A stretch of 64,000 bases of DNA from Patescibacteria group bacterium (GTDB lineage: Bacteria; Patescibacteriota; Microgenomatia; Daviesbacterales; UBA10151). The stretch lies in NCBI GenBank assembly GCA_038064895.1, contig JBBTSA010000010.1:118616-182615 (forward strand). Direction: 5' to 3'. Position numbers and translations under genes: made by a program. The notes under the pieces were generated by a model. That model ran no database searches, was not told where the DNA came from, and worked only from the letters and a program-made list of their open reading frames with translations. Shown here one piece after another: positions 1 to 64,000 of this stretch. How positions within the stretch are numbered: the first letter of the stretch is position 1; each line of letters opens with the position of its first letter.

Positions 1-987
1 TGTTGTAAGAGAGATTAAAAAACCCGGTATAAAAAACATAAAAGTTAACCAGGGTAATATTAAGAAAAAGGGATTTAAAAAAATCTCTCCAAGTTCTGAA
101 TTTGTATACAAGTAAAATGGGTTGATGCCTAGTAAGCTAAAGGGTATAACTGACTGATTACTAATAGAGATTAAAGTCGATATATTACTGGATGCTGAAT
201 GTTGGGTTGAAACCAAAGGGGGTACGACTTTTATCGCCGGCCACAACCACCAGAAATGAATACAAAGCATAGCAATCAATCCTATAAACATTCTAAAGGA
301 TATTGACTTTAAGTTATTGAATCCTTTCCAAGGTATAAATACTTCAAATGCAGATATCAAAAAAATAAGCAAAATAATTGTGACAATAAAGGCCAATGCT
401 CCAAAAAGAGAAACAGCAAGAAAGTTAATCAGTAAAAAAATAAGTAAACTCGATGGCTTTCCTTCTCTAATCCACTTTCCCCAAAAAATAAAAAAGAAAG
501 GTAATGCTGCCATCAGTACAAATGTGTTATGAATAAACCTGTGCCAAACTTGAATCATCATGTATGGATTAAACATGTAAAAAAGACCTGCCAGTATTGC
601 CAAAATAACTTTCTCCTTCCCAAGGATACTCAAAGCCAAAAGAAACATTCCGTAACCTGAAAGAAAAAGAATTAACCAAAAAAGTACCGCCTGAATAGCA
701 ACATACGAGAGGCCAACTTCCTGGAAAAGTGATTGAAAAAGTTGTAGAAGTACAGAAGTCAGACCATGCGGAACAGTGGTACCAGGGGCAGCTGCTTCCC
801 ACCATATATATTTTGTAATATCCAAGATTCTTTTTGGATCATAAGATGGCAATCCTACATCTCCTCCACCGTAAAGCAAACCATATTTAAACCAGGAAAA
901 AATAATAATAGTACTAATGAAAGCAAAAAATAAAACTGCCAAAAAATAACTATTAACAAATATTTTTTTAAACTTTTTCACTGACAT
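1..987 (-). CDS. Partial (3' end runs off the window start) polytopic membrane protein, putative GT-C-like glycosyltransferase, family D paralog of 7077..9215
   Basis: My own translation of the minus strand gives an uninterrupted frame from ATG (987-985), starting MSVKKFKKIFVNSYFLAVLFFAFISTIIIFSWFKYGLLYGGGDVGLPSYDPKR... through the left edge of the window. It has many hydrophobic helices. The N-terminal loop motif F.W..G....GG(D/E).G.P.YD matches 7077..9215 (LWFSKGLIFAGGEEGIPFYDLDK). Its start overlaps the stop of 968..2611 in the compact-operon style seen throughout. The tabulated ORFs 317..532(+) and 569..805(-) are spurious by comparison. Confidence 0.55.
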   Translation of the reverse strand, partial: MSVKKFKKIFVNSYFLAVLFFAFISTIIIFSWFKYGLLYGGGDVGLPSYDPKRILDITKYIWWEAAAPGTTVPHGLTSVLLQLFQSLFQEVGLSYVAIQAVLFWLILFLSGYGMFLLALSILGKEKVILAILAGLFYMFNPYMMIQVWHRFIHNTFVLMAALPFFFIFWGKWIREGKPSSLLIFLLINFLAVSLFGALAFIVTIILLIFLISAFEVFIPWKGFNNLKSISFRMFIGLIAMLCIHFWWLWPAIKVVPPLVSTQHSASSNISTLISISNQSVIPFSLLGINPFYLYTNSELGEIFLNPFFLILPWLTFMFFIPGFLISLTT

Positions 988-2611
988 CCTTGTAAGCTAT
1001 AAAAGTATAATCACAAAGTGGCGGAAATAAATAATAAATAGGGGTAGCGGCAATATTTAAGGCATAGAAGAATTTTCTTATTATATCGCTATCAATTTTA
1101 TGAACAATTCCCTGATCACCGAGTAGCCATTTCCATCCGTATTTTTTTATCTTATATCCCCTTTTTTTAAATTCATCAGGAGTAAAGGCAGATTTATGCA
1201 GCTGCCAGATATTACCATCCTCAGCCGGGTGGTAGTGCTCGCCGATAGGAGTAGCAATTATCACCTGTATCTTTGCTATCCTTTCCATATTTTCTAAAAC
1301 TTTCCAGGCATCTTTTTCATCCATATGTTCAAGCACATGAGAAGCAATTACTACGTCAAAGGATTTTGGTGGAAATTTAACTTTTCTAATATCCTTTTGA
1401 ATATATTCATCATGAATTTTATTGGCCTTACCATAAGCAATATAAGGTTCAAAAAGATCTACGCCCACACTGTGACTAATTTTCATACGCAGTTTAATCA
1501 TTTCCATTGGTTTACCTTGACCGCAACCCAAATCAAGAATACTCTTAGCTGAATGATCTATTACCCAAGGCAACGGATCAGTCATTCCCATTAAATAAAT
1601 TTTGAGTGGATCCAATTTCTTATCTAAACTATTATAAGCTCTATTAATAAATGAGCTAAACGGATAAATAAGGCAATACGTTAATCCTGATGTAAAACCT
1701 AACCAGTATTTAATGAGGATGTCAAATCTTCTGCTGCTTAAAATGATCAAGGAATGAGCTATGGTATATGCCGGGAGCAGTATGAAAAAAAATACCAGAT
1801 TTTGGGGAAAAGGTGAGTGTTTACGCATAAAAATCATCTTATTTCTAGCAACTCTGTATGCTCTTTCAGGAGAGGTAATCCCCAACCATTCAATCCAGGG
1901 ATGGACATAGGAACTTTTTTTACCTTGGTGCCAGGTCTTGGCTTCAGAATAATAATAAATCTTAAACCCTGCTTTCCTGGCCCTAAAGGAAAAATCACTA
2001 TCTTCGTAAGGGATAAAATACTCCTTATCATAGTTACCAATTTTATTAAAAACTTCCCGTTTGACCATCCATACGCAACCGCACATTGGCACTTCCAGAA
2101 GTCCTCTATATTGTCCACGATCTTCTTCTCTTACTCCCCAAGCATTCACTCTACCTGTCAGCAAATCTATATCATGGCCTGCCCCTTGCAACATATTTTT
2201 TTTCTGCTTGTCATACAGAAGCGGCGCAATAATCCCTGCATCTTTTCTTTTTTCAAAAGCCTCTACCAGTTGCTTAATCATATCGACCTCCGCATAAGAA
2301 TCGTCATCTGCAAAAAGAACAAAGTCACCTGTTGCAAGTTCCAGCCCCTTGTTTCTACCTTCAGCTGCTCCCAAATTAACATGACTTGTTACCAGTTTAA
2401 CTTTAGGATATTTTTTAGGTAGCCAGGTTAAAAGTGGAGGACGCGAAGCATTATCTACCACAATAACCTCAATTTTTTTATATGAGGATTTAAAATAAGA
2501 GTCTAAACACTCTATTAAATCTTTTTTTCTGTCTTTACTAACTATAACTACAGAAACTAATTTTTGATTTTGCATAAAAAGCTTGGAAAGTATACCAAAA
2601 AGGTAAGACAA
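968..2611 (-). CDS. Fusion protein: N-terminal GT2 (GT-A fold) glycosyltransferase, central transmembrane segment(s), C-terminal class I SAM-dependent methyltransferase
   Basis: N-terminus KLVSVVIVSKDRKKDLIECLDSYFKSSYKKIEVIVVDNASRP and FADDDSYAEVDMI (DXD) are typical GT2. The middle region NLVFFFILLPAYTIAHSLIILSS...LTYCLIYPFSSFI is hydrophobic. The C-terminus has ILDLGCGQGKPMEMI (MTase motif I) and VVIASHVLEHMDEKDAWKVLENM (motif II/III region). Confidence 0.7.
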   Translation of the reverse strand: MSYLFGILSKLFMQNQKLVSVVIVSKDRKKDLIECLDSYFKSSYKKIEVIVVDNASRPPLLTWLPKKYPKVKLVTSHVNLGAAEGRNKGLELATGDFVLFADDDSYAEVDMIKQLVEAFEKRKDAGIIAPLLYDKQKKNMLQGAGHDIDLLTGRVNAWGVREEDRGQYRGLLEVPMCGCVWMVKREVFNKIGNYDKEYFIPYEDSDFSFRARKAGFKIYYYSEAKTWHQGKKSSYVHPWIEWLGITSPERAYRVARNKMIFMRKHSPFPQNLVFFFILLPAYTIAHSLIILSSRRFDILIKYWLGFTSGLTYCLIYPFSSFINRAYNSLDKKLDPLKIYLMGMTDPLPWVIDHSAKSILDLGCGQGKPMEMIKLRMKISHSVGVDLFEPYIAYGKANKIHDEYIQKDIRKVKFPPKSFDVVIASHVLEHMDEKDAWKVLENMERIAKIQVIIATPIGEHYHPAEDGNIWQLHKSAFTPDEFKKRGYKIKKYGWKWLLGDQGIVHKIDSDIIRKFFYALNIAATPIYYLFPPLCDYTFIAYKDVSEKV

Positions 2612-2640
2612 ATAAAATTAGCTCTCTTTGTGAGTAAGGA

Positions 2641-4938
2641 TCAACTTTTTAATACCTTCCAAAGGTTAATCCCATTTCCAACTCCTGACCACATCAGTTC
2701 TGTTTTACAAGTACATATTTTTTGAGGATCTGTTTTTTCTCCTAACACTAAATAATCATAATCATCTTTTTCTCCATAATACGTTAGATCAACATCTATT
2801 TGGAAATTATAGAAACTACCATTTGATCCAGGATAATAGACTTTTCTGTCAATTAGAGCCACTCTGGTACTACGATAGATATCTTCGTGTATCTCAGGGT
2901 AGCCTTCTAAATAATACGAACCAATCTTGGGTGCAATTTGTGAAAGTTCAGCTAAAGTTCCTCCTAGATCTTTTCCATAAGTAAAATAATCATCTAAGAT
3001 CTCCAAAATTACTATATTGTTACTAGTTGTGGATTTATGAATGGGTTTAAAAAAGGAGGAATTTGATAAGTCAGGGACTCTTTGTTTGGGTAATTGAGAT
3101 ATATATGTATCATTAACAATTATATATTTAACTTTTAATTGTTTTAATAAACTAGGATTTAGAGTAAAAAATATGTCATTGTAAGTAGGGCTTGTTCCCA
3201 TCCCATAAAGCACCCTGATATTTGGTGGCCAAAGCGGTGTAAAAGCTCCTTCCTCTCTCAAAATTGAACCATAAGGAGAAGTCGTTGGAAAAGCATCTAC
3301 AAAAATTAAAATCCTATCTTGTAGCTTTATATTATCTTTAACCCACTTAAAAACCGGAAAATCTGTATTTGTGGATCTAGTGTACCAATTATAATCTGGT
3401 CTGGGATAAAGAAGTAAGAATGCTGGAATAATTGAAATTAAAAATATCCAAATAAAGATTGCCTTAAAAAAATAATTTATTTTCTCCCAAAATAAGTAAA
3501 CAAGATAAACAATATTCAAACCAGATAGATAATATGATAACCCCAGTAAACGATTGCCATTTATGTGAAGATAACCTTTGGGTACTATAGCATGATAGGC
3601 AAATAAAGCTATCAGTGACGTCAGGGACAAAATCCATAATCTAGCTACGTTATTTCTATCTTTAGTATATTTCCATAGTAAAAAAGTGCTAACAATAAAA
3701 AATAATCCAGTTCTCCAAGGCATTCCTAAGTTAAAAAAAATAAAAGGGTAATATTCTTGATTATTAATCAGTTTACTTCGTTGCTGAGCTAAGCGATCAC
3801 TCCTATAGTTCTTAGCTGATGGACCATATTCGTCAGGAGGGAAAATCAGGAGATCACTTGATGTGTGATCAGGGTTAAGGACAACATTTGATAGAATACC
3901 TCCTTGGAACACAATTAATAACACTAGTACCAGGGTAAAATTTAGAAATTTTAAAAATGATTTTCTAAAAATAGCAAAAAACATTACTAATAAAATTGCA
4001 GGAACGGTTACTATAAATGTTGATTCATCAGTTAAACCCATAGAAGCAAGCAGAACTGTAATGGTAGCTAGAAAGAAAATATTTTTTTTGGGTGAGAATA
4101 TTATTACTAGTGAGGTTATAAACATACCCAATGTTAAAATACGGTGAGGAAAAAGCATAAAGGATTCCAGAGTGGTTTGAGTGCCATAAGTTACAAACGC
4201 CTGAGGGAGAGTTGGTAGCTTTTGTAACCAATTTAAAATTGTCCCATTGAGATGTGGAAGAGCTAAACTAACCGGCCAAGCAAGCCAAATGCTCCCTAAA
4301 GAAATTAATCCAAAGGCAGCGGGTACAAAATACATTAAAAGAGGGACTTTTTTGACTTTTAAAAACCAAGTTAATATTAAAGTTAAACAAAACAGTCCGA
4401 TAAATTCAAAAAAAGCAAATAAAAATTCATAAGGAGTACCAGTAATAGTTCTGGTAGCAGCCAATAACTCAGCAAATCCTATGTGATAATTTGCCAGATA
4501 ATCAGGTTGCCAGGGAAGATGAATGGGATAATCTCCCCTGGCAAAGACTGATCCTAAGGCATAATGAGTAAAAGAATCAGCACTCATAGCAGGTCCTGAA
4601 GCAGTGATAGTTAATAGGAATATAAACCATGTTAAAGTAGATCCCCAAAAGACAAAACCTTTCTTTGGAAAATATATGGGGTCAGTTTTAGTATATTTTT
4701 TTATAAAAAATGCTCCTGTCAAAAGAATAAATAGAGAAATGTAAAAGTCAGCAGGACCTTTTATTAAGTGAGCTACTAAATTTATAAGAAAAATATAACA
4801 ACTAATCCCCAAGATCGTTCCAGAAGGTATTAATACCTGGATTCGATTTTCTGTTGTAATCCTTCTTAGGAGAACCCAACCACTCCAAAAAAGTGCAGCA
4901 ATAAAAAGAAATGTTATAGGGTAGCTTGTAAAATGCAT
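2641..4938 (-). CDS. Polytopic membrane protein, family A (765 aa). About 13 predicted TM helices plus a roughly 250 aa C-terminal soluble domain; putative GT-C-like glycosyltransferase
   Basis: Paralog of 33161..35473 and 55382..57733. Shared blocks are RRITTENRIQVLIPSGTILGISCYIFLINLVAHLIKG, HLPWQPDY, DESTFIVT and the C-terminus YDYLVLGEKTDPQKICTCKTELMWSGVGNG. No STT3 WWDYG motif seen. Immediately downstream of GT2 4954..5871 on the same strand. Confidence 0.5.
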   Translation of the reverse strand: MHFTSYPITFLFIAALFWSGWVLLRRITTENRIQVLIPSGTILGISCYIFLINLVAHLIKGPADFYISLFILLTGAFFIKKYTKTDPIYFPKKGFVFWGSTLTWFIFLLTITASGPAMSADSFTHYALGSVFARGDYPIHLPWQPDYLANYHIGFAELLAATRTITGTPYEFLFAFFEFIGLFCLTLILTWFLKVKKVPLLMYFVPAAFGLISLGSIWLAWPVSLALPHLNGTILNWLQKLPTLPQAFVTYGTQTTLESFMLFPHRILTLGMFITSLVIIFSPKKNIFFLATITVLLASMGLTDESTFIVTVPAILLVMFFAIFRKSFLKFLNFTLVLVLLIVFQGGILSNVVLNPDHTSSDLLIFPPDEYGPSAKNYRSDRLAQQRSKLINNQEYYPFIFFNLGMPWRTGLFFIVSTFLLWKYTKDRNNVARLWILSLTSLIALFAYHAIVPKGYLHINGNRLLGLSYYLSGLNIVYLVYLFWEKINYFFKAIFIWIFLISIIPAFLLLYPRPDYNWYTRSTNTDFPVFKWVKDNIKLQDRILIFVDAFPTTSPYGSILREEGAFTPLWPPNIRVLYGMGTSPTYNDIFFTLNPSLLKQLKVKYIIVNDTYISQLPKQRVPDLSNSSFFKPIHKSTTSNNIVILEILDDYFTYGKDLGGTLAELSQIAPKIGSYYLEGYPEIHEDIYRSTRVALIDRKVYYPGSNGSFYNFQIDVDLTYYGEKDDYDYLVLGEKTDPQKICTCKTELMWSGVGNGINLWKVLKS

Positions 4939-4953
4939 TCTTGATTTATAAAA

Positions 4954-5871
4954 TTACCCTCTTCTAATTTTAGGTAATGGAATATATGATTTATTATTCA
5001 AAGGATACCAAAATCCAACTATAGTGCCAAAAACCATCTCAAAGAATTTATTAAGTTGACCAAACCTTACAGTTTCAATTAAATAATAAGTTAACAGGAA
5101 TGGAATAAATAAAGTGAAGGTAAAGATATTGCCATGTTTCCTCATGAATAAAACCCTGTTTCTTCCTAAAAGGTATGCCCTGGTTAATACTCTCGGCCTC
5201 CAAATATTTGGATCTTTTGATTGATCATGATAAGCGACAGCTTCGGGTGTATACCAGGTTATAAAACCCGCCTTTTTTGCCCGTAAACAATACTCCGGAT
5301 CAAAATAACAAAGAAACCAATCTTCAAATCCGCCGATTTTGTCAATAACAGATCTTAAATAAAGCATTACTGTTCCGGAATTTTGAACCTCTTTTGCTTG
5401 TAAAAAGTTTTTCTTTAGTCCCCATCCAACTGTAACTTTTCCGGTTATTAAATTCACATTTGCTCCTGCTTGATTAACCCAATTTTTATCGGAAAGATAG
5501 AGAATCATGGGTATCACTATACCTATATCAGGGCGAAAGTCCGAAGCCTCCACCAATTTTAAAATCATATCTTTATCAACTACCACATCATCATCTACAC
5601 AAAGAATGTGATTCTTGCGCTTAGCATGGGCAAATCCCAAATTGTAACATCCGGTTTGACCAATGTTTTTCTCTCCGGCGTAAATCCATTTAACCCATTT
5701 GTATTTCTTTTTACCCTCTTGCATGACATCGTATGCAGGACTGTTATCCACAACAATTACTTCAAGTTTTGGATAATTAGAATCTTTTAAAGACTTAAGT
5801 AATCTAAAAAGTCTATTTTTTCCGTTAAATGTTGGTATAACTGCAGAAACACCAGGTAGAGACTTTTTCAT
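4954..5871 (-). CDS. Glycosyltransferase family 2 (GT-A fold)
   Basis: VSAVIPTFNGKNRLFRLLKSLKDSNYPKLEVIVVDNSP and CVDDDVVVDKDMI (DXD). Length 305 aa. Confidence 0.75.
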   Translation of the reverse strand: MKKSLPGVSAVIPTFNGKNRLFRLLKSLKDSNYPKLEVIVVDNSPAYDVMQEGKKKYKWVKWIYAGEKNIGQTGCYNLGFAHAKRKNHILCVDDDVVVDKDMILKLVEASDFRPDIGIVIPMILYLSDKNWVNQAGANVNLITGKVTVGWGLKKNFLQAKEVQNSGTVMLYLRSVIDKIGGFEDWFLCYFDPEYCLRAKKAGFITWYTPEAVAYHDQSKDPNIWRPRVLTRAYLLGRNRVLFMRKHGNIFTFTLFIPFLLTYYLIETVRFGQLNKFFEMVFGTIVGFWYPLNNKSYIPLPKIRRG

Positions 5872-5892
5872 AACGACGGGTATTATAACGTA

Positions 5893-7080
5893 TCACGTTA
5901 TATAACTTAATACTTCATTTGCTCTTTTATCCCAAGACCAATTTTGAGTAATCATAGATTTAGCTTGATTCCCTATTTTGGAATATGCTTTTTTATCTCT
6001 TAAGAGATTCAGTATCTCTTCTGCAAAGGCTTCCATATCATTTATTGGAACTTTTACCATTCCTTTTGGGTAATATGATTTATATGAAATAAGATTAAAA
6101 CCAACTGCAGGTAGTCCGAAAGCCATTGCCTCGGCCGAAGCCATCCCTCCTGAATCATAAAAAGCAGGATGAAGAACAACTTTGCTTTGAGCAAATATTT
6201 TGTATTTTTTCTCCCCGTCAAATACATATCCAAAAAGTACAATATTTTTTTGTAAATTTAACTTATCTATCCTTTTTTTTACATTGCTCATCAATGGACC
6301 ATCCCCTATTAAGGCTAACTTTGCGTCAGATTTTTGATCAACTACCAACTTCCAAATATTTATTAACTCCACAACTCCTTTTTGTGGATGGAAACGTCCC
6401 TGAAAAACTCCGTCGTATATCTTTGGTAATTTTCCTCCGCTTTCTTTGCGAATCCAATTTCCAATTTGTTTAAAATCAACTGCCCCCAATACTACTATTA
6501 CCTTTCCGCTCTTTTCCATGTCAGGAAACTGTTTTCTCTCATCTTCATTATTTACCAATACAAAATCTGCAAACTTTTTTATTAGAGGTTTAATAGGCAG
6601 TTGTACAAACCAGTATAAAAATGCATGCAATCTATATGAAAGAACTCTTTCTCCTTCTTTAAAACCCACCAGAGGATTTGGGGCTGTTTGAAACCACGTA
6701 GCCACCCAGGTAATCTTTGGAAACCTAAGCTTCCAAATCACTGCCGGCAAGGAATCCATCCAGAACTCCGAGGCCGAATACACAACAGTATCTTTTTCAT
6801 TTTTTAATTTGGTTGTGAGAGAAAACAAAATTGCAGATAAAATTACGGCAACATAATTTATAACAAATCCTAAATACTTCCAGGGGCTCATCTTTATTAC
6901 CATAAAAGTTACATCTTTACTGCTTAAACTTTGTCTTTTATACATTTCATAGCCTTCTTCCCAAACATAAATAGTAACCGGGTATAACCTGGCCCATCTT
7001 TTAGCAAATTCAGTCGCTATTCTGTCGCAGCCGGAAATCCCCTTTCCCTGTGCTGTCATACCAATCATTATAATATTCAT
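5893..7080 (-). CDS. Glycosyltransferase family 4-like (GT-B fold, GT1 superfamily)
   Basis: C-terminal motif GGMASAEAMAFGLPAVGF is the E-X7-E region of retaining GT4 enzymes. The tabulated ORF extends to 7116; the start is more likely MNIIMIG (ATG about 7080), which abuts the stop of the upstream gene at 7077 (ATGA-type overlap). Confidence 0.7.
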   Translation of the reverse strand: MNIIMIGMTAQGKGISGCDRIATEFAKRWARLYPVTIYVWEEGYEMYKRQSLSSKDVTFMVIKMSPWKYLGFVINYVAVILSAILFSLTTKLKNEKDTVVYSASEFWMDSLPAVIWKLRFPKITWVATWFQTAPNPLVGFKEGERVLSYRLHAFLYWFVQLPIKPLIKKFADFVLVNNEDERKQFPDMEKSGKVIVVLGAVDFKQIGNWIRKESGGKLPKIYDGVFQGRFHPQKGVVELINIWKLVVDQKSDAKLALIGDGPLMSNVKKRIDKLNLQKNIVLFGYVFDGEKKYKIFAQSKVVLHPAFYDSGGMASAEAMAFGLPAVGFNLISYKSYYPKGMVKVPINDMEAFAEEILNLLRDKKAYSKIGNQAKSMITQNWSWDKRANEVLSYIT

Positions 7081-9215
7081 CTTGCAATCACCTTTTTCGT
7101 ATAATATATGATACAAATTAAACTCAATAGTAGAACTGCTCCTTTAGAAATCCGCATTCCCCAATTTACATAATCTTGAGGCTTATATTTTATTTCTACA
7201 AAAAAATTACCTATTTTATTAATCTTCCAACTGTTTGCATAAGAAAAAAGTTTGTTATGTTCTTTAATTTCTAGGCCATCAATATTAACCTGCCAATTTG
7301 GATCAAAATTCTCCAGAAAATATAAATCAAAAGGTTCTTCAGAAGCTATATCAGCAATGTATAAAGTTGGGTTAATCCTTGTGTACTGTACTTTCGCTTG
7401 AGGCGAATAAATCAGGTGAATATCAGATGATATTTCTACTTTATATATATCCAACTTCCCAAAGCTATTAATTTTTTTAATATTCTTTTGGGTTTCTAAA
7501 TATTTTTCAACCGGTTCAAAGCTACCCAATAGACCTACCTCTGGATCAACATCTTTATGTAATATAATATAACGGACATTTAACTTAGCAAGTTCTTCAT
7601 AAAGATGCTCACTTCTAAACTCAGAGTGAGTAATATCAGGATCTGGTCCATAAACTAAAGGCTGAAATTTATTAAATCTTTGTAGTAGAACATTGTAATA
7701 AAGTTTAAGTGACTGGCCATTTTTGCCAATTGAGGGTCGGTCAAATATATACTCACCCGGCTCAATCCCCTGATATGGATGTTCCCAACCACTATATCTT
7801 AATCCATCTCCAGGATTTATCGGAAAATGAATTATCCTTCCATCATCTTGCTGCTCATTTAACCAATGATTTAAATCCGTGTAATAGTTCGGCACTTGTA
7901 CCCATGGACTAATTTTAATTCCTCCAGCAGTAAATTGTCCTGTCCAGATGGGCCAAAGGAAAACTCCGCATACTAAGAAAATGAGTACAAGTAATATTGT
8001 ATAAGAAGATACTGTATTTTTAAATACTCTGCCCATCTTTTTTGAGATAACAGCTACCCCAATTGCAAAAAAGGGTGCATAAGCTATAGTCAAAACAATC
8101 CCAAATTTTTCAAAGGGATTTCTAAATGCCTGAAAAATAGGGAAAGTTTTAAATATTGGCACAAACAACCATCCAGTTGGCTTATTAGCACCTAAGCAAA
8201 TAAATAAAGAAAATAAAAATAAAATTGAGAAAAACAAGAATACTTTTAACTTTTTAAACGTTTTGTAGGAAAAAAGTGCTGCCAAAGGTATTATCCAACT
8301 TATTAATATAAATGGGAGGGAAGAGTAGCTGACACCGAACTTCTGATCTCTATAAAAATAACCTTCATGTATCAGCCTCAAAAGACTATGCAATTGATAA
8401 TCTTTACTTATTCCAGTAAGAGTCCCTACATTCACTTCAGTATTATTTAAGGCCTGTGAAAATTGATTAGAAGAGATTTTAATAAAAGGATAGATCCACC
8501 ACATGTGCGATAAAACCCAACCCGCCAGCATAAACAAAAAATAAATTACAGAAAAAAAAATATTTTTTTTGTCAGGGTTTTTAATTATGTAAAAAATCAG
8601 ACATATAAATATAATTATCCAAAAAGAAAAAATATAACTGGGATTACCAAAAGACCCTGCAAAAAATACTGATGCCAAAAGTCCCAATAAACCAAAAATT
8701 AAATTTTTATTCTTAAGACCCAATATGAACATTAGTAAAACGAATGGAAATAAGGCAAAAGGAAAAAATTGTAAATATAATCCTCTTCCCCAAATTTGAG
8801 TCATAGAAAAAGGATTTAATAAATAAAAAATGGCTCCAATTAAGGGTACAAGTTTAAATAAATTGTTTTCTTTAGAGCTAAGTTCTTTACCAACTGTTTC
8901 TCGTAAGAGAAAGTAGATAGCGATAGTTCCAGCTGACATAATGATAAAAAAGTGCAGAGCTTGGACCAAGAATCCAGGCAGACCGATTAAATAAAATATT
9001 TTTAAAAAGCTAAAATAAGGTATTCTGTTTAAATTTAGTTGGGTTGGTAAACCTCCTGATATATCCTGCCAGGCATATGAAACAAATTGCATAGTTTTAT
9101 CTAAGTCATAAAAGGGGATCCCCTCTTCTCCTCCTGCAAATATTAGACCCTTTGAAAACCATAGAAAGACTATAGTAAGAATAATAAAAATTAATATTAG
9201 TAAATCTCTAAACAT
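7077..9215 (-). CDS. Polytopic membrane protein, family D (712 aa); putative GT-C-like glycosyltransferase with C-terminal soluble domain
   Basis: About 12 hydrophobic helices in the N-terminal 430 aa. N-terminal loop motif FAGGEEGIPFYDLDKT is shared with the partial gene 1..987. The C-terminal roughly 280 aa is hydrophilic. Possibly related to the DUF3367/arabinofuranosyltransferase-like families, from memory only. Confidence 0.5.
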   Translation of the reverse strand: MFRDLLILIFIILTIVFLWFSKGLIFAGGEEGIPFYDLDKTMQFVSYAWQDISGGLPTQLNLNRIPYFSFLKIFYLIGLPGFLVQALHFFIIMSAGTIAIYFLLRETVGKELSSKENNLFKLVPLIGAIFYLLNPFSMTQIWGRGLYLQFFPFALFPFVLLMFILGLKNKNLIFGLLGLLASVFFAGSFGNPSYIFSFWIIIFICLIFYIIKNPDKKNIFFSVIYFLFMLAGWVLSHMWWIYPFIKISSNQFSQALNNTEVNVGTLTGISKDYQLHSLLRLIHEGYFYRDQKFGVSYSSLPFILISWIIPLAALFSYKTFKKLKVFLFFSILFLFSLFICLGANKPTGWLFVPIFKTFPIFQAFRNPFEKFGIVLTIAYAPFFAIGVAVISKKMGRVFKNTVSSYTILLVLIFLVCGVFLWPIWTGQFTAGGIKISPWVQVPNYYTDLNHWLNEQQDDGRIIHFPINPGDGLRYSGWEHPYQGIEPGEYIFDRPSIGKNGQSLKLYYNVLLQRFNKFQPLVYGPDPDITHSEFRSEHLYEELAKLNVRYIILHKDVDPEVGLLGSFEPVEKYLETQKNIKKINSFGKLDIYKVEISSDIHLIYSPQAKVQYTRINPTLYIADIASEEPFDLYFLENFDPNWQVNIDGLEIKEHNKLFSYANSWKINKIGNFFVEIKYKPQDYVNWGMRISKGAVLLLSLICIIYYTKKVIAR

Positions 9216-10257
9216 ATAGAACCCTTTGAGGTAGCTTTCCGTCTTCGTATTTGAAATTAAAATGTATAAAATAGTATTTCCAGTTTGGATTTACCAGGCA
9301 TTTCTTAAAAATTTCATCATCTGAAACTTTCCTGATTTTACTCTGTATAAGTTTTCTTTTCTCCAAAGTATTCTTTATATGAACCAAGTGCCAAAGATAG
9401 GCTTTTGGCAATGTTGCTGCTATATTGAATCTAAGCTTTATAATATTTACAAAAAACCAAAGAAGAAGCATTAAATTAAAATTGAAAAGCATTAGGAATA
9501 AATAGGGGGCGGATAAGTTTCTTAAGAAAGAGCTAATATGATTGCGGTGATTATAGTACCAAATCTGGGGATTGGCTCCTTTCATGGTTGCACTCCACAA
9601 ATGCCATAAATTAGCCCTAGGACAATAAACAACAGTATATCCTGCAAGCCATACTCTGTGCGACAGATCACTATCATCATAAAAATAGAAGAAATCCTCA
9701 TCAAAAAGTCCGCAAAGCCGCGCGGTTTCTTTTCTTATTAGGAAACCTGCTCCATTGCAACTAAAAATATAATATTTTTGTTGATAATTACCGTTGTCCT
9801 TATTTTGTAAAAGTCCGAAATGGTATAAAAAACCCGTATAGGTTATAAAACTTCCCACGTTATGCAAAAAATTTGGATTTTTCATCTGAATTATTTTAGG
9901 TGCAACAATACCTATTTTTTTATCATTTTCTATCATATTTACCATATAAGATATTGCCCTTTTTTCTATCTTTGTATCATTACTTAAAAGCATAATATAT
10001 TTACCTTTGCAAAATTTGAAACCGAAATTAAAGCCCCCGGTTAATCCCCTATTTACTTTTAATTTAACAATTTTTATTTTTGAGTGTGGAAATTTATCTT
10101 TAATGAACCCCGATATATCTTCGGAAGATCCATTATCTGAAACTATAAATTCTAAGTTTGGATAATCCGAATTTAAAACGCTTCTTAGACAATCATTCAG
10201 CAAATCTGTACGATCGTATGTTAATATTAGAATGGAAACCAAGGGATCTTTATGCAT
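9208..10257 (-). CDS. Glycosyltransferase family 2
   Basis: VSILILTYDRTDLLNDCLRSVLNSDYPNLEFIVSDNGSSEDI and YFYDDSDLS (acidic DXD-like). Confidence 0.75.
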   Translation of the reverse strand: MHKDPLVSILILTYDRTDLLNDCLRSVLNSDYPNLEFIVSDNGSSEDISGFIKDKFPHSKIKIVKLKVNRGLTGGFNFGFKFCKGKYIMLLSNDTKIEKRAISYMVNMIENDKKIGIVAPKIIQMKNPNFLHNVGSFITYTGFLYHFGLLQNKDNGNYQQKYYIFSCNGAGFLIRKETARLCGLFDEDFFYFYDDSDLSHRVWLAGYTVVYCPRANLWHLWSATMKGANPQIWYYNHRNHISSFLRNLSAPYLFLMLFNFNLMLLLWFFVNIIKLRFNIAATLPKAYLWHLVHIKNTLEKRKLIQSKIRKVSDDEIFKKCLVNPNWKYYFIHFNFKYEDGKLPQRVLYV

Positions 10258-12001
10258 TTTTTTTAACCAGTAAATAATTACTTAAAGCTAAGTATTTTAA
10301 ACCAGTAACTTTGAAAGTGTGCAAGGCATCTTCTGGACTACAAACAATTGGTTCCCCATGGTAGTTAAATGAAGTATTTAAAACTGCACCAATTCCGGTA
10401 AGTTCCTCAAAATATTTAATTAACCTCCAGTAGTGGGGGTTATCCTTTTTTGTAAGTATTTGAGGACGACATGTAAAATCGGCGGGGTGCACTGCCACAG
10501 CCAAATCTTTTCTTGCCTTCGCGGTGGTATCAAAACCTATCGCCATAAATGAAGCATTGATATTTTTGGGATTAACAATATATTCTTTTGCTCTCTCTGC
10601 TAAAATAGTTGCGGCAAAAGGCATCCAAAAATCCCTTGACTTAACCTGATCATTAAGCTCTAACTTTAAATCCACTCTACTGGGATCCATTAAAATTGAT
10701 CTGTTGCCCAAGGCTCTGGCTCCCCACTCCATCCTTCCTTTGAAACGTCCTACTATTTTCCCTTCTGCCAAAAGCCTGGCAATTTCTTTTTCAATATCAG
10801 AGTATTTTTTAACTTTATACTTTTTATTTTTTTCTTTAAAAATCAATCCTTCAATTTCTCTGTCTGAATATTCTGGTCCCAAATAAAGACTTTCTACATT
10901 ATTAGCATTTAATCCACCCTGAAGTTGAAAACCATAATATGCTCCACCAAAAGGTGCTGATTCGTCTGAAGCTGATGGACAAACAACCAAATTTTCGACT
11001 TCTGAAATTTCTGAAATTTTTTTATTGGCTTTAACATTCATGAAAAATCCTCCTGAAACAACTACATTTTTAATACCTGTTCTTTTAATTGCTTTTTTTA
11101 CCAGCTCAACTACCAACTGCTCTACAAAAATTTGTGCCGCTGCTGCCACTCCATCAAATCTTTTATGAATTAGAAACTTATCAAAGTAATATAAGTATGA
11201 ACCTGATGGATATTTAGAATGAATCATTAAATCATCATCAATCCAAAATAAATCTTTAAGAAGTGGGTAAACCTTACTAGTTTCATATTGAGACACATAA
11301 GGCGCAAGACCCATCACTTTATATTCATGCTCATTCATCTTCATTCCAAGAAAATGAGTGATTAAACCGAAGAAAGTAGCAATAGAATTACCTCCCAACG
11401 TTGCTGCAATTTTTTTCCACTTCCCTTTTTCTACTGTCCAAACTGTGCCACATAAGCTATCACCCTCACCATCTAAGGTAATAACTAGTTGATTTTTTTG
11501 TTGATCCTTCAATGGAACAAAGCCATAATAGGCTGCATAAGCGTGACAAAGATGGTGATTGGCAAAAACAATTTTTTTTCCATCAATCCCTAAAAATTTG
11601 GCCATGTTAACCCTAAACTGTATCTTAAATATTGGAGCCAATATATATTTGGATAAAAAAATGTAACAGTCTTTAAGAAAAAAACCAAGGCTAGGAAATT
11701 GAAAAGTTAGTTTTTTTAAGTATTTTGAAGGGTATAAAATAGTATCCATCAACTTTTGACTTTTTGTTTCACCATAAGGATTCACATATCCTTCAGGATG
11801 TTCATAAATACGGACAAATAAATCTACATCTTTAGCACTTATGCCTACTTGTTCCAAACAGTAATTGATGGCTTGTGTAGGAAAAACATCGGCATTTTTT
11901 ATTCGATTAAATCTTTCTTCTGAAACGGATGCTAAAATCTCCCCATCCTTTAAGATGCATGCAGTCGCATTATGTCCTTTATAAAATCCAATGGTAATCA
12001 T
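10250..12001 (-). CDS. Carbamoyltransferase, NodU/CmcH/TobZ family (O-carbamoylation of a sugar)
   Basis: N-terminal ITIGFYKGHNATACILKDGEILASVSEERFNRIKN is the signature Carbam_trans_N block. Length 580-596 aa fits. The tabulated start at 12040 overlaps the divergent gene; the ATG giving MITIGFY (about 12001) is more likely. Confidence 0.8.
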   Translation of the reverse strand: MITIGFYKGHNATACILKDGEILASVSEERFNRIKNADVFPTQAINYCLEQVGISAKDVDLFVRIYEHPEGYVNPYGETKSQKLMDTILYPSKYLKKLTFQFPSLGFFLKDCYIFLSKYILAPIFKIQFRVNMAKFLGIDGKKIVFANHHLCHAYAAYYGFVPLKDQQKNQLVITLDGEGDSLCGTVWTVEKGKWKKIAATLGGNSIATFFGLITHFLGMKMNEHEYKVMGLAPYVSQYETSKVYPLLKDLFWIDDDLMIHSKYPSGSYLYYFDKFLIHKRFDGVAAAAQIFVEQLVVELVKKAIKRTGIKNVVVSGGFFMNVKANKKISEISEVENLVVCPSASDESAPFGGAYYGFQLQGGLNANNVESLYLGPEYSDREIEGLIFKEKNKKYKVKKYSDIEKEIARLLAEGKIVGRFKGRMEWGARALGNRSILMDPSRVDLKLELNDQVKSRDFWMPFAATILAERAKEYIVNPKNINASFMAIGFDTTAKARKDLAVAVHPADFTCRPQILTKKDNPHYWRLIKYFEELTGIGAVLNTSFNYHGEPIVCSPEDALHTFKVTGLKYLALSNYLLVKKNA

Positions 12002-12032
12002 TATAAATTTGGAATATAATATCACTACATTT

Positions 12033-12644
12033 ATGATCAAAGCAATTGTATTTGATTTGGATGGGGTATTAATAGATGCAACACAGTGGCACTATCAGGC
12101 ATTAAATGATGCTTTGAAACTCTTCGGGTTTGAAATAGGGTTAGAAGAGCATCTTAGCACATACAATGCCTTACCAACTGTTGAAAAATTAAAGCTCATG
12201 TCTGAAAGGAAGGGATTACCGTTGGGACTGCATGAAATGATAAAAATTTTGAAAAGGAGATTCACAGATAGAAAGGTCGAACAACTCTGTAGTCCCGATC
12301 ACCAAAAACAAATTATGCTCTCGCATCTTAAAAAAAAGGGTTACAAATTGCTGTGTTGCAGCAACTCTCAAAAATATTCAGTAATGAATATGATTAAATC
12401 TGCTGGCATAGCTGATTATTTTGATCTTATTTTAGGAAATGATGAAGGGTTTAAACCAAAACCTAATCCGGATATATATCTGGCGGCATTCAAAAAATTA
12501 AAAATTAATCCGGAAGAAGCATTAATAATAGAAGATGCAACTCATGGTATTGAAGCTGCAAAGCGCTCTGGAGCAAGAGTTTTTGCTGTTAGAGGATTTG
12601 AAGATGTCAATTTATCACTTTTTCTAGACTTAAATTTAATATAA
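12033..12644 (+). CDS. HAD-superfamily hydrolase, subfamily IA (phosphatase or beta-phosphoglucomutase-like)
   Basis: MIKAIVFDLDGVLIDATQWH (HAD motif I DxDGV), CCSNS (motif II Ser/Thr), K...IIEDATHGIEAAKRSGA (motifs III/IV). The track start at 11991 is probably too far upstream; the likely start is MIKAIVF at about 12033. Confidence 0.8.
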   Translation: MIKAIVFDLDGVLIDATQWHYQALNDALKLFGFEIGLEEHLSTYNALPTVEKLKLMSERKGLPLGLHEMIKILKRRFTDRKVEQLCSPDHQKQIMLSHLKKKGYKLLCCSNSQKYSVMNMIKSAGIADYFDLILGNDEGFKPKPNPDIYLAAFKKLKINPEEALIIEDATHGIEAAKRSGARVFAVRGFEDVNLSLFLDLNLI

Positions 12645-13406
12645 ATGGCTAAATCAAATTCAGATCAAATAAACATTGTCATACCGATGTCAGGAGAAGG
12701 TAAAAGCTTCATCCAAGCAGGCTATACTTTTCCAAAACCTTTAATAGACATTAATGGAAAACCGATGGTTCAAATAGTTCTTGAAAATCTTACGCCTAAA
12801 TATAAACATAAATTTATATTAGTCTGCAAAAAGGAACATTTTGATAAGTATTCTATGCATCAAGTATTTGTTAATTCTATCAAGGGAGATTTTATAACCA
12901 TCCCACTAATTTCATCTACACAAGGAGCACTTTGTAGTGTACTTAATGCAGTTGATCAAATCAGTAGTAATCAAGAATTAGTTATTGCTAATGCCGATCA
13001 AATTATTGATATAGATATTAATAAATTTATTGACTTTGCAAGAAAATCAAAAGCCGATGGAGTGATTATGACCTTTAAATCTCATCATCCTCGTTGGAGT
13101 TATGCGAGAGTGGATGAAAAAGGTATTATTTTAGAGACAGCGGAGAAAAAAGTTATATCTGATCAGGCCACTGTTGGGATATATTATTTTAAAGCAGGTA
13201 GCTCATTTATGAAAGCGGCATTTTCTATGATAGAAAAAAATATCCGCTTTAATAATGATTTTTATGTTTGTCCTGTCTATAATGAACTAATTTTAGAAGG
13301 CAAAAAAATTATTAAGTGGGAGATAAAAGATGTACAAATGCACGGACTCGGAACTCCTGAAGATTTAAACAGTTATTTAAATTTAGCGTCTAAAAAACGG
13401 AAATGA
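12645..13406 (+). CDS. Sugar-1-phosphate nucleotidyltransferase-like (short-form NTP_transferase, GT-A fold), paralog 1
   Basis: IVIPMSGEGKSF (degenerate G-x-G-x-R/K loop), KPLIDINGKPMV, and C-terminal W.I.DVQMHGLGTPEDL (WxDxGT-like). Tandem with its paralog 13403..14173 with a 4 nt overlap. Confidence 0.6.
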   Translation: MAKSNSDQINIVIPMSGEGKSFIQAGYTFPKPLIDINGKPMVQIVLENLTPKYKHKFILVCKKEHFDKYSMHQVFVNSIKGDFITIPLISSTQGALCSVLNAVDQISSNQELVIANADQIIDIDINKFIDFARKSKADGVIMTFKSHHPRWSYARVDEKGIILETAEKKVISDQATVGIYYFKAGSSFMKAAFSMIEKNIRFNNDFYVCPVYNELILEGKKIIKWEIKDVQMHGLGTPEDLNSYLNLASKKRK

Positions 13407-14173
13407 AAGTTGTGGTACCAATGGCAGGAAAAGGATCAAGGTTTTCAGATGCTGCTCATTTAAATTCGGAGTATAAAAAACCAAAACCTTTAATTAGTAT
13501 TAAAGGAAAACCAATGATTGTTTGGGCAATTGAATCTTTAAAAAAGTTTAACCCTAAGCCGCAAGATCTTATTTTTATCTGCAGACAGGATCATGAAGAC
13601 GATTTCCAAATATCTCGCTCTCTAAAAGATCTTTTTGGCGATCAAATTAAAATAGTGCTTATTGCTCAAATCACAAAAGGTGCTGCAGAAACGGTTTTAA
13701 AAGCCAAAGAATATATTAGCTCTGATGAAGATATTATTGTTTCTGATTCTGATCACTATTTTGACGGGAGCTTTCTATACAATAAAGTTTCCGGCAAGGA
13801 TTCAGAAACTGAAGGGGTAATACCGGTTTTTAAACCCCCTGATAAAGACCCAAAATGGAGTTTTTCGTTGGTTGAAAAGGGTGATACAGTTACAGCGGTT
13901 GGAGAAAAAGATAAGGAACTTGCTGCAAAGGGAGCTTATGCAAATATCGGGGGTTATTATTTTACTCATGGAAATGTTTTTGTCAAAGAAGTAGAAGGGG
14001 CAATTTTAGAAAATGATTTAACAGGAGATGAAGGGAAAAAAGAATTTTATGTTGCACCAATCTATCAAAGATTAATCAGTAAGGGAAAGAAGATAATTGC
14101 TGCTATTACTCCAAATGTCTGGGGCCTGGGTACCCCCAAGGATGTTGAATATTTTGAAACCAATTTTAAGTAA
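13403..14173 (+). CDS. Sugar-1-phosphate nucleotidyltransferase (short form), paralog 2
   Basis: VVVPMAGKGSRF (canonical GxGxR signature), KPLISIKGKPMIVWAIESL, C-terminal VWGLGTPKDVEYF. Confidence 0.7.
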   Translation: MKVVVPMAGKGSRFSDAAHLNSEYKKPKPLISIKGKPMIVWAIESLKKFNPKPQDLIFICRQDHEDDFQISRSLKDLFGDQIKIVLIAQITKGAAETVLKAKEYISSDEDIIVSDSDHYFDGSFLYNKVSGKDSETEGVIPVFKPPDKDPKWSFSLVEKGDTVTAVGEKDKELAAKGAYANIGGYYFTHGNVFVKEVEGAILENDLTGDEGKKEFYVAPIYQRLISKGKKIIAAITPNVWGLGTPKDVEYFETNFK

Positions 14174-14178
14174 TTAGT

Positions 14179-14592
14179 ATGTACCGTTTAACCAAAAATG
14201 AAAATTCGTATAAAAAGTATCTAATGGGTGAGAAGGGTTGCTATTTTTGTAAACCAGAACCAAAAGTAGTAGTTTTAAAAACAAAAAACTTTTATATAAG
14301 CAAAAATAATTTTCCTTATGATTTTTGGGATGGCCAAAAAGTTATCAAACATTTGCTGGTTGTATCAAAAAAACATTCTTCTATTTCGAGTTCCAAAGAC
14401 AGCAGTTTACTCTTTGAGTATAACCGGTTAATAAATAAATATTCTAATAGGGGATTTGATATTTATACCAGAACTCCTAACTCCCCTTCCAGATCCCAAA
14501 GCCATTTTCATACACATTTAATTAAAACAGATGGGAAAAAACTTAAAAAACTTATTTACAACTTAGAACCATACAGATTATTAGTTGAATAA
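14179..14592 (+). CDS. HIT-family (histidine triad) nucleotide hydrolase/transferase
   Basis: HINT-like CYFCKP near the N-terminus and the histidine triad HFHTHLI near the C-terminus. Confidence 0.65.
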   Translation: MYRLTKNENSYKKYLMGEKGCYFCKPEPKVVVLKTKNFYISKNNFPYDFWDGQKVIKHLLVVSKKHSSISSSKDSSLLFEYNRLINKYSNRGFDIYTRTPNSPSRSQSHFHTHLIKTDGKKLKKLIYNLEPYRLLVE

Positions 14593-14593
14593 A

Positions 14594-15523
14594 TTATCTG
14601 AAGCCTTGATAATCTCTATATCTTCTGTAGACTGCTTCTCTAACATCATCATAAACCACAGCATTAGTTCCGATTGCGATTTGAGTTGATTCTGTTACCG
14701 GTTTTCCAAACCTATCAGTGAATCTCCCTCCAGCTTCTATAATGGCTAAACCACCTGCAGCTAAATCAAAAAATCCTCCAACTGCATCGGTTAAAGTAGC
14801 TTCAGCCCTACCAGCTGCTACTTTTAGCTGTTGATCAATATTACTTCCGCTCATCCTAAAACCAATATTATGACCAGAACTTCTCTCTAGCGCCTTCATA
14901 AAGTTATGCTTTCTGGATGAATTTTTATCGTTAAATAGCGCATCAACATATACAATGCCACCTTCCAAACCCTGTTTTGATACTTCAAGTTGCCTCTCAT
15001 AATGTAAGTCAGTTAAAAATTCACTATCAATCCAAAAAAGATGAGTACCCTTACCTATCTGTGCCACTACCAGCTCTTTTTCAAACGGATGGTAAATTGC
15101 TGCCGCGAATGGTTTATTCCCTTCGTACACAGCATTTCCTACAGTTGAATATCTTTGTCCTCTAGCATAGCTGGAGGTTCCATCCAGAGGATCAAAATGG
15201 TAAGAGTTCCCATCGCTTCCCTCCTCATCTCCTGTTTCTTCCTCATTAATTCTACTTTTAGGAAATTTATTTCTAATAACTTCTTTACCTATTCTACCTG
15301 ATTCCATATCGGCTACAGTTCTAGGTGTATTACCTGCCTCGGCTTTATAGACTGTTTGTAAAACTTCTGGAGATGCTCCATATATCTCTAAAACTTTTTC
15401 ACCTCCCAAAACTACAGCTGCTGCAGCTGTAGTTAAACGTGGATCGGATAGACCATTTGCTTGTAATCTCTCATGAACCACATCTATAGTTTTTCTAGCT
15501 TCAATACCTAATTCTTTTGACAT
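14594..15523 (-). CDS. Inositol monophosphatase / FBPase / CysQ-family phosphatase
   Basis: HFDPLDGTSSY (DPxDGT metal-binding motif), WIDSEF, and C-terminal GG..DLAAG. Convergent with the HIT gene with a 1 nt gap. Confidence 0.75.
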   Translation of the reverse strand: MSKELGIEARKTIDVVHERLQANGLSDPRLTTAAAAVVLGGEKVLEIYGASPEVLQTVYKAEAGNTPRTVADMESGRIGKEVIRNKFPKSRINEEETGDEEGSDGNSYHFDPLDGTSSYARGQRYSTVGNAVYEGNKPFAAAIYHPFEKELVVAQIGKGTHLFWIDSEFLTDLHYERQLEVSKQGLEGGIVYVDALFNDKNSSRKHNFMKALERSSGHNIGFRMSGSNIDQQLKVAAGRAEATLTDAVGGFFDLAAGGLAIIEAGGRFTDRFGKPVTESTQIAIGTNAVVYDDVREAVYRRYRDYQGFR

Positions 15524-15556
15524 AGCGGAAATATTATCATATCTTGGTCTATAATT

Positions 15557-16429
15557 TCAACTATAGGATTCTAATTCTTTTTTCATTAAATTTAATCCCT
15601 GGATAATACTTAAGGGTTTTATACCTAACTGCTTTTCCATTTTTGAAGTATTAAAACAAGTATTTTTTGGTCTCTTTGCGATATTTTTAAAAAAGTCACT
15701 TGTGACAGGGGATATAAGTGATTGGTCCAGACCAAAAACTTCTGCAACTTTTAAAGCTAAATCATATCTACTTATACAATCTGCTCCTGCAATGTTATAT
15801 ACCCCACTTATATTTTCCCTGATAACTTCCCATAAGGCTTCCGCTGCCTGTCCTGCCCACAAATGATTATTATAAATATCATTTACAACATTTATCCTTT
15901 GCTCTCTTTTTAAATTATCAATCATCCATGTTACTGGATTTTGCCTTCCACCTTTTTGCGGCCATCCATACATTGTTATGAGTCTTAAAATTACATATTT
16001 TAAATCGCTTTTTATAATTAACTTTTCCCCCTCAACCTTTGTTTTACCATAAATATCTACAGGATTAGGAATTTTTTTTTCATCATAGGGAGCGCTATCA
16101 CCATCATAAATTGCATTTGAAGACAAAAATATTATTTTAGCATTTATTTTTTTTGCTGCCTCTATGATATTGCGTGTACCCTCTACATTAACTGCATAAG
16201 CTTCATCAGGGTGTTTTTCGCAATAATCAACGTTTCCCGCCGATGCGGCGTGAACTATTATTCGGGGATTTAGATCATTCACAAAATCTAATACTTTTTT
16301 TTTATCACTGATATTAAAATCTTTACTGCTAACTCCAGTTATTTCAAAGTTGAGATCTCCGCCTTTTAAAAAATACCCTCCTAAAAGTCCCGTAATCCCG
16401 GTAAAAACAATTCTGGGAGATGATTTCAT
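15557..16429 (-). CDS. dTDP-4-dehydrorhamnose reductase-like (RmlD family) NAD(P)-dependent sugar reductase
   Basis: About 290 aa. N-terminal IVFTGITGLLG Rossmann motif and the YGKTKVEGE catalytic YxxxK, in the RmlD arrangement. Confidence 0.65.
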   Translation of the reverse strand: MKSSPRIVFTGITGLLGGYFLKGGDLNFEITGVSSKDFNISDKKKVLDFVNDLNPRIIVHAASAGNVDYCEKHPDEAYAVNVEGTRNIIEAAKKINAKIIFLSSNAIYDGDSAPYDEKKIPNPVDIYGKTKVEGEKLIIKSDLKYVILRLITMYGWPQKGGRQNPVTWMIDNLKREQRINVVNDIYNNHLWAGQAAEALWEVIRENISGVYNIAGADCISRYDLALKVAEVFGLDQSLISPVTSDFFKNIAKRPKNTCFNTSKMEKQLGIKPLSIIQGLNLMKKELESYS

Positions 16430-16436
16430 GAAGCGA

Positions 16437-17462
16437 TTATATCACCTTTTTGGCAGCCCAAGAGATAACAGCCCATGAATAAACAATTAAATAACTAAAA
16501 CAAAGTAGCGGATGTAAAAACCAAGCTGGGTCTCTTACCTTTATATAACCTCTGATGGCGTCAAAGGTTGGCTTGATAAACGTCAAGGAATAAATTATGT
16601 ACTTTATAAGATTTAAAGTATCAGTTTCCGGAACAAAAACTGCATATCTTCTCTTGCTGATCCTTTCAAAGTACTGGGTTTCCATAATATGTTTCCTTCT
16701 TATTAGAAACTTCACAAAATATGAAATCTTTGTTCTTTTAAAATGGATAATATCATCTTTGACAATTGCATATTTATTAAACCCTCTTTGGATTAAATCG
16801 TAGTTTACATCTGTATGGAAGAAATTTTTCGGGTCGGATTTTGCAAACTTAAGAAGTTTTCTTCTTAAAATAAATCCATTTGCACCAATGACCGGGATCC
16901 TTTTTTCTGTAAATTTCACAAGATAATAATCACCACAGTCAGTGCTTTCTCCTAACAAGTTGTAACTATCAAATGCATAAGAAAGTTTAGAGTCCTTCCC
17001 CAGATAATATGGTACCGGGTCAACCCCTCCTAAAAGGGCAAAGTACCTATCTAAAATATTATCCTTAGGGTCCCAGTGAAACCTTAAGGTTTCGGAACCG
17101 GTTATTTCAGAATTTTCCATCAAAGGTTTAACCATATTTTTTAACCAATTTTTGTGAGGGAGTACATTGTCGGCATCAATAAAAAGTACCAGTTCCTTTT
17201 TTGCATGCAGTGCCCCAATCCCCTTATTGTATTCTGCTTCCTGATCCCAGGGAGGAACTTTATAAAGTCTAACCTTAAATTTTTTTATAATATCAAGAGT
17301 GGAATCTTTTGAACCACCATCCACAATGATTACTTCAATTTTACCTTTAGGGTAATTTTGAGAAAAAACACTCACTAGACATTCTTCAAGTGACTGCGAA
17401 GAATAAAATGTTGCTATTACACAAGAGATGGTAGGTAATTTATTGCTCATTATGTGTATCAT
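16437..17462 (-). CDS. Glycosyltransferase family 2
   Basis: ISCVIATFYSSQSLEECLVSVFSQNYPKGKIEVIIVDGGSKDSTLDI and FIDADNVLP (DXD). Confidence 0.75.
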   Translation of the reverse strand: MIHIMSNKLPTISCVIATFYSSQSLEECLVSVFSQNYPKGKIEVIIVDGGSKDSTLDIIKKFKVRLYKVPPWDQEAEYNKGIGALHAKKELVLFIDADNVLPHKNWLKNMVKPLMENSEITGSETLRFHWDPKDNILDRYFALLGGVDPVPYYLGKDSKLSYAFDSYNLLGESTDCGDYYLVKFTEKRIPVIGANGFILRRKLLKFAKSDPKNFFHTDVNYDLIQRGFNKYAIVKDDIIHFKRTKISYFVKFLIRRKHIMETQYFERISKRRYAVFVPETDTLNLIKYIIYSLTFIKPTFDAIRGYIKVRDPAWFLHPLLCFSYLIVYSWAVISWAAKKVI

Positions 17463-17512
17463 TTAACTATTTTAAATGTTATTTGTAAAGTTTTTTCGTG
17501 TATAATTCCGAT

Positions 17513-18520
17513 ATGAATCTAAATTTAGGAATTGTTGGCCTTGGATATTGGGGGCCAAATTATGCAAGGGTAATAAGTCAGCTGGAAGATGTGGCTCTTA
17601 TATGGTGCTGCGATACTAATAATGTTGCATTGTCTAAATTTTCAAAACTTTATCCTAATATAAGGACTACCAACAACATAGATTTACTGCTAAATGACAG
17701 TAATCTAAATTGTGTAATAATAGTAATTCCTGCACAGGGTCATTTTAGGGTAGCAAAACAATTTTTACAAAAAGGTAAGGATGTTCTGCTGGAAAAGCCG
17801 CTTACTGATAATTTGAAGGAGGCAAAAGAGTTGGTTGATCTTGCCCAAAAGAAAAAAAGAGTACTAATGGTGGATCATACTTTTATTTTTAATGCTGCGA
17901 TAAGAAAATTAAAAGAGTTAATTTATAGTCAAGAACTGGGAAAAGTATATTACATCTATGGTAATTATAATGCATTAGGGCCTATTAGAAGAGATATTTC
18001 TTCTATGTGGGATTTACCTCATTTTATCTATGTAGTAAATTTTCTTCTGGGTACTACTCCGCTCTGGGTACAGGCAGCTGGAAAAGATTATTTACAAAAA
18101 AAAATGGAGGACGTAGTGTTCTTAACCTTTGAATATCCAGGAGATATTTTGTTTAATCTAAATTGTTCTTGGATAGACCCTGTTAAGGTAAGAAGGCTGG
18201 TAGTAGTTGGAGAGAGAAAAATGGTTGTTTTTGATGATATGGAACCTGAAGAAAAGCTTAAGATATATAATAAGGGAGTTGATTTATCTGATGACCCTAA
18301 TTTTGCCGATTTGCAGCTGATAGTAAGACACGGTGATACATTAATTCCCAAGCTGGAACCAGAAGAACCTTTGAAGGAAGTAACTAAAAATTTTATAAAA
18401 AGTATTCAAACAAGAAACAATAATATTGCCAATGGTGATGATGGGCTAAGTTTGGTTCGAATATTACATTATGCTCAAAGTTCTTTAAGAAAACAGGGTA
18501 AAAGGATAAAAATACGGTGA
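17513..18520 (+). CDS. Gfo/Idh/MocA-family NAD-dependent oxidoreductase, WbpB/WlbA-like (UDP-sugar 3-dehydrogenase candidate)
   Basis: MNLNLGIVGLGYWGPNYARV Rossmann start and EKP motif (LLEKPLT). Paralog of 27847..28869. The track start at 17498 is GTG; the ATG at 17513 is preceded by TATAAT at 17501-17506. Confidence 0.7.
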   Translation: MNLNLGIVGLGYWGPNYARVISQLEDVALIWCCDTNNVALSKFSKLYPNIRTTNNIDLLLNDSNLNCVIIVIPAQGHFRVAKQFLQKGKDVLLEKPLTDNLKEAKELVDLAQKKKRVLMVDHTFIFNAAIRKLKELIYSQELGKVYYIYGNYNALGPIRRDISSMWDLPHFIYVVNFLLGTTPLWVQAAGKDYLQKKMEDVVFLTFEYPGDILFNLNCSWIDPVKVRRLVVVGERKMVVFDDMEPEEKLKIYNKGVDLSDDPNFADLQLIVRHGDTLIPKLEPEEPLKEVTKNFIKSIQTRNNNIANGDDGLSLVRILHYAQSSLRKQGKRIKIR

Positions 18521-19164
18521 AAAAATATCAAGTTTACAAAAATGTCAAAATTGGTAAGGATACAAAAATTGAGGATGGGGTGATTATCGGACTCCCACCT
18601 ACCGACAAAATAAATGGTGAGTTATCAACAATAATTGGTGAGAATACATATATTAGGGCAAATACTATCATTTATGCAGGAGTTACAATTGGTAAAAATT
18701 TCCAAACAGGTCCAAATGTCTTGATACGAGAAAATAACACAATTGGGAATAACGTTGTAGTTTGGCATGGGAGTACTTTAAACCCGGATAATGTAATCGG
18801 AGATAACTGCCGAATTCACGCTGGTTGTTTTTTGGAAATGGTCACATTGGGCAAAAGCGTTTTCTTGGGTCCGAGAGTTACTTTTACAAATGACCCCCAC
18901 CCTATGCTTCCTGTTAATTTTAAGGAGTGTTTAAAAGGAGCAACCGTAGGAGATAGTGCTGTAATTGGAGGAAATGTGACGATCTTACCTCATATTAAGA
19001 TCGGGGGCAAGGCAGTTATAGGAGCTGGTTCTGTTGTGGTAAAAAATATCTCAAGCAGTAAAGTCGCTGTTGGCAATCCGGCAAAAGTAATTAAGAGTGT
19101 TTCAGAGCTAAAGTGTATAAAATCAGGAAAAATCCACTATCCTTATCGAAACAAAAAGATTTAG
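18517..19164 (+). CDS. Hexapeptide-repeat (left-handed beta-helix) sugar N-acetyltransferase, WbpD/PglD-like
   Basis: Repeated [LIV]-G-x-x-x-x hexads: IGNNVVVWHGSTLNPDNVIGDNCRIHAGCF...IGGNVTILPHIKIGGKAVIGAGSVV. Start overlaps the upstream dehydrogenase by 4 nt. Confidence 0.75.
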   Translation: MKKYQVYKNVKIGKDTKIEDGVIIGLPPTDKINGELSTIIGENTYIRANTIIYAGVTIGKNFQTGPNVLIRENNTIGNNVVVWHGSTLNPDNVIGDNCRIHAGCFLEMVTLGKSVFLGPRVTFTNDPHPMLPVNFKECLKGATVGDSAVIGGNVTILPHIKIGGKAVIGAGSVVVKNISSSKVAVGNPAKVIKSVSELKCIKSGKIHYPYRNKKI

Positions 19165-19166
19165 AT

Positions 19167-19925
19167 TTAGTTTTTTAATTTCAATTTTAATAAAAATACT
19201 GGCTTTGCAAATTTCCACCAGTCAATAATTGGTCTAATTTTTGAGTAATTTTTTACATTTGCTAGATAATCTTTTGAAATGGGTACCTCTTTAACTTTAT
19301 AACCTAAAGTTATAACTTTATAGTGCAAATAAACTTCCAGTTCATAACTATTAAGCCAATTTTGATCTATATTAATTCTCCTATCCTTAAAAATTGACAG
19401 CTTGTAAGCTCTAAAGCCATTTGTAGAATCTGTAAATTTAAATCCTATAAATATCCTCATGAATAATGTAAATCCCAATATCATAATTTTTCTTAAAATT
19501 GGCAAATTTTTAAATGATCCACCCTTCAAAAACCTGGAGCCTTGCACATAATCAAAGTTGTCATTGATAATGGGACTTAGCAAAAGTGGAATCTCTAAAG
19601 GAGTATCCTTACCATTTCCTGCCATTATTACACAAATATCAAAATTGTTACTTAGCCCAAAATTGATTACACTTCTAATTGCTGAGCCCACTCCTCTATT
19701 GCTTGTATGCGAAATTATCTTTGCATTTTTAATATAATTTTTCTTTAAAAAAATTTTAATAACTTTTACAGAATTATCTGTTGACCCATCATTAAGAAAT
19801 AGTATTTTATATGAAAAGTTTAAATGAAACCTTTTAAATTTTTCTAATAGGAATCTTATCTTATCTGCCTCATTGTAAAAGACCACACCAATCAAAATCT
19901 TGAGGTTATTTTTCATATCTTGCAA
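19167..19925 (-). CDS. Glycosyltransferase family 2
   Basis: KILIGVVFYNEADKIRFLLEKF...LNDGSTDNS (GT2 D-G-S motif). Confidence 0.7.
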   Translation of the reverse strand: MQDMKNNLKILIGVVFYNEADKIRFLLEKFKRFHLNFSYKILFLNDGSTDNSVKVIKIFLKKNYIKNAKIISHTSNRGVGSAIRSVINFGLSNNFDICVIMAGNGKDTPLEIPLLLSPIINDNFDYVQGSRFLKGGSFKNLPILRKIMILGFTLFMRIFIGFKFTDSTNGFRAYKLSIFKDRRINIDQNWLNSYELEVYLHYKVITLGYKVKEVPISKDYLANVKNYSKIRPIIDWWKFAKPVFLLKLKLKN

Positions 19926-21367
19926 TAAATCAGTTGATAGTAAAGAGGATCTTTCTCCATTTTTTCCCTCATAACTTTCTTATATCCTTCAAATTGATAG
20001 GGCTGAAAAATGTATTGAATGTGCGGTTCCTTAAGTAAAACTTCATTTTTGCAGAATTCATCCATATTAAAATTACCAAAGTAGGGAAAAGTCTGAACAG
20101 CATTCATGGTATAGTACTTACCTGACTCTCCGCCTTTAAAAAAATGCCAAACTAGTTCAGGATCGGGATTTTCACTATCCCAATAATTAACAAAAAGAGT
20201 ATCTTCAATCTCATATTTATCATATTTTACATCTAAATAACTTCTGGCTGTTTGTTTAAATTGTGCCGGGTAGATAAGACTTTTATATGCTAAAAATCTT
20301 GGCAAATGGTTAAGAAAAGTAATTATAAGTATAATACCTAGGGCAAATGAATATATTCTTTTGCTAAAAACCCTTTCTAAAAGTAGTCCACTAAATCCTA
20401 AAGTTAAAAGATACAGCGGCCTAACAGTTCTACCAAATAAAACATGTTTTTGTAAAATATGAGAAAAAGTCTCTAAGATTAAAAGTACAAGCATTAAGTA
20501 AATAGCAAAAAATAATATTTTCTTCCTACTCTTAATCAAAAATATTCCGGGGAAAATAATTAGAATAAGAAGCAAATTCCAATAGCCATCAACTGCAAGA
20601 ATATATTCTCCTATATAAGATGCTGCCGGCATATAATCTCCTTGTTGAATAGCGGTTACTCCACCTGATTGATCTTTTAATGATTGAAGATATGAGGTAC
20701 TACTGCCAATACTTACGGATAAAAATTGAGTTGTAATAATAATCAGTGATATCCCAATTATAAAATGTAGCGCACTCTTAAGAGACCTGTTATACAAAAT
20801 TAATATAAACGGAATTGGAATAAGGTAGTAGTAATAACTAGGATAAGTTAAAAAAGAAAGTCCTGCAAACAGACCAAAAAGTAATGATTTTTGAAAATAT
20901 ACATATAAAAATAATCCTATTAACAGAAGTAGTAACGCTAAATCATAAGGTAAGGTGTGTCTTATATAGATAAGGGGTGCTATTGAAAAAGTTAATATCA
21001 GCGTAGTGACAATTGCTGCTTTAAGATTTTGAATTTTTTTAACAATAAAAAAAACTAATATTAGAAGCAGTGAATTAATTATCAGGTTGTAAGATAAAGC
21101 AAAAGGAATATTTGGATTTTGCAACTCTAGAAAAGCTGGTGGATAATAAAATAAACCCGCTCCCGGCCTGGCATCTATATTAAAAAGCTGCTTAAGGGGC
21201 AACAAATAATTTCCTAATTTATATGCTTCATCTAAATTAGCAATCAATAAGGGATAACGTGACTCGTCTGCCCAGAACCCAACAGCATCTTTATTGAAGA
21301 TTAGCAAACGAGTGAAAAAAATTATCACTACCAAAATAAATATTAACCAGTAGCGCGATCTTATCAT
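19913..21367 (-). CDS. ArnT/PMT-like GT-C glycosyltransferase (GT83/GT39-like), polytopic membrane protein
   Basis: 484 aa with about 11 hydrophobic helices. First loop carries GFWADESRYPLLIANL, resembling the conserved DE.RY loop-1 motif of ArnT and protein O-mannosyltransferases. Sits downstream of the GtrB/ArnC-like GT2 22950..23657. Confidence 0.6.
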   Translation of the reverse strand: MIRSRYWLIFILVVIIFFTRLLIFNKDAVGFWADESRYPLLIANLDEAYKLGNYLLPLKQLFNIDARPGAGLFYYPPAFLELQNPNIPFALSYNLIINSLLLILVFFIVKKIQNLKAAIVTTLILTFSIAPLIYIRHTLPYDLALLLLLIGLFLYVYFQKSLLFGLFAGLSFLTYPSYYYYLIPIPFILILYNRSLKSALHFIIGISLIIITTQFLSVSIGSSTSYLQSLKDQSGGVTAIQQGDYMPAASYIGEYILAVDGYWNLLLILIIFPGIFLIKSRKKILFFAIYLMLVLLILETFSHILQKHVLFGRTVRPLYLLTLGFSGLLLERVFSKRIYSFALGIILIITFLNHLPRFLAYKSLIYPAQFKQTARSYLDVKYDKYEIEDTLFVNYWDSENPDPELVWHFFKGGESGKYYTMNAVQTFPYFGNFNMDEFCKNEVLLKEPHIQYIFQPYQFEGYKKVMREKMEKDPLYYQLIYCKI

Positions 21368-23052
21368 TGATTCAGTGATGCCTCTACCCTTTGTTTCACA
21401 TCGTCTTTAATATCCAGAACTTTTTCCCCCTCAACTTTTAAGGCGAAAATCCTACCCCAAATATCAGGTTCCTCCTTTTCAGATAAGCTTTTTTCTACAT
21501 AAGAAACTAATTCTCCATATGTTATTATTGGAGGTGCCAGTAAACTGTTAAAAGCAATTAATTCCTTTGTGTCAAATGTTGAAGGTTTAGTATCAATTTT
21601 ATAAACAGCTAGTGTATGAGGGATAAATCCGTCATTAACAGTATAAATTGCCCTAGCAGTGCCATCGGTTTCAAAGTAAAATACATTCATTTTTTCTTTA
21701 CTTAAACTGGATTCTGGAACAACTTGAGGAATTTGTCTCCATATTTTCGTCATAAATGGACCGTTTCTTTGATTTGATAATTCATTTAAAAAAAAGTATG
21801 TAGTAATGGAATGAATTAAAATCAATAATATCATCGAACTGACAATAATTTTCTTAAATCTAGTTTTTTTTGTTAAAGAAACAAGAACTGCCATTGTAAT
21901 AACAAAACCTATGAAGGGAGGCATCAAATACCGCATTGTTGAAGGTAATGGAGGAGACTCTGTATGACCATTATATGTGTATATTAAAAAATATAATGTA
22001 AAAAAGAGTAGTGTCCATAAAATAAAAGAAGATAAAAGATGAAAATCTTTGCTTTTTTTCTTTACTATGTATATAGAAATTATTACAAAGCTAACTATTA
22101 AAGCAATTCCAAAAATTTGTGAGATAGTACCACTTCTATCAATAACGCTTGGGAAAATAATATTACCTAAACCTGCTAGATAGTTTGTAATAATCTTAAA
22201 CTCTAAGCTCACCCAGCTTACTAAAAAAGAAGTAGCGTCTGAAGCAAATCGACTAACTTCACTAATTTTACCTTCAACTGCCCCCAGACTATACCAGGCA
22301 AAAATACCTATTTTATACAGTAATATAAAAATCACAAGTACTATAGTTTGTCTTATTAGAAAAGGTTTTACCTTATTTTTTTCAAAATGTAATAACAGTC
22401 TGGTACTATCGACAATAAATGCCCAAGCATATACTGGAAAAACTCTAAAGGATGCAATAGAAGTAGCAAGCAGTAGTGCTATCCCCATAGGTAATAAGTA
22501 TATATAAGAAAATTTTTCTTGTATCTTGAAAAAAGTAATTAGAAAAATTGTTAATACAAACATTGAAATATATGAAATCATATTCATTACTTCATAAGTA
22601 TTTTGAAGCCCGGCAAAGGATACTGAAAAAAATAAGCCTCCTAAAAATGAGGCTAAACGATCTTTAGTTAAAGTGTAAATAAACACCAGAATAGTAAAGG
22701 CAAGCAGGTTTCTAAAAATAAAAGATAAAATATAGTAGGATAAAAAATCTGGGCCCAGAAAGGTGTATAAAGTATCCATAAACCAAACCGGACTGGTATA
22801 AGTTGAAGTTCTAATATCTGCATAATCAGTTTTTGGCAAAACTACGCCGCGCCAATCCTCATCTTCGAAAGCCAGATTAAAAGAAGGAAATAATACTATA
22901 AAAGAAATAATTATTATTGAAATAAAGGACAAAAAGTAAAATTTTAACACTATTTCTGGATAGTGTACCACAACCTTAATATTCCAAAAAGTGATTTGAT
23001 GGCAACGAGCAAACTTGTTCCTTTGGCTTTTCCGCCTTTTCGCCCTCGCCAA
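21364..23052 (-). CDS. Polytopic membrane protein, family B (putative GT-C-like glycosyltransferase)
   Basis: Paralog of 35442..37247 (FPSFNLAFEDEDW vs YPSFNLALFGDDW; LTKDRLASFLGGLFFSVSFAGL vs LTKNKLSGIFAVLFFSVTTIGL). The tabulated N-terminus overlaps 22950..23657 by about 100 nt. A GTG at about 22982 (VVHYPEIV) is a more plausible start. Confidence 0.5.
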   Translation of the reverse strand: MARAKRRKSQRNKFARCHQITFWNIKVVVHYPEIVLKFYFLSFISIIIISFIVLFPSFNLAFEDEDWRGVVLPKTDYADIRTSTYTSPVWFMDTLYTFLGPDFLSYYILSFIFRNLLAFTILVFIYTLTKDRLASFLGGLFFSVSFAGLQNTYEVMNMISYISMFVLTIFLITFFKIQEKFSYIYLLPMGIALLLATSIASFRVFPVYAWAFIVDSTRLLLHFEKNKVKPFLIRQTIVLVIFILLYKIGIFAWYSLGAVEGKISEVSRFASDATSFLVSWVSLEFKIITNYLAGLGNIIFPSVIDRSGTISQIFGIALIVSFVIISIYIVKKKSKDFHLLSSFILWTLLFFTLYFLIYTYNGHTESPPLPSTMRYLMPPFIGFVITMAVLVSLTKKTRFKKIIVSSMILLILIHSITTYFFLNELSNQRNGPFMTKIWRQIPQVVPESSLSKEKMNVFYFETDGTARAIYTVNDGFIPHTLAVYKIDTKPSTFDTKELIAFNSLLAPPIITYGELVSYVEKSLSEKEEPDIWGRIFALKVEGEKVLDIKDDVKQRVEASLNQ

Positions 23053-23657
23053 TTGATTGGAACTTCTACAAAAGAATATTTTTGTTTCATTGCCTTACTT
23101 ATAACTTCAGGTAAAAACATTGCACTTCTATCTTCGCTTTCAATTTCAATTGATTGAACAACTCTCTCCCGCCACAAAGAAACCGTAGAAAATTCTCTAA
23201 GGTTTATTCTAAGAAGTTTTCGATTTAGGAATAAATATGGTAGATGGAAAATTATTGCCTTTATTTTTCTACTAACGCGCTCCTCGTTTGAAACTCTGTA
23301 CCCTGTTGCAACATCATGTCCCCGAATTGCTTCTATAAACTTAGGCAGCTCACTAAAATCAAATTGTCCGTCGGCAGGAGCAAGAAAAATCCAGTGTTTA
23401 TGAGCAGATGCAAAAGCAGTTTTCATTGCTCCGGTAAATCCTTTATTCTTTTTATGATGATGAGCGAAAACTTTTTTACTGTGGGCTAACTTATCAATAA
23501 TTTTTCCGGTATTATCTGTTGAGCCATCATTAACCAGTACTATTTCATAATCTACTTTTAGTTTTTTTAAAATTAAAGTCGCATCTCTAACTACATCTTT
23601 AATTGTCTCTTCTTCATTGAAAGCGGGGATAACTACAGAAATGGAGTCAGTTTTCAT
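22950..23657 (-). CDS. GT2 polyprenyl-phosphate glycosyltransferase, GtrB/ArnC/DPM1-like
   Basis: ISVVIPAFNEEETIKDVVRD...YEIVLVNDGSTDNTGKIIDKL...FLAPADGQFD. Short (235 aa), DPM1-like architecture. Confidence 0.75.
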   Translation of the reverse strand: MKTDSISVVIPAFNEEETIKDVVRDATLILKKLKVDYEIVLVNDGSTDNTGKIIDKLAHSKKVFAHHHKKNKGFTGAMKTAFASAHKHWIFLAPADGQFDFSELPKFIEAIRGHDVATGYRVSNEERVSRKIKAIIFHLPYLFLNRKLLRINLREFSTVSLWRERVVQSIEIESEDRSAMFLPEVISKAMKQKYSFVEVPINWRGRKGGKAKGTSLLVAIKSLFGILRLWYTIQK

Positions 23658-24610
23658 CTTACTATACCAAGTGTTCCCTTTATAGAGGAAAAGATTTTAC
23701 TGGCCGGTAATTTTTTTCCTTCTACCTCTATCTCTTCTATTTTCAAACTGCCATCACCGGTTAAAACTTCCACCCATCCCTGCCCTACCGCTACAACTCT
23801 TCCCGGAATTCTACCAACGAAGTTTCGTGGAGAATCAGTAAATGAAGCCTTTTGTATAATAATTTTTCTCCCTTCATAGATTGTAAATGCTCCTGGATAA
23901 GGATCAGACAATGCTCGTATCAGATTATAAATATCTTTCGCAGGTCTAGTCCAGAAAATCTCACCGTCATCTGGAGTACGGAAGCAAGTATAGGTTGCTT
24001 CTTTTTCATTTTGTTTTATTCTCGAAGCACTTCCCCTTTTTATATCCTCCAAATAATCTATAAGAATTTCTACTGATGCGGTTTTGGTCTTTTGATAAAG
24101 CGTAAAACCAGTATCAGTTGATCCAATAGGTATTTTTCTTTGTGCTATTATATCACCGGAATCTATACCCTCATCCAGATAAAACAATGTCACCCCACTC
24201 ATCTTTTCACCATTTATAATGGCCCAATTAATCGGCGCAAATCCTCTGTATTTGGGCAAGAGTGATTCATGCACTGCCACAACTCCCCTTTTGGGAATTT
24301 TTAATACTTCAGAGGGTATTATGGTTCTCCATCCCATCACAATAATAAGTAATGGTTTTAAATTTTTTAAGAGATTAATATCAGTTACACTCTTAATAGT
24401 TTTAGTAACTTTAACCGGAATTGAGTGTTTCTTGGCTAAAGCTACGATCTGTTTAGAATATTTTTCTTTCTCATGATCATCTTCTTCCAAACAAAAAATA
24501 TAAGGTAACTTTTCACCTTTTTCTATAAGGGCTTTTATGCACTTAAGTCCCCTATCCCTTCCGCCGATAAAAACTATATTTTCATCCTTTTGCATATTAA
24601 CCTTCCGCAT
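23654..24610 (-). CDS. Sugar N-formyltransferase (Fmt/ArnA-FT/VioF-like formyl_trans_N plus C-terminal domain)
   Basis: LIIVMGWRTIIPSEVLKIPKRGVVAVHESLLPKYRGFAPINWAIINGEKMSGVTLFYLDEGIDSGDII is the HxSLLPxxRG plus D catalytic signature of N10-formyl-THF-dependent formyltransferases. Located in a sugar-tailoring operon, not next to def/fmt. Confidence 0.75.
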   Translation of the reverse strand: MRKVNMQKDENIVFIGGRDRGLKCIKALIEKGEKLPYIFCLEEDDHEKEKYSKQIVALAKKHSIPVKVTKTIKSVTDINLLKNLKPLLIIVMGWRTIIPSEVLKIPKRGVVAVHESLLPKYRGFAPINWAIINGEKMSGVTLFYLDEGIDSGDIIAQRKIPIGSTDTGFTLYQKTKTASVEILIDYLEDIKRGSASRIKQNEKEATYTCFRTPDDGEIFWTRPAKDIYNLIRALSDPYPGAFTIYEGRKIIIQKASFTDSPRNFVGRIPGRVVAVGQGWVEVLTGDGSLKIEEIEVEGKKLPASKIFSSIKGTLGIVR

Positions 24611-25790
24611 ACTCTAATATTTTACTTATTATAAAGTCTTGCTGTTTAGCTGTCATATTAAAATATAGTGGGATTGTTAAAGTTTGCTTTGTTGCCGCTT
24701 CTGTTTCTGCAAGTGCAAGTCTAGGGTACATTTTCCTATAAGGAGTTTCTAAATGGGCTGCCATTACACCAATTCTTGTAGAAATACCTGCATTTAACAG
24801 CTTTTGCATCAGCACATCTCTTGTTATTTTCCCATTGGGTTGCAAACGAATAATATAAGACTGGAAATTATGAATGTAACCCTCTGGGATAAAAGGCGCA
24901 GTTATATTTTTACTCGTAGAAAAAACTTTCGTGTAATATCTTGCAATCTGTACTCTCTTTTTCAAAATCACTTTCAATTTTTTCATTTGCTCAACTCCAA
25001 TTGCAGCTTGAATATCTGACATACGGAAATTATATCCAATAACAGGGTAGTTTTCTTTAATAACTTTACTTGCTTTGTGGCGCACTACATCTGATACTGA
25101 CATACCTTGATGTCTCAAAATTCTTAATTTTTCTGCCAACTTTTTACTGTTTGTTAAAATCATACCTCCTTCCCCTGTTGTTATAGCTTTTCTTGGATGA
25201 AAACTAAAACAAGCTACTTCTCCAAAACTTCCAATCATCTTTCCCTTATAAGGAAACCTTGTAAGCTCATCTTGAAAGAAGTTTCCTTTCAAGCTTCGCT
25301 TATAAACACTCCCTAAAGCGCATGCAGCATCTTCAATTACATGCAGTCTGTATTTTTTGGCAATTTTAAAGATTTTATCGTAATCAGCAGGTAATCCTAC
25401 CTGATCAACAGGAATAATGGCTTTTGTTTTTTTTGTAATAGCCTTTGCAATTTCTTTTGGATCAATATTGTAAGTTTTTGGATCAATATCTACAAAGACA
25501 GGTGTAGCTCCTGCATGTACTACCACATTTGCCGTAGCAATAAATGAAAAAGACGGTACAATTACTTCATCTCCGCGACCTATTCCTAAAGCATGCAAAC
25601 ATAAAAAAAGAGCTGTTGTTGCCGAGGTTGTGGCAACAGCATATTTTGCTCCAACATATTTTCTTACTGCCTCCTCAAACTCTTCAACTTTCGGCCCTTG
25701 AGTAACCCACCCCGATCTAATTACCTTAGCAACTGCATTTTCCTCGGATTTATCAAAATATGGCTTTGTTAATGGAATCCTCATTACCAA
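24597..25790 (-). CDS. DegT/DnrJ/EryC1/StrS-family PLP-dependent sugar aminotransferase (ArnB-like)
   Basis: FSFHPRKAITTGEGGMILTN contains the Schiff-base Lys in the canonical SFHxxK context. Confidence 0.8.
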   Translation of the reverse strand: MVMRIPLTKPYFDKSEENAVAKVIRSGWVTQGPKVEEFEEAVRKYVGAKYAVATTSATTALFLCLHALGIGRGDEVIVPSFSFIATANVVVHAGATPVFVDIDPKTYNIDPKEIAKAITKKTKAIIPVDQVGLPADYDKIFKIAKKYRLHVIEDAACALGSVYKRSLKGNFFQDELTRFPYKGKMIGSFGEVACFSFHPRKAITTGEGGMILTNSKKLAEKLRILRHQGMSVSDVVRHKASKVIKENYPVIGYNFRMSDIQAAIGVEQMKKLKVILKKRVQIARYYTKVFSTSKNITAPFIPEGYIHNFQSYIIRLQPNGKITRDVLMQKLLNAGISTRIGVMAAHLETPYRKMYPRLALAETEAATKQTLTIPLYFNMTAKQQDFIISKILEYAEG

Positions 25791-26755
25791 TTTTTCTCCT
25801 GATAAAATTTAAGAGCCTTTTTCGGATTGGGCATAAACTTTTTAAACCAATCTAAGTATCTTTGAACACCCCCTGTTATATCAATTCCTGCTTTAAAACC
25901 TAAATCTTTTCCTGCCTTCCTTGTATCAGCGAAATGTCTTATAACATCACCTGGACGAGGATCTAAATGTTGAATTGGTACATCTACTTGGCATATTTTT
26001 AAAACAATTTTAGCCAAATCCGATATTGATACTTCCTGGCCATGCCCGATATTATAAGCTTGACCTAATGTACCTTTCTCAAAAACTGAATAAATACCCC
26101 GGGTAACATCTGTCACAAATGTAAAATCCCTTGTTTGTTTACCATTTCCAAAAATTTGTAGCGATAGTCCATTTAAAGCTCGCACAATAAACCTTGGTAT
26201 TACTTCCCCATACGGACCCTCAAAGTGCTCATTATATCCATAAGTGTTAAATGGTCTAACCACCACAATAGGATATTTGTAGGTTCTAAAATAAGCTTGG
26301 CAGTAAAGCTCTCCGGCTAATTTACTGGCTCCATAAATAGTCGTGGGGCTGGTTGGGTGATTTTCAGACATAGGTACAGTTTCGGCACTCCCATAGATCT
26401 CTGATGAAGAGATGTACACGAATTTGGGGATTTTATTGATAAAAGCTGCGTCTAAAACTGATAAAGTTCCAGTTGAATTGACATCATGCACCAACCAAGG
26501 ATCCTTTATAGATTTTCTAACACATTGGACAGCTAGATGAAAGACTACATCTGCCTTATTTATAACTTTCTTCATCTGCATTTTATCAAAAACACTGACT
26601 TCGATAATTTTTAGATTTTTATCATTCGGTAAGTTTTCTTTTTTACCAATAGAGAAATCATCAATAACAACTACTGACCATCCTTTCCTCAATAGAAAAG
26701 TAGTCAAATTGCTTCCAATAAAACCAGCTCCTCCTGTTATAACTGCTTTAGACAT
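25784..26755 (-). CDS. Extended-SDR NAD-dependent NDP-sugar dehydratase/decarboxylase/epimerase (RmlB/UXS/ArnA-DH-like)
   Basis: VITGGAGFIGSNL (Rossmann), YGASKLAGELYCQAY (YxxxK), VVVRPFNTYG. 323 aa. Confidence 0.7.
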   Translation of the reverse strand: MSKAVITGGAGFIGSNLTTFLLRKGWSVVVIDDFSIGKKENLPNDKNLKIIEVSVFDKMQMKKVINKADVVFHLAVQCVRKSIKDPWLVHDVNSTGTLSVLDAAFINKIPKFVYISSSEIYGSAETVPMSENHPTSPTTIYGASKLAGELYCQAYFRTYKYPIVVVRPFNTYGYNEHFEGPYGEVIPRFIVRALNGLSLQIFGNGKQTRDFTFVTDVTRGIYSVFEKGTLGQAYNIGHGQEVSISDLAKIVLKICQVDVPIQHLDPRPGDVIRHFADTRKAGKDLGFKAGIDITGGVQRYLDWFKKFMPNPKKALKFYQEKNW

Positions 26756-26756
26756 T

Positions 26757-27866
26757 TTATTTATTTCCTTTGAAAAATTTTTGTATTAGAGAACATATAT
26801 ATTCTATTTCCTCTGTCCTTAATCCAGGATACATGGGAAGTGAAATAATTTCTTTTGCATACAGTTCTGTAATAGGAAACGCTCCCTTTTTATAGTCAAG
26901 ATCATTAAGGGATTTCTGCATATGGATAGGAATCGGATAATGAATTCCACAAAAAACACCTTTCCTTTTTAGATACTCTAATAAGACGTCTCTTTTTTTG
27001 CTCCTCACAACAAAGAGATGGTAGTTAGAAACAGTACCATCTCTTTCTTTTGGTAGAACAAGAGGCAAACCCTCTAATAACTCCTTATAAAGAGTGGCTA
27101 GTCCCCTCCTTTGTTTATTCCATGTATCCAAATATCTAAGCTTTGCCCTTAGAATGGCTGCCTGAAGAGTATCTAGCCTGCTATTGTAGCCTCTTTCGGT
27201 ATGATGATATTTCTTTTGCTGTCCCATATTACGGAGCACTTTTATCCTTTGGGCTAAATCTTTATTATTTGTAACTACTGCTCCTCCATCTCCCGCAGCT
27301 CCTAAATTTTTGGCAGGATAGAAAGAAAAAGCGGCCATATCGCCAAATGAACCGCATTTCTTTCCGTTTAACATTGAGCCATGGGCTTGACATGCATCTT
27401 CCAAAACAAACAAATTGTGGCTACGGGCAATTTTCATTATTTTATCCATTGGAGCAGGGATTCCATAAAGATGAACAGGAATTATAACTTTAGTTTTTTT
27501 ACTTATTGCTTTTTCCAAAACCTTGGGGTCCATTTGGTAAGTTTCAGAGTCAATTTCCGAAAGTACTGGTTTTGCTCCAAGTATAACGATTGGGAAAACA
27601 GTAGCCACAAAAGTATTGGGGACAGTTATAACTTCATCCCCTGCTCCTACTCCCATGGCATGAAGCGAAAGCAAAATTGCATCTGTACCGGAGGCTACAC
27701 CAACGCAATATTTAACTTTGCAAAACCTGGCAAATTCTTTCTCAAATTTTTCAACTTCCTCACCCAATATAAAATCTCCTTTTGAAAAAATTTTATAAAG
27801 TGAGTCATCAATCTTTAATTTAATCTTTTGGTATTGATAAGAAAGATCAACTAAAGGAATTGGCAT
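26757..27866 (-). CDS. DegT-family PLP-dependent sugar aminotransferase, WbpE/PglE-like
   Basis: FSFYPAKNLGAAGDGGAVVTN (SFYPxKNLGAxGDGGA signature of UDP-keto-sugar aminotransferases). Confidence 0.8.
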   Translation of the reverse strand: MPIPLVDLSYQYQKIKLKIDDSLYKIFSKGDFILGEEVEKFEKEFARFCKVKYCVGVASGTDAILLSLHAMGVGAGDEVITVPNTFVATVFPIVILGAKPVLSEIDSETYQMDPKVLEKAISKKTKVIIPVHLYGIPAPMDKIMKIARSHNLFVLEDACQAHGSMLNGKKCGSFGDMAAFSFYPAKNLGAAGDGGAVVTNNKDLAQRIKVLRNMGQQKKYHHTERGYNSRLDTLQAAILRAKLRYLDTWNKQRRGLATLYKELLEGLPLVLPKERDGTVSNYHLFVVRSKKRDVLLEYLKRKGVFCGIHYPIPIHMQKSLNDLDYKKGAFPITELYAKEIISLPMYPGLRTEEIEYICSLIQKFFKGNK

Positions 27867-28869
27867 CTTTAACTTTTGTCCCTTTCTTTAATGAATTACT
27901 GGCAGTTTCTAAAATTTTAATAATCTCTGATCCAAATCTTCCATCACTCCTCAAAACTTTCCTGCTGGTAATAGAAACAACAAAACTTTTCGCCATCAAA
28001 CTTAATGGCTCAACAATATCTATTTTTGGCAGCCAGACATCACCAGTTCTATAGCCAATTTTAATTTGTTCAATACTTCTTGCCGGATGATCTAAAGTTA
28101 CACCTTTATCATAAACCCTTATCTTTTCTGCCGGGGCAGTGTCTTCATCATAGACAATCATTTTTTTTGTCCCAGTAATTAACATACGCCTTACTTTTAC
28201 CGGAGAAATCCAACTAACGTGAATGTGGGCAAAAATATCTTCGGGATAAGAGGCTGTAATGTATGCAACCTCTACCTGGTTGTTGAAATGTGACTTACCA
28301 ATTGTACTAACTTGTTTCGGTTGAGTTCCCAAAATATACTGAATGATGGAAAAATCATGAGCAGCCAAATCGAAAATAACATTTATATCTTTTTGAAAAA
28401 GACCAAGGTTTGTGCGGGTTGAGTCAATATATAAGATTTTTCCTATTTCACCCTTATCAATTAACTCCTTTATCTTAATTACTGCCGGATTGAACAAAAA
28501 AGTATGGTCTACCATAAGTATTCTTCCTCTTTTTTTGGCAAGTTGGACTAAAATTTTTGCCTGCTGTAATGTTTGGACCATAGGTTTTTCAACCAAAACA
28601 TCTTTCCCCCCGTTAAGAGCTGCTACTGCTAAATCAAAATGAGTGCTGGTGGGGGTTGCTAAAATGACTGCATCAATTGACTCATCATCAAGAATTTCAT
28701 TATAGTTTTGTGTAGTTAACATATGAGGGAACTTTCTTTTGATCTCTTGCAATTTTTCTAAATCTATATCACAGCAATAACGAATGTTGCAATTTGGGAT
28801 ATTAATAAAATTCCTAAGCAAATTTGGACCCCAATATCCAAAGCCTATAAGAGCCAAATTTTTTGTCAT
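27847..28869 (-). CDS. Gfo/Idh/MocA-family oxidoreductase, WbpB-like, paralog 2
   Basis: MTKNLALIGFGYWGPNLLRNF and LVEKPM. About 35% identical by eye to 17513..18520. Directly upstream of the WbpE-like aminotransferase. Confidence 0.7.
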   Translation of the reverse strand: MTKNLALIGFGYWGPNLLRNFINIPNCNIRYCCDIDLEKLQEIKRKFPHMLTTQNYNEILDDESIDAVILATPTSTHFDLAVAALNGGKDVLVEKPMVQTLQQAKILVQLAKKRGRILMVDHTFLFNPAVIKIKELIDKGEIGKILYIDSTRTNLGLFQKDINVIFDLAAHDFSIIQYILGTQPKQVSTIGKSHFNNQVEVAYITASYPEDIFAHIHVSWISPVKVRRMLITGTKKMIVYDEDTAPAEKIRVYDKGVTLDHPARSIEQIKIGYRTGDVWLPKIDIVEPLSLMAKSFVVSITSRKVLRSDGRFGSEIIKILETASNSLKKGTKVKDANSFS

Positions 28870-28902
28870 GCTGGAAGTTTAGCATATGTTATAATTTTTT
28901 TC

Positions 28903-29664
28903 ATGATAGAGGTCATAGCTCACAGGGGTAATTTTTTACCTGAAGGACCTATTCCAGAAGTTCAAAATAAATATATAGTTGCGGAAAATACCCTTGAAGC
29001 TTTTGAAAGAGCTTTTAACAATGGGTGGGGCGTAGAAACTGATGTAAGAATATGGGAAGATGGAAATTTTGTACTTATTCACGATGCTGATGCTGCCCGA
29101 ATTTCAAAGTATCATAAATTTAAAATTCCTACTCTGGATGAACTTTGTCAACTAGCCAAAGGTGCCTTCATAGCATTTCAGATAAAGCGTAGCTCTGATC
29201 CAAAAAGCGGAGTTGAAGTTGGTAGAGCTGTTGCAAAAATGATGCAGCAATATAATTTGCAAGAAAGCATTTTATTCGATGCTACCTTAGAAGAAGCTCA
29301 AATTTTAAGCCAAGAATTTCCCTGGCTTAATTTATCAATTTCAGTTGGTGAAAAAAATTATACTCCTACCATTTATACTCCGTATCAAGCATTGACAACC
29401 CAGTTTACTTCTGTATATACCTCTGTATGGACGGATGAATGGAAGATTCCCGGATCTATTTACAATGAGCTGCTATTTAAAAAGTTAAGAGCTGCATATC
29501 CAGGAAGAATTGACGTTATCTCTCCTGAACTGCACTACAATGAGGACCATCCGTTCTCGAAAGATTTAGAAAAGCTAAAAAAGCTTTGGAGGGAGATTGT
29601 CAGTTGGGATCTGGCTGATGGAATCTGTACTGATTATCCGACCCAGTTAAATACTATTTTGTAG
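28903..29664 (+). CDS. Glycerophosphodiester phosphodiesterase (GDPD/GlpQ/UgpQ family)
   Basis: VIAHRGNFLPEGPIPEVQNKYIVAENTLEAFERAFNNGWGVETDVRIWEDGNFVLIHDADA matches the HR(G)...EN(T/S)..AF...G....E.D......DG..V..HD signature. A TATAAT lies at 28890-28895. Confidence 0.75.
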   Translation: MIEVIAHRGNFLPEGPIPEVQNKYIVAENTLEAFERAFNNGWGVETDVRIWEDGNFVLIHDADAARISKYHKFKIPTLDELCQLAKGAFIAFQIKRSSDPKSGVEVGRAVAKMMQQYNLQESILFDATLEEAQILSQEFPWLNLSISVGEKNYTPTIYTPYQALTTQFTSVYTSVWTDEWKIPGSIYNELLFKKLRAAYPGRIDVISPELHYNEDHPFSKDLEKLKKLWREIVSWDLADGICTDYPTQLNTIL

Positions 29665-30427
29665 CAATGATTTCAAAGTGACGTCTACCCGGTGGGATTG
29701 CTATCATCAAAAAATCAATAACTAATCCTAAAAATTTTAGAAAGATATTATGAATCCCAGGATAATTAAAAAAAGAATAATCGTGACGATAAATCACATC
29801 CTTTATTCTAAAGCCTGTTTTTTCTAAAAATTTTCTGACTTCATCTACTGAATATTCTCTGATGTGACCCATGTAGCCGTAAATATTTAACTTATTAAAT
29901 TCATCATATGCATCATTAAAACTTTTTCCTAAATTAAACATAATGATTTTATGAATTGCATAAAGATTCGGAGTTGTCAAAAGCAGTACACCTTTGGGCT
30001 TTAAAATTCGATGAATTTCTTTTAAGGTAAAAATTGGATTTATTCTTAAATGCTCAAGAACCTCATTAACAATAATGAGATTAAAGGAATTTGTTTTAAA
30101 GGGGAATTCTTCCGTTTCTATATTTGCTTTTTTTATATTCAAATTGCACCTATTAATAAAAGCTTTGAAAGGATCAGGGTTAATATCAACTCCTGTAACA
30201 TCAAAACCCGATTCCTTAAGACAATAAGTTAGATGAAAGGGATTTGCACCAACGTCCAGAATTTTTCCTGCTTTAAAGTATTTATCAATAATTTCCAGAT
30301 CTTTTTTATAACGATTCTTATGATCACTGAATGAATCATATAAAAAGTGTCTTAAGGATGGATTTTCTTTGGTAAAACTCTCTAATTCTTTTTCTAGTTT
30401 AAGAAGAATAACGTCATAACTGCTCAT
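29654..30427 (-). CDS. Class I SAM-dependent methyltransferase
   Basis: ILDVGANPFHLTYCLKESGFDVTGVDINP (motif I) and FNLIIVNEVLEHL (motif II region). Confidence 0.7.
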   Translation of the reverse strand: MSSYDVILLKLEKELESFTKENPSLRHFLYDSFSDHKNRYKKDLEIIDKYFKAGKILDVGANPFHLTYCLKESGFDVTGVDINPDPFKAFINRCNLNIKKANIETEEFPFKTNSFNLIIVNEVLEHLRINPIFTLKEIHRILKPKGVLLLTTPNLYAIHKIIMFNLGKSFNDAYDEFNKLNIYGYMGHIREYSVDEVRKFLEKTGFRIKDVIYRHDYSFFNYPGIHNIFLKFLGLVIDFLMIAIPPGRRHFEIIATK

Positions 30428-31350
30428 TTTCTTGCCTTTATAAAAATTGATACTCCGTTTTTGCCAGGTAATAAATCGTTTAACTTATCATAAGTATTAA
30501 TTAACCAAAAAATCATTCTTACTGGAACTAACCCTTTTTCTTTTTCAAATTTATTTAAACCTTTGGAAATTGCTTTGGGAAGAACTCCTTGGTAAAAAAG
30601 TCTGGCAACATAATTAACCAAGTAATGATTAAACGGTAAACACCATCTGGTTAAAAACTCCGATACCTCAATTTTAAATTTTGTTTTTTTTATTAAAGCA
30701 TTTAAGGGATTGATTTTATAAAGTCTTAAGTGTTGATTCCAAATACCTGCCCAAAAACCGGATTTAATATGAGTATTAAAAAAATGCTGTAAACAGAAGT
30801 TGACCGGATCCCATAAAAAAGGATAATCTTTGTTGCAAGTTGTTAAAACCATTACCCCACCAGGCTTTAAAACCCTATAAATTTCTGATAACACCTTCTG
30901 TTCATCTTCAACATGCTCAATTACTTCACTAAGTATCACCTTATCAAAGCTTCTTGACTCTAAAGGCAATTTATTTGCATTAGCCGAAATTAGCTTCACC
31001 TTATTATCTCTGATAAGTTTTCTGGCATCCTTTAATGCCCTACCGTCATTATCTATACCTACCAATATCAGTTCAAATCCTAACTTGTTAAGTAAATTAA
31101 GATAATATCCATTGCCACAACCAACGTCCAAAATTTTCTCCATATTTTTTAACTGAAGCTCCTCCACAATTCTTTTTGCCCTTCTTTTTAGGGCCATATC
31201 TCCCACTGTTGAAAGCAGCTCATTCAAATTATTAATTGTATACATTGATGATTGTTTCCACATTTTTCTCAGAATATCTCCTCTCTGCAAAATTACGGCA
31301 CTTTTTAGCAAGTTGCGCCAGCCTATCTCTGTGGGTGTAAAAATACTCAA
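30424..31350 (-). CDS. Class I SAM-dependent methyltransferase
   Basis: ILDVGCGNGYYLNLLNKLGFELILVGIDND and FDKVILSEVIEHVEDE. The tabulated start overlaps the upstream GT4 by 119 nt; a downstream ATG (MYTINN, about 31245) is more likely. Confidence 0.7.
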   Translation of the reverse strand: MSIFTPTEIGWRNLLKSAVILQRGDILRKMWKQSSMYTINNLNELLSTVGDMALKRRAKRIVEELQLKNMEKILDVGCGNGYYLNLLNKLGFELILVGIDNDGRALKDARKLIRDNKVKLISANANKLPLESRSFDKVILSEVIEHVEDEQKVLSEIYRVLKPGGVMVLTTCNKDYPFLWDPVNFCLQHFFNTHIKSGFWAGIWNQHLRLYKINPLNALIKKTKFKIEVSEFLTRWCLPFNHYLVNYVARLFYQGVLPKAISKGLNKFEKEKGLVPVRMIFWLINTYDKLNDLLPGKNGVSIFIKARK

Positions 31351-32335
31351 CTGTTCTCTTAATATTCTCGGGACTTACATCAATTAGTTTTCCTACACTA
31401 TCATTAATAGCTTCGGAAATGGCGCCTCGGTTTGCTCCTATAACAGGAGTCCCGCATGCTAATGATTCCAGTATCACCCTGCCAAAACCTTCCTCACTCG
31501 TTGAAGGGACGATTAGCACATCGGCCCCACTATAATATATAGGCAGATTATCCTGATTTACAACTCCTTTATACTCAATATTTTCAGTAGAGCCTTTTAT
31601 TTTATTCTCTAGTGGACCGAATCCAATAATTACCAGTTTTACATCCACCCAATTTTTAGCTGATTCTAAAAGTTCTTCTAAACCTTTTTCCGCAATCAAC
31701 CGTCCAACAAATAAAACAACAAAATCACCCTCCCAACCTAATTTTGCTTTTGCATTTTCCACTCTTTTAAATTTTTCCAAATCTATCCAGTAGGTAAACT
31801 TCTTAACCTTTAATTTGTTTATACCCAGGGATAATATTTCATAAACTTCCTGCCGAGATAATCCTAAGCAGTAATTAGCATTCTTAAATATCCAGCTCGC
31901 AAAGCTTTTATATATTCCTTTTTTTGGAAAGTTATAAATGCTGTGAGTGGAAATTATAACTTTCTTACCAAATAATTTTCCCCAAAACATACCGACAAAT
32001 CCTGCAACCAGGCCGTGAGCATGAATAACGTCAGGATTTTTAAGAAGCAAAACTGCCGGAGTTGTAATAAATAATCCAGGAAAAAGGTATAAAAATTCAA
32101 GGAAGGGATAGGAAATAAGCGTATAAAATAAATTCGGTACCCAGGGAATCCTTATTATAGAAACTCCTTCGCTACTTTCATAAAACTTCCATCCAGCTTT
32201 AGTTGTAAGCGGCCTATAAGTTAGAACTGTCACAAGCCATTTTCTCTTAACAAGTGCATTTACTAAATCATCAAGATGGGTTTCTACTCCGCCAATATTG
32301 GGTCTAAAATGAACAGAGAGTTGCAGTATTTTCAA
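31232..32335 (-). CDS. Glycosyltransferase family 4 (GT-B fold)
   Basis: PSTSEEGFGRVILESLACGTPVIGANRGAISEAI (E-X7-E motif). 367 aa. Confidence 0.75.
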   Translation of the reverse strand: MKILQLSVHFRPNIGGVETHLDDLVNALVKRKWLVTVLTYRPLTTKAGWKFYESSEGVSIIRIPWVPNLFYTLISYPFLEFLYLFPGLFITTPAVLLLKNPDVIHAHGLVAGFVGMFWGKLFGKKVIISTHSIYNFPKKGIYKSFASWIFKNANYCLGLSRQEVYEILSLGINKLKVKKFTYWIDLEKFKRVENAKAKLGWEGDFVVLFVGRLIAEKGLEELLESAKNWVDVKLVIIGFGPLENKIKGSTENIEYKGVVNQDNLPIYYSGADVLIVPSTSEEGFGRVILESLACGTPVIGANRGAISEAINDSVGKLIDVSPENIKRTVEYFYTHRDRLAQLAKKCRNFAERRYSEKNVETIINVYN

Positions 32336-33159
32336 AGGTTTTTAATCCTCCCTACTAGATAACCCAATCCCCCGCCAAGAATTTGAAAAAAAAGCATTAT
32401 AAACATTCCCAAGGAAAGAATTGGATGAGAAATAATTCGATCAAAATTTTTATAGAAAATTGGTCTTAGGAAGTAGATAGTTTTAGGACTAAATATTGAT
32501 ATATGATGTTTTTTTAAATATCTATGTGCTCTTAAAGCATAAAAATATTTCTTTTTTGCCAAATCAAAAGGAGAATTAATTCTTTCATGGTGATAAATAA
32601 CCGCTGATATTCTTCCAAATGCATAACCCAATTTTTTGATAGTTTCCGGCAGATCCCAGTCCTCTGGACCAGTTATGGTTTCATCATATCCGCCGGCTTT
32701 TTTAAAAATAGACTTTCTAAAAAATCTGGCAGCATCTGTTATCTCATCACCTTTTTCATTATAGAAAGAGCGCTCAAAAGCTTTTACTTCTTCCCAAAAT
32801 GTTTTAGCAACAGATTTTTCAGGAATTATTACTCCTGCAAATCTTGTACTTGAATTTATAGAACTAATACATTCCTCTATTACTTTATCGCTCAACTCCA
32901 TATCAGCATCTAAAAAAAGAAGGTGAATTCCTTGTGCTTTTTTTACTCCAAAGTTTCTTTGTGCAGATCTTTCAGGTCCGAAATTATATACTTTATTTGT
33001 AAATTTTTTAGCTATCTTCGTTGTTGAATCAGTTGAATCATTATCTATTAAGATTATTTCAATATTTTTGTAGGATTGACTCCTTAAAGAAACTAGCAAT
33101 CTTTCAATTACCTTTGCTTCGTTTTTTGTTGTTATAATAACAGACACTAAGGGTAACAT
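32332..33159 (-). CDS. Glycosyltransferase family 2
   Basis: VSVIITTKNEAKVIERLLVSLRSQSYKNIEIILIDNDSTDST and FLDADMEL (DXD). Divergent from, and 1 nt away from, family-A membrane protein 33161..35473. Confidence 0.75.
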   Translation of the reverse strand: MLPLVSVIITTKNEAKVIERLLVSLRSQSYKNIEIILIDNDSTDSTTKIAKKFTNKVYNFGPERSAQRNFGVKKAQGIHLLFLDADMELSDKVIEECISSINSSTRFAGVIIPEKSVAKTFWEEVKAFERSFYNEKGDEITDAARFFRKSIFKKAGGYDETITGPEDWDLPETIKKLGYAFGRISAVIYHHERINSPFDLAKKKYFYALRAHRYLKKHHISIFSPKTIYFLRPIFYKNFDRIISHPILSLGMFIMLFFQILGGGLGYLVGRIKNL

Positions 33160-33160
33160 A

Positions 33161-35473
33161 ATGAATTATTATAACATTGCGTTTAGTTATTTCAGTATTC
33201 TAACTCTTATCTTCATTTTGTTTTTTACGGGCTTTTTAATTTTTAAAAGAGCGACAACAGAAAGAAGGCTGCAACTTTTATTGCCTGCAGGGTCTATTTT
33301 TGGAATCTGCCTTTATATCTTTTTACTAAATATCACTGCTCACTTAATAAAAGGTATACCGGGATTTTTGGTTGCTCTTTCTATACAGATTATTTTAACC
33401 TTTATAGTTATTAGATTTATTCCATCTTCACCTTTAACTATACCCAGAGGTAAAGAAGCAACAGTTTGGATTCTGACGATATTTTTTTGGATAGTTTTTT
33501 TATATCAAATAACGGCCCATGCTACAACTAATGGCGCAGACTCAGTTTTACATCAATCATTTGCTTCCAGATTTATTAGGGGAGATTACCCTATGCATAC
33601 GCCCTGGCAACCGGATTATACTGCTTATTACCACTATGGGGGGGCGCAGCTACTAGGTTCCTTTCATGCACTAACGGGTGCACCTTACTATTTCATACAT
33701 CCATTTATTGCTTTTTGGATGCTTCTTTCTGTAACTCAAATCTTTACCTGGATCATCTTTCAAAAAAAAATAACCCTTCGGTCGGCTCTGGTGGGATCTT
33801 TACCAGCTTTTATTGGGCTTATCAGTCTGGGTGGTTTTTTTATAGTCTGGCCTGTTAAGTTTCAACTACCTTCTTGGGGAGAGCTTCCTACTTTCTACAA
33901 TGCTCTTGAAGTCTATGGCGCTCCCTTCAATCTGGATGCATTGGTATTTTTTTTGCACCGTTTTTTGGCAACTTCTTTTTTCATTTCCCTGCTTGTTTTA
34001 CTACTTTATCCTAAGAAGAACTTATTATCTTTTTTTGCATTGACAGTTTATTTAGCAGCTATAGCTTTCACAGATGAGTCGGTTCTAGTTGTAACAATTT
34101 TGCCAATATTAATTATCAGTTTTATAAATATTTTTAATCGCTCAATCAAAGCTTTTGCAATTACAATCACTATAATTTCTTTAATTATTCTTTATCAAGG
34201 AGGACTTATAACTGAAACCTACTTTAATAGGTATGGAGATAGTTCTAATATTTTAATATTTCCAGGAAATGGAGAAGCGCTAACTGAAAAATATCTTGAT
34301 TATCGTTTAGCTCAACAGCAAAGCAAATTTTATCACCTTGATGAAAAACTTAAAACCTTCAACTGGTTTCATCCTGGGATAATTTGGCAACTAATTTTTT
34401 GTTTAATATTAGTTCTGATCTTATCTAAAAAAGATTCGGATCCTCACTTAAAAAAATTATCATGGATCTTAGTTTTGTCCGGAATGATTTCTCTTGTTAC
34501 TTTCCATGGTTTAGTACCAAAGGGCTATACTCACCCAAACGGAAATAGATTCTTGGCATTATCTTATTACCTATCAGGTATTTGCTTGGCGTATCTTTGC
34601 TATTTTTGGTTTAGTCAAAAGATTAACTTACCAAAAATAATTAAAGCTTCTTTAAATATTTTAATTGTTTGGATTTTACTCGTATCCTTAATCCCCCCTC
34701 TTATTCAGCTGTTTCCCAGAAAAAAGGATAACTGGTTTATTATCAGACGCGAAGTTGTAAATCCAATCATTAAGTGGGTTGAAAAAAATATCCCCACAGA
34801 CAAAAGAATAGTTGCCTTAACAAGTACAGAGTTTTCTAATTCTATGAATATTGAATTAGTAGTAAAGGCTGGAATGTTAACACCGATGTGGCCACCAAAG
34901 CCTCGCGTGCATGACAGTTTTGATATTAGCCCCACATATGCTGATTTACACTACACCTTAAACTCGCAGGCTTTAAAGGCACTAAAGATTGACTATATAT
35001 TGATTAGTAATTCTTATCTGTCACAGTTACCCAAAGAGCGTCAGCAGGATTTACAGGATACAGACTTTTTTACTCCAATCTTTACATCAGATGATAGAAG
35101 TGTAATAATTTTGGAAATAAAACCTAAATTCTTATCAGAAGGAGAAAATTTTAAAGGCACATTTGCAGAACTTGACCAAATAGCTCCACAAGATGGATCT
35201 TACTGTATAGATTATCCTCCAAATATTTCTGCCCATACTTACAGAATTCTAAGATTATTGCTTTACAATAGAAGACATTACTGCAGTAAGGGTGGTGCAT
35301 TCTACAATGCTAGGATAGATGTCACTTTAGATTTTCCCAGAGATCATCCAGATCGATATGAATTTTTGGTTTTGGGAAAAGATGTAGATCCAAAAATAAT
35401 TTGTAATTGCCAAGCCAAACTGCTTTGGGAAGGGTTAGGTAATGGTGTTAAACTTTGGCAGACTCGGTATTAA
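33161..35473 (+). CDS. Polytopic membrane protein, family A (770 aa); putative GT-C-like glycosyltransferase
   Basis: KRATTERRLQLLLPAGSIFGICLYIFLLNITAHLIKG, HTPWQPDY, DESVLVVT, and C-terminus YEFLVLGKDVDPKIICNCQAKLLWEGLGNG. Collinear with 2641..4938 and 55382..57733. Confidence 0.5.
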   Translation: MNYYNIAFSYFSILTLIFILFFTGFLIFKRATTERRLQLLLPAGSIFGICLYIFLLNITAHLIKGIPGFLVALSIQIILTFIVIRFIPSSPLTIPRGKEATVWILTIFFWIVFLYQITAHATTNGADSVLHQSFASRFIRGDYPMHTPWQPDYTAYYHYGGAQLLGSFHALTGAPYYFIHPFIAFWMLLSVTQIFTWIIFQKKITLRSALVGSLPAFIGLISLGGFFIVWPVKFQLPSWGELPTFYNALEVYGAPFNLDALVFFLHRFLATSFFISLLVLLLYPKKNLLSFFALTVYLAAIAFTDESVLVVTILPILIISFINIFNRSIKAFAITITIISLIILYQGGLITETYFNRYGDSSNILIFPGNGEALTEKYLDYRLAQQQSKFYHLDEKLKTFNWFHPGIIWQLIFCLILVLILSKKDSDPHLKKLSWILVLSGMISLVTFHGLVPKGYTHPNGNRFLALSYYLSGICLAYLCYFWFSQKINLPKIIKASLNILIVWILLVSLIPPLIQLFPRKKDNWFIIRREVVNPIIKWVEKNIPTDKRIVALTSTEFSNSMNIELVVKAGMLTPMWPPKPRVHDSFDISPTYADLHYTLNSQALKALKIDYILISNSYLSQLPKERQQDLQDTDFFTPIFTSDDRSVIILEIKPKFLSEGENFKGTFAELDQIAPQDGSYCIDYPPNISAHTYRILRLLLYNRRHYCSKGGAFYNARIDVTLDFPRDHPDRYEFLVLGKDVDPKIICNCQAKLLWEGLGNGVKLWQTRY

Positions 35474-35477
35474 TTAT

Positions 35478-37247
35478 ATGCTCACTACAAAAAAATCTTT
35501 TTTGTTACAATTTGCGTCAGTAGTTATTTTAAGTTTACTAGTTTTTTATCCAAGTTTTAATTTAGCACTTTTTGGTGACGATTGGTTGGCTTTTTGGAGA
35601 TATGCACAATTCCTTGGCCCAAAATCTCAAGGAGTATGGAACCACCTCACTTATTATCTTACTCCATATGGTCCTCAAGATATTATAATGGGAATTTTAC
35701 AAAAGGTTTATCACTTTCAATCAACTGCATATTACCTAATTTCTTATCTATTAAGACTTACTGCTGCATTTTCTTTTTATCCCTTAGTTCTTTATCTGAC
35801 TAAAAACAAGTTATCCGGTATTTTCGCAGTACTTTTCTTCTCTGTTACTACCATAGGTTTAGACACTACAAACTGGGTATTTAATATGCCCTCTTATATA
35901 ACCATAGCCTTATTAAACTTATTTTTATATTTTTTTCTTAAGGCAAGGGAAAACAGAAAAATTCTATTGCTTATTTTGTCGGGAGTACTCTATTGGGCTG
36001 CCTATGTGACAACTCCTATCAGAATGCACGGATCTTTGTTTTTCATTTTTTTTCTGGAAGTTTTTTGGATTCTTCAAAAAAGAAATCTAAGTATTGTGAA
36101 AATGGTTGCACTAAGACTTTCAATTATTTTAGTTGTCTTTCTTATAATCAGATTTGCCGGACACTCTCAAGGCCCACCACAAGAACCTATGGAAAGATTC
36201 ATAATCGGGCTTACTGCTGACTTACAAATGCTTTCTCAAGGCAGATTCGATTTTATCTTTTTCCCAATTGTGATGTTTGGCAGCATGCTGATTCCGGATA
36301 TTATCGGACCAAATGGACAAATTAACAGCCTAAAGCAAATACTTCCTATGCTACTCGTTACATTGCTCATTTTCTCACTTTTTGTCTTTTTTATTATGAA
36401 GAATATAGACAAGTTCAGATCCAAATTATTCGGCTACATTTTTTTTTCTTTAGGGTTGTGGAGCGGACTGGTTGCCTTGATTTATAAAGGGAATCTAAAT
36501 TCCTTCAACAGTACAAATCAAATCTTTTCACTCCTTGTTGGAGGGTATACCCTAATTCTGGTAAGTTTTTTGATCATAAAATTCTTCAAGGAAAAATATA
36601 TATCTCAAGCTCTCTTTCTTGGGGCTTCATGGTCTATTCTATCATTTTTTTTTGCATGGTGGTGGCAACCAACATCAATATTTCCCACAACCTACAGGTA
36701 TCTTATCGTATCCGCAGTCGGAGTAGCAATACTTATTGCAACCATAATTAGTTTAGGTAAAGGTAGAAAACAGCAAATATTCTTAATGACTTTTTTTTGT
36801 CTGATTCTTATTCTTCATATTATCTCAACCCGTATTTACATAAATTATTCTCTTCATAGTCACAGCCAAGAAGTAAGTAATAAAATTTGGGCCTCTATTC
36901 CCCGTATTAATGAAATTGGTAAAAGCAGAGAGCCAATAATCTTCTATTTTGAGGGAGACAATACAAACGCAGGAATCCTTCATGATGTTATAACTTTTGG
37001 TTTTCCTCCTCATATGGCCCTTCTTTATAGATTGAGGGAGGAAGATGGCGGTTTCCCTGTTCCTATGAGCAATTTCAAAGAAGTAGTATTAGCAGTTGTG
37101 GACGGTAAACCAATGCCGGCTTATGGATATCCAGTAAAGCCAGTTCCTATTGAAAGAATCTATGCTTTTCATTTGCAAAATCAAAGTACACTCTTCAATA
37201 TTACAAATACTGTCAGAGAAAAATTAGAAGAGTTAAAAGGATTCTAG
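35478..37247 (+). CDS. Polytopic membrane protein, family B (putative GT-C-like glycosyltransferase)
   Basis: YPSFNLALFGDDW first-loop motif; paralog of 21364..23052. The tabulated start 35442 overlaps the upstream gene; the ATG giving MLTTKKSFLL at about 35478 lies just after the upstream stop. Confidence 0.5.
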   Translation: MLTTKKSFLLQFASVVILSLLVFYPSFNLALFGDDWLAFWRYAQFLGPKSQGVWNHLTYYLTPYGPQDIIMGILQKVYHFQSTAYYLISYLLRLTAAFSFYPLVLYLTKNKLSGIFAVLFFSVTTIGLDTTNWVFNMPSYITIALLNLFLYFFLKARENRKILLLILSGVLYWAAYVTTPIRMHGSLFFIFFLEVFWILQKRNLSIVKMVALRLSIILVVFLIIRFAGHSQGPPQEPMERFIIGLTADLQMLSQGRFDFIFFPIVMFGSMLIPDIIGPNGQINSLKQILPMLLVTLLIFSLFVFFIMKNIDKFRSKLFGYIFFSLGLWSGLVALIYKGNLNSFNSTNQIFSLLVGGYTLILVSFLIIKFFKEKYISQALFLGASWSILSFFFAWWWQPTSIFPTTYRYLIVSAVGVAILIATIISLGKGRKQQIFLMTFFCLILILHIISTRIYINYSLHSHSQEVSNKIWASIPRINEIGKSREPIIFYFEGDNTNAGILHDVITFGFPPHMALLYRLREEDGGFPVPMSNFKEVVLAVVDGKPMPAYGYPVKPVPIERIYAFHLQNQSTLFNITNTVREKLEELKGF

Positions 37248-39050
37248 GTTCTGCAAAATTTCAGCTTTAATATCATAGATTATTTTATCTTTAAGCCTAA
37301 GAGCATAAAAATTTTCCAGTTCAAAGAATTCATTCTCAAAATTAAAGCCCCATACTCCATCTTTAGATAGGTACGCAGATTTTAGTTTTTTCGGGTCATT
37401 CCAAAATACTTTAGGTGCCAAACGCTTATTTAAATTAATACCTGGATGCCAAAGCATCCAGGTATTAAATCCTCCAGTCAAAGTATTATCATAATAATAT
37501 CCTCTTTCCTGATCCTCGGAAAAATCAAAATAGAAAAGCGAAGGTGAGTTATTACTTAAATTTGGTGTCAGTTGTATTAGTTGATCCCGCATTTTTTTCT
37601 TATCCTCTACACCAAAACCACTTGCTAATTGAAAGTTAAAAAAAGCTTTAATTTCCTGAACATTTAGGAATATAAAAAATAACAATGGTATAAAAATTGC
37701 TAAAGTCATAAATCCAAAAAATCTATTGTTTACAAATTTATATAAATTAGTAAATATAATTACGAATAAGCTACTTAAAAATAAACTCATAAAAAGTGCC
37801 GGGATTGTTAAATATCTGTGACTGCCGCTAAATACCTCGGAGGTCGCAGCTCCAAGCCAGGTTAAAAATATATATCCAAAAGCAAAGAAGGGACCAACGA
37901 AAAGTCCGATAAGCAGTCTATTCTTGTACTTCAGCCATTGTATAAAACTAACAATGGAAAGTATCATTACATAAAATCCTATTAATGCTAAATTTATGGA
38001 TCCTATGCTAATTTGATGATCGGCAAAATGATTTCCTAAGACATATAAAAGTACTAAAGAGAATAGTATTAAAACCAATATTTGAAAAAAGGTATAGAAT
38101 TTTTTAAATACAAGCAGACTAATACACAAAGTTAAAGTTATTAAAATAAATAAGGGTCCGCTTATAATATATTCTAAAAAATTCCCAAAATTATCTATTT
38201 TGGGAACTCCTAAAAATTTGGTGTAAGCAGGAAGACCAATTATACTCCCTAAGGCAATGAAGGGAGTCAGCAGTAAATTCCAATTACCTTTAAAAACTCC
38301 TTGAACTATTTCTATACCATGGGACGTAAAATAACTTAAAAAAATCATTGGTTTCGCAAAAAATATCAAAGATAATGGAACAAACATTATAAGTAATCTT
38401 TTGATAGCATTCTTTTCCAATTTTTTTCTTTGCCAAAACAAAAACATTTCTGTCATGAATATAAACAACGGTAGTTGATACATTCTCTCAGTTGATAAAA
38501 ATAAAGTTAAAATTAAGAGAAAAAATAATAAAAATTGTAAACTCCAGTTTCCGATATTTTTTTTAACCATATACCAATATACAACTACAAAAATTCCCAT
38601 AAAAAGAATTGCTGAATAATCGCTACTTGTAACAACTGTATACATTGTTCCAACAGAAGAATAGGAAAAAGCAAAAAGAATTGTTGCAATAAGTGCTATC
38701 AATATACTTCCTGAAATGGCCAATAAAAGAGGGAACACCGCAAGGGTTGCCAAAATTTTGAAAATGTGGGTAGTTATCTGAAAAGATTTAAAATCCAAAC
38801 CAAAAAGATCATTTTGAATCCCAATATAATATATTTGATGGGTATACACTCCTCCCATAGTCCCCCCAACCTCAATATTTTTGATAAATTGATGAATCGT
38901 ATACGGATTTTGGGTTTTATAAAATGATAAAAACCCCCAATCCACATCAGAAAATCCATACTTTAAATGAGGCTCAAGCAAAATTATTTGACTAATAATT
39001 ACTATTACAACAAGTGAAAACACATACCAATGCCGAGAAGGTAGTTTCAT
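37233..39050 (-). CDS. Polytopic membrane protein, family C member 1 (605 aa; most divergent); putative GT-C-like glycosyltransferase
   Basis: About 13 hydrophobic helices plus a roughly 130 aa C-terminal soluble region. Shares SDVDWGFLSFYK...YYIGI...LFGLDF and the C-terminus ENFYALRLKDK with the other family-C members. Confidence 0.5.
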   Translation of the reverse strand: MKLPSRHWYVFSLVVIVIISQIILLEPHLKYGFSDVDWGFLSFYKTQNPYTIHQFIKNIEVGGTMGGVYTHQIYYIGIQNDLFGLDFKSFQITTHIFKILATLAVFPLLLAISGSILIALIATILFAFSYSSVGTMYTVVTSSDYSAILFMGIFVVVYWYMVKKNIGNWSLQFLLFFLLILTLFLSTERMYQLPLFIFMTEMFLFWQRKKLEKNAIKRLLIMFVPLSLIFFAKPMIFLSYFTSHGIEIVQGVFKGNWNLLLTPFIALGSIIGLPAYTKFLGVPKIDNFGNFLEYIISGPLFILITLTLCISLLVFKKFYTFFQILVLILFSLVLLYVLGNHFADHQISIGSINLALIGFYVMILSIVSFIQWLKYKNRLLIGLFVGPFFAFGYIFLTWLGAATSEVFSGSHRYLTIPALFMSLFLSSLFVIIFTNLYKFVNNRFFGFMTLAIFIPLLFFIFLNVQEIKAFFNFQLASGFGVEDKKKMRDQLIQLTPNLSNNSPSLFYFDFSEDQERGYYYDNTLTGGFNTWMLWHPGINLNKRLAPKVFWNDPKKLKSAYLSKDGVWGFNFENEFFELENFYALRLKDKIIYDIKAEILQNLESF

Positions 39051-39055
39051 TTATT

Positions 39056-40945
39056 CTAAAATCCTAACTCCTTAAGTAAATCTTTTTTTATATCAATAAA
39101 ATCTCTACTCTTTATTTTAAACGCGTAAAAATTTTCCGGTTTGTATAGTATCTCTTTATAACTACTCTTCCCATTCTCCATACAAAGACCTCTGAAGAAC
39201 AAACCTCTTTCTCCATCTTGTTCTTTAATATAAGACAGTAATTGTTTATGCTCATTAAGATATAGTATTTCTAAACATCCATCTATTAAATTATTATCCC
39301 TAAAGTGCATCCAAAAGGGGAAACTTGCTAAAAATCCTTCAGAATAAAATGGGCCCCCTTCTGATAGATCAGAAGTATCAAAATAGAATAGCGATGGTTT
39401 AGAATTATCAAAATTTCCTAATCTTTCTTTGAATTTTCCTTGAAGTAATTGTTGCTCATAAGCAGCTCTACCATTAGCGAGAAGATATAAAAAGCGCATA
39501 CTTATTTCCTTACCATTCATCACAAAAATAGAAATTACTATTATAAATATTGGAATTAACAAAATACTCCTAAATAATCTTCCTCTGATACTGATGACCC
39601 TTTTAAAAATAGAGGATACAAATGCAGATAGTAAAAGCGAAGATCCTATAGCAGATACTACTAAATAAGGATGGGTTCCAGAAAAGCTAGTTCCAAAAGG
39701 AGCAAAAGCCCAAGTTGCAAATGTAAAAATGAATAAAAATAATGGCCCTAGCCAAAAGGCCAAAAGTAAGTAATCATTTCTATCTTTTCTTAACCATTCC
39801 ATAAAACATATACTTCCTAAAACCAAGATATAAATTCCGAACAAGGCAGAGTAAATACCAGTTGGCTCATAATGCATTCCTTGATCTTTAGGTAAATATT
39901 TAGAATGGGTAGCTACAAAAAAAACTAATATTTCAGAAATAAAATTTAAACAGAAAGTAATTAAGAAAAATAACCATGGCCTTTTTGACTTTAAAAATGC
40001 CACGAGCAAGGTCAAAGTTCCAAAAATGACGGTTGGTCCACCCAATAAGAAAAAGGTATACTCCGGTAATGTATCAGCGGTTAATAATCCGAATATTTTC
40101 TGCCAATAATCACCTGGAATAAAAGTATGTCCCATTCCGGAAAAGGGAGATAATAAAAGATGCCAGTTTCCCTCACCTACTTTTTTAAAAATACTCAAAG
40201 GATTCCCCAAAAGATTCGCCACAGAGTCAGGAGCATATACAATAAGAATTAGGAGAGGGAGGTAGAATATAGACATTCTGATGAGAATATTTTTAACATT
40301 ATCCAAATTTAGATTTTTTATTAAATGATATGTTTCAATAAGTGGTAATAAAACTAAAAGGGGAAAAAGTCTTATAGGGGAAAATAGTAGTGATAAAAGA
40401 AAGAGAATGAAACTGACAATTAACCATAGAAAATTTCTTGGATACTTTGTGACAATTAAATAATAAGTTATTAAAAATACACACATCCAGAAAATTGCCA
40501 CATAATCACTTCCTTTAACAACAAACTCAAGAGGACCTATGGATGACGCACTGATAGCAAAAAAAAGTGTAGTTAAAATTGCTAGCAGTTTATCTTTAAA
40601 AATAATAAGCACCAAAGGGAAAATTGCCATTGTTCCCAATGCTTTAAAAGTAATATTCAGCACTTGAAACAAGCGATAATCGAATCCCACTAAAGCTTCT
40701 AACATTCCCATGTAATACACCTGATAAGTAGTATATATCCCTCTCTCAGCCCAAACTTTTGTAATTTCAGATAAAGGATTAGAACCAAGTGATTTATAAG
40801 TAAAGTAAAGAATCCAGTCATCCGGTTTAAAACCTATTTTAAGGGCTAATTCTAAAATGGTAAACTGTAAGGTAACAACAATAATTCCCAAAATTAAAAG
40901 AATAATCAGGATCTCATTTTTTTTAAAAATGCTTTTAGTTATCAT
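39056..40945 (-). CDS. Polytopic membrane protein, family C member 2 (629 aa)
   Basis: FKPDDWILYFTYKSLGSNPLSEITKVWAERGIYTTYQVYYMGMLEALVGFDYRLFQ N-terminal block. C-terminus LFYFDTSD...FRGLCMENGKSSYKEILYKPENFYAFKIKSRDFIDIKKDLLKELGF. Confidence 0.5.
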   Translation of the reverse strand: MITKSIFKKNEILIILLILGIIVVTLQFTILELALKIGFKPDDWILYFTYKSLGSNPLSEITKVWAERGIYTTYQVYYMGMLEALVGFDYRLFQVLNITFKALGTMAIFPLVLIIFKDKLLAILTTLFFAISASSIGPLEFVVKGSDYVAIFWMCVFLITYYLIVTKYPRNFLWLIVSFILFLLSLLFSPIRLFPLLVLLPLIETYHLIKNLNLDNVKNILIRMSIFYLPLLILIVYAPDSVANLLGNPLSIFKKVGEGNWHLLLSPFSGMGHTFIPGDYWQKIFGLLTADTLPEYTFFLLGGPTVIFGTLTLLVAFLKSKRPWLFFLITFCLNFISEILVFFVATHSKYLPKDQGMHYEPTGIYSALFGIYILVLGSICFMEWLRKDRNDYLLLAFWLGPLFLFIFTFATWAFAPFGTSFSGTHPYLVVSAIGSSLLLSAFVSSIFKRVISIRGRLFRSILLIPIFIIVISIFVMNGKEISMRFLYLLANGRAAYEQQLLQGKFKERLGNFDNSKPSLFYFDTSDLSEGGPFYSEGFLASFPFWMHFRDNNLIDGCLEILYLNEHKQLLSYIKEQDGERGLFFRGLCMENGKSSYKEILYKPENFYAFKIKSRDFIDIKKDLLKELGF

Positions 40946-40948
40946 CAG

Positions 40949-42835
40949 TTACAATCCTAACTCCTTATGTATCTCCTCCCTAATATCTACAAAATCTCTG
41001 TTTTTAAGTTTAAAGGCATAAATATTTTCTTTTTTATAAAACATTTCCTGATTCCAGGCTTTACCATCTTCAACACATAAGGACCTATACAAAATTCCCT
41101 TTTTTCCCTCCTGTGTCCTAATGAAAGATACAAGTTTGGTTTTATCTTCATAGAAAATCTCAGAGCAGCCATCTATTAATCTATTATCCATAATATGAAT
41201 CCTATGAGGAAAAATAGATAAAAATGTTTCTGAAAAAAAAGTTCCATCATCAGTAATATCGGATACATCCATGTAAAACAGAGCAGGTCTTGTAAGGTCT
41301 ATATCTTTTAAATGCTTCCTAAATCTATCCTGAATCAAATTTTGAGCAATATAACTTCTTCCTTTTGAATTTATTGAAACAAAAAAACTATTTACCACTT
41401 GTTTGTCGACAAAAAAGATAGCTGTAAGAATTAGAACCACTAATAACCAAGTTATAGCTTTTTTTATCAGAAAAGCTTTCCCGAAACTATAAACTTTACT
41501 TAACATAAGAGATAGAATAGCTGCTATAAAAATAGCAAAACCTTCCGATGCAATAACTAAATAATAGCTTGTTTCTTTAAAACCTAAGTTTAGATCAGCC
41601 AAAATCCAAGTCAGAATTGTAAAAATAAAAGACACTCCTAAGGACACCCAGGAAGCCAAAATAATTAGGTTTCTTGTGCTACTTAGCCATTCTTTGAAAT
41701 AGCCTATGGCCAAAGATGTTGCAAAAACACCATTAACGGTTGAATATAATCTTGGAGGATCAAAAGTAATCTGTAGATTGGGGGGTATATTTTTGCTATG
41801 AAAGGCAATAAAATAGGTGACTGTTTGTAAAACAATATTAGTAACTCCTACATTTACAAAAAAAATTAGAGGCTTCTTGGATGTGGTAATTGCCAATGTA
41901 GCTACTATGATGGTCCAAATTAGAATTGGTCCACCCAAAATTAGGCTTCCTATATATCGAGGTAAATCTTCAAATATAATGGGTTTAATGAAATGTCCCC
42001 ATACCTCAAGCGGTACAAACATAAATCCCAGGCCTTGGATTGGGGTTAAAAGAAGATGCCAGTTCCCATCCATAATTATTTGATATAATCCTAAGGCACC
42101 AAAAAAATATTGAGTTATTAACTTTGGTTTGTAAATTAAGGCTAAAATTAAAGGCAGGTAGAGTAAGGAGATTCTGGCTATACCGATCTTGACACTGCTA
42201 AAGTTTTTTTGCTTTGTCCAAATAAATAATTCTATTAAAGGAATTAAGAAAAGCAGAGGATAGGAGCGAATAGTTGAAGAAATAATAGTCAGAAGTAACA
42301 GAATACAAGAAATTGGAAGCCATTTAGTTTTTAAAATATTTTTCTTTACTAAAAAGAAGTAGCTTATAAAGAAGCTATTCATAAAAAAAATTGACACATA
42401 GTCTCCTCCTTTAACTGCAAATTCTAAGGATCCAACTGAGGAATAGCTAATAGCATAAAGAAATACGGATAGAGCAGCAAAAAGCTTATTTTTAAACACA
42501 AGAGCTATAAGTGGAAATATAGATACAGTTGCTACAACCTTTATAATTATATTAGTTAATCCTATTGCTTGATAATTGATACCCCAAATGTCTACCAATC
42601 CTCCCAAATAATAAAGGAAGAAAGTGGTATAAGGTCCCCTTTCCTGCCAAACTTCAGATAGTTTTAAAATAGGATTATCTCCCAAAGATTTATATATAAA
42701 AACAAAACTCCAATCGTCTGGTGAGAAACCTATCTCAAAAGGCCGGAGTATCAAGTATTGAATAAAGGATACAATTAATATCAGGATAATTAATGTTAAA
42801 AGGTAGGATTGTACTATACCGATTTTTAGATTCAT
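40949..42835 (-). CDS. Polytopic membrane protein, family C member 3 (628 aa)
   Basis: FSPDDWSFVFIYKSLGDNPILKLSEVWQERGPYTTFFLYYLGGLVDIWGINYQ...C-terminus YRSLCVEDGKAWNQEMFYKKENIYAFKLKNRDFVDIREEIHKELGL. The start codon shares a base with the stop of 42835..43872 (TAATG coupling). Confidence 0.5.
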   Translation of the reverse strand: MNLKIGIVQSYLLTLIILILIVSFIQYLILRPFEIGFSPDDWSFVFIYKSLGDNPILKLSEVWQERGPYTTFFLYYLGGLVDIWGINYQAIGLTNIIIKVVATVSIFPLIALVFKNKLFAALSVFLYAISYSSVGSLEFAVKGGDYVSIFFMNSFFISYFFLVKKNILKTKWLPISCILLLLTIISSTIRSYPLLFLIPLIELFIWTKQKNFSSVKIGIARISLLYLPLILALIYKPKLITQYFFGALGLYQIIMDGNWHLLLTPIQGLGFMFVPLEVWGHFIKPIIFEDLPRYIGSLILGGPILIWTIIVATLAITTSKKPLIFFVNVGVTNIVLQTVTYFIAFHSKNIPPNLQITFDPPRLYSTVNGVFATSLAIGYFKEWLSSTRNLIILASWVSLGVSFIFTILTWILADLNLGFKETSYYLVIASEGFAIFIAAILSLMLSKVYSFGKAFLIKKAITWLLVVLILTAIFFVDKQVVNSFFVSINSKGRSYIAQNLIQDRFRKHLKDIDLTRPALFYMDVSDITDDGTFFSETFLSIFPHRIHIMDNRLIDGCSEIFYEDKTKLVSFIRTQEGKKGILYRSLCVEDGKAWNQEMFYKKENIYAFKLKNRDFVDIREEIHKELGL

Positions 42836-43872
42836 TATGGAATTTTATATAAAGCATCAAAAAACATTCTTTGGATTGGGTGAGGGCTATTTTTTAAAAC
42901 TGCTTTCCATTTTCCAGGAACAGGATACTGATGTTCTTTAATATTTTGGTTATCAACAGTGTGTGACTGTTGCCATTGTTTAGTATAAAAATAACCCTTT
43001 GTTAAACGATTTATATGTTTTAAATAATTCCTAATTTGATCCCTTCTCATTTCATGTAATGAGCTAACGGTAATAAAAAGACCAAATTGCTTTTTGGGTA
43101 AAAGTTCAATTTGATGCGGCATTAAAAATTGGATTCTGGCAGATTCAAACTCCTTTTTAATTTGCTGATATGATTTGAAGGGTTTAAATTTAAATATCTT
43201 CTCCCCTGGAAAGACAGTGGAAAGATACTTTTGAGAAATATATAGAGCAGGAGGGATATCAATAATGCAATAAGAAGAATCAGGTAAAACTTTAAGGAAA
43301 ATAAATGCTAATCTCCCATAGCCTGCTCCTAACTCAGCTATCTTCATTTTTTTAGGAAATTTACCTGATTGTCGGATGGCATAAAACTCATGGATAGAAT
43401 TACAAAGATCTTGAGAAATTAATTTATTTTTGTACTCTACTACAAATGGGTTACCTACTAAAGGCTCCTCTAGAGAATCCAATAAATTTAAGTAGTCATT
43501 TTGAGAAATATAGTCTGCAAAAGAGGATACAAACACCTTATATATCAAGGCAGATAGCCAGTTAAACCTCTTAACTTGTTCTTCAGATTCAGAGAATGAA
43601 TATACAAATTTACTTTTTAGTATGGGGTCAAAATTACCTTTATTAATCTGAGATAATACAACTGGCAATTGATGTCTGATAATCCCAAGAACACCCCAAT
43701 TAAAATACCTCATATTGACAGACCTTTTGAAATTATCAATGTCTGCATTAATGAGTTGATTAAGATGAATCCTATTTAAATCCACCCAGAAGTTAGAGGG
43801 TTGATAAATTGGCGGAGCTTTTTTTAACTCCTTAAGCATTTGACTTAGTACTTTATTATTAATGATTTTCAT
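42835..43872 (-). CDS. Putative SAM-dependent methyltransferase (Rossmann GxGxG), possible sugar O-methyltransferase
   Basis: IAELGAGYGRLAFIFLKVLPDSSYCIIDIPP resembles MTase motif I followed by an acidic residue at the end of beta2. No other recognisable domain. Embedded between family-C GT-C genes. Confidence 0.4.
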   Translation of the reverse strand: MKIINNKVLSQMLKELKKAPPIYQPSNFWVDLNRIHLNQLINADIDNFKRSVNMRYFNWGVLGIIRHQLPVVLSQINKGNFDPILKSKFVYSFSESEEQVKRFNWLSALIYKVFVSSFADYISQNDYLNLLDSLEEPLVGNPFVVEYKNKLISQDLCNSIHEFYAIRQSGKFPKKMKIAELGAGYGRLAFIFLKVLPDSSYCIIDIPPALYISQKYLSTVFPGEKIFKFKPFKSYQQIKKEFESARIQFLMPHQIELLPKKQFGLFITVSSLHEMRRDQIRNYLKHINRLTKGYFYTKQWQQSHTVDNQNIKEHQYPVPGKWKAVLKNSPHPIQRMFFDALYKIP

Positions 43873-43944
43873 CTTAGATAATTATACTTCATGCTTCGTT
43901 TATTACATTAATAACTTGTATAATTGCTTATCCTAGGTCAAAAC
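43873..43944. promoter_or_regulatory. Divergent intergenic region with candidate -10 box (TATAAT 43919-43924) for 43945..44871 and probable promoter for 42835..43872 on the other strand
   Basis: This is the only intergenic gap of more than 50 nt in the 37-48 kb segment. It is AT-rich and holds a TATAAT hexamer 20 nt upstream of the ATG. Confidence 0.3.
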
Positions 43945-44871
43945 ATGAATTTTAAAAAAAATATTACTGGCAATAAAAGCAAAATTGCGCAATGTTCTTT
44001 TTGTCATAAAGCAAAAAATGTAAAATTTATCTTTGCTGATAGGAAATTCAATTTTTTCTTTTGTTTCACTTGTCATATGGGATTTACATACCCTTACCCA
44101 AAACCAAAGGAACTGGAAAAATATTACCATGAAAATTATTGGGTCACACCTGGTCTTTTAGGATTCTTCAGAAAGTATGTTTTTGATTTTTTCCAAACTC
44201 GGCGTAAAAGGTGGGTTATGCATTACCTCTCCAAAGGAAAAATTCTAGATGTAGGCGCAGGAGAAGCTAAATTCGCTAAATCCCTAGGTAACAGATATCA
44301 AGTCACGAGTTTAGATGTACCATCTTCAAAAATTATTAATAAGAGTGTTCTAAAGGTTAATTTTTTAAAATGGCAGACATCTAATAGATTCGATGCAATA
44401 GTGTTTTGGGAAAGCCTGGAACATACTCCAAAACCGGAGCAATACTTACAAAAAGCATATAAATTGTTAAAAAAAGATGGTTTTATGTTTATTGAATATC
44501 CCCGATTTGATTCCTTTGAGTCAAGATTTTTCAATAAGTATTGGTTTCATCTGGACCCACCCAGACACTACAGTTATATAACTGAGAAAGGACTTGAATT
44601 GCTTGTATCCCGTACTGGACTGTTGAGAGTTTTCCATGGAAGTGTTGCTGCTTTTGAATACGCCATATGGGGATTTATTGGAAGCACCCTAAACATAATA
44701 AATCTGAGAATAACAGATATCTTAAAACAAAATCGCAGTTTAATATTATTATTTCTACTGATCCCTTTTTTTATTATGGTTGTATTTATTGAAATCTTTT
44801 TTGCAATAATAGGACAATCTCCAATTGGATTAATGATTGCCAAAAAAGAATCTAAAAACCTAGCTCCTTAA
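43945..44871 (+). CDS. Class I SAM-dependent methyltransferase with N-terminal Cys4 zinc-ribbon
   Basis: CSFCHKAKNVKFIFADRKFNFFFCFTCHMG (two CxxC pairs), then ILDVGAGEAKFAKSLGNRYQVTSLDVP and FDAIVFWESLEHTPKPEQ. The track start 43924 is TTG; ATG at 43945 is preceded by TATAAT at 43919-43924. Confidence 0.65.
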   Translation: MNFKKNITGNKSKIAQCSFCHKAKNVKFIFADRKFNFFFCFTCHMGFTYPYPKPKELEKYYHENYWVTPGLLGFFRKYVFDFFQTRRKRWVMHYLSKGKILDVGAGEAKFAKSLGNRYQVTSLDVPSSKIINKSVLKVNFLKWQTSNRFDAIVFWESLEHTPKPEQYLQKAYKLLKKDGFMFIEYPRFDSFESRFFNKYWFHLDPPRHYSYITEKGLELLVSRTGLLRVFHGSVAAFEYAIWGFIGSTLNIINLRITDILKQNRSLILLFLLIPFFIMVVFIEIFFAIIGQSPIGLMIAKKESKNLAP

Positions 44872-46744
44872 GTAAATTTTTCTTGATATCTATAAAATCT
44901 TTGTTTTTAAGTTTAAAAGCATAAAAATTGTCCGGTTTATAAAAAATGTCTTTATAACCCCCTTTTCCGTTCTCGACGCAAAGACCTTTGTAGAAAAAGC
45001 CCTTTTGTCCGTCTTGTTCTTTTATGTATGGTATTAATTGTTTATACTCATTAAGATATATTCTCTCTGAGCATCCATCTATTAATTGAGTACCCTGAAA
45101 ACGCATCCAAAAAGGAAAACTTGATAAAAAACTTTCAGTATAAAATGGACCATTCTCTATTTCTGAAGTATCAAAATAAAACAGCATCGGTTCTGTTTGA
45201 TTAAACTGTTTAATTTTTTCCTTAAATTTAGACTGAAGAAATATCTGTCCAGACGCAGCTCGTCCATTTAAATTTGCACTATTAAAGTAAGTATAGATCA
45301 ATTGTCTATTAGCAAAATAAAAAAGAATTATAGATAAAAAAAATATTGGTAAAAATACCATAAATAAAATTGTTTTAACCTTTTTAGTCCTCTCATAAAA
45401 AATTACCAGTAGTGCCGAGATAAACAAATAAATTCCAACACTCGGAATCATTAGATAATGATCCTGAGCCCCTCCAAATGCTAAATTCTCACTAGCCAAT
45501 ACCCAAGTTAACACAATAAAAAGAAAGGATATTACCGGACCAACCCATAAAGCAAGTATTAAATGATTTTTTCTACCATCTATTTTCCATTCAATCCAGT
45601 ATACAAAGCTTAGGATCAAAATCAGCAAACCAAAAAATGTGGAATATATTCTGGGAATATCAAAAATTATTCTATTTTCTTTTGGCAAACTTAAGAAGTG
45701 ATTTGCAATAAAGAAAACCATTATTTCCAGAATAAAGTTTAAACAAAAGGCCAACAGGAAAAACCTCCAGGGCTTTTTTACTATCAGTAAACTTAAAATT
45801 AAAATTATCAGGCTAAAGATTACTGTTGGCCCACCAAGTATAAAAGAGAAATAATCTTTAAAGCTTTCCATATTTAGTAAACCAAATATTTTCCAGACGC
45901 TATCACTAACAGGAAATGTATGGCCCAATCCTTGTAAAGGGGTTAGTATTAGGTGCCAATTACCTTCTAAAACTCTAAGTATCACTGTAGGAACAACGCC
46001 AATATAATTCATTACTACCTTGGGATGATATAACGTAACAACTATAAAAGGTGCAAAAAGAATAAATAATCTTACTAGACCAATCCTTAGTGCAACAACA
46101 GAAGGTTTTTGAATCAATAAATAAGCTTCTATAGAAGGTATTAACACAAGTAACGGATACAATCTCATTACAGAAAAAAGTACTGCAATAATTAAAAAAG
46201 TAGTCGCTAAGCTTAAACCTTTCCACATCAATAAATTGTTTTTAATAACTTGGTAATAAGTAATCAAAAATAGCCCCATAAAAAACATTCCCAAATATTC
46301 ACTAGGCTCTACAGCTGTCTCTAGTGGACCTGCAGACGGGTAGCTCATTGCAAAAAGTATAGTTGTTAAAATTGCAAGCAATCTACTTTTAAAAACCAAT
46401 AAAACTAGGGGGAAAAGTACCATACTGGCTAGTATTTTAAAGCAAATACCAATTATCTGCATTTTAAAAAAATCAAATCCAACCAAGCTATTTATGATAC
46501 CAGTATAATAAAGCGGAACGGTTGTATAAGGACCTCTTTCTATCCAAACATCAGCAATTTTAGACAAGGGATGAAAACCCAGTAGTTTATACCAGAAAAT
46601 AAAAGACCAATCATCCGGTGTAAGACCAATTTCTAAGGCAGGCTTTAGAAGATCATATTGCATCAAAGATACAATAAAAATAAGTATAATAAAAAGAAAG
46701 AAATTAGAATCTATGGTCTTTGTTAGATCAGATATTTTTTGCAC
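44852..46744 (-). CDS. Polytopic membrane protein, family C member 4 (630 aa)
   Basis: LTPDDWSFIFWYKLLGFHPLSKIADVWIERGPYTTVPLYYTGIINSLVGFDF...C-terminus FYKGLCVENGKGGYKDIFYKPDNFYAFKLKNKDFIDIKKNLLKELGF. Convergent 20 nt overlap with 43945..44871. Confidence 0.5.
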   Translation of the reverse strand: MQKISDLTKTIDSNFFLFIILIFIVSLMQYDLLKPALEIGLTPDDWSFIFWYKLLGFHPLSKIADVWIERGPYTTVPLYYTGIINSLVGFDFFKMQIIGICFKILASMVLFPLVLLVFKSRLLAILTTILFAMSYPSAGPLETAVEPSEYLGMFFMGLFLITYYQVIKNNLLMWKGLSLATTFLIIAVLFSVMRLYPLLVLIPSIEAYLLIQKPSVVALRIGLVRLFILFAPFIVVTLYHPKVVMNYIGVVPTVILRVLEGNWHLILTPLQGLGHTFPVSDSVWKIFGLLNMESFKDYFSFILGGPTVIFSLIILILSLLIVKKPWRFFLLAFCLNFILEIMVFFIANHFLSLPKENRIIFDIPRIYSTFFGLLILILSFVYWIEWKIDGRKNHLILALWVGPVISFLFIVLTWVLASENLAFGGAQDHYLMIPSVGIYLFISALLVIFYERTKKVKTILFMVFLPIFFLSIILFYFANRQLIYTYFNSANLNGRAASGQIFLQSKFKEKIKQFNQTEPMLFYFDTSEIENGPFYTESFLSSFPFWMRFQGTQLIDGCSERIYLNEYKQLIPYIKEQDGQKGFFYKGLCVENGKGGYKDIFYKPDNFYAFKLKNKDFIDIKKNLLKELGF

Positions 46745-46746
46745 AA

Positions 46747-48327
46747 TTATAATTTTTTTGACTTCAAATCTTCTAATATTATTTGCGTGATATTAAATAT
46801 TTTTTTATCTTTAAATCGAAATGCTCTAAACTCTGATACATTATATCTGGTTTTAGCTGTCCTTATATTAAATTGACTCATAGCACATAAACCATCCTGT
46901 TCAAAATACTCACCTCTATTGTTGTAAGAGATTATTAACTGATTTCTTTCAGTTACATAGCTTACACACCCTAAGAAATTAGGTTTTTTGAAATAAAGCA
47001 TCCAATATTCAAAATACCCCAAATTGGAAGAAACTGCATAAAACTGATGTAATCTTGGATCATGAAGTCCCTCAAAATAAACAAACACATTGAGCTGGTT
47101 TTTAGTAAGTGATCCAAGCACTTGATTTTGCATATAACTTTGGTCTTTCCACCCAGTTCCCCGAGATAACAAATCATTAAAGTACCTATTAATCTCATTA
47201 AAGCTTACTAAAGCTACAATAAAGAAAAGAAAAAAAATAATAAATAAATATCTTAGCTGCTTAAATTTAATCCATAATTCATAAAATAAACATAGTAATC
47301 CTGCGATAAAAAGACTTATTCCCATTGAAGGAATTATTAAATACCAGTGAACGGAATCAGAGATATGAAAAGCCTTACTCTGAAATATCCATGTAGCTAT
47401 TAGAAAAAAGAAAGCAAAGAAGGGTCCGAAAAATAATAAAAAGAATTTATTCAGCTTACTTCCTCTCTTAATCCAGATTATCAGGTAACCGGATGATAAA
47501 ACTATAAGAAAAATGCCCAGTAAAGAAGCCGATATTCCCAAAATCTTAAGCTGATCATTCCCCAGTAATGTATACCCGAGAGCCTCCAACGGAGCAAGAG
47601 AAAAATACCAGTTACCTGTTTTTAAATCATTAACAAAGGCAAAAGAACCCAAACTACCTATTGCCAAAAAAATTATAGGCATATAAAAAATAAGTAGTCT
47701 CGTGAATGATTGAAAGAAAAACCTAATTTTTTTATTCCTAAATATTAAATAAATTTCAATTAAAATAATTAATCCTAATATGGGATATATTCTTATTGGA
47801 GAAAGTATGAATGTCAAAAATAAAATTATAGATGACAAAATTGTTAATCTCATAGATTTCTTGGTTACACAAAAGTAGTAAGATAAAAAGAATAAATTCA
47901 TAAAGGCAATTGCTAAATATTCGCTACCTTTAACAACATGCTTAAAGGCCCCTGCCGATGAATGAATTATTGAAAATATTATTGCTGCGCTGCTTGCTAA
48001 AAAATAACTTCTAAAAAGCTTATAAATTAGGATAAAGAGAGTAATTGATGCAAAAATTTTAAAGCAAATATTAATAATTTGAAACAGTTGGTAATTTATA
48101 CCAAAAAGTGATTCGAGAATGCCGATGTAATAAAACTGAATTGTGGTGTAAGGTCCCCTAATCATCCAGGCATCTAAAGCTTTATCGAAGGGATGCGGAT
48201 CGAATGTTTTATAAGCAAACAACAGTTGCCAGTCGTCTCCAGTCAAACCACTGTTTAGAATAACTTGCGAAAACAAGAAGGTAAGTACTGTACATGCTAA
48301 TAGTGTAAATATAACGTATAATTTCAT
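46747..48327 (-). CDS. Polytopic membrane protein, family C member 5 (526 aa, shorter C-terminus)
   Basis: LTGDDWQLLFAYKTFDPHPFDKALDAWMIRGPYTTIQFYYIGILESLFGINYQLFQ and C-terminus SEFRAFRFKDKKIF. Confidence 0.5.
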   Translation of the reverse strand: MKLYVIFTLLACTVLTFLFSQVILNSGLTGDDWQLLFAYKTFDPHPFDKALDAWMIRGPYTTIQFYYIGILESLFGINYQLFQIINICFKIFASITLFILIYKLFRSYFLASSAAIIFSIIHSSAGAFKHVVKGSEYLAIAFMNLFFLSYYFCVTKKSMRLTILSSIILFLTFILSPIRIYPILGLIILIEIYLIFRNKKIRFFFQSFTRLLIFYMPIIFLAIGSLGSFAFVNDLKTGNWYFSLAPLEALGYTLLGNDQLKILGISASLLGIFLIVLSSGYLIIWIKRGSKLNKFFLLFFGPFFAFFFLIATWIFQSKAFHISDSVHWYLIIPSMGISLFIAGLLCLFYELWIKFKQLRYLFIIFFLFFIVALVSFNEINRYFNDLLSRGTGWKDQSYMQNQVLGSLTKNQLNVFVYFEGLHDPRLHQFYAVSSNLGYFEYWMLYFKKPNFLGCVSYVTERNQLIISYNNRGEYFEQDGLCAMSQFNIRTAKTRYNVSEFRAFRFKDKKIFNITQIILEDLKSKKL

Positions 48328-48330
48328 TAT

Positions 48331-49086
48331 ATGAAGGAAAAGAAATCTAAGATTGTAGTCATTTTTTTAGCATATAATGCTTCTAAAACTTTAGAAAAAT
48401 TCTACTTAGAATTTCCTAAAAAATTTGTTTCGGATATCATCTTAGTTGATGATGCATCCAAAGACAATACTTTCAAAATAGCCAAAAAGTTGGGAATTAA
48501 ATCATTCAGAAATCCTGTGAATTTAGGTTATGGGGGAAATATGAAAAGAGCTTTAAATCTGGCGCTTGCAAGTGGAGCAAATATCGTCATCGATATTCAT
48601 CCGGATGGTGAATATAAACCTTCAGCCATTCCATATGCCATAAAAAAAATAGAGTCGGGAGCAGAATTTGTTTTGGGAAATCGTTTTACCAATTTTTACA
48701 ATCCTTTAACAAGTGGAATGTATATTTGGAAATGGCTTCCTATTAGGCTTTTAAATTTTCTGGATACGATTATTCTAGGCATAAACTTAGACGACTTTCA
48801 TCAAGGCTTTAGAGTTTATACTAAAAAAATGCTTGAGCGGATAAATTATCAGTCAAATTCCAATAATTATTTATTTAGCTTTGAATTAATAGCCCAAGCA
48901 GTCTATCACAAAGTTAAAATATCCCAGGTCCCTGTAGAAACCAGCTACACCGGCAAAAAACGAGGAGCTAGCTTAATAAATAGTATTAAATATTCAATGG
49001 GTACATTCAAAGTACTGTTACTCTTTATGATGGCTAAGTTAGGATTTAGAATACAACTTTTCCAGTCTAAACAATTGTCAGTTTAG
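48331..49086 (+). CDS. Glycosyltransferase family 2
   Basis: KIVVIFLAYNASKTLEKFYLEFPKKFVSDIILVDDASKDNTFKIAKKLG and DIHPDGEY. Confidence 0.7.
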   Translation: MKEKKSKIVVIFLAYNASKTLEKFYLEFPKKFVSDIILVDDASKDNTFKIAKKLGIKSFRNPVNLGYGGNMKRALNLALASGANIVIDIHPDGEYKPSAIPYAIKKIESGAEFVLGNRFTNFYNPLTSGMYIWKWLPIRLLNFLDTIILGINLDDFHQGFRVYTKKMLERINYQSNSNNYLFSFELIAQAVYHKVKISQVPVETSYTGKKRGASLINSIKYSMGTFKVLLLFMMAKLGFRIQLFQSKQLSV

Positions 49087-50305
49087 GGATAGCAAGAATA
49101 AATCTTCCACCCTTTTTCCTGTACTCCGCTTGTTTTTTTATTATCTCATCAGCAAAATTCCAAGCCAAAAGCAGGGTATAGTCTGGTTGATCCTCCAGCA
49201 ACTTTGACTCCGGAAAAATCGGGATGTGCATACCGGGAGTAAATTTCCCCTGCTTATAAGGGATTGAGTCAACTATATAATCAAGTGTTTCAGGTCCAAT
49301 TCTGCAATAATTCAGAATTATATTTCCTTTTGCAGATGCTCCGTATCCTACAATCTGTTTGTTTTCCAAACGCAGTCCCCAAAGAAGCTGTACTAATTCA
49401 TGCCTTACCTTATCTACCCTCCGTCTAAATTTTAAGTATGTTTTGGGGTTTAAGATTCCTCTTTTCTTCTCAAGTTGTAGTAACTGTTTTACACATCTAC
49501 TTTCTTTTCCAGTATTTCCAACAAAAACCCTAACTGAGCCGCCATGGACTGGAATTCTTTGGATATCTATTAACCAAAGTTTATGTCTTTTTAACAGTTT
49601 TTCGAGTGGAGTAATCGAAAAATACGAAAGGTGCTCCTGATAAATAGTATCAAACTCTACCTTCCCAATTAGATCAATAAGATATGGGAATTCGGCAATA
49701 AATAATCCATCATCAGAAAGCAATACTTTTATACCTTCCAAAAAATCATGTAAATTGTGCACATGAGCAACAACATTTGTAGCCGTAATAATTTTGACCT
49801 GACCATACTCTTTTTTTATTACTTTTGCCAACTCTTTTGTAAACAAAGCACATATTGTTTTGACTCCTTCCAAATTTGCCTTTTTCACAAGATTTTCAGC
49901 AGGATCAACACCCAAAATCTTCATCCGCAAGGCCTTAAATGCTTTAAGTAGTGTTCCGTCATTGCTTCCAATATCTAAGACCAAATCTCCCTCTTTAGCA
50001 TAAGTCTTTGCGATTGCTTTCTTGGCTAAATCAGCGAAGTGGGTGCGCATTGTTTCAGAAGTAGAGGGAATATACACATAATTTTTAAACATAACTTTGG
50101 GGGAAACCACATGAGCAAGTTGCACCAATCCGCAATCCCTGCAAAAACAAACATCCAGAGGATAAAATTTCTCTGCCTTGTGACGATAATCTGCTTTTAA
50201 AAATCCGTTAGGTACCGGTGTTGGCCCCAGCTGTAAAAACAGTAACAAATTATTACTATCACAAGCCCGACAAACTTCCAGTTTAAATACTTCTTTTTTA
50301 AGCAT
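49067..50305 (-). CDS. NDP-hexose C-methyltransferase-like (Zn-binding N-domain plus class I MTase plus C-terminal domain; TylCIII/NovU/Coq5-sugar-C-MT architecture)
   Basis: CRACDSNNLLLFLQLGPTPVPNGFLKADYRHKAEKFYPLDVCFCRDCGLVQL (the CxxC...L..G..P....F.....E..YPL...C..CGLVQL block typical of this family). MTase motif VLDIGSNDGTLLKAF. 412 aa as in characterised sugar 3-C-methyltransferases. Confidence 0.7.
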   Translation of the reverse strand: MLKKEVFKLEVCRACDSNNLLLFLQLGPTPVPNGFLKADYRHKAEKFYPLDVCFCRDCGLVQLAHVVSPKVMFKNYVYIPSTSETMRTHFADLAKKAIAKTYAKEGDLVLDIGSNDGTLLKAFKALRMKILGVDPAENLVKKANLEGVKTICALFTKELAKVIKKEYGQVKIITATNVVAHVHNLHDFLEGIKVLLSDDGLFIAEFPYLIDLIGKVEFDTIYQEHLSYFSITPLEKLLKRHKLWLIDIQRIPVHGGSVRVFVGNTGKESRCVKQLLQLEKKRGILNPKTYLKFRRRVDKVRHELVQLLWGLRLENKQIVGYGASAKGNIILNYCRIGPETLDYIVDSIPYKQGKFTPGMHIPIFPESKLLEDQPDYTLLLAWNFADEIIKKQAEYRKKGGRFILAIPKLTIV

Positions 50306-50344
50306 TGAGACATTCTATCCTGAAGGAATTGTGATTTCAAGCAC

Positions 50345-50842
50345 TCACTTTAAACGCTCTGATAGGATTTTTAGGGTATTTATATCATGTTGAATCAACA
50401 TCCAAAAGCTGGTATTTGCTGGGTAAACATCTCTTAACTTTTCTAAAAATTTACCGTATACTTCAAACTCTTTAATAGTTTTTTCCTTATCTTTAGAGTT
50501 TTGCTTGATTAACTCATCTGTCAATATTCCTGCATGGAAAGCAAATCTTTCGCTGGCTTGTTGCACCTCCGATAAAAGTTTTTTCTCAACTACAAAATTA
50601 AGTTCTGACAGTTTAATTTTCAATTGGGATTGATAAAAATTAATTTTTGACTGCCTGCTGAATTGTAGTTTACCTAACCCTTTTTCCCACAATCTTTTAA
50701 AGGAATAATAAAAAGAACCGGGATTTATAGCCTCATTTTTCAGACTGATACTTTCTTCAGCTGCACCTATTGCTAGAGGTTGACAAATTATGAGAAAAAC
50801 AACAAAAATAGAAAAGATTAATTTTTTGGTTGCAGAATTCAT
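50345..50842 (-). CDS. Hypothetical exported protein (N-terminal signal peptide / TM anchor)
   Basis: MNSATKKLIFSIFVVFLIICQPLAIGAAEE, then a helical, charged 130 aa with no recognised motif. Confidence 0.4.
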   Translation of the reverse strand: MNSATKKLIFSIFVVFLIICQPLAIGAAEESISLKNEAINPGSFYYSFKRLWEKGLGKLQFSRQSKINFYQSQLKIKLSELNFVVEKKLLSEVQQASERFAFHAGILTDELIKQNSKDKEKTIKEFEVYGKFLEKLRDVYPANTSFWMLIQHDINTLKILSERLK

Positions 50843-50910
50843 TGGAAGGATTATACATTATGTCAATTTTAAAAATCAATAAGTTAGACTATACTTTCAA
50901 CTAGAAGATT
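50843..50910. promoter_or_regulatory. Divergent intergenic region (68 nt) between 50345..50842 (-) and 50911..51651 (+); candidate -10 TATACT about 12 nt upstream of the ATG at 50911
   Basis: AT-rich spacer between divergent genes; weak sigma70-like hexamer only. Confidence 0.25.
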
Positions 50911-51651
50911 ATGAAAAAATATCTATATGAGGATCTATATCTTTTGGAAGAGAAACATTGGTGGCATATTTCAAAAAGAGAAGCAGTACTAAGTTTAATC
51001 AAGGAATATGCAAAAGGAAATAGAATTAAAATTCTAGATGTTGGTTGCGGGACTGGAAGGAATATGGAGGAATTTAAGAAGCTTGGGGATGTTTGGGGAT
51101 TAGATAGCTCTCTCATTGCTCTAAACTACTGTAGAAAAAGAGGGCTTAAGAATCTTAAGTTGGGGTCCGCCGAAAACACTTCACTGGAGACATCTTCCTT
51201 TGATGTAGTCACTCTACTTGATGTATTGGAGCATACAGATGATAATAAAACCTTAAAAGAAATGGCTCGTATTCTTAAGAGAAATGGAATTCTAATATTA
51301 ACTGTTCCAGCTTTTCCATGGCTGTGGAGTAAATGGGATGAAGTTCTACATCATAAAAGAAGATATACCATAAACACTTTTAAAAAAATGTTAGACTCTT
51401 ATGATTTTCATCCGGTTAAAATGACTTATCTGTATTCTTTTCTAGTCTTGCCCACATTAATTATTAGAAAAATTAAACAAAAATTTTCAAAAAATTTTTA
51501 TCCATCAGATTTTACATTATCAACTCCTCTTTTGAACTTCATATTGAATAATCTGTCAAGACTGGAGTTTTTTCTTTCAGGAAAATTTTATATACCCTTT
51601 GGTACATCTATTGTAGTAGTAGCAAAAAAGAATGATCAAAAAACTACCTAA
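50911..51651 (+). CDS. Class I SAM-dependent methyltransferase
   Basis: ILDVGCGTGRNMEEFKKLGDVWGLDSS and FDVVTLLDVLEHTDDNKTLKEMARILKRNGILILTVP. Confidence 0.75.
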   Translation: MKKYLYEDLYLLEEKHWWHISKREAVLSLIKEYAKGNRIKILDVGCGTGRNMEEFKKLGDVWGLDSSLIALNYCRKRGLKNLKLGSAENTSLETSSFDVVTLLDVLEHTDDNKTLKEMARILKRNGILILTVPAFPWLWSKWDEVLHHKRRYTINTFKKMLDSYDFHPVKMTYLYSFLVLPTLIIRKIKQKFSKNFYPSDFTLSTPLLNFILNNLSRLEFFLSGKFYIPFGTSIVVVAKKNDQKTT

Positions 51652-52366
51652 ATTTCCTTTTATTTCTATAGTTATTCCTCTTTATAATGAGGAGAGAAGA
51701 GTTTCGAATTTATCGAAAATCTACAAATATTTTGATAGAACTAACTTAAAGTATGAAGTCATATTGATAAATGACGGAAGCAAGGATAAAACCCTTAGGA
51801 AATTAAATGAAATATCTAAAAATTTTAAGTTTAACCTTATTTCTTACTCCCAAAATCGAGGTAAAGGTTATGCCATAAGAGTGGGAATGATCAAGGCAAG
51901 GGGGCAATACAGATTATTTACTGATATAGATTTGTCTACCCCAATAGAAGAATTTAATAAATTTCTACCGAACTTAAAAGAATACGATATTATCATTGGC
52001 TCAAGAAAGAAGAGGGGGTCAAAACTAATTATCCGCCAACCAAAGCTGCGAGAAAAGTTAGGCAAAGGATTTACTAAATTATCTCAACTTTGTTTAGGAC
52101 TAAATTTAACAGATTTCACTTGTGGTTACAAATGTTTTTCCAAGGAAGCTACAAAAAAAATTTTTTCTAAACAGAGGATTAATCGCTGGGGGTTTGATAC
52201 AGAAATTCTCTTTATTGGTAAAAAAAAGGGGCTTTCTATTAAAGAGATTCCTGTAATTTGGAAAAACGACCCTGAAACTAAAGTTAAACTACCTTTGGAT
52301 ATTATTACCTCCTTTCTTGATCTTCTTAAAATCCGCTACGCAAGTTTCAGGAAGCTTTATGACTAA
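51632..52366 (+). CDS. GT2 polyprenyl-phosphate glycosyltransferase, DPM1/GtrB-like
   Basis: ISIVIPLYNEERRVSNLSKI...YEVILINDGSKDKTLRKL...FTDIDLSTP. 244 aa. Confidence 0.7.
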   Translation: MIKKLPKFPFISIVIPLYNEERRVSNLSKIYKYFDRTNLKYEVILINDGSKDKTLRKLNEISKNFKFNLISYSQNRGKGYAIRVGMIKARGQYRLFTDIDLSTPIEEFNKFLPNLKEYDIIIGSRKKRGSKLIIRQPKLREKLGKGFTKLSQLCLGLNLTDFTCGYKCFSKEATKKIFSKQRINRWGFDTEILFIGKKKGLSIKEIPVIWKNDPETKVKLPLDIITSFLDLLKIRYASFRKLYD

Positions 52367-53316
52367 TCCCCCAACGCTTTAATCCATTTTATAATTGTTG
52401 GTACCTCTTTTTCCAGCTTTTTCTCAACTTTCCATCCCAAAATAGCTCTTGCTTTTTTAGAAGAGGGTACTCGACGTTTAATATCATATTTAAACGGGCG
52501 GACATATTTTACCTTAAAGGGCCTTTTTATATTACATTTTCCCCAAAGCAATTTTGCTAAATCAATCATCCTGATCTCTTTTTCAGAACCGATATTAAAA
52601 TCCTCATTTGTTGCTCTTTCAGACTCTATTGCTAAAATAATTCCTCTGGCAATATCTGAAACATGAGTAAAGCACCTGGTTTGTTGACCATTTCCCAAAA
52701 GTTCTAAAGGATATTGACCGGATAGAATTTTTTTAATTAGATCCGGTATAACATGTGCATAACCAACCTCCTCCCCTGGTGCTTCATTAATACCGTAAGC
52801 ATTAAATGGTCTAATGATAGTATAGTTTAATCCATATTCATCATGAAATGCCTTACAATACCATTCTCCTACTAATTTTGAGAATCCATAACTACTCACA
52901 GGTGGTGGAATTTTTTCTAAATCACTTTCTTTACTGGGAAATTTTTTTGTTGACTCAAAAACCATTGATGAGGAAAGATAAATTATTCTTTTTATTTTTT
53001 TTTCAACTGCCGCCTCAAAAACAGCAGAGTACATTTTGTTATTTTCAGAAAGAATTGTTGCCGGGTATTTGTGGAAATATCCAATACCCCCAATTTTAGC
53101 AGCCAAATGGATACAAATATCCATCCCATCCAAGGCCTTTAATGCAACTTCTTTATTCGTAAGATCAATTTTTAAAAATTCACATTTAAGAAGAACCTTA
53201 GCTTCTTTCTTGCTTAAATCATCAGCTACTCTAACCTTATATCCTTTTTCAAGTAACTGTTTAACAACTTCACTGCCTATAAAACCAGCTCCTCCAGTCA
53301 CCAAAACTTTAGTCAT
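52363..53316 (-). CDS. Extended-SDR NAD-dependent NDP-sugar epimerase/dehydratase
   Basis: KVLVTGGAGFIGSEVVKQL, YGFSKLVGEWYCKAF, IIRPFNAYG. Immediately downstream of the UDP-sugar 6-dehydrogenase. Confidence 0.7.
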   Translation of the reverse strand: MTKVLVTGGAGFIGSEVVKQLLEKGYKVRVADDLSKKEAKVLLKCEFLKIDLTNKEVALKALDGMDICIHLAAKIGGIGYFHKYPATILSENNKMYSAVFEAAVEKKIKRIIYLSSSMVFESTKKFPSKESDLEKIPPPVSSYGFSKLVGEWYCKAFHDEYGLNYTIIRPFNAYGINEAPGEEVGYAHVIPDLIKKILSGQYPLELLGNGQQTRCFTHVSDIARGIILAIESERATNEDFNIGSEKEIRMIDLAKLLWGKCNIKRPFKVKYVRPFKYDIKRRVPSSKKARAILGWKVEKKLEKEVPTIIKWIKALGD

Positions 53317-53321
53317 CTTAT

Positions 53322-54572
53322 CTATTTTATATCCTTAAGGGAAAAAATAATCTTTCCAGTACCAAACACATTCCAAATATCACAAACCAAACAATTTTTA
53401 GCCACCAATTTTTTTAAAGTACTCAATTTGAGTTTATAAAATTGATTGTGGTTTGTAGCTAATATAACTACATCAGAGTCTCTTAAGGTTTCGGTAAGAG
53501 GTGAGGATGGTATAAATGGATCAGAAGATAATACTTTTGCACCCTCGGTCATTAAGTAATTTTGCAACTTTAAAGATAATGAATACCTCATATCATCTAT
53601 GTTCTTTTTAAAGGCTAGTCCTAGTAATGCTACTTTTTTACCAACCAAGTTACCTAATCTTTCCTTAATTTTATGTAGTATAAATCCAGGAATATTTTCA
53701 TTTAATCTCCAAGCGGCCGCGACCAAATCCAAATACGGGCTTTTATCTAGCAAGAAAAAACCATCCTTAACTAGACAAGGACCCGCTGTAAACCCTGGTC
53801 CCTTTAATCCACCTCTTTTATATCCATCATTAACTAATCTTAATATTTCATAAATATCTCTTTGATGATCATCTGCAATGAGTAAGAATTCATTCCCTAT
53901 TGCAAAATCAATATAGCGATACATATTGGAATAAAGTTTTGCCAATTCTGCAGATCTTGAATCTGTGTAAAGTATTTTCTTAGTTAATTTTTGAAAAATT
54001 TTGGCAGCTATTTTAGCGCTCTCTCGATCTACTGTTCCAATAATTTGTGGTATCTCATATAGTTCCTCAACTGCTTTGCCTTCGGCAATCCTTTCAGGAC
54101 AATAGGCAAGATACAAATCTTTCCCCACCTTCCAATTGTATTTTTCTAACAGATATCTATCAATATATTCAGTCGTTCCTGGAGTAACAGTGCTCCTTAA
54201 AACCAGCAGTTGCTTTTTTTTAAAATGTGAAGAAAACTTCTCTAGAAATCCTGTTACTTGGGTAACATCTGGACTGAAATTATCACTCATCGGGGTACCA
54301 AGGGTAAGAATAATCGCAGAAGATTGAGATAAAATTTTTGCAAGTTCATTCTCATGTCTAACTACAAATCCATTATTGTATAGCTTTTTCAGAAGTGGTT
54401 CTGCTCCTTCTTCTGTAAATGGCAAATGACCTTTACTGATAGTCTCAAGTAACTTTGTTGATACATCAACGCCTACTACATTGAATCCTTCATTTGCTAA
54501 TACTAAGGCAAGTGGTAATCCTACTCTGCCAATTCCCACAATGATCAAATTTTTGTTTAATAACTGACCCAT
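53322..54572 (-). CDS. UDP-sugar 6-dehydrogenase (UDP-glucose/GDP-mannose dehydrogenase family; WbpA/WecC-like)
   Basis: LIIVGIGRVGLPLALVLANEGFNVVGVDVS N-terminal Rossmann, central GPGFTAGPCLVKD-type region, length 416 aa. Confidence 0.75.
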   Translation of the reverse strand: MGQLLNKNLIIVGIGRVGLPLALVLANEGFNVVGVDVSTKLLETISKGHLPFTEEGAEPLLKKLYNNGFVVRHENELAKILSQSSAIILTLGTPMSDNFSPDVTQVTGFLEKFSSHFKKKQLLVLRSTVTPGTTEYIDRYLLEKYNWKVGKDLYLAYCPERIAEGKAVEELYEIPQIIGTVDRESAKIAAKIFQKLTKKILYTDSRSAELAKLYSNMYRYIDFAIGNEFLLIADDHQRDIYEILRLVNDGYKRGGLKGPGFTAGPCLVKDGFFLLDKSPYLDLVAAAWRLNENIPGFILHKIKERLGNLVGKKVALLGLAFKKNIDDMRYSLSLKLQNYLMTEGAKVLSSDPFIPSSPLTETLRDSDVVILATNHNQFYKLKLSTLKKLVAKNCLVCDIWNVFGTGKIIFSLKDIK

Positions 54573-54627
54573 ATTTTTAGGATATTAAACTAATTAACTT
54601 ACAAAATCAACACAGATTGACTTCTGT

Positions 54628-55416
54628 TTGTGGTTTCTGATAATGTATCCTTCCAAAAGAGAAATGAAAATAAAAAAAATAGTTAGTATAATTCTCACCT
54701 CTTATAATGAGGAAAAAAATATTGGAAGAACAATAAAAGATTGCAAAACTTTACAAAAATTTTTCCCAATTGAAATAATCGTGGTTGATGCCGCATCAAA
54801 AGATAAAACAATAGAAATTGCAAAAAAAATGAGGGTTGACAGGATTATTCAGTTTCCCTTTAAACGAGGCAAAGGTGCAGATTTTTGGGTAGCAGGTTGT
54901 GTTGCAAAAGGTGATTACATAATTCAGATAGATGCAGATCACCAATTTCAACCCTATGAAATTCCTTTGTTTGTTGATTCATTAAACAAAAGGGCTGATA
55001 TTGTGATAGGAACAAGATTTGGTGGAGGAAAAATTGAAAAGGGATCTGTAAGTTTCAGAAACCTTTTTGGTAATTGGCTTATGTCTTTGGCAACTTCAAT
55101 AGCATGTGGAAGGAGAATAACAGATGTAATGGCAGGTTTTAAAGGATTTAGAAGAGAAGCTTTTTTAGCACTGGATTTACAAGAAAGACATTTTGAATAT
55201 GAAGCGGAAACAGTTACCAAGGCAGTGAAAATGGGAATGAATTTGGAACAAATTCCAATTACCTATACAAAAAGGGTGGGAGGAGTCTCCGGCATCAAGG
55301 CTATACGGGATGGTTTAAATGTATGCAAAGCCATTGTAAAAGTTTACTTTAGTAATTTACCAAATTATCATGAACTCTTTGCTAAATCCTCTTTAAAACA
55401 TAAACCTCATTATTGA
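54628..55416 (+). CDS. GT2 polyprenyl-phosphate glycosyltransferase, DPM1/GtrB-like
   Basis: VSIILTSYNEEKNIGRTIKDCKTL...IEIIVVDAASKDKTIEIAKKM...IIQIDADHQFQPYEI. The start is probably MKIKK at about 54664. Convergent overlap with family-A GT-C 55382..57733. Confidence 0.7.
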   Translation: MWFLIMYPSKREMKIKKIVSIILTSYNEEKNIGRTIKDCKTLQKFFPIEIIVVDAASKDKTIEIAKKMRVDRIIQFPFKRGKGADFWVAGCVAKGDYIIQIDADHQFQPYEIPLFVDSLNKRADIVIGTRFGGGKIEKGSVSFRNLFGNWLMSLATSIACGRRITDVMAGFKGFRREAFLALDLQERHFEYEAETVTKAVKMGMNLEQIPITYTKRVGGVSGIKAIRDGLNVCKAIVKVYFSNLPNYHELFAKSSLKHKPHY

Positions 55417-57733
55417 GACCTTTCCATATTAGTTTAGTTTGACAACGACAAACTGCCTTAGGATCTCTATTCTTACCTAAAACTAAGTAATCGTAATCAT
55501 CCTCATCCCTCAAAGGATGAGAGTTAATATTTGCTTCCACATTGAGATAAACTCCTGACTGCGGTAGAAAATATATTTCTTTGTCTCTTAAGCTAAAAAT
55601 AACTGCTCTCCTTAAAAAGGGGGGGTTAAAATATTCTTCATTATCAATGTAAATCTTTCCAGATGCTTCAAAAACCTCCTTAAACTCATTAAAAGTTCCT
55701 TCTATTTCTTGACCTTGCGCCAGATATTTATCGGTAATCAGATAAATTTTTTCCCAATCCGTTTCAACATTTGAGTTATCGAATAACTTTATAAAAAATT
55801 CTTCGTTTTGTAACTGCGCTTTTCTAATTTCAGGTAAAGTTTCAAAGTAGCTAGCATCTATTAGTAAAGTGGAGATTTTAAGTTTACGAAGTACTAGAGG
55901 ACTTAAATATACTGCTATATCAAAATATTCCGGAGAGGCCTCGATTGTATATGCTCTAAAATCTCCAGGAAAAATAGGAGCAAATACTCCCGCTTCCACT
56001 AATGCTCTTGACATGCCACTTGGATGAGGGGTACGGATATCTAAAACAACAACTCTGCTGTTATAAGGCAGATTATTTTTCATCCATTTGATACCTTCGC
56101 TACTTTTTTGGGGACTTGGTACCAGTTGATTCTCTCCAAATCTGGTTTTAGACAAAAGGGCAAGGGGAGGAATAATAGTGGGGACAAAAAGCCACAAAAT
56201 GAAAATAAAAAATAAAATTTTTTTTAAAAAAAATCCCTGTCTGATAAATTTGATGCTCTTTAGTAAAGTCAAGCAAATGACTAAAGAAAAAACCAAAAAA
56301 GAAAAAGATAAAAATCTATTGCCATTTGCCACTAAAAATTTAGGGACCAAAACATTGTATGCAACAAGCGAGGTGAAACCGGCAATAAATATAGTAAGCA
56401 ATAATATAAAGTACTTAAATTCAGTCCTAAGAATAATCAATATTAAAATGTTTATTAAAATTAGTAGATCTAGTCCTGCATGAAACCAACGAAGGCCTAA
56501 CCATTCATCTTTTACAGGCAGTGTTTTGGATATCGCCTGGTAATAATGATAAGAAGTAAAATCTTCCTTTATATCCTCTTTTTTGGGAAATACTATTACT
56601 GATTCTTCTTTTATTTTGGAAGGGCCAGTTGCAGAAGTAATAATACCACCCTGAAATAATATGATTAAAGATGTTAATACTCCCAGTAACATTAAAACCT
56701 TAAGATTTTTAAAAAGCGTTCCTTTATTTTTTTCTATTAATAATACACCCACAAATATTGCCGGAGCGGTAGCTACAAAAATTGACTCACTAACTAGAGC
56801 CAGCGTTGATAAACCCACAGATAAAGTAGTCCAAGTTGCTAAAGAATTATTTTTCCTATAATAAATTAGTATTGCTAAAATTGATAAAAAAATCGAAAGA
56901 CCAAATGAGTGAAAAATAAAGTAGATTAAGGCATCTAAGTTTATTGGTGCTCCATATACTTCGATTGACTGATTTACAGTCGGTAGGTTTCTAAGGAATA
57001 TAATAAGCTCATTAAAATTATGAATATTTGGCAAATGAATAGGAAAATTAGGTATTAAGAGGTAGAAAAAACCAAAACTTACAAACAAAGTAAGGCCTGC
57101 CAAATTAGCGAGTAAAAATGATAGCAGATCCTTAGATCTACCCCAAATCCAAATAAATATTTGGACACTACATAGTATAAACAGAGTAGAGAAAAAAAGG
57201 TGTAAAAATTTGAAGTCCAGTCCGGTAAACAGGTAAAATGCTCCCAAAAGTTCCGATGTACCCAAATGATACAAGAGAGGTAAATCTGGCTGCCAAGGGG
57301 TCAGGGAAGGAAAATTTCCTTTTATAAAAGTGTGTGCAACCCCGTAGTAAAGATTAGTATCGCTACCAATTAATGCATAACTACCTTTCCAGACCAAAAA
57401 GCTACCCCAAAAAACTAAGGAGGCAATATATAAAAGAAGTAACTTTCCGCCAGGAAATACCACTTTTGATAATCCCCTACTTAAATAAAAAATAATTGAT
57501 AAAGAAATCAAAATGAAATATGAAAATATTGCCCCGGTTAATCCTTTGATAAAAAAGGAGGTAATGTTTAGGCTAAAGATAAACAGCAATATACCGAAAA
57601 TGCTTCCCACCGGTAATAATAATTCAAATCTTTCTATGGAGGAGGTTTTTCGAAGTATTATTATTCCTGCAATTATTAAAGGAAGTAAAAGCACAAACAG
57701 TAAAAGATAAAAATACAGTGATTGAGTAAACAT
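55382..57733 (-). CDS. Polytopic membrane protein, family A (783 aa); putative GT-C-like glycosyltransferase
   Basis: RKTSSIERFELLLPVGSIFGILLFIFSLNITSFFIKG, LTPWQPDL, SESIFVAT, and C-terminus YDYLVLGKNRDPKAVCRCQTKLIWKGLNNE. Confidence 0.5.
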   Translation of the reverse strand: MFTQSLYFYLLLFVLLLPLIIAGIIILRKTSSIERFELLLPVGSIFGILLFIFSLNITSFFIKGLTGAIFSYFILISLSIIFYLSRGLSKVVFPGGKLLLLYIASLVFWGSFLVWKGSYALIGSDTNLYYGVAHTFIKGNFPSLTPWQPDLPLLYHLGTSELLGAFYLFTGLDFKFLHLFFSTLFILCSVQIFIWIWGRSKDLLSFLLANLAGLTLFVSFGFFYLLIPNFPIHLPNIHNFNELIIFLRNLPTVNQSIEVYGAPINLDALIYFIFHSFGLSIFLSILAILIYYRKNNSLATWTTLSVGLSTLALVSESIFVATAPAIFVGVLLIEKNKGTLFKNLKVLMLLGVLTSLIILFQGGIITSATGPSKIKEESVIVFPKKEDIKEDFTSYHYYQAISKTLPVKDEWLGLRWFHAGLDLLILINILILIILRTEFKYFILLLTIFIAGFTSLVAYNVLVPKFLVANGNRFLSFSFLVFSLVICLTLLKSIKFIRQGFFLKKILFFIFILWLFVPTIIPPLALLSKTRFGENQLVPSPQKSSEGIKWMKNNLPYNSRVVVLDIRTPHPSGMSRALVEAGVFAPIFPGDFRAYTIEASPEYFDIAVYLSPLVLRKLKISTLLIDASYFETLPEIRKAQLQNEEFFIKLFDNSNVETDWEKIYLITDKYLAQGQEIEGTFNEFKEVFEASGKIYIDNEEYFNPPFLRRAVIFSLRDKEIYFLPQSGVYLNVEANINSHPLRDEDDYDYLVLGKNRDPKAVCRCQTKLIWKGLNNEVYVLKRI

Positions 57734-57738
57734 ATAAT

Positions 57739-58710
57739 TTGATATACTATACTACCAAACCGATGAAAAATAAAAAATATCAAAATATTTTAGTAACAGG
57801 GGGTGCAGGTTGTGTCGGATCAACTTTAGTTCCCCTACTGCTAAAAGCAGGTTATAAAGTAAGAGTTCTAGATAATTTAATGTATGGGGGTATGGGACTG
57901 TTAACCAATTTCTCAAATCCCAACTTTGAGGTGATCATTGGGGATATTAGAAATAAGACAGTCGTTACATCTGCATTAAAGAATATGCATGCTATTATCC
58001 ATTTGGCAGCAATAGTTGGTTATCCGGCTTGTGATAAATATCCCCGTGAAGCACAGGAGATAAACTATCAAGCCACGAAACAGCTAAATGAACTAAGAGG
58101 CAAAAATCAATTGCTTATCTTTGCTTCAACAGGAAGCAATTATGGTCATGTGGAATCCGGAATGTGTACAGAGGAAACTCCCCTTGCACCTCTTACTAAT
58201 TACGGAAGAAGTAAAACAAAGGCCGAAGAAGCTATCGTAACTTCTCCAAACGTCATCATTTATAGATTTGCCACTGCATTTGGTTTGTCTCCAAGATTAA
58301 GGCTTGATCTTTTTATCAACGATCTTACTTATCAAGCCCTCAAGACTAAACATTTAGTTATATATGAAAAAGATTATAGAAGAACATTTATTCATGTTAA
58401 AGATATGGCTAAATCTTTCATATTTGCTTTGGAAAATAGTTCAAAAATGATAGGTCAAACTTATAATGTCGGCGATGAATCAATGAATTTAAAAAAAGAA
58501 GATATAGTAAATATTTTACTTCAAAAACTGGAATTTATATTAAACTTTACTGACTCTGGTAGAGATGCTGATCAAAGAAATTACGCAGTTGATTATTCTA
58601 AAATTAAAAAACTTGGATTTAAAACAGATATTTCAATTGAGAATGGAACTGATGAGATGATTAATGCCTTCAAAGTTGTAACTATCAAAAACCCCTACTC
58701 TAATTATTAA
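57739..58710 (+). CDS. Extended-SDR NAD-dependent NDP-sugar epimerase/dehydratase
   Basis: ILVTGGAGCVGSTLVPLLLKAGYKVRVLDN, YGRSKTKAEE (YxxxK). Confidence 0.7.
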   Translation: MIYYTTKPMKNKKYQNILVTGGAGCVGSTLVPLLLKAGYKVRVLDNLMYGGMGLLTNFSNPNFEVIIGDIRNKTVVTSALKNMHAIIHLAAIVGYPACDKYPREAQEINYQATKQLNELRGKNQLLIFASTGSNYGHVESGMCTEETPLAPLTNYGRSKTKAEEAIVTSPNVIIYRFATAFGLSPRLRLDLFINDLTYQALKTKHLVIYEKDYRRTFIHVKDMAKSFIFALENSSKMIGQTYNVGDESMNLKKEDIVNILLQKLEFILNFTDSGRDADQRNYAVDYSKIKKLGFKTDISIENGTDEMINAFKVVTIKNPYSNY

Positions 58711-58715
58711 AGCCT

Positions 58716-59897
58716 ATGATCAAACTTATTAAATCAACCTTCCTAAATGAGTCAGAGGTCAAGAAAAAATTAGTCGAGTTTATTGTAAAAACAGAAATTT
58801 TGAGTATGGGAAAGGAGTGTCAAGAATTTGAGGAAAGCTTTACTAAATATCAAGAAAGAAAATATGCTGTCCTGGTAAACAGCGGTAGTTCAGCTAATCT
58901 TGCTTTAATTCAATCATTACTTAATCTTGGACGCCTTAAAAAAAGTGATCTTATTGGGTTTTCTGCGCTTACTTGGTCAACCAATACTATGCCGCTTTTG
59001 CAGCTTGGATTAAATCCAATACCAATAGATGTTGAAATTGATACTCTAAATATATGTAGTAAAACATTACTAAAAACCCTTAAGAAATATAAGCTACAAG
59101 CCCTATTTATAACTAACCTTTTGGGCTTTTGTGATGACATTGATAAAATCCAGCAAATTTGTAAGAAAAATAAAGTTTTGTTGATAGAGGATAATTGCGA
59201 ATCTTTAGGAACTGTTTATAAAGGTAAGAAATTGGGTAACTTTTCTCTTGCAAGCACTTGCTCGTTTTATGTTGCACATCATTTATCTACAATTGAGGGA
59301 GGGATTATCTGCACGGATGATAAGCAGTTAGCTAATATGCTTAAAATTGTCAGAGCTCATGGTTGGGATAGAAATCTCGATCAAGAAAGTCAAAAAATAT
59401 TACGCATAAATAATAAAGTTTCTGACTTTTATGCAAAATATACCTTCTATGATTTAGGTTATAACATAAGACCCACGGAGATTACAGGTTTTTTAGGAAA
59501 TTGCCAAATTGGATTTATAGATCAAGCGAACAAAAAAAGAGAGCAAAACTTTTTTAAACTTGCTAAAGTTATCTATTCTCAAACGGATAAATATTATCCT
59601 ATGAGATTTAATCATATTGAATTTTTATCAAATTTTGCAGTACCTGTTGTGTGTAAATCGAAAAGAATACTAAAAGATCTTCTAAAAAGATCTGCGGATA
59701 TAATAGAAGTCCGGCCAATTGAAGGAGGAGATATGACAGAACAACCCTTTTTTCAAAAATATCTTACAAATGTAAATAAAAATCTAGTTAATCCTAATGC
59801 TAGGGTAATACATAATCAGGGACTTTTTTTTGGAAACAATCCGGATTTAACAAAAAAAGAATTGAAGACAATTATAAATATTTTTAGCAACAATTAG
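58716..59897 (+). CDS. DegT-fold PMP-dependent NDP-4-keto-6-deoxyhexose 3-dehydratase-like (ColD/E1 class)
   Basis: DegT-family N-terminus (AVLVNSGSSANLALIQ). At the position of the Schiff-base Lys the sequence is FSLASTCSFYVAHHLSTIEGG, with His-His instead of Lys, followed by VRAHGWDRN. Both are hallmarks of the ColD/E1 3-dehydratases, recalled from memory. Confidence 0.6.
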   Translation: MIKLIKSTFLNESEVKKKLVEFIVKTEILSMGKECQEFEESFTKYQERKYAVLVNSGSSANLALIQSLLNLGRLKKSDLIGFSALTWSTNTMPLLQLGLNPIPIDVEIDTLNICSKTLLKTLKKYKLQALFITNLLGFCDDIDKIQQICKKNKVLLIEDNCESLGTVYKGKKLGNFSLASTCSFYVAHHLSTIEGGIICTDDKQLANMLKIVRAHGWDRNLDQESQKILRINNKVSDFYAKYTFYDLGYNIRPTEITGFLGNCQIGFIDQANKKREQNFFKLAKVIYSQTDKYYPMRFNHIEFLSNFAVPVVCKSKRILKDLLKRSADIIEVRPIEGGDMTEQPFFQKYLTNVNKNLVNPNARVIHNQGLFFGNNPDLTKKELKTIINIFSNN

Positions 59898-59902
59898 CCT
59901 AC

Positions 59903-60802
59903 ATGACAAAAATCTCTTCATTCAGTAGTATGAAAGATTATATTTCTTTAGCAACTGCTACATTTTATCCGTCATGGCCCTTTGATAAATCAGATAAAGT
60001 TAGGGGTGATTTGGCAATTGAAACATTGAAAGCAATAAAGCAAATGGGGCTTTCGCTTTATATATCAGATGGGGGAAGTTCAGAAGGTTTTCTTACTAAA
60101 ATTTCAAGCCTAGGATATAAAATATATACACAAAAAAAAGGCGGGTTAAGTGCCGGTCGAAGACAGGCTCTAACTCAAGCAAGTCTTAAAAAGGATAGCC
60201 TGGCTATTGTTTTATTTGAACCTGAAAAAGTATCATTTATAAAAGAATGCTTAATCAAGTTAGTTCAGTCTATAATAGAATCTCAAGCGGATATGGTAAT
60301 ACCAAAAAGGGATGAAGAATCATTTTTATCTTATCCATATTATCAAGCATCGTCTGAAAGGCTTCTTAATTCACTAATGGCTTCAATGATAATAAATGCT
60401 TTGAAAAAAAAGGGGGGGGCAATTCCAAAAAAAATTAATGAGATCGATTTTTTATTTGGACCGAAAATAATCTCAAATAAGCCCCACATTTTAGATCTGT
60501 TTATGGATAAATATGCCAGCAAAAATCTATCGGATGAGAAAAAATTTCAATGCGAGGTTTGGGCGAATGCTCTATTCTTCCCACTATTTGTAGCTTTATA
60601 TAAGGGGTCCAAGGTTATTAGTTTGCCTGTATCTTATTTTCACCCCAAAAGCCAAACACTTGTGGAGAAAAGTAACCCTTTATTCATTAGAAAAAGAGAG
60701 CACCAATTTAAAACTCTGCTGGATGCAACTAAAGAGCTTCTCTTACTACTTGAAAATAATCCTAAGTCACGTATAAAATATACTGGAAGATTTTATGAAT
60801 AA
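59903..60802 (+). CDS. Hypothetical protein; possible cryptic GT-A-fold nucleotide-sugar transferase
   Basis: No clear family. LSLYISDGGSSEGF and AIVLFEPEKV loosely resemble the GT2 DxGS and DXD regions. Contains the A8-G8 homopolymer tract at 60404-60419. Confidence 0.3.
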   Translation: MTKISSFSSMKDYISLATATFYPSWPFDKSDKVRGDLAIETLKAIKQMGLSLYISDGGSSEGFLTKISSLGYKIYTQKKGGLSAGRRQALTQASLKKDSLAIVLFEPEKVSFIKECLIKLVQSIIESQADMVIPKRDEESFLSYPYYQASSERLLNSLMASMIINALKKKGGAIPKKINEIDFLFGPKIISNKPHILDLFMDKYASKNLSDEKKFQCEVWANALFFPLFVALYKGSKVISLPVSYFHPKSQTLVEKSNPLFIRKREHQFKTLLDATKELLLLLENNPKSRIKYTGRFYE

Positions 60803-61730
60803 ATCATCAAAGATTTATATTGCAGGACATAAGGGGCTTGTAGGATCTGCTATTTTGCATAAATTCCAATCCGAAGGATATAAAAATATTATTACAAGAA
60901 CCCATTCTGAATTGGATCTCACAAGACAAGATTTGGTAGAAGATTTTTTTAATCAGGAAAAACCTCATTATGTCATTATAGCGGCCGCTCGCGTTGGAGG
61001 TATAAAAGCAAATATGACCTATCCTGCAGAATTCTTATATGAAAATTTAAGTATTCAAAATAATATAATTTGGTCAGCTCTTAAAACCGGCACAAAAAAG
61101 TTAATGTTTTTAGGAAGTTCTTGTATCTATCCCCGGCAGTGTCCTCAACCCATGAAAGAAGAGTACTTACTAACCGGTAAACTGGAACCAACAAATGAAG
61201 CATACGCGGTTGCTAAAGTCGCAGGTCTAAAATTATGTGAATACATAAAGCGTGAATTAAAAAAATCATTTATTTCTGTAATGCCAACGACTATTTATGG
61301 GCCAAAGGACCATTTTGACCCGCTCATCGCTCATGTAGTTCCTTCTTTAATAAGAAGAATGGTGGAAGCTAAAAAATTAAACTCTAAGTCTATAGAAATT
61401 TGGGGAACAGGTAATTCCAGAAGGGAATTTTTATATGTTGATGATTTAGCGGATGCAATTTATTTTCTAATGCAAAACTATGATAGTAAAGATTTTATTA
61501 ATATAGGTGTTGGCAACGATATCTCTATTAAAGAACTGACATATATCTTAAAAGATCTTACCGGGTTTAAGGGTAAGTTAGTCTTTGATAGATCTAAACC
61601 GGACGGCATGCCTAGAAAACTAATGGATACTCAAAGGCTTAATAAACTTGGCTGGAGACCAAAGGTTGATCTCAGGGAAGGATTAAAACAAACTATTGAT
61701 TGGTATATGGAAACATTATCGAAAGACTAA
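60795..61730 (+). CDS. GDP-L-fucose synthase family (Fcl/WcaG/ColC; GDP-4-keto-6-deoxy-D-mannose 3,5-epimerase/4-reductase or colitose synthase)
   Basis: Near-collinear match to remembered E. coli Fcl: KIYIAGHKGLVGSAI, AAARVGGIKANMTYPAEFLYENL, LMFLGSSCIYP, LEPTNEAYAVAKVAGLKLCE, IWGTGNSRREFLYVDDLA, DRSKPDGMPRKLMDTQRLNKLGW. Confidence 0.85.
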   Translation: MNKSSKIYIAGHKGLVGSAILHKFQSEGYKNIITRTHSELDLTRQDLVEDFFNQEKPHYVIIAAARVGGIKANMTYPAEFLYENLSIQNNIIWSALKTGTKKLMFLGSSCIYPRQCPQPMKEEYLLTGKLEPTNEAYAVAKVAGLKLCEYIKRELKKSFISVMPTTIYGPKDHFDPLIAHVVPSLIRRMVEAKKLNSKSIEIWGTGNSRREFLYVDDLADAIYFLMQNYDSKDFINIGVGNDISIKELTYILKDLTGFKGKLVFDRSKPDGMPRKLMDTQRLNKLGWRPKVDLREGLKQTIDWYMETLSKD

Positions 61731-62857
61731 TATGGCTCGATTATTTTATTTATAAAATCAAGACTCTCAAGGATAGATTGCTTCCATGAGAATTTTTTAC
61801 TCCATTTTACTGCTTCTACTCTCATTCTCTGATATCTACTATAATTACTTAATAAATCCATTAGTTCAGAAGCTAAACTATTTACGGAATGTTGTTTATC
61901 AATTATTCCAGTTTTACCATTTAAAATAGAATCTCTAAGACCCGGCACATCAAATGCAACGGTTGGTGTACCCATTGCAGCTGCCTCGATTACCACTAAA
62001 CCCCAACCTTCACGGATTGAAGGATTTATTAAAACATGTGCTTTTGCTAACAGTTTATATTTCTTTTTTTCTGAAACATGTCCCCAGAACTTAACTTTTT
62101 TAGAAATTCCCAAATCTTTAACCTTTTTTTTAAGATAATCTAAATATTTTAATTCTGATCTACCCACAACCCAAAATTGCCATCCCTTTTGTGCACGATT
62201 AACTGTAGCAAAAACTTTTATAGCATCTTCTATACCCTTATCTTTGCTTAATACACCAAGATAAATCAGAGTTTTATTCTTTTCTTTTGGGGGAAGTTTC
62301 TTTTTTCGGGGTTGATCTATACCATTATGTACAATCGTAATATTTTTTGGAGGAACTCCCCACAAAGTTAGATCTTGTTTTGTGGAATCCGATACCGTTA
62401 TAAATGGTATTCGGCTATATATTAATTTAAAGATAAATGGCTCAAATAATGGTCCAAAAAGAGCAGGAAGTAAATTAAATGGTGTTGGCCAAGAGTTGAA
62501 CTTCCATACCTCCTTAGTAACCTCGTGTATAAAAGCTAATTTTTTAGTTCTAATATAAAGAGGGGTAAAAAAGGGTATGCCGTGAAATTGATCTATCACT
62601 AAATCAAATTTTTTGTGACTACCAAATAGATACCATATAAAGGCTTGAAGTTGAACTCCAAAAATTTCGGATCCAACTCTTTTGACATTAATTCCATCAA
62701 GTGTCTCCTCATTTTTGGCTCCTTTAAAGTTTGCTGTAAAAAGGGTTACATTATGCCCTGCGCTTACCCAACCTTTAGCATGCTCATGAGTTGATATTTC
62801 TGCTCCGCCCGCATTCGGATGACCCGGTCCACGCCAAGAGAAAAGTAATATATTCAT
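61727..62857 (-). CDS. Glycosyltransferase family 4 (GT-B fold)
   Basis: NPSIREGWGLVVIEAAAMGTPTVAFDVPGLRDSI (E-X7-E). Confidence 0.75.
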   Translation of the reverse strand: MNILLFSWRGPGHPNAGGAEISTHEHAKGWVSAGHNVTLFTANFKGAKNEETLDGINVKRVGSEIFGVQLQAFIWYLFGSHKKFDLVIDQFHGIPFFTPLYIRTKKLAFIHEVTKEVWKFNSWPTPFNLLPALFGPLFEPFIFKLIYSRIPFITVSDSTKQDLTLWGVPPKNITIVHNGIDQPRKKKLPPKEKNKTLIYLGVLSKDKGIEDAIKVFATVNRAQKGWQFWVVGRSELKYLDYLKKKVKDLGISKKVKFWGHVSEKKKYKLLAKAHVLINPSIREGWGLVVIEAAAMGTPTVAFDVPGLRDSILNGKTGIIDKQHSVNSLASELMDLLSNYSRYQRMRVEAVKWSKKFSWKQSILESLDFINKIIEPY

Positions 62858-63975
62858 AAGTTTTGAACTTTATATATTACTATATTGTTACTTTTAAAGA
62901 TAACCTCCAAATTACTACTTTTGTTTAAGCAATCACTAGTTTTAGCAACAACGTATGCAATCATATTCTCTTTTAAAAATGCCTTATTGTTATCATTAAG
63001 TTCGCATCTAAAAAAGGCTTTTACCTGCTGTTTTCTGTCGGTATAATCTACCAGTAAACCATCTAGTAAGGCATCGCTTCCATAAAACAATTGCTGATTA
63101 GAATACGCTGATAAAAATACACTCACGGTAAAATCAGGGGAAGCAAGGAGTATGCCACGCTTCTGGCTGGATAAAAATCCTGCCGCTTCAACTAATTCAT
63201 TGTCTATGGTGAAAGAATTAACAGGATTATAAATCTTAATAGGATTATAAACATTTAGGGTGAAAATTACTCCGGGCAATAAGCTAAGCCAAATAAGTAA
63301 ACCCAAAGTTATGCTTAAAAGGGGCTTTCTAAGATATAGAAAACCAAGGACAACGGCTGTCAAAACTCCTAAACTAACTACGGCAGGGTAGAAAAATTGT
63401 ATTGTTACAATAGCACCACCAACATATATAAAAGACATTGTTAGAACGAAAGCCCAAAGCGCCGATAATATAAGCAGCAAAATCACTACTTTCTTAAGAA
63501 AATCTATTTTAAGAAAAGCTGAAAATAAGCCACTCAAAAAAGGCCCCAAATTAATTATCAAAAATAATAAAATTCCTTCTAAATAAAGTTTTAAGATTCC
63601 ACGATAACCCCCTATTGATAATAAATATTGTCTTTTCAACTCCCACTCCGGGAAATTTAATCTGTCAGAAGCCTCATACATTACTCTTATAAACCAAAAG
63701 GGACTAAAGATAAGGGTTTTCTGACCCAAGCTAACTGTAGGGACTAAAAATACAGCCCCAATAGGTAAACTGAAGATAAAAATTTTCAAAATAGTAAAAT
63801 TTCCAAGTAATAGCATGAAAAGGCCTAAGGTACCGATAGCGGCAAACATTACTAGTGCCGTATGGGATTTTATAGCAAAAAGTGATCCTAAAATAATTGA
63901 TATCAAAAGAATAGACTTTAAATTAAATTTTTGAATTATTAGTAGAAGATAGCAGACCGCAAAAAATAAGATCAT
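62854..63975 (-). CDS. Polytopic membrane protein (about 10-11 helices, 373 aa); possible Wzy/O-antigen-ligase-like or other glycan membrane enzyme
   Basis: Almost entirely hydrophobic helices with short loops and no soluble domain. One larger loop (KRQYLLSIGGYRGILKLYLEG) is present. The function is not assignable from sequence. Confidence 0.35.
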   Translation of the reverse strand: MILFFAVCYLLLIIQKFNLKSILLISIILGSLFAIKSHTALVMFAAIGTLGLFMLLLGNFTILKIFIFSLPIGAVFLVPTVSLGQKTLIFSPFWFIRVMYEASDRLNFPEWELKRQYLLSIGGYRGILKLYLEGILLFLIINLGPFLSGLFSAFLKIDFLKKVVILLLILSALWAFVLTMSFIYVGGAIVTIQFFYPAVVSLGVLTAVVLGFLYLRKPLLSITLGLLIWLSLLPGVIFTLNVYNPIKIYNPVNSFTIDNELVEAAGFLSSQKRGILLASPDFTVSVFLSAYSNQQLFYGSDALLDGLLVDYTDRKQQVKAFFRCELNDNNKAFLKENMIAYVVAKTSDCLNKSSNLEVIFKSNNIVIYKVQNL

Positions 63976-64000
63976 AGAAAAAAGAAGTGGGTAGTTAACT

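Follow-up and report, generated by a model that had tools for sequence, protein, structure and literature searches.

A glycan island of at least 86 kb in Candidatus Daviesbacteria (Patescibacteria/CPR), an ultra-small groundwater bacterium, probably directs the synthesis of an unusually complex cell-surface glycan made outside the cell membrane. The island has about 20, and at least 20, genes for membrane proteins of predicted GT-C type. The window, the 64-kb stretch analysed here from a MAG from Hainich groundwater, is its central part and holds 14 of them; at least six more lie in both flanks, where the genes were scanned in part. According to ORF listing and gap analysis, 98% of the window is coding, with about 55 genes (53 ORFs of at least 150 aa, one ORF of 137 aa and one gene crossing the left end). 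The GT-C genes occupy about 25.3 kb, 39% of the window bases, which rules out a chance arrangement. Synteny of the locus is kept in six related Daviesbacteria species. Pfam finds 10-11 GT2, 3 GT4 and 7 methyltransferase domains in the window, matching the roughly 13 GT-A/GT-B glycosyltransferases and 7 methyltransferases of an earlier sequence-only reading. The genes are as follows, with GT-C and synthase assignments being predictions:

1..987, minus: g00, N-terminal ~329 aa of a 1183-aa AftD-like GT-C of family D, running off the left end (27% identity to g05 over ~600 aa, E 1e-54; faint precomputed Pfam match to GT-C_AftD)
968..2611, minus: g01, fusion of GT2 (GT-A) and SAM methyltransferase (PF00535 2e-25, PF08241 9e-16)
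2641..4938, minus: g02, family A GT-C, 765 aa, no Pfam or NCBIfam match; fold assigned via the g30 model (40% identity, full length, BLAST)
4954..7116, minus: g03 (GT2) and g04 (GT4), cytoplasmic Leloir glycosyltransferases (Pfam)
7077..9215, minus: g05, AftD-like GT-C of family D, 712 aa, AGGEEG motif (PF11847 GT-C_AftD 1.2e-12, 47 bits, cut-off 26)
9208..12040, minus: g06 (GT2) and g07 (NodU-like O-carbamoyltransferase) (Pfam, NCBIfam)
11991..14592, plus: g08 HAD phosphatase, g09 and g10 sugar-1-P nucleotidyltransferases and the 137-aa HIT-like ORF (Pfam, NCBIfam), putatively for sugar activation
14594..17462, minus: g11 inositol-monophosphatase family, g12 RmlD-like reductase, g13 GT2 (Pfam, NCBIfam)
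17498..19164, plus: g14 UDP-GlcNAc 3-dehydrogenase-like, g15 hexapeptide N-acetyltransferase (Pfam, NCBIfam)
19167..19925, minus: g16, small GT2, DPM1/ArnC/GtrB-like polyprenyl-phosphate sugar synthase (profile)
19913..21367, minus: g17, PMT_2/ArnT-related GT-C, 484 aa, D34-E35 (ADESRY) after TM1 (276 relatives found; Pfam PMT_2 matched by 13 of 60 aligned relatives, best 1.2e-6)
21364..23052, minus: g18, family B GT-C, EDEDW motif, distant family C relative (BLAST to g31 2.5e-18, to g33 5e-8; D-W invariant in the alignment)
22950..23657, minus: g19, small GT2, ArnC/DPM1-like polyprenyl-phosphate sugar synthase (Pfam, profile)
23654..28869, minus: g20-g24, which would make formamido and amino sugars: ArnA N-domain-like formyltransferase, PseC/ArnB-like aminotransferase, 4,6-dehydratase-like SDR, second aminotransferase, UDP-GlcNAc 3-dehydrogenase-like enzyme (Pfam, NCBIfam)
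28903..33159: g25 GDPD-like (plus); g26 and g27 SAM methyltransferases, g28 GT4, g29 GT2 (minus) (Pfam)
33161..35473, plus: g30, family A GT-C, 770 aa, with three extra N-terminal TM helices, invariant D127, PWQPD motif and AglB-S2-like C-terminal globular domain
35442..37247, plus: g31, family B GT-C, 601 aa, GDDW motif, BLAST to g18 and family C (orthologues in related loci, 59-69% identity)
37233..42835, minus: g32, g33, g34, tandem family C GT-C, 605, 629 and 628 aa
42835..44871: g35 weak methyltransferase-like (minus); g36 SAM methyltransferase (plus), with two C-terminal TM helices (hydropathy), kept beside family C in related loci (Pfam)
44852..48327, minus: g37 (630 aa) and g38 (526 aa, internal deletion), family C GT-C (BLAST, alignment)
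48331..49086, plus: g39, small GT2 polyprenyl-phosphate sugar synthase adjoining family C (Pfam, profile; 73-76% identity in six related loci)
49067..51651: g40 sugar C-methyltransferase (minus), g41 DUF5667 secreted/anchored (minus), both kept in related loci; g42 SAM methyltransferase (plus) (Pfam)
51632..52366, plus: g43, small GT2 polyprenyl-phosphate sugar synthase (Pfam, profile)
52363..54572, minus: g44 SDR epimerase/dehydratase, g45 nucleotide-sugar 6-dehydrogenase (Pfam, NCBIfam; g45 TIGR03026, 300 bits, cut-off 190)
54628..55416, plus: g46, small GT2 polyprenyl-phosphate sugar synthase, convergent with g47 (Pfam, profile; ~80% identity in related loci)
55382..57733, minus: g47, family A GT-C, 783 aa (BLAST to g30 5.7e-109)
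57739..61730, plus: g48 SDR, g49 RfbH-like PLP enzyme, g50 weak GT2-like, g51 GDP-L-fucose-synthase-like (Pfam, NCBIfam)
61727..62857, minus: g52, GT4 (GT-B) glycosyltransferase (PF00534 1.5e-37)
62854..64000, minus: g53, last 382 aa of a 641-aa GT-C distantly related to family A (hhalign probability 97%, E 4.7e-11, 583 columns, D137 aligned to D127); the full gene reaches window-equivalent 64,779 (L006:8079-10004)

Hydropathy gives 14 polytopic membrane proteins in the window, where at least 13 had been claimed: 12 complete proteins of 484-783 aa (g02, g05, g17, g18, g30, g31, g32, g33, g34, g37, g38 and g47) and two cut by the window ends. All-vs-all and pairwise BLAST reproduced the proposed four paralog families, A (g02/g30/g47, identity 28-40%), B (g18/g31, 27%), C (g32/g33/g34/g37/g38, 26-47%) and D (g05/g00, 27%), with g17 as the single PMT_2/ArnT-like protein. 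Most of these proteins have no Pfam or NCBIfam match, families A and C match no model in either collection, and sequence-profile searches found no solved structure. Structure models of families A and C are of high confidence (pLDDT 91, pTM 0.91), and by two methods their only significant structural neighbours are GT-C folds, below which there is a sharp fall to unrelated helical repeats. On these models both families are GT-C proteins. For g17, g18, g31, g38 and g53, without models of their own, homology points to the same fold (BLAST matches to family C in the case of g18 and g31), and g05 is assigned by its Pfam match above threshold. No polytopic protein tested has a Wzy or WaaL structural neighbour, and none of the membrane families is a Wzy polymerase, ligase or transporter, the identities against which the sequence-only reading had set its GT-C assignment. 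Several of the families appear to be undescribed.

The DXD-like motifs quoted in that reading are all present directly after the first helix: DDW in family C and g31, EDEDW in g18, ADESRY in g17 and AGGEEG in g05. The other family D protein, g00, has GGGDVG there. The acidic residues that follow TM1 show little or no variation across 45-60 homologues. In the family C motif D42/D43/W44, D43 and W44 are invariant and D42 is kept in at least 90%; D34 and E35 of g17 and D127 of family A are invariant. The positive-inside rule assigns these motifs to the outer side of the membrane. The essential acidic residue directly after TM1 in AftD is D41, with K39 (bioRxiv 10.1101/2019.12.22.885152), and its counterpart in g00 is D43.

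The five small GT2 proteins of the window (g16, g19, g39, g43 and g46) match dolichol-P-mannose synthase (DPMS; 5mlz, 1e-36), ArnC (1.6e-23) and GtrB (7e-23) by profile over nearly their full length, and four of the five adjoin a GT-C gene (g16/g17, g18/g19, g38/g39, g46/g47). In them hydropathy shows none of the membrane helices that GtrB and ArnC have at their C-termini. Two more candidates lie in the right flank; the profile covered the five window proteins only. The genes from g24 to g16 share the minus strand, overlap at their ends and form an arn-like operon with g18 at the ArnT position. It shares a DegT/ArnB-like aminotransferase, an ArnC-like GT2 and GT-C proteins with the Arn (PmrHFIJKLM) pathway for lipid A Ara4N, and its formyltransferase resembles the ArnA N-domain (215 bits to the ArnA model). 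However, the operon has no ArnD deformylase and no ArnE/F, its NCBIfam scores are all under the equivalog cut-offs, and CPR bacteria are monoderm and have no lipid A. The 4,6-dehydratase and 3-dehydrogenase suggest a different formamido sugar.

The sequence-only reading had seen no Wzx, ABC exporter or Wzz gene, and inside the window these families indeed have no Pfam match in a scan of every ORF of at least 150 aa. Even so, that no flippase was seen is an artefact of where the window stops, 1.5 kb short of a Polysacc_synt/MOP (Wzx-type) gene at window-equivalent 65,542-66,828 (PF13440 4e-21, PF01943 2e-17). That reading had listed a standard export system adjacent to the window among the findings that would refute it, and the part of its proposal built on the missing flippase is unsupported in that form. 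A hybrid of a cytoplasmic Leloir stage, a flippase and a GT-C stage is accordingly a better description of the island than a system that manages without conventional export. The remaining part, a many-step extracytoplasmic system dependent on polyprenyl-phosphate sugars, fits the GT-C genes interleaved with DPM1/ArnC/GtrB-like synthases. The ~86 kb examined, in which the flank genes were scanned in part, yielded neither Wzy or Wzz nor an ABC exporter, an initiating phosphoglycosyltransferase, an LCP ligase or a candidate acceptor, and the window has no GtrA/SMR-type flippase with a recognisable domain.

With moderate confidence, we infer that a lipid-linked primer is made in the cytoplasm, flipped, and then extended on the outside by GT-C enzymes with polyprenyl-phosphate sugars as donors. 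Cytoplasmic enzymes would supply varied and heavily modified activated sugars (amino, formamido, acetamido, uronic, deoxy, C-methyl, O-methyl and carbamoyl forms), from which about nine Leloir GT2/GT4 enzymes would assemble a lipid-linked oligosaccharide primer at the inner membrane face. The five small GT2 proteins and the two right-flank candidates would load polyprenyl phosphate with single sugars. The MOP/Wzx-type flippase would move lipid-linked intermediates across the membrane, as may two small, unassigned 4-TM proteins of 110 aa each in the left flank. Finally, the 14 GT-C proteins of the window (at least 20 island-wide) would extend the glycan outside from polyprenyl-phosphate donors, each through the acidic motif that follows its first core helix. 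The acceptor is most likely a wall-linked or lipid-linked polysaccharide, possibly a surface protein.

By analogy, the logic of the island matches mycobacterial arabinogalactan/lipoarabinomannan assembly and the 'three-component' systems, multiplied many times. Mycobacterial assembly employs AftA-D, EmbA-C, MptA-C and PimE with decaprenyl-P-arabinose and polyprenyl-P-mannose as donors. The order proposed here is likewise a cytoplasmic Leloir stage, then flipping, then many GT-C enzymes acting one after another on the outside, and both have AftD-like proteins whose C-terminal extracytoplasmic domains are large (in the island g05, g00 and a 1128-aa flank paralogue). In contrast to the dispersed mycobacterial genes, those for GT-C proteins are packed in one island, in a CPR rather than an actinobacterial host and in a genome of ~1 Mb, judged from the 770-kb scaffold of a relative. 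The donors are predicted from DPM1/GtrB-type GT2 proteins and not from a UbiA-type PRPP transferase, the sugars would be amino, formamido and methylated forms and not arabinofuranose or mannose, and families A and C are without Pfam or NCBIfam models. In the three-component systems (GtrA/GtrB/GtrV; CsbB/GtcA/YfhO; Citrobacter GT136, PMC11127046) a synthase gene also adjoins a GT-C gene, with a flippase, and the window contains this module four times or more. Known systems of this kind attach a single side-chain sugar to a completed polymer, whereas the island has at least 20 GT-C genes, 5-7 candidate synthases (the five in the window without C-terminal TM helices) and, in place of a recognisable GtrA/SMR flippase, the MOP-family and 4-TM flank proteins.

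Protein glycosylation is an unlikely alternative. Here some or all of the GT-C families, above all family C and family A with g53, would be enzymes like PMT, DPY19 or an oligosaccharyltransferase and would act on surface proteins (S-layer, pili, adhesins) without building a polysaccharide. The best Foldseek matches of the g30 model are DPY19 and STT3, and there are PMT/PMT_2 Pfam matches in the right flank. The likeness of families A and C to oligosaccharyltransferases (STT3, AglB) is no smaller than their likeness to monosaccharide transferases, so some members could pass on whole oligosaccharides or modify proteins. Sequence identity to STT3, AglB and PglB is 8-13%, and family A differs from them by its three extra N-terminal helices. 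The WWDYG-type motif of these enzymes is absent from all GT-C proteins examined, which argues against protein glycosylation. The three AftD-like paralogues, one with a weak CBM match, and the lack of a candidate acceptor protein in the ~86 kb also argue against it, and the roughly nine cytoplasmic Leloir enzymes with the MOP flippase favour a lipid-linked glycan.

The same flippase, the numerous GT2/GT4 and nucleotide-sugar genes typical of O-antigen clusters, and GT2-GT-C pairs like Gtr modules (PMC11127046) would suit a conventional Wzx/Wzy O-antigen or capsule-like cluster. In such a cluster, cytoplasmic enzymes would make the repeat unit, polymerisation would follow flipping, and the GT-C proteins would only decorate side chains after polymerisation as in Gtr-type serotype conversion. 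This is improbable: no window ORF of at least 150 aa matches Wzy, Wzz/PCP or an initiating phosphoglycosyltransferase, all polytopic proteins tested are GT-C, and their number and share of the window are far above what decoration needs. The monoderm CPR cell also offers no O-antigen context. That the membrane proteins are transporters, polymerases, ligases or structural proteins, GT-C-like in composition only, is very hard to believe despite the scarcity of database matches, given the models with solely GT-C neighbours, the conserved acidic motifs at the position expected for GT-C catalysis and the neighbouring DPMS-like synthases.

Extracytoplasmic elaboration of a lipid-linked primer is thus the preferred reading. 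One ultra-small CPR bacterium gives at least 86 kb to sugar-polymer genes with about 20 membrane GT-C enzymes, several apparently from undescribed families, and this number and novelty are what make so complex a glycan probable.

The window has about 33% GC over its 64 kb and a coding fraction of 98%, with 53 ORFs of at least 150 amino acids (aa), one ORF of 137 aa (14179-14592) and a gene leaving the left end; no tRNA genes were found in it. Its genes are numbered g00 to g53 from left to right. Kyte-Doolittle hydropathy identifies 12 polytopic proteins that are complete within the window (g02, g05, g17, g18, g30-g34, g37, g38 and g47; 484-783 aa), and at each end of the window one further polytopic gene is incomplete:

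g00: minus strand, from 987 to 1, encoding the N-terminus of an 1183-aa protein and truncated by the window end
g53: 62854-64000, minus strand, part of a 641-aa protein (the 373-aa ORF listed for this gene is a window-end artefact)

The 14 genes add up to about 25.3 kb, which is 39% of the window. The expansion of polytopic membrane proteins proposed in the sequence-only reading is thereby confirmed, and its numbers of glycosyltransferases and methyltransferases agree with the Pfam counts of 10-11 GT2, 3 GT4 and 7 methyltransferase domains. An antisense 201-aa ORF (1817-2422, plus strand) inside the GT2-methyltransferase gene g01 is most likely spurious. All-vs-all BLAST reproduced the paralogue groups of the same reading:

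Family A: g02, g30 and g47, 28-40% identity over the full length (BLAST)
Family B: g18 and g31, 27% identity, distant kin of family C (E 1e-8 to 1e-18)
Family C: g32, g33, g34, g37 and g38, 26-47% identity, with an internal deletion in g38
Family D: g05 and g00, 27% identity over about 600 aa (E 1e-54)
Singleton: g17, PMT_2-related

Sequence searches against known families mostly failed. Only one membrane protein, g05, had a Pfam match in direct scans (GT-C_AftD, 1.2e-12, above the cut-off), the NCBIfam scan of the membrane proteins gave no match, and PDB sequence-profile searches with families A and C, g53, g17 and the 1183-aa protein gave no significant match. The fold was therefore assigned by structure prediction, accompanied by alignments of 45 and 52 homologues. 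GT-C structural neighbours listed from the fold comparison are STT3B (18.6), Pmt2 (17.3), Pmt4 (17.1), AglB (17.0), AftA (16.3), ALG12 (16.3), PglB (14.6), AftB (13.0), AftD (12.7) and ArnT (12.7). All polytopic proteins of the window are assigned to GT-C: they share the polytopic helical core fold (g05 by Pfam, the remaining proteins joined by homology) and have one or more conserved acidic residues in the first loop after the first core TM helix. None of the structural neighbours has the fold of Wzy, WaaL or a transporter, and the fold results rule out these identities for the membrane proteins. The GT-C assignment of the sequence-only reading, to which a Wzy polymerase, ligase or transporter was the stated alternative, thus survives.

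The acidic motifs quoted in that reading were all found directly after the first hydrophobic helix: PDDW or GDDW in family C and g31, EDEDW in g18, ADESRY in g17, AGGEEG in g05 and GGGDVG in g00. In the 45-sequence alignment of family C, D43 and W44 are invariant and D42 is near-invariant (at least 90%), right after TM1, and the C-terminal domain is beta-rich with two nearly invariant cysteines. Family A carries three further helices at its N-terminus; its 52-sequence alignment shows an invariant D127 along with an invariant PWQPD motif, H158 and a C-x-C pair; the positive-inside rule places both its N-terminus and D127 outside. D34/E35 are invariant among 60 aligned sequences of the g17 family, which has 276 relatives in a library of 1.84 billion proteins; 13 of the 60 match Pfam PMT_2. 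Judging from the charge distribution, the acidic loops after the first core TM helix probably lie outside the membrane, and their conserved residues are candidate catalytic residues of the GT-C proteins.

The g53 family is related to family A (hhalign probability 97%, E 4.7e-11, 583 columns), and its invariant D137 falls on the invariant D127. Families A and C are kept separate because hhalign finds no relationship between them at the profile level (probability 2.7%). The g17 family matches family C only weakly (probability 56%), but the DE and DDW motifs nevertheless align.

The likeness of the GT-C proteins to STT3, PMT, DPY19 and AglB could point to a system that glycosylates proteins. A regular-expression search for WWD or W[WY]D[YFWN]G found neither in 15 GT-C sequences, and the alignments of families C and A have no such conserved column. 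Because no WWDYG-type motif occurs in any of the 15, the proteins are not canonical oligosaccharyltransferases (STT3/AglB/PglB), and this identity was ruled out. The missing motif and the AftD-like and Leloir gene content both speak against protein glycosylation, which we regard as unlikely.

Among the AftD-like proteins, g05 scores 47.1 bits against PF11847, the N-terminal GT-C domain of AftD (cut-off 26). In AftD, the residues K39 and D41 after TM1 are essential (bioRxiv 10.1101/2019.12.22.885152). The 1183-aa protein of g00 and an 1128-aa paralogue in the left flank have faint or absent Pfam matches, yet are 27% identical to g05 over about 600 aa. Both have C-terminal regions of about 600 aa ending in a TM helix, and g05 is much shorter. 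The only CBM match in the AftD-like proteins is a weak one to CBM_4_9 in the 1128-aa paralogue (E 0.004, below the cut-off). A faint DUF5667 match was also seen within the 1183-aa protein.

The records flanking the window on the left (L001) and on the right (L006) contain the following:

Left flank: the rest of g00; the 1128-aa second AftD-like paralogue (35% identical); the start of an 890-aa polytopic protein
L001:17500-17832 and L001:21213-21548: proteins of 110/111 aa, each after an AftD-like gene, with four predicted TM helices
Right flank, in outward order: the remainder of g53; GT2 (268 aa); MOP/Wzx-family protein; PIG-V-like GT-C; GT2 (248 aa); two PMT_2 proteins; PMT_2-related protein (560 aa); protein of 225 aa; a further PMT protein
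L006:6030-7316 (window-equivalent 65,542-66,828): the MOP/Wzx-family (Polysacc_synt) gene, PF13440 4.3e-21 and PF01943 1.8e-17, both above the cut-off

Since GT-C genes occur in both flanks, the island is larger than the window and holds at least 20 GT-C genes in at least 86 kb (about 86 kb was covered, and both ends lie beyond it). The two 110/111-aa proteins are paralogues (29% identical) without a Pfam match; in size and topology they resemble the GtrA/SMR/ArnE-F type and are candidate small flippases. No GtrA/SMR or MATE flippase was found in the window (98% coding, all ORFs of at least 150 aa against Pfam and the 137-aa ORF against NCBIfam).

These flanks bear on whether the island is a conventional Wzx/Wzy cluster in which the GT-C proteins serve for Gtr-type decoration. 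The sequence-only reading had reported no Wzx, ABC exporter or Wzz, which holds within the window but not for the island, given the MOP/Wzx-family gene just beyond the right end. The Wzx (MOP/PST) component of such a cluster is thus present outside the window only. Wzy, Wzz/PCP and an initiating phosphoglycosyltransferase had no Pfam match among window ORFs of at least 150 aa and flank genes with a Pfam scan or existing Pfam assignments, although for Wzy this absence is not absolute because divergent forms can evade Pfam. An adjacent standard export system, which the sequence-only reading had named as evidence against itself, is present in part, and no ABC exporter was seen in about 86 kb. The absence of Wzy, Wzz and phosphoglycosyltransferase and the sheer number of GT-C genes make a conventional cluster improbable, even with a Wzx in the flank. 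That the membrane proteins are not glycosyltransferases at all is contradicted by the fold results and scarcely credible.

A lipid-linked donor for the GT-C enzymes is suggested by five small GT2 proteins (g16, g19, g39, g43 and g46; 235-262 aa), which form a BLAST cluster of their own apart from the larger GT2 proteins. Their profile matches the dolichol-phosphate mannose synthase of Pyrococcus (DPMS 5mlz) at 1e-36 over positions 8-231 of 245, ArnC at 1.6e-23 and GtrB at 7e-23; other GT2 structures align to only the N-terminal 110 residues or so. In four of the five cases a GT-C gene adjoins the small GT2 (g16 and g17, g18 and g19, g38 and g39, g46 and g47), and the pairing is also present in related loci. 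A GtrB/DPM1-type synthase and a GT-C transferase encoded alongside it, as in three-component (Gtr-type) systems, are therefore both found. From this gene context, with five synthase-like genes of which four adjoin GT-C, the GT-C donors are probably lipid-phosphate-linked sugars.

The genes from g24 to g16 form an operon similar to an arn-type module. Its products are a 3-dehydrogenase, a pair of DegT-type aminotransferases, a dehydratase-like SDR, an ArnA N-domain-like formyltransferase, two small GT2 proteins (one of them ArnC-like) and two GT-C proteins. A full Arn (Ara4N) set is not present, as the ArnA-N-, ArnB- and ArnC-like matches are below the NCBIfam equivalog cut-offs, and the deformylase and ArnE/F of that pathway were not found. 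Other genes predicted to act on sugars encode a nucleotide-sugar dehydrogenase, several SDR epimerases/reductases, a GDP-fucose-synthase-like enzyme, an RfbH-like enzyme, a C-methyltransferase, several SAM methyltransferases, a hexapeptide acetyltransferase, a NodU-like carbamoyltransferase and two nucleotidyltransferases. The 137-aa ORF (14179-14592, plus strand) directly follows two sugar-1-phosphate nucleotidyltransferase genes; it has a histidine-triad-like motif (SHFHTHLI) and no NCBIfam match, and could encode a nucleotidyl hydrolase or transferase of the HIT family with an activated sugar as its substrate. The SAM methyltransferase at 43924-44871 (plus strand), with TM helices predicted at its C-terminus (two in the window, L008 and L009, one in L011), is kept directly beside family C genes in three related species (L008:9054-9977, L009:9054-9977 and L011:7171-8049). 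At the membrane, it may methylate lipid-linked donors or intermediates.

A two-stage assembly, cytoplasmic and then at the outer face, is the best-supported mechanism for the island. With gene content, fold, motifs, adjacency and conservation observed, we infer donor type, sidedness, step order and acceptor. A lipid-linked primer would be made in the cytoplasm by Leloir GT2/GT4 enzymes, while DPM1/ArnC-like enzymes would put single, often modified, sugars on polyprenyl phosphate. The flanking MOP protein, perhaps together with the small 4-TM proteins, would flip the lipid-linked intermediates, and the GT-C enzymes would then transfer the sugars at the outer face through the conserved acidic loop. 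This logic is shared with the mycobacterial arabinogalactan/LAM assembly (bioRxiv 10.1101/2019.12.22.885152) and with three-component glycosylation systems (PMC11127046).

The window sequence was also found by exact match in Hainich groundwater metagenomes (0.1-um filter fraction), and its copies in NCBI MAGs are labelled Patescibacteria group bacterium (locus tags AAB414_025xx, on a contig of 256,891 bp). Homologue clusters of family A (58), family C (53) and g53 (21) are all unnamed or 'hypothetical' and have no Pfam domain; where any name is given, it is Candidatus Daviesbacteria. When each GTDB species was represented by one genome, family C was present in only six genomes, all Daviesbacteria or mislabelled relatives. 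The six loci are syntenic with the window in the order g47, g46, g45, g44, g41, g40, an RmlD-like gene, g39, two to three family C genes, g31 and family A. Identity across these loci is about 80% for sugar-precursor enzymes and 35-69% for the GT-C genes. The copy number of family C differs between related loci, with split fragments in one. At L011:13817-15183, two short adjoining ORFs (206 and 249 aa) align to separate parts of family C; they resemble a paralogue that has split or is decaying, which would fit a turnover of GT-C copies between species.

All six related loci also have, at the same position between SDR and C-methyltransferase genes, a DUF5667 protein of 165 aa that begins with a signal or anchor helix (50345-50842, minus strand, in the window). 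Three of the records (L009, L010 and L011) are titled 'uncultured Gammaproteobacteria bacterium ... binchicken' but carry the Daviesbacteria-type island with proteins 44-82% identical, and their organism names look wrong.

Neither GT-C enzymes nor polyprenyl-phosphate-sugar-dependent extracytoplasmic glycosylation pathways are new in kind. A literature search on CPR, Patescibacteria or Daviesbacteria with GT-C or glycosyltransferase found no description of the island. Family A (with g53) and family C (with B), which lack a model in Pfam and NCBIfam and occur only in Daviesbacteria-like CPR genomes, appear to be new, as do the pairing of extra N-terminal helices with a putatively AglB-like C-terminal domain in family A and the packing of 20 or more GT-C genes into a single conserved island in so small a genome. 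With confidently predicted structures and evident candidate catalytic residues, several of these families without a model are targets for biochemistry and material for CAZy/Pfam family definition. The locus is also a natural case of 'three-component' glycosylation logic enlarged to a whole assembly line outside Actinobacteria.

CPR/Patescibacteria have tiny genomes that lack many core biosynthetic pathways. Here the surface-glycan machinery takes up at least 86 kb, roughly 7-10% of a genome of about 1 Mb (a size inferred from the 770-kb scaffold of a relative), and such a large investment in glycan genes suggests that the cell surface is central to the biology of the organism, for host attachment, protection or phage defence. 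It is possible, though we put it forward tentatively, that a major envelope polymer of Daviesbacteria, and perhaps other Microgenomates, is built almost wholly outside the membrane by a lineage-specific line of at least 20 GT-C enzymes, with an origin independent of mycobacterial arabinogalactan/LAM and including two or three GT-C families unknown elsewhere. Family A and g53, with their three extra N-terminal helices and a C-terminal domain putatively like that of archaeal AglB, could then represent a glycosyltransferase type not seen before, acting as an oligosaccharyltransferase or on proteins. If so, the number of paralogues, which varies between species, would be a code for surface-glycan diversity, and this diversity could bear on host attachment or phage evasion of these episymbionts.

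What the first reader, a model, noticed from the sequence alone, without database searches (positions are those of the whole stretch)
968..2611. Single polypeptide fusing a GT2 glycosyltransferase, a membrane-spanning linker and a SAM methyltransferase
The N-terminal 260 aa are a canonical GT2 with the DXD (DDD) motif. Residues about 290-340 form hydrophobic helices. The C-terminal 200 aa are a class I MTase (LDLGCGQG...ASHVLEHMD). A glycosyltransferase physically tethered to a methyltransferase through a membrane anchor suggests coupled addition and methylation of one sugar residue at the membrane. This organisation resembles WbdD-type terminating kinase-methyltransferases or methyl-capped glycans, but in a different domain order.
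Basis: seen in the sequence. Interest (0 to 1): 0.6.

Follow-up and report, generated by a model that had tools for sequence, protein, structure and literature searches.

The report
Membrane-anchored glycosyltransferase–methyltransferase fusion enzyme
This is a real single gene, conserved in hundreds of groundwater "candidate phyla" bacteria, that joins a sugar-adding enzyme to a methyl-adding enzyme through a two-helix membrane anchor; it is an uncharacterised variant of a known kind of bifunctional enzyme that builds cell-surface sugar chains, not a sequencing artefact.

Summary
The minus-strand ORF 968..2611 encodes one protein; the likely start is ATG 2575, giving 535 aa. It has an N-terminal GT2/GT-A domain (DDD 90-92, ED-x-D 191-194, His216), a two-helix hydrophobic hairpin (aa 258-306) and a C-terminal class I SAM methyltransferase (LDLGCGQG).

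It is not a hidden frameshift. More than 400 homologues keep the same architecture, down to 26% identity, with the catalytic residues of both domains invariant. The identical protein is already in NCBI as "glycosyltransferase".

In Daviesbacteria, Amesbacteria and Woesebacteria it sits in a conserved cassette: AftD-like GT-C, GT4, GT2-TM, fusion, AftD-like GT-C. Related genomes carry split or re-fused versions: a separate methyltransferase gene, tandem methyltransferases, or GT2-TM joined to a polytopic membrane domain.

The GT domain resembles WbbL, GlfT1 and GlfT2 rather than polyprenyl-phosphate sugar synthases. The most likely function is to add a sugar to a membrane-bound glycan on the cytoplasmic face and then methylate it.

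The WbdD analogy fails: there is no kinase, no coiled coil and no ABC transporter. Characterised GT–methyltransferase fusions already exist (WsaE, A064R, Klebsiella O7 ORF6). This is a new variant of a known kind, of modest interest.

The parts
968..2575 (-). CDS of the GT2-TM-methyltransferase fusion protein (535 aa; stop codon at 968-970)
   Evidence: ORF. Identical to the 535-aa P0001 / MEK7616868.1. The start agrees with homologues.
2576..2611 (-). In-frame 12-codon upstream extension from TTG; probably not translated
   Evidence: The ORF list uses the first possible start. Gene calls and homologues start at ATG 2575.
1871..2575 (-). GT-A fold GT2 catalytic domain (aa 1-235)
   Evidence: Pfam PF00535, E 2e-25. 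AF2 model with pLDDT 91. Foldseek hits to ppGalNAc-T, GlfT2, CgT, TarP and TarS.
2300..2308 (-). DxD motif (D90-D91-D92), the nucleotide-sugar/metal binding site
   Evidence: Invariant in 39 homologues. D90 and D92 are invariant down to 26% identity.
1994..2005 (-). E191-D192-S-D194 motif; D192 is the putative catalytic base
   Evidence: Invariant. It corresponds by position to the GlfT2 base D372.
1928..1930 (-). His216, putative third metal ligand, 24 residues after D192
   Evidence: Invariant. GlfT2 has the same 24-residue spacing between D372 and H396.
1817..1870 (-). Basic amphipathic juxtamembrane helix (aa 236-253; R244-N245-K246 conserved)
   Evidence: Helix in the AF2 model. Hydrophobic moment 0.43; aa 240-257 carry 5 K/R and no acidic residues. 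R244, N245 and K246 are invariant in A1; N245 is invariant in A4.
1658..1804 (-). Two-helix hydrophobic hairpin (TM1 aa 258-280, TM2 aa 284-306) with a 3-residue turn
   Evidence: Hydropathy (Eisenberg means 0.64 and 0.53). AF2 helices 258-280 and 284-320. An even number of helices puts both catalytic domains on the same side of the membrane.
1562..1657 (-). Helical linker of variable length (aa 307-338)
   Evidence: Length varies among homologues (columns 320-345). AF2 helices.
971..1561 (-). Class I SAM-dependent methyltransferase domain (aa 339-535), including an amphipathic helix at 497-509 and the last beta-strand at 524-530
   Evidence: Pfam PF08241, PF13649 and related families. Domain model with pLDDT 93 and pTM 0.89. 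Foldseek hits to small-molecule class I methyltransferases.
1514..1540 (-). SAM-binding motif I (ILDLGCGQG, aa 346-354)
   Evidence: Read directly from the sequence. D348, G352 and G354 are invariant; D348 and G352 are invariant down to 26% identity.
1..987 (-). Start of the downstream gene, a 1183-aa AftD-like GT-C membrane protein. Its ATG at 987 overlaps the fusion gene by 20 nt, and the gene runs off the window.
   Evidence: The Pfam GT-C_AftD match is borderline. Orthologues sit directly downstream of the fusion in 10 of 14 genomes.
2641..4938 (-). Upstream 765-aa polytopic membrane protein with no Pfam match, in a variable slot of the cassette
   Evidence: It has no counterpart in the other loci.
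4954..5871 (-). Paralogous GT2-TM protein without a methyltransferase (305 aa; 33% identical to the fusion's N-terminal 320 aa)
   Evidence: Conserved upstream partner in 12 of 14 genomes.
5893..7080 (-). GT4 glycosyltransferase, a conserved member of the cassette
7077..9215 (-). AftD-like GT-C membrane glycosyltransferase (712 aa), a conserved member of the cassette
   Evidence: Pfam PF11847, E 1e-12, 47 bits. Conserved across loci.

Best explanation
The gene encodes a bifunctional enzyme of envelope-glycan assembly, anchored in the membrane by a helical hairpin so that both catalytic domains face the cytoplasm.

The N-terminal GT-A domain is an inverting, metal-dependent GT2 of the WbbL/GlfT1/GlfT2-like type, with a DxD motif, an Asp base and a His ligand. 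It transfers a sugar from a nucleotide sugar to a hydroxyl of a membrane-bound acceptor, most likely a polyprenyl-diphosphate-linked glycan. The basic juxtamembrane helix probably positions that acceptor.

The tethered class I SAM methyltransferase then methylates the same intermediate, most simply the residue just added, before the glycolipid is exported. Outside the membrane it is elaborated or transferred by the AftD-like GT-C enzymes encoded next to the gene.

Shown here: the fused architecture, its conservation, the intact catalytic motifs of both domains, the predicted topology, the conserved gene cassette, and the fission and fusion variants.

Inferred: the lipid-linked acceptor, sugar O-methylation, which residue is methylated, and the donor sugar.
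For: - The fusion is real and ancient. More than 400 homologues of about 515-547 aa carry both domain sets. At least 8 fused 50%-identity cluster representatives reach down to 26% identity, with D90, D92, E191, D192, D194, H216, D348, G352, D373, D407, E416, H417 and H460 invariant.
- The AF2 model is confident (pLDDT 91, pTM 0.76). It shows a GT-A domain, a hairpin at 258-280 and 284-320, and a Rossmann methyltransferase.
- GT type: the best NCBIfam hits are rhamnosyltransferase TIGR01556, EpsD, MftF, HpsN and GlfT1. Fold hits are ppGalNAc-T and GlfT2. The spacing from D192 to H216 equals that from the GlfT2 base D372 to its ligand H396.
- In contrast, the small GT2s of the same window hit ArnC, PpgS and Dol-P-hexose synthase models, and the fusion does not.
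- Functional linkage of the two domains: orthologous methyltransferases (55-57% identical) are encoded as separate genes right after the GT2-TM gene in L015, L023 and L024. A GT2-TM-MT-MT form exists (L014, P0006).
- Context: the cassette AftD-like GT-C, GT4, GT2-TM, fusion, AftD-like GT-C is conserved. A GT-C-type protein lies within two genes downstream in 14 of 14 genomes. The downstream gene overlaps the fusion by 20 nt.
- Precedents: A064R domain 3 2-O-methylates the rhamnose added by domain 2 (PMC9614988). WsaE methylates rhamnose (PMC2943079).
- The sugar O-methyltransferases RebM and AtmM are among the fold neighbours of the methyltransferase domain.
Against: - No member of the family has been characterised. 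Every NCBIfam hit is far below its curated cut-off, so neither donor nor acceptor can be assigned.
- The methyltransferase has only generic small-molecule neighbours (TM-score 0.5-0.6), including phosphoethanolamine N-methyltransferases. O-methylation of a sugar is therefore not demonstrated.
- In other genomes the GT2-TM module is fused to a polytopic membrane domain (P0121, P0125). It is also consistently paired with GT-C proteins. That pattern is equally typical of lipid-phosphate-sugar donor synthases.
- The topology is predicted only, and the turn of the hairpin carries two arginines.
Confidence: 0.55

Rival explanations
1. Donor-synthase model. The GT2-TM module makes a polyprenyl-monophosphate sugar, as GtrB, DPMS, ArnC and PpgS do. 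The fused methyltransferase methylates that lipid-linked monosaccharide, which is flipped and used by the adjacent AftD-like GT-C as a pre-methylated donor.
For: - The fusion gene overlaps, or sits directly before, an AftD-like GT-C in most genomes.
- In other genomes the GT2-TM module is fused directly to a polytopic membrane domain (P0121, P0125, and L023 and L024).
- A GT2 catalytic domain followed by C-terminal TM helices is the layout of GtrB and DPMS (own knowledge).
Against: - The GT domain gives no NCBIfam hit to ArnC, PpgS, Dol-P-hexose transferase or AglJ models, whereas five small GT2s in the same window do.
- DPMS matches only the N-terminal nucleotide-binding half. GtrB and DPMS are not in the top 50 fold hits.
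- The invariant Asp base and His ligand are the GlfT2-type arrangement used for hydroxyl acceptors.
- I know of no precedent for methylation of a polyprenyl-phosphate sugar.
Confidence: 0.12
2. Chain-terminator model. The methyltransferase installs a non-reducing-end methyl cap that stops polymerisation and marks the chain for export, as WbdD, WsaE and Klebsiella O7 ORF6 do in ABC-transporter-dependent pathways.
For: WsaE and ORF6(O7) combine GT modules with a terminating methyltransferase in one polypeptide. A single methyl cap on the last sugar added is compatible with one GT plus one methyltransferase.
Against: - There is no kinase domain, no coiled-coil ruler and no carbohydrate-binding module in the protein.
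- Pfam found no ABC_tran or Wzm/Wzt in any ORF of 110 aa or more in the 64-kb window. One related locus has a Wzx-type Polysacc_synt gene instead.
- WbdD is not among the displayed sequence or fold neighbours.
- Variants with two tandem methyltransferases, and loci with an extra free methyltransferase, suggest decoration rather than one cap.
Confidence: 0.12
3. The methyltransferase domain methylates something other than a sugar hydroxyl. Candidates are N-methylation of an amino sugar or a phosphoethanolamine-type substituent, or methylation of a lipid head group, with the GT domain acting on the same molecule.
For: Phosphoethanolamine N-methyltransferases are among the top fold neighbours. 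The island encodes four DegT-type aminotransferases, a formyltransferase and an acetyltransferase-like hexapeptide protein, so amino sugars are made here.
Against: The similarities are generic (TM-score 0.5-0.6, 13-22% identity). The sugar O-methyltransferases RebM and AtmM score equally well. The characterised GT-methyltransferase fusions are O-methyltransferases.
Confidence: 0.15
4. Artefact. Two separate genes, a GT2 and a methyltransferase, were merged by a sequencing or assembly error that removed a stop codon or shifted the frame.
For: Split versions do exist in some genomes: L015, L021, L022, L023 and L024.
Against: The identical 535-aa protein is found on at least 3 independent contigs. 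More than 100 listed homologues from independent assemblies have the same continuous architecture. The linker folds as a confident helical hairpin.
Confidence: 0.01

Closest known systems
PBCV-1 (chlorovirus) A064R
   Same: One polypeptide carries glycosyltransferase domains followed by a C-terminal class I SAM methyltransferase. That methyltransferase O-methylates the sugar (terminal L-rhamnose, O-2) that the preceding GT domain has just added (PMC9614988).
   Different: A064R is soluble, has two GT domains of other families (GT-A D1 similar to GT34, and a novel D2), has no TM hairpin, and acts on a viral capsid N-glycan. Sequence homology was not tested here.
WsaE of Geobacillus stearothermophilus NRS 2004/3a (S-layer glycan)
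   Same: A multifunctional enzyme that combines rhamnosyltransferase domains with a SAM methyltransferase domain, which 2-O-methylates a rhamnose of the lipid-linked glycan on the cytoplasmic side (PMC2943079).
   Different: The domain order is reversed (methyltransferase at the N-terminus). WsaE has two GT domains, is soluble, and its methylation is a chain-terminating cap in a Wzm/Wzt ABC-transporter pathway. No such transporter was recognised in this window.
Klebsiella pneumoniae O7 ORF6 and E. coli O9a WbdD/WbdA
   Same: Methyltransferase and GT2 modules are physically combined, or recruited together, at the cytoplasmic membrane face during O-polysaccharide assembly (PMC11231755).
   Different: Those terminators pair the methyltransferase with a kinase, produce a methyl-phosphate cap, and use a coiled-coil molecular ruler. 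None of these features is present here.
GT2 enzymes of the WbbL / GlfT1 / GlfT2 / HpsN / EpsD / MftF group
   Same: These are the best sequence-family and fold neighbours of the GT domain. The DxD motif, Asp base and His ligand arrangement matches GlfT2 (D256/D258, D372, H396), including the same 24-residue spacing from base to His.
   Different: All scores are far below the family cut-offs (for example 81.5 against 200.55 bits for TIGR01556). Those enzymes lack the C-terminal TM hairpin and fused methyltransferase. GlfT2 has extra N- and C-terminal domains and is a polymerase.
RebM/AtmM sugar O-methyltransferases and other small-molecule class I methyltransferases (PMT, TleD, BpumL, LahSB)
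   Same: Rossmann-type class I fold with the GxGxG SAM motif and an acidic residue after strand 2. They are among the top Foldseek hits of the domain model.
   Different: Only 13-22% identity and TM-scores of about 0.5-0.6. There is no specific family assignment. This domain has its own conserved C-terminal amphipathic helices (aa 497-516).

Membership tests
Glycosyltransferase family 2 (Pfam PF00535, GT-A fold) | Significant match to the family HMM above the gathering score | tested here: met
   PF00535, E 2.2e-25, 90 bits against a cut-off of 23.3, covering profile positions 1-167 of 168.
Glycosyltransferase family 2 (Pfam PF00535, GT-A fold) | DxD metal/nucleotide-sugar motif and a GT-A Rossmann-like fold | tested here: met
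   DDD 90-92 is invariant. The AF2 model (pLDDT 91) has GT-A enzymes as its top Foldseek hits, E 1e-15 to 1e-13.
GlfT2/WbbL-like GT2 subgroup acting on sugar hydroxyl acceptors | Catalytic Asp base in an (E/D)D motif plus a downstream His metal ligand | tested here: inconclusive
   E191-D192-x-D194 and H216 are invariant. The D-to-H spacing of 24 equals that from D372 to H396 in GlfT2. Profile alignment ends (query 62-219 against 4fix chain 244-419) are consistent. Residue-level superposition was not available.
Rhamnosyltransferase subfamily TIGR01556 | Score at or above the curated cut-off | tested here: not met
   This is the best NCBIfam hit, but it scores 81.5 bits against a cut-off of 200.55. 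Donor specificity cannot be inferred.
Polyprenyl-phosphate sugar synthases (GtrB / DPMS / ArnC / PpgS type GT2) | Sequence-family similarity across the whole catalytic domain | tested here: not met
   No such family is among the best 25 NCBIfam hits for the fusion (44 matched in all). Five small GT2s in the same window do hit ArnC, PpgS, Dol-P-hexose transferase and AglJ. DPMS 5mlz matches only aa 4-115.
Polyprenyl-phosphate sugar synthases (GtrB / DPMS / ArnC / PpgS type GT2) | GT-A domain followed by C-terminal transmembrane helices | tested here: met
   Hairpin at aa 258-306 after the GT-A domain. This layout is shared but is not sufficient for membership.
Class I SAM-dependent methyltransferases (Methyltransf_11/25) | HMM match above cut-off, GxGxG motif I, an acidic residue after strand 2, and a Rossmann fold | tested here: met
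   PF08241 scores 58.7 bits against 21.2, and PF13649 scores 55.3 against 27. D348, G352, G354 and D373 are invariant. The domain model has pLDDT 93 and class I methyltransferases as its top hits.
WbdD-type chain terminators | Kinase domain paired with the methyltransferase | tested here: not met
   There is no kinase family in Pfam or NCBIfam, and no unassigned globular region in the AF2 model.
WbdD-type chain terminators | Extended coiled coil that acts as a molecular ruler | tested here: not met
   Only the TM hairpin and short helices (aa 307-338) lie between the domains.
WbdD-type chain terminators | Operates with a Wzm/Wzt ABC transporter that recognises the cap | tested here: not met
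   Pfam found no ABC transporter domain in any ORF of 110 aa or more in the window. Membrane proteins without a Pfam match cannot be excluded as exporters of another kind.
Characterised multidomain GT-methyltransferase enzymes (WsaE, A064R, ORF6-O7) | GT and SAM methyltransferase domains in one polypeptide acting on the same glycan | tested here: inconclusive
   The domain combination is shown, and a functional link is supported by fission variants. Action on one glycan is not testable in silico. Sequence homology to these proteins was not tested because their sequences were not at hand.
Mycofactocin MftF / MftM pair | Equivalog-level scores and an mft gene context | tested here: not met
   MftF scores 72.3 bits against a cut-off of 280. 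MftM scores 36.1 against 200 and covers only aa 404-461. No mft genes are in the window.

The most novel reading that the evidence does not exclude
The GT2-TM-methyltransferase and the overlapping downstream AftD-like GT-C form one coupled unit. The cytoplasmic fusion enzyme would produce a pre-methylated lipid-linked sugar donor or primer, and the GT-C would then incorporate it outside the membrane. Patescibacteria would in that case deliver O-methyl sugars to their envelope glycan through a lipid-carrier route that has not been described in any organism.
Probability: 0.1. Interest if true: 0.6.

Novelty: new variant of a known kind. Interest (0 to 1): 0.3.

Why it matters
Nothing is known experimentally about the surface glycans of Microgenomates/Patescibacteria, which are ultra-small, probably epibiotic bacteria. 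This window is a 64-kb glycan-assembly island, and the fusion protein is a conserved core member of a cassette with AftD-like GT-C enzymes.

The fusion, together with its split and re-fused relatives, gives a clean Rosetta-stone argument that a specific GT2, a specific methyltransferase and a family of membrane proteins without Pfam matches work together. It predicts that these organisms make methylated envelope glycans, which are more hydrophobic and could resist glycosidases.

For glycoenzymology it is a compact, single-GT example of the 'add then methylate' logic. Until now that logic has been characterised only in soluble multi-GT enzymes. The concept itself is not new.

Tried and rejected
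- Frameshift or merged-gene artefact: rejected on conservation.
It was rebuilt from substrings of accepted proteins.
- The cluster look-up of distant fused representatives gave no names or taxonomy. Their origin outside Patescibacteria is therefore only suggested by their amino-acid composition (P0132, P0261).
- A literature search on Patescibacteria, GT-C and cell envelope returned only mycobacterial and other unrelated work.
- Lenient Pfam scans (E up to 1) of the large membrane neighbours gave nothing beyond a borderline AftD match and a weak CBM_4_9 hit.
- The mycofactocin (MftF/MftM) lead from NCBIfam was rejected on scores and context.
- A processive-synthase reading (PgaC/IcaA-like) was rejected. 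Only the N-terminal half matches, and there is no multi-helix channel.
Full report
**Observation**

The window has an uninterrupted minus-strand ORF at 968..2611, 547 codons from a TTG. The probable start is the ATG at 2575. This gives a 535-aa protein identical to P0001 / MEK7616868.1, named 'MAG: glycosyltransferase [Patescibacteria group bacterium]'. Homologues start at the same position.

Pfam finds Glycos_transf_2 (E 2e-25) in the N-terminal part and Methyltransf_11/25/31/12/23 (best E 9e-16) in the C-terminal part. Both are well above the gathering scores. Hydropathy shows one strongly hydrophobic helix (aa 258-280) and one moderately hydrophobic helix (aa 284-306) between the two domains. 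The minor corrections are the strand, the start codon, and helices that lie about 20 residues earlier than stated.

**Not an artefact**

The word-indexed search returned 412 homologues. The top 120 are almost all 515-547 aa, are 52-83% identical over about 97% of the query, and carry both Pfam domain sets. JGI names several of them 'GT2 family glycosyltransferase/SAM-dependent methyltransferase'. The identical protein occurs on at least three independent contigs from Hainich groundwater assemblies and on an NCBI MAG.

An exhaustive HMMER search of 1.84 billion cluster representatives found fused representatives down to about 30% identity: P0084, P0123, P0132, P0138, P0139, P0142, P0160 and P0261. 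In an alignment of these, the following residues are invariant:
- GT domain: N67, G69, R74, N75, D90, D92, E191, D192, D194, R198, H216, N245.
- Methyltransferase domain: D348, G352, G371, D373, D407, E416, H417, H460.

Both active sites are therefore under purifying selection in a long-lived fused architecture.

**Anatomy**

An AlphaFold2 model built on 39 homologues is confident (pLDDT 91.2, pTM 0.76). It shows these parts:
- A GT-A domain (aa 7-230).
- A basic amphipathic helix (aa 236-253); aa 240-257 carry five K/R and no acidic residue.
- A tight helical hairpin (258-280 and 284-320) with a three-residue turn.
- Short linker helices whose length varies among homologues.
- A Rossmann methyltransferase (aa 345-535).

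The 'hydrophobic C-terminal tail' is partly the last beta-strand of the methyltransferase fold (524-530). It is preceded by an amphipathic helix pair (497-516; hydrophobic moment 0.57), which could lie on the membrane surface or act as a lid.

Two membrane helices place both domains on the same side. Because SAM and nucleotide sugars are cytoplasmic, that side is the cytoplasm. This step is inference.

**What kind of GT**

The best NCBIfam hits are rhamnosyltransferase TIGR01556 (covering almost the whole profile), EpsD, MftF, HpsN and GlfT1. All are far below their cut-offs. Foldseek against the PDB gives ppGalNAc-transferases, GlfT2 (330-349 aligned columns), CgT, TarP, TarS and RmlT.

GlfT2 uses D256/D258 (DxD) and H396 for Mn2+ and D372 as the catalytic base (PMC11538602). 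Here DDD 90-92, D192 and H216 are invariant. The base-to-His spacing is 24 residues in both proteins, and the ends of the profile alignment to 4fix are consistent with this equivalence.

As a control, five small GT2s (235-262 aa) elsewhere in the window hit the polyprenyl-phosphate sugar synthase models ArnC, PpgS, Dol-P-hexose transferase, AglJ and PgfS. The fusion and its 305-aa paralogue do not. The GT domain is therefore of the type that glycosylates a hydroxyl group, typically of a lipid-linked glycan. It is not a lipid-phosphate sugar synthase.

**What kind of methyltransferase**

No solved structure is a close relative by sequence. A domain-only model (pLDDT 93.1, pTM 0.89) finds generic small-molecule class I methyltransferases:
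- putative methyltransferases 3cc8 and 3dli;
- phosphoethanolamine N-methyltransferases;
- the sugar O-methyltransferases AtmM and RebM;
- TleD, BpumL and LahSB.

These hits have TM-scores of about 0.5-0.6 and 13-22% identity. The fold and the SAM site are certain. The substrate, and even O- versus N-methylation, is not. WbdD does not appear among the displayed hits.

**Genomic context**

The whole 64-kb window is a glycan-assembly island. It contains:
- at least 11 GT2s and several GT4s;
- at least five further methyltransferases, including a TylC3-like C-methyltransferase;
- a NodU/CmcH-type carbamoyltransferase;
- RmlD, four DegT aminotransferases, a formyltransferase, a UDP-glucose dehydrogenase and several epimerases;
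- about a dozen polytopic membrane proteins of 480-780 aa with no Pfam match.

Pfam recognised no ABC transporter and no Wzx.

The fusion gene lies in a co-directional run: carbamoyltransferase, GT2, AftD-like GT-C (712 aa), GT4, GT2-TM (305 aa; 33% identical to the fusion's N-terminal part), a 765-aa membrane protein, the fusion, and an AftD-like GT-C (1183 aa). The start codon of that last gene overlaps the fusion gene by 20 nt.

Across 14 distinct genomes of Daviesbacteria, Amesbacteria and other Microgenomates, the cassette 'AftD-like GT-C, GT4, GT2-TM, [free methyltransferase], fusion, AftD-like GT-C (about 1150 aa), small 110-aa protein, large ~1100-aa protein' is conserved. GT4 plus GT2-TM lie upstream in 12 of the 14. 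A GT-C-type protein lies within two genes downstream in all 14.

**Fission and fusion variants**

The same modules occur in other combinations:
- GT2-TM-MT-MT (745 aa; P0006, P0007, L014).
- The fusion plus a separate 242-aa methyltransferase (L015).
- GT2-TM alone, 311-318 aa (L018, L021, L022).
- GT2-TM fused to a polytopic domain of about 580 aa, followed by a separate methyltransferase 56-57% identical to the fused one (L023; L024 in a Woesebacterium).
- GT2-TM-GT2 (P0122).
- The methyltransferase alone (P0134, 227 aa, 51% identical), in tandem (P0164), or joined to an FkbM methyltransferase (P0133).

The 580-aa domain is homologous to several of the window's Pfam-less membrane proteins; the best match is 35442-37247, E 1e-45. 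These Rosetta-stone relationships tie the GT2-TM module, this methyltransferase and that membrane-protein family to one pathway.

**Mechanism**

The best-supported reading has three steps:
1. On the cytoplasmic face, the anchored GT-A domain adds a sugar to a membrane-bound, probably polyprenyl-PP-linked, glycan.
2. The tethered methyltransferase then methylates that intermediate, most simply on the residue just added.
3. The product is exported and further handled by the neighbouring GT-C enzymes.

This follows the logic shown biochemically for PBCV-1 A064R, where domain 3 2-O-methylates the rhamnose added by domain 2. It also follows WsaE, a methyltransferase with two rhamnosyltransferase domains. 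Klebsiella O7 ORF6 likewise has a methyltransferase and GT2 modules in one chain.

The main rival is that the GT2-TM module makes a lipid-phosphate sugar which is methylated and handed to the adjacent GT-C. The tight GT2/GT-C pairing and the GT2-TM/membrane-domain fusions favour it. The family and active-site evidence goes against it.

The WbdD-type terminator analogy fails on every defining feature that could be tested. A non-sugar or N-methylation target cannot be excluded.

**Novelty and verdict**

GT-methyltransferase fusions are an established kind, and this exact protein family is already auto-annotated with both domains. What is specific here is the layout and the setting: a single WbbL/GlfT-like GT2, a TM hairpin and a C-terminal methyltransferase, in a conserved Microgenomates envelope-glycan cassette with AftD-like GT-Cs. 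No member has been studied.

I rate it a new variant of a known kind with modest interest (0.3). The most novel reading not excluded is a pre-methylated lipid-linked donor route coupled to the GT-C. I give it a probability of about 0.1.

Noticed in passing
window 1-64000: The entire window is one glycan-biosynthesis island. It holds at least 11 GT2s, several GT4s, at least five stand-alone methyltransferases, sugar-nucleotide modifying enzymes, and about a dozen polytopic membrane proteins of 480-780 aa with no Pfam match. Pfam recognised no ABC transporter or Wzx flippase.
   Followed up: partly
window 35442-37247, 21364-23052, 39056-40945, 46747-48327: These are paralogous membrane proteins without Pfam matches. 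In other genomes (P0121, P0125; L023 6591-9260; L024 6936-9650) the homologous domain of about 580 aa is fused to the C-terminus of a GT2-TM module. A 'GDDW' motif in the first loop suggests a GT-C-like enzyme. The family looks uncharacterised.
   Followed up: partly
window 19167-19925, 22950-23657, 48331-49086, 51632-52366, 54628-55416: Five small GT2s (235-262 aa) match polyprenyl-phosphate sugar synthase models (PpgS, ArnC, Dol-P-hexose transferase, AglJ, PgfS). Most sit next to large unannotated membrane proteins. This suggests several GtrB/GT-C-type extracytoplasmic glycosylation systems in one locus.
   Followed up: partly
window 10250-12040: A NodU/CmcH-type carbamoyltransferase lies at the head of the same operon, which suggests O-carbamoylated sugars in the glycan.
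   Followed up: no
window 49067-50305: A sugar C-methyltransferase (Methyltransf_13 and Methyltransf_14 domains, TylC3-like) suggests that a branched-chain C-methyl sugar is made here.
   Followed up: no
window 23654-25790: A formyltransferase lies next to a DegT aminotransferase and a GT2 of the polyprenyl-phosphate type. This recalls the ArnA/ArnB/ArnC logic for a formylated amino sugar on a lipid carrier.
   Followed up: no
L001 15137-15469 and 18850-19185; equivalents in L006-L017: Small proteins of about 110 aa with no Pfam match are conserved after each giant membrane protein (about 1100-1180 aa) downstream of the fusion. Their function is unknown.
   Followed up: no
L003 1-2502 versus window 2641-4938: The 100%-identical fusion protein occurs on a second contig from the same aquifer with different upstream genes (DAGK, a 128-aa protein and a 517-aa protein instead of the 765-aa membrane protein). 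The slot upstream of the fusion also varies between genomes.
   Followed up: no
L009, L010, L015, L017, L021: MAGs titled 'uncultured Gammaproteobacteria bacterium isolate binchicken_...' carry this Daviesbacteria-type cassette at 58-69% identity. Their taxonomic label is probably a placeholder or an error.
   Followed up: no
P0132, P0261: Distant fused homologues (26-34% identity) have an Arg/Ala-rich composition typical of high-GC organisms. The architecture may therefore extend beyond Patescibacteria; no source taxonomy was available.
   Followed up: partly
one search hit list (P0136, P0148, P0175 and others): Giant proteins of 1000-4400 aa with 3-7 tandem GT2 domains are among the best matches to the GT domain. 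Their origin and role are unknown.
   Followed up: no

Follow-up and report, generated by a model that had tools for sequence, protein, structure and literature searches.

Formamido sugars are normally retained in O-antigen-type loci, and the formyl group serves as a temporary handle in the Ara4N, Francisella GalN and Bordetella GlcN systems. In the Arn pathway, ArnC takes only the formylated donor and ArnD deformylates afterwards; metal-binding D/Q of the DADLQ motif and Arg residues have been named for ArnC, GtrB and DPMS (PMC12690121). CPR bacteria have been described as monoderm (bioRxiv 10.1101/2021.05.31.446380). Here an arn-like operon was analyzed in a 64-kb stretch of DNA (the window) from a groundwater Patescibacteria (CPR) MAG, Microgenomates-like. 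On balance, and with limited confidence, the operon was judged to be a variant form of an Arn-type, three-component extracytoplasmic glycosylation module.

Operon layout and related loci

The six minus-strand ORFs that the initial annotation described as an arn-like run were all found, with exact coordinates. Its domain calls were borne out by Pfam and NCBIfam scores and by structure models, and both motifs it quoted, HESLLPKYRG (formyltransferase, FT) and WADESRY (484-aa membrane protein), were present in the translations. The interval that it gave, 19913-26755, holds the operon core and is too short: it omits three operon genes, because the coupled, co-directional unit comprises nine genes running from 28869 to 19167 (Table 1). 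The additional genes are those for a 3-dehydrogenase-like GFO protein, another DegT and another DPM1-like GT2. Genes overlap or abut, start and stop codons overlap throughout, and the operon is embedded in a cell-envelope glycan island of >60 kb.

Table 1. Coordinates of the operon genes and of the adjoining convergent pair (window positions).
Feature	Coordinates	Strand	Basis and remarks
GFO/IDH/MocA oxidoreductase, UDP-GlcNAc 3-dehydrogenase-like	27847..28869	-	Pfam GFO_IDH_MocA (E 1e-26); first operon gene
Second DegT aminotransferase	26757..27866	-	Pfam DegT (E 7e-118)
Extended SDR	25784..26755	-	Pfam Epimerase (E 6e-61)
ArnB/PseC-like DegT aminotransferase	24597..25790	-	Pfam DegT (E 2e-116)
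Formyltransferase, ArnA-FT/Fmt architecture	23654..24610	-	Formyl_trans_N (E 1e-30) and Formyl_trans_C (E 7e-21)
Small soluble GT2, 235 aa	22950..23657	-	Pfam GT2 (E 8e-24)
Predicted GT-C-fold membrane protein, 535 or 522 aa	21364..22971	-	AF2 and Foldseek
Predicted GT-C-fold membrane protein, 484 aa, PMT_2/ArnT-like	19913..21367	-	AF2, Foldseek and remote relatives
Second DPM1/AglJ-like GT2, 249-252 aa	19167..19925	-	Pfam GT2 (E 9e-14); last operon gene
Second GFO/MocA oxidoreductase, convergent pair	17498-18520	+	Pfam; pair spans 17498..19164
Hexapeptide acyltransferase, convergent pair	18517-19164	+	Pfam

The order GFO-SDR-DegT-FT-GT2-GTC-GTC is repeated in L009, an independent metagenome contig, at 66-84% identity for all but the SDR, and the FT, GT2 and GT-C genes are translationally coupled there too. 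Gene overlap or abutment, together with the order kept in L009, indicates that the juxtaposition is not due to chance. The same GT-C pair in L008 is immediately preceded by another formyltransferase, of the canonical sugar type, a non-orthologous replacement that preserves the formyl/GT-C association. The SDR-DegT-FT cassette is found without an adjoining GT-C pair in L015, and in L014 (Gemmataceae) it stands in a Wzy/ABC-type O-antigen locus with Wzy_C and Wzt genes and no GT-C; the cassette is thus a nucleotide-sugar module of general use, coupled only locally to GT-C genes. In L001-L004 and L017 the GT-C pair has no FT gene with it, and in relatives at 47-68% identity it is flanked by GT2, DegT and hexapeptide genes or by a carbamoyltransferase.

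Formyltransferase

The FT probably starts at 24595 (313 aa). HESLLPKYRG occupies residues 114-123 of the ORF as listed (window 24242-24271). In BLAST comparisons with E. coli references, ArnA-FT (33% identity, 166 bits) scored above Fmt (29%, 139 bits), as it did against the FT family profile (215.9 vs. 184.4 bits), and the TIGR00460 score of 188.5 was under the cutoff of 201.5. In the alignment, the 3-residue Fmt loop insertion was not present in the FT and an acidic EEDDHEKEKY loop was found there instead. The subfamily signature is [AG]-x-H-[ED]-SLLP plus an EDxHExE[KR][YF] loop. As the canonical catalytic Asn is replaced (Ala in the FT; A/G/T in 22/22 relatives), formyl transfer is assumed. 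The gene lies directly downstream of DegT in sugar cassettes of CPR, Gemmataceae and the taxonomically unassigned L016. By these sequence comparisons the FT belongs to a distinct subfamily and is nearer ArnA-FT than Fmt, and its initial placement outside orthodox Fmt was upheld.

Aminotransferases, oxidoreductases and SDR

The DegT upstream of the FT (probable start 25784, 395 aa) scored 335 bits with the NCBIfam PseC model and 309 bits with ArnB, and is 37% identical to E. coli ArnB, in agreement with its first assignment as an aminotransferase. Its orthologs (79, 65 and 48% identity) are always immediately upstream of the FT.

The SDR has the catalytic motif S-S-S-E-I-Y-G at residues 116-122 (window 26390-26410) and also YGASK. 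Its Glu falls in the same alignment column as that of RfbB, ArnA-DH and Gmd, while GalE and the top PDB epimerases are without it, and this catalytic Glu is the sole argument for a putative dehydratase/decarboxylase type. BLAST scores against E. coli references were 134 bits for RfbB, 108 for GalE and 69 for ArnA-DH, with about 165 bits against 4-epimerases, and membership of the ArnA-DH clade was rejected on these scores. Same-position SDRs in L009, L014, L015 and L016 are just 32-39% identical and read SSASVYG (SSASIYG in L016), which is epimerase-type; the SDR is the single non-orthologous element of the cassette. The initial dehydratase/decarboxylase call stands in part, on the catalytic Glu. 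Epimerase-type SDRs in those four loci offer no evident route to the 4-keto sugar, which weakens a simple Arn analogy.

The GFO protein that opens the operon scored 175 bits with the NCBIfam UDP-GlcNAc 3-dehydrogenase model, under cutoff. Its orthologs open the same cassette in L009 (84% identity), L015 (56%), L016 (46%) and L014 (41%). The second DegT gene, which shares a 20 nt overlap with the GFO gene, has orthologs in L015 (62%), L016 (47%) and L014 (44%) and is missing from the L009 cassette. Judged from these orthologs, both proteins are conserved cassette members across phyla, and the second DegT is likely a partner for the GFO-made keto sugar, putatively acting at C3. The convergent GFO and hexapeptide pair probably forms the N-acetylation branch of this amino-sugar cassette; its orthologs in L009 are 77-79% identical, and in L014 and L015 a hexapeptide gene lies within the contiguous cassette.

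Glycosyltransferases

The 235-aa GT2 gave long alignments only to models of ArnC (residues 3-212, E 2e-16), PpgS (7-224 of a 226-position model), Dol-P hexose transferase and AglJ. Identity to E. coli ArnC was 24% over 214 aa, and alignment with it shows that the DADLQ D/Q and the Arg positions noted for ArnC, GtrB and DPMS are kept. The protein retains xADxQ (PADGQ, window 23364-23378), GYR and a C-terminal Arg. No TM segment was predicted in it, whereas ArnC and GtrB have TM helices. Orthologs come after the FT in L009 (66%) and in L015 (54%, fused to a hexapeptide domain). The protein is predicted to be a polyprenyl-phosphate glycosyltransferase, ArnC/PpgS/DPM1-like, and the near-full-length alignment only to models of such enzymes bears out the initial DPM1/ArnC-like call. 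For the second GT2, NCBIfam matches were AglJ, Dol-P hexose transferase and PpgS, and L009 has a 67% ortholog.

Both membrane proteins are polytopic (9-10 hydrophobic segments), neither had a Pfam or NCBIfam match, and confident models predict GT-C folds for both. For the 562-aa ORF (21364-23052), the most likely start is 22971 (the ENA/Logan call, giving 535 aa) or 22932 (the NCBI call, giving 522 aa) rather than 23052. For this 522–535-aa protein (AF2 pLDDT 81, pTM 0.83), Foldseek returned STT3/PglB/AglB/DPY19/AftA/ALG9 with probabilities of at least 0.98 and E of 1e-4 to 2e-2; no PDB sequence match was found either. An invariant acidic loop-1 motif, F-E-D-E-D-W, lies at window 22852-22869, and the protein is one of seven window paralogs, a family separate from that of the 484-aa protein. 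Its earlier designation as a family-B GT-C with a start at 23052 was kept for the modelled GT-C fold; the start was revised and the family-B label was not borne out, the top structural matches being STT3/PglB/AglB.

For the 484-aa protein (AF2 pLDDT 83, pTM 0.85), the first 37 Foldseek matches were all GT-C-fold membrane proteins (best, ALG9, E 5e-6); ArnT (5ezm) came at rank 20, with a modest likeness (E 0.025, TMq 0.51). WADESRY occupies residues 32-38 (window 21254-21274). Within the family D34-E35 is invariant (FPDExRY), and this Asp-Glu aligns with PDETRY of ArnT; hhalign of the family vs. E. coli ArnT (E 7e-4) likewise aligned the DE motifs. PF13231 (PMT_2) was matched by 9/47 remote relatives. 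The C-terminal domain is beta-containing, with two invariant Cys. Sequence links through intermediate relatives suggest a divergent PMT_2/ArnT-like protein, and with the GT-C model and the aligned D34-E35 they agree with the ArnT/PMT fold first proposed for it. Both predicted GT-C membrane glycosyltransferases were previously unclassified.

Deformylase search and alternative explanations

No ArnD or polysaccharide-deacetylase family was found among window ORFs of at least 120 aa, and a six-frame search with E. coli ArnD gave no significant match anywhere in the window, so the reported absence of a visible ArnD was confirmed across the 64 kb. Precomputed Pfam lists of ten related loci (L001-L004, L005, L008, L009 and L014-L016), which are those with gene tables and of which L005 comes from the source organism itself, listed no deacetylase family. 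The window also contained no ArnE/F or GtrA homolog and no flippase candidate (GtrA, SMR, MATE, Wzx). A scheme true to Arn, in which the formyl group is transient and would be removed on the lipid carrier by an enzyme encoded elsewhere, exposing a free, cationic amine at the CPR cell surface, is considered improbable. It is in keeping with the formylated-donor requirement of ArnC and later action of ArnD (PMC12690121), with Arn proteins being nearest to FT, DegT and GT2 among E. coli references, and with the examined 64 kb being part of a contig at least 256 kb long. Against it are the missing deacetylase-type gene, in the window and in the gene tables of related loci, and the occurrence of the same FT cassette in the Gemmataceae O-antigen-type locus, a setting where formamido sugars stay in place. 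Sister loci, moreover, fill the FT slot with hexapeptide N-acetyltransferases or a carbamoyltransferase, a pattern suggestive of an N-substituent that is kept and diversified. Retention of the formyl group seems more likely than removal.

Conventional cytoplasmic assembly is conceivable but unlikely. SDR, DegT and FT would make an N-formyl amino-sugar nucleotide destined for an ordinary repeat-unit glycan. An Und-PP-linked oligosaccharide would be the substrate of the 235-aa GT2, a regular glycosyltransferase, and the GT-C proteins would draw on other donors or function like polymerases, ligases or oligosaccharyltransferases. The Gemmataceae locus, which has the cassette along with Wzy_C and Wzt and no GT-C, fits this, as do the GT-C pairs lacking FT genes (L001-L004, L017), the GT2 devoid of TM helices, and the oligosaccharyltransferases (STT3/PglB most) that best match the 522-aa fold. 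However, no Wzx, Wzy, ABC exporter or initiating phosphoglycosyltransferase was Pfam-detectable among the scanned window ORFs, and the GT2 aligned end to end only with polyprenyl-phosphate enzymes, D/Q/R included. The translational coupling of FT, GT2 and GT-C here and in L009, and the second FT type adjoining the same pair in L008, also argue against it. That the FT is the organism's methionyl-tRNA formyltransferase, placed in a glycan locus by chance, is hardly credible: source annotations (NCBI, JGI) give it and its homologs that label, and the two-domain architecture is Fmt-type with TIGR00460 only slightly under cutoff, but ArnA-FT scored above Fmt in every comparison, the acidic loop replaces the Fmt-specific insertion, the ORF overlaps the upstream DegT and downstream GT2, and DegT-FT pairing is kept in related loci of several lineages.

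Proposed pathway and comparison with Arn systems

In the favored glycosylation module, a UDP-amino sugar would be converted in the cytoplasm to a 4-keto sugar by the SDR, aminated by the ArnB-like DegT and N-formylated on the new amine by the ArnA-FT-like enzyme. A further acetamido group is probably introduced by the GFO and the second DegT together with the hexapeptide acyltransferase nearby, so the product would be a di- or tri-amino sugar, not plain Ara4FN or Qui4NFo. The 235-aa GT2 may then load the formylated sugar on polyprenyl phosphate, and the lipid-linked sugar would be flipped across the membrane, where one or the other of the neighbouring GT-C proteins, as their modelled folds suggest, could hand it to an extracytoplasmic acceptor. 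The 484-aa PMT_2/ArnT-like protein, with its invariant Asp-Glu in the first outer loop, is the stronger candidate for this step; the other GT-C, with the second DPM1-like GT2, would likely serve a different sugar as a parallel donor/transferase pair. The logic matches that of polymyxin-resistance Arn systems, but lipid A is an unlikely target here because CPR bacteria are described as monoderm, and a wall glycopolymer or surface protein is the more likely acceptor.

Operon extent and genomic setting

The six open reading frames that the initial annotation had placed at 19913-26755 were all recovered, and both motifs quoted for them, HESLLPKYRG in the formyltransferase and WADESRY in the 484-aa protein, were present in the sequence. 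Domain assignments by Pfam and NCBIfam agreed for the extended SDR, the DegT aminotransferase, the formyltransferase (both Formyl_trans_N and Formyl_trans_C) and the GT2. The run of coupled genes was real, but the unit is larger: start and stop codons abut or overlap throughout 28869->19167, nine minus-strand genes in all, beyond which lies a convergent pair. The stretch has a GC content of ~33% and just three intergenic gaps of at least 50 nt, and scans of it for consensus promoters and terminators gave counts equal to those of shuffled controls. The 484-aa protein is 100% identical to AAB414_02435 (Patescibacteria group bacterium, MAG hypothetical protein), encoded on a contig of 256,891 bp, and its sequence was also found on a groundwater contig from Hainich. 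Since the CPR have been placed in a clade of monoderms (bioRxiv 10.1101/2021.05.31.446380), lipid A is an unlikely acceptor.

Other envelope-related genes are spread over the window. A membrane protein of 712 aa hits the Pfam family GT-C_AftD (E 1e-12) of mycobacterial arabinofuranosyltransferases, and an 1179-aa AftD-like protein adjoins the formyltransferase cassette in a Microgenomates locus (L015). A GDPD-family gene is divergent from the operon, with a match covering the first ~60 profile positions alone; GDPD-family genes lie near the GT-C pair in relatives too.

Features of the window and of related loci (L-numbers); window strands are given for the operon and the convergent pair.
Coordinates	Strand	Feature
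27847-28869	-	GFO/MocA oxidoreductase (GFO), first operon gene
26757-27866	-	DegT-2
25784-26755	-	SDR
24597-25790	-	ArnB-like DegT
23654-24610	-	formyltransferase
22950-23657	-	GT2a, 235 aa
21364-22971	-	522-aa (or 535-aa) GT-C protein, [DE]-D-W family
19913-21367	-	484-aa GT-C protein
19167-19925	-	GT2b, last operon gene
17498-19164	+	GFO-2 and hexapeptide acyltransferase, convergent pair
35442-37247		[DE]-D-W family
37233-39050		[DE]-D-W family
39056-40945		[DE]-D-W family
40949-42835		[DE]-D-W family
44852-46744		[DE]-D-W family
46747-48327		[DE]-D-W family
2641-4938		765-783-aa family
33161-35473		765-783-aa family
55382-57733		765-783-aa family
48331-49086		small GT2
51632-52366		small GT2
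54628-55416		small GT2
7077-9215		712-aa AftD-like membrane protein
10250-12040		carbamoyltransferase (Carbam_trans_N/C)
11991-15523		envelope-sugar block: HAD hydrolase, two nucleotidyltransferases, DUF3605 protein, inositol monophosphatase
28903-29664		GDPD-family protein
49067-50305		sugar C-methyltransferase (Methyltransf_13/14)
52363-54572		dehydrogenase + SDR pair
53322-54572		dehydrogenase of that pair (UDP-glucose/GDP-mannose family)
L008:1016-1894		formyltransferase, 292 aa
L001:6667-8367		carbamoyltransferase homolog
L003:6651-8342		carbamoyltransferase homolog
L017:6591-8279		carbamoyltransferase homolog
L009:1321-2283		SDR counterpart
L014:5822-6790		SDR counterpart
L015:5907-6887		SDR counterpart
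L016:14991-15992		SDR counterpart

The formyltransferase

Soluble enzymes were compared by BLAST with E. coli K-12 reference proteins. The formyltransferase shared 33% identity (166 bits) with the ArnA formyltransferase (FT) domain and 29% (139 bits) with Fmt. The same order was obtained in a PDB search (156 vs. 138 bits), with a profile built from 23 members of the family (215.9 vs. 184.4 bits) and with NCBIfam models (PRK06988, a stand-alone formyltransferase, 232.6 bits; ArnA, 215.4; fmt, 188.5). The ArnA-type scores lay under the curated cutoffs, 777 bits for an ArnA model built on the whole FT + dehydrogenase protein and 316 bits for PRK06988, and the Fmt score lay under that of TIGR00460 (201.5 bits). 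In the alignment a 3-residue deletion falls at the RPAGRGKK loop of E. coli Fmt, i.e., the tRNA-binding loop insertion is absent, and acidic EEDDHEKEKY stands there instead.

The ArnA catalytic triad, Asn-x-His...Asp (N102/H104/D140), is incomplete: His and Asp are kept, and Asn is replaced by Ala (VAVHESLLP vs. FNLHGSLLP). Among relatives found in CPR, Gemmataceae and Elusimicrobia, 22/22 have A, G or T at this position, two residues before the catalytic His, and most follow the His with Glu or Asp, not Gly. The subfamily signature reads [AG]-x-H-[ED]-S-L-L-P (residues 110-123 of the window enzyme; P0058-P0175), where the canonical form is N-x-H-G-S-L-L-P; the loop EDxHExE[KR][YF] is also kept. 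Annotation pipelines call the whole subfamily 'methionyl-tRNA formyltransferase', a label that context and sequence together argue is wrong. No second homolog was found elsewhere in the 64-kb window.

The SDR and other sugar-tailoring enzymes

The ArnB-like DegT shares 37% identity with E. coli ArnB (BLAST). The closest overall similarity of the SDR is not to the ArnA dehydrogenase (ArnA-DH) or UXS. Against E. coli K-12 it matched RfbB (30.5% identity, 134 bits), GalE (108 bits) and ArnA-DH (23.6%, 69 bits); PDB searches gave 158-167 bits for 4-epimerases, 150 for archaeal RmlB and 133 for hUXS, and NCBIfam models gave 195 bits for RmlB and 63.5 for UDP-4-keto-pentose/UDP-xylose synthase. Similarity to 4-epimerases, RmlB and UXS is about equal, with ArnA-DH a long way behind. 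The dehydratase/decarboxylase-type motif was borne out, with SSSEIYG and YGASK ([ST]-S-E plus YxxxK) aligning with STSEVYG of ArnA-DH. SSSEIYG also aligns with STDEVYG of RfbB and STSELYG of Gmd, and its Glu is absent at that position in GalE and in the best-scoring PDB epimerases. The catalytic Glu therefore points to a dehydratase/decarboxylase-type SDR; since [ST]-S-E is common to GDP-mannose 4,6-dehydratase, the motif is not specific for ArnA-DH/UXS.

The SDRs at the equivalent position of four related cassettes share 32-39% identity with the window SDR and read SSASVYG or SSASIYG (epimerase-type), a non-orthologous swap in otherwise orthologous surroundings. Because these SDRs differ, ortholog context gave no substrate answer.

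The only UDP-sugar dehydrogenase-family gene noted, paired with another SDR, lies 27 kb from the operon, has 23% identity to E. coli Ugd and may encode a WbpA-like UDP-GlcNAc 6-dehydrogenase. In L001-L004 and L008 a comparable pair of genes lies near the two GT-C genes. A route from UDP-GlcNAc3NAcA through decarboxylation, 4-amination and formylation to a 2,3-diacetamido-4-formamido pentose was considered and was not established, because no WbpA-type dehydrogenase is adjacent.

Loading of the lipid carrier

Conserved Arg residues binding the acceptor and donor phosphates have been highlighted for ArnC, GtrB and DPMS, and DADLQ-type metal-site motifs defined (PMC12690121). GT2a shared 24% identity with E. 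coli ArnC over 214 residues (BLAST). In an alignment with ArnC, PADGQ falls on its DADLQN, with the second Asp and the Gln retained and the first Asp lost, and GYR and the C-terminal Arg are retained. Near-full-length NCBIfam alignments were obtained only to polyprenyl-phosphate glycosyltransferases (ArnC, PpgS, Dol-P hexose transferase and AglJ), all far below cutoffs. No hydrophobic segment corresponding to the two C-terminal TM helices of ArnC/GtrB was predicted in GT2a, which ends ~90 residues before ArnC; two NCBIfam models are just as short, those of PpgS (226 positions) and of the Dol-P hexose transferase from haloarchaea (213).

Five small GT2s of 235-262 aa are encoded in the window, GT2a and GT2b included. 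All are ArnC/DPM1-like and end without C-terminal TM helices. Several adjoin large unclassified membrane proteins, which suggests several parallel lipid-donor/GT-C pairs.

The GT-C pair and other membrane protein families

Neither the 484-aa nor the 522-aa protein, both polytopic, matched Pfam or NCBIfam at E<=10 (for the 484-aa protein this includes PMT_2, PF13231, and PMT, PF02366), and profiles of their families recovered no PDB entry, GT-C enzymes included. BLAST with E. coli ArnT returned no match. AlphaFold2, given alignments of 24 homologs for the 484-aa protein and 21 for the 522-aa protein, produced confident models (pLDDT 83, pTM 0.85 and pLDDT 81, pTM 0.83, respectively). In Foldseek searches of the PDB, matches 1-37 of the 484-aa model were all GT-C-fold membrane proteins (probability 0.84-1.00), among them STT3, PglB, AftB, ALG12, Pmt4 (TMq 0.54), DPY19 and ArnT (5ezm; rank 20, TMq 0.51, E 0.025), the best being ALG9 (E 5e-6). 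The model has the GT-C fold that the initial annotation had predicted, complete with several TM helices and, following TM1, a loop on the outer face.

A profile of the 484-aa family retrieved 717 relatives at E<=1e-3 (17 at E<=1e-30) from 1.84 billion representatives. Nine of the 47 remote relatives (E<=1e-17) match PMT_2 (best 4e-9) and one matches PMT. Relatives were encoded by only three GTDB species representatives. D34-E35 showed no variation among the homologs compared (24 close, 48 distant) and lies within the consensus FPDExRY of the first extracytoplasmic loop, which hhalign set on QPDETRY of E. coli ArnT (E 7e-4, probability 26%). The residues invariant over the whole homolog set are D34, E35, H137, Y175, R313, N422 and R467.

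The 522-aa model matched STT3, PglB, AglB, DPY19, AftA and ALG9; hhalign found no sequence link between its family and E. coli ArnT. This protein has six paralogs in the window, all with [DE]-D-W just after TM1. The resulting seven-member family (polytopic, 520-630 aa) has no Pfam or NCBIfam model, shows the GT-C fold in the one member modeled, and has expanded strikingly at this locus. Three further paralogs (765-783 aa, 12-14 predicted TM segments, 28-40% mutual identity) make up another family, which neither Pfam and NCBIfam nor BLAST connected with the window's other membrane proteins. Polytopic ORFs number 13 in the 64 kb.

Comparative context

In all related loci at >=47% identity (L001-L004, L008, L009 and L017) the 5xx- and 48x-aa GT-C proteins stood side by side; the more distant relative in L018 (39%) had no adjoining partner. 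The flanks of the pair varied: the same GFO-SDR-DegT-FT-GT2 genes in L009 (65% identity), a different formyltransferase and a different small GT2 in L008 (73%), GT2, DegT and a hexapeptide acyltransferase in L002 and L004, and a carbamoyltransferase in L001, L003 and L017. The last three are homologs, at 38% identity, of a carbamoyltransferase encoded elsewhere in the window, and lie directly upstream of the GT-C pair, the place held in the window by the formyl cassette. The L008 formyltransferase, also directly upstream of the pair, has Formyl_trans_N only and a canonical N-F-H, and in the PDB it scores best against ArnA FT (80 bits). It is an independent recruitment to the same GT-C pair.

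The gene set GFO-hexapeptide-DegT-SDR-DegT-FT was seen again in the Microgenomates locus L015, where a GT2a ortholog comes next, in a Gemmataceae Wzy/ABC-type locus (L014) and on a metagenome contig (L016). GFO, both DegTs, the formyltransferase and GT2a are orthologous at 41-84% identity, the SDR excepted. No account of Arn-like systems or GT-C enzymes in Patescibacteria was found in the literature.

Deformylase and flippase searches

The reported lack of a visible ArnD-like deformylase in the window was upheld by a Pfam scan of ORFs of at least 120 aa, with no member of the ArnD/deacetylase family, and by tblastn with E. coli ArnD, with nothing better than E 0.3. The gene tables of related loci list no deacetylase or deformylase. 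BLAST with E. coli ArnE/F gave no match, and no small TM ORF (GtrA/SMR-type flippase) was found outside the annotated or large ORFs of the window.

Proposed pathway and alternatives

The favored interpretation of the locus is an Arn-type three-component module. An N-formyl amino sugar would be made in the cytoplasm, probably with an additional acetamido group, to judge from the conserved GFO, DegT and acetyltransferase partners; GT2a would move it onto polyprenyl phosphate; the product would be flipped across the membrane by a protein with no candidate in the window; and a GT-C would transfer it to an extracytoplasmic acceptor, lipid A not being expected. The exchange of formyl, acetyl and carbamoyl functions beside a constant GT-C pair suggests that the N-substituent is retained and diversified.

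Three other explanations were weighed. That the formyltransferase is the organism's orthodox methionyl-tRNA formyltransferase, as its pipeline label would have it, is very improbable: ArnA-FT outscored Fmt throughout (NCBIfam, PDB, BLAST and family profile), and the identity was rejected on the TIGR00460 score, the acidic replacement of the tRNA-binding loop and the family profile. A genuinely Arn-like scheme, in which a distant gene of the same genome supplies the deformylase, is considered unlikely; the interchange of formyl, acetyl and carbamoyl functions beside the GT-C pair speaks against it. Somewhat less doubtful is that GT2a is an ordinary glycosyltransferase and that the GT-Cs use other donors. 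The missing TM helices of GT2a speak for this reading; its near-full-length alignment only to polyprenyl-phosphate enzymes and its retained Asp, Gln and Arg residues speak against it.

A broader possibility is offered tentatively and at low confidence. The CPR (Microgenomates-type) may build much of their surface glycan outside the membrane, using many polyprenyl-phosphate monosaccharide donors and a large unclassified GT-C repertoire, as mycobacteria do with arabinogalactan and LAM. The window would be one such 'factory' (its 13 polytopic membrane proteins, seven-member [DE]DW family, PMT_2-like family, AftD-like protein and five DPM1-like GT2s forming the inventory), in which the operon adds a rare N-formylated di- or tri-amino sugar through a formyltransferase with a rewired site ([AG]-x-H-[ED] vs. 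N-x-H-G). Under this view the 522-aa proteins might represent a GT-C family not described before, or else supply the 484-aa enzyme with its missing flippase or partner subunit.

To our knowledge, there is almost no experimental knowledge of the chemistry of the CPR/Patescibacteria envelope, which mediates the episymbiotic lifestyle. The locus supplies a concrete module: a soluble enzyme set, a candidate lipid-loading GT2 and two GT-C families with invariant acidic residues. On the proposed reading, the Arn-type logic of formylating, loading on lipid and transferring outside extends beyond diderm lipid A modification. The locus also brings to notice two GT-C-fold families without Pfam or NCBIfam models, the flipping of the lipid-linked donor, and a widespread formyltransferase subfamily apparently misnamed Fmt.

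Comparison with known systems

The general scheme is already known from Arn, Gtr, CsbB/YfhO, PpgS/Rv3779 and pentofuranose systems (PMC11127046). New here are the host lineage, the two unmodeled GT-C families, the altered formyltransferase active site, a locus in which no flippase or deformylase was found, and the close packing of GT-C-like proteins, with 13 polytopic ORFs over 64 kb.

The Arn-like logic stood in part. The ArnB-like aminotransferase (37%), the ArnA-FT-like formyltransferase with N and C domains (33%), the ArnC-like GT2 and a GT-C with a PDETRY-like loop-1 motif resemble parts of the Arn (Pmr) pathway, as does the co-transcribed order of tailoring, lipid loading and GT-C, but the SDR (69 bits) is not an ArnA-DH-type decarboxylase. 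The window also differs in having no ArnD or ArnE/F, a GT2a without the two TM helices, a 484-aa GT-C that direct sequence searches do not detect as ArnT, two enzymes each of the GT-C and GT2 types, a host group described as monoderm, and extra GFO/DegT/acetyltransferase genes, which imply a more heavily aminated sugar.

In these extra genes the locus resembles WbpB/WbpE/WbpD 3-amination and acetylation, GFO, DegT and hexapeptide acyltransferase accompanying SDR-DegT-FT across related loci. We infer that the cassette has the gene content needed for a 2,3-diacetamido-4-acylamido sugar. A natural triamino pentose, 2,3,4-triacetamido-2,3,4-trideoxy-L-arabinose, occurs in the Psychrobacter cryohalolentis O-antigen (PMC8040287), and by analogy a route to a triamino-pentose-type sugar may operate here. 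Unlike in those systems, no WbpA-type dehydrogenase is adjacent, and the 4-N-acyl group would be formyl, not acetyl.

In three-component periplasmic glycosylation of the GtrA/GtrB/GtrC type, including CsbB/YfhO and pentofuranose systems (PMC11127046), a polyprenyl-phosphate sugar synthase and a GT-C likewise modify a pre-formed extracytoplasmic glycoconjugate, and the GT-C members are highly divergent and often recognizable by fold alone. Here, in contrast, no flippase was identifiable, the donor would be made by a dedicated amino-sugar/formyl cassette, and neither GT-C family has a Pfam or CAZy-style model.

A further likeness is to mycobacterial PpgS (Rv3631)/Rv3779, Francisella FlmF2/NaxD/FlmK and Bordetella LgmABC, which involve N-acetyl sugars and, where known, a deacetylase; at this locus a formyl N-substituent is predicted, and the window yielded no deacylase. 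All of them attach an N-acylated amino sugar to polyprenyl phosphate by means of a GT2, either TM-less (PpgS-like) or ArnC-like, before a GT-C transfers it outside the membrane, and GT2a aligns with the NCBIfam PpgS model. PpgS/Rv3779 carries out the GalN modification of arabinogalactan, where the acceptor is a wall polysaccharide, not lipid A.
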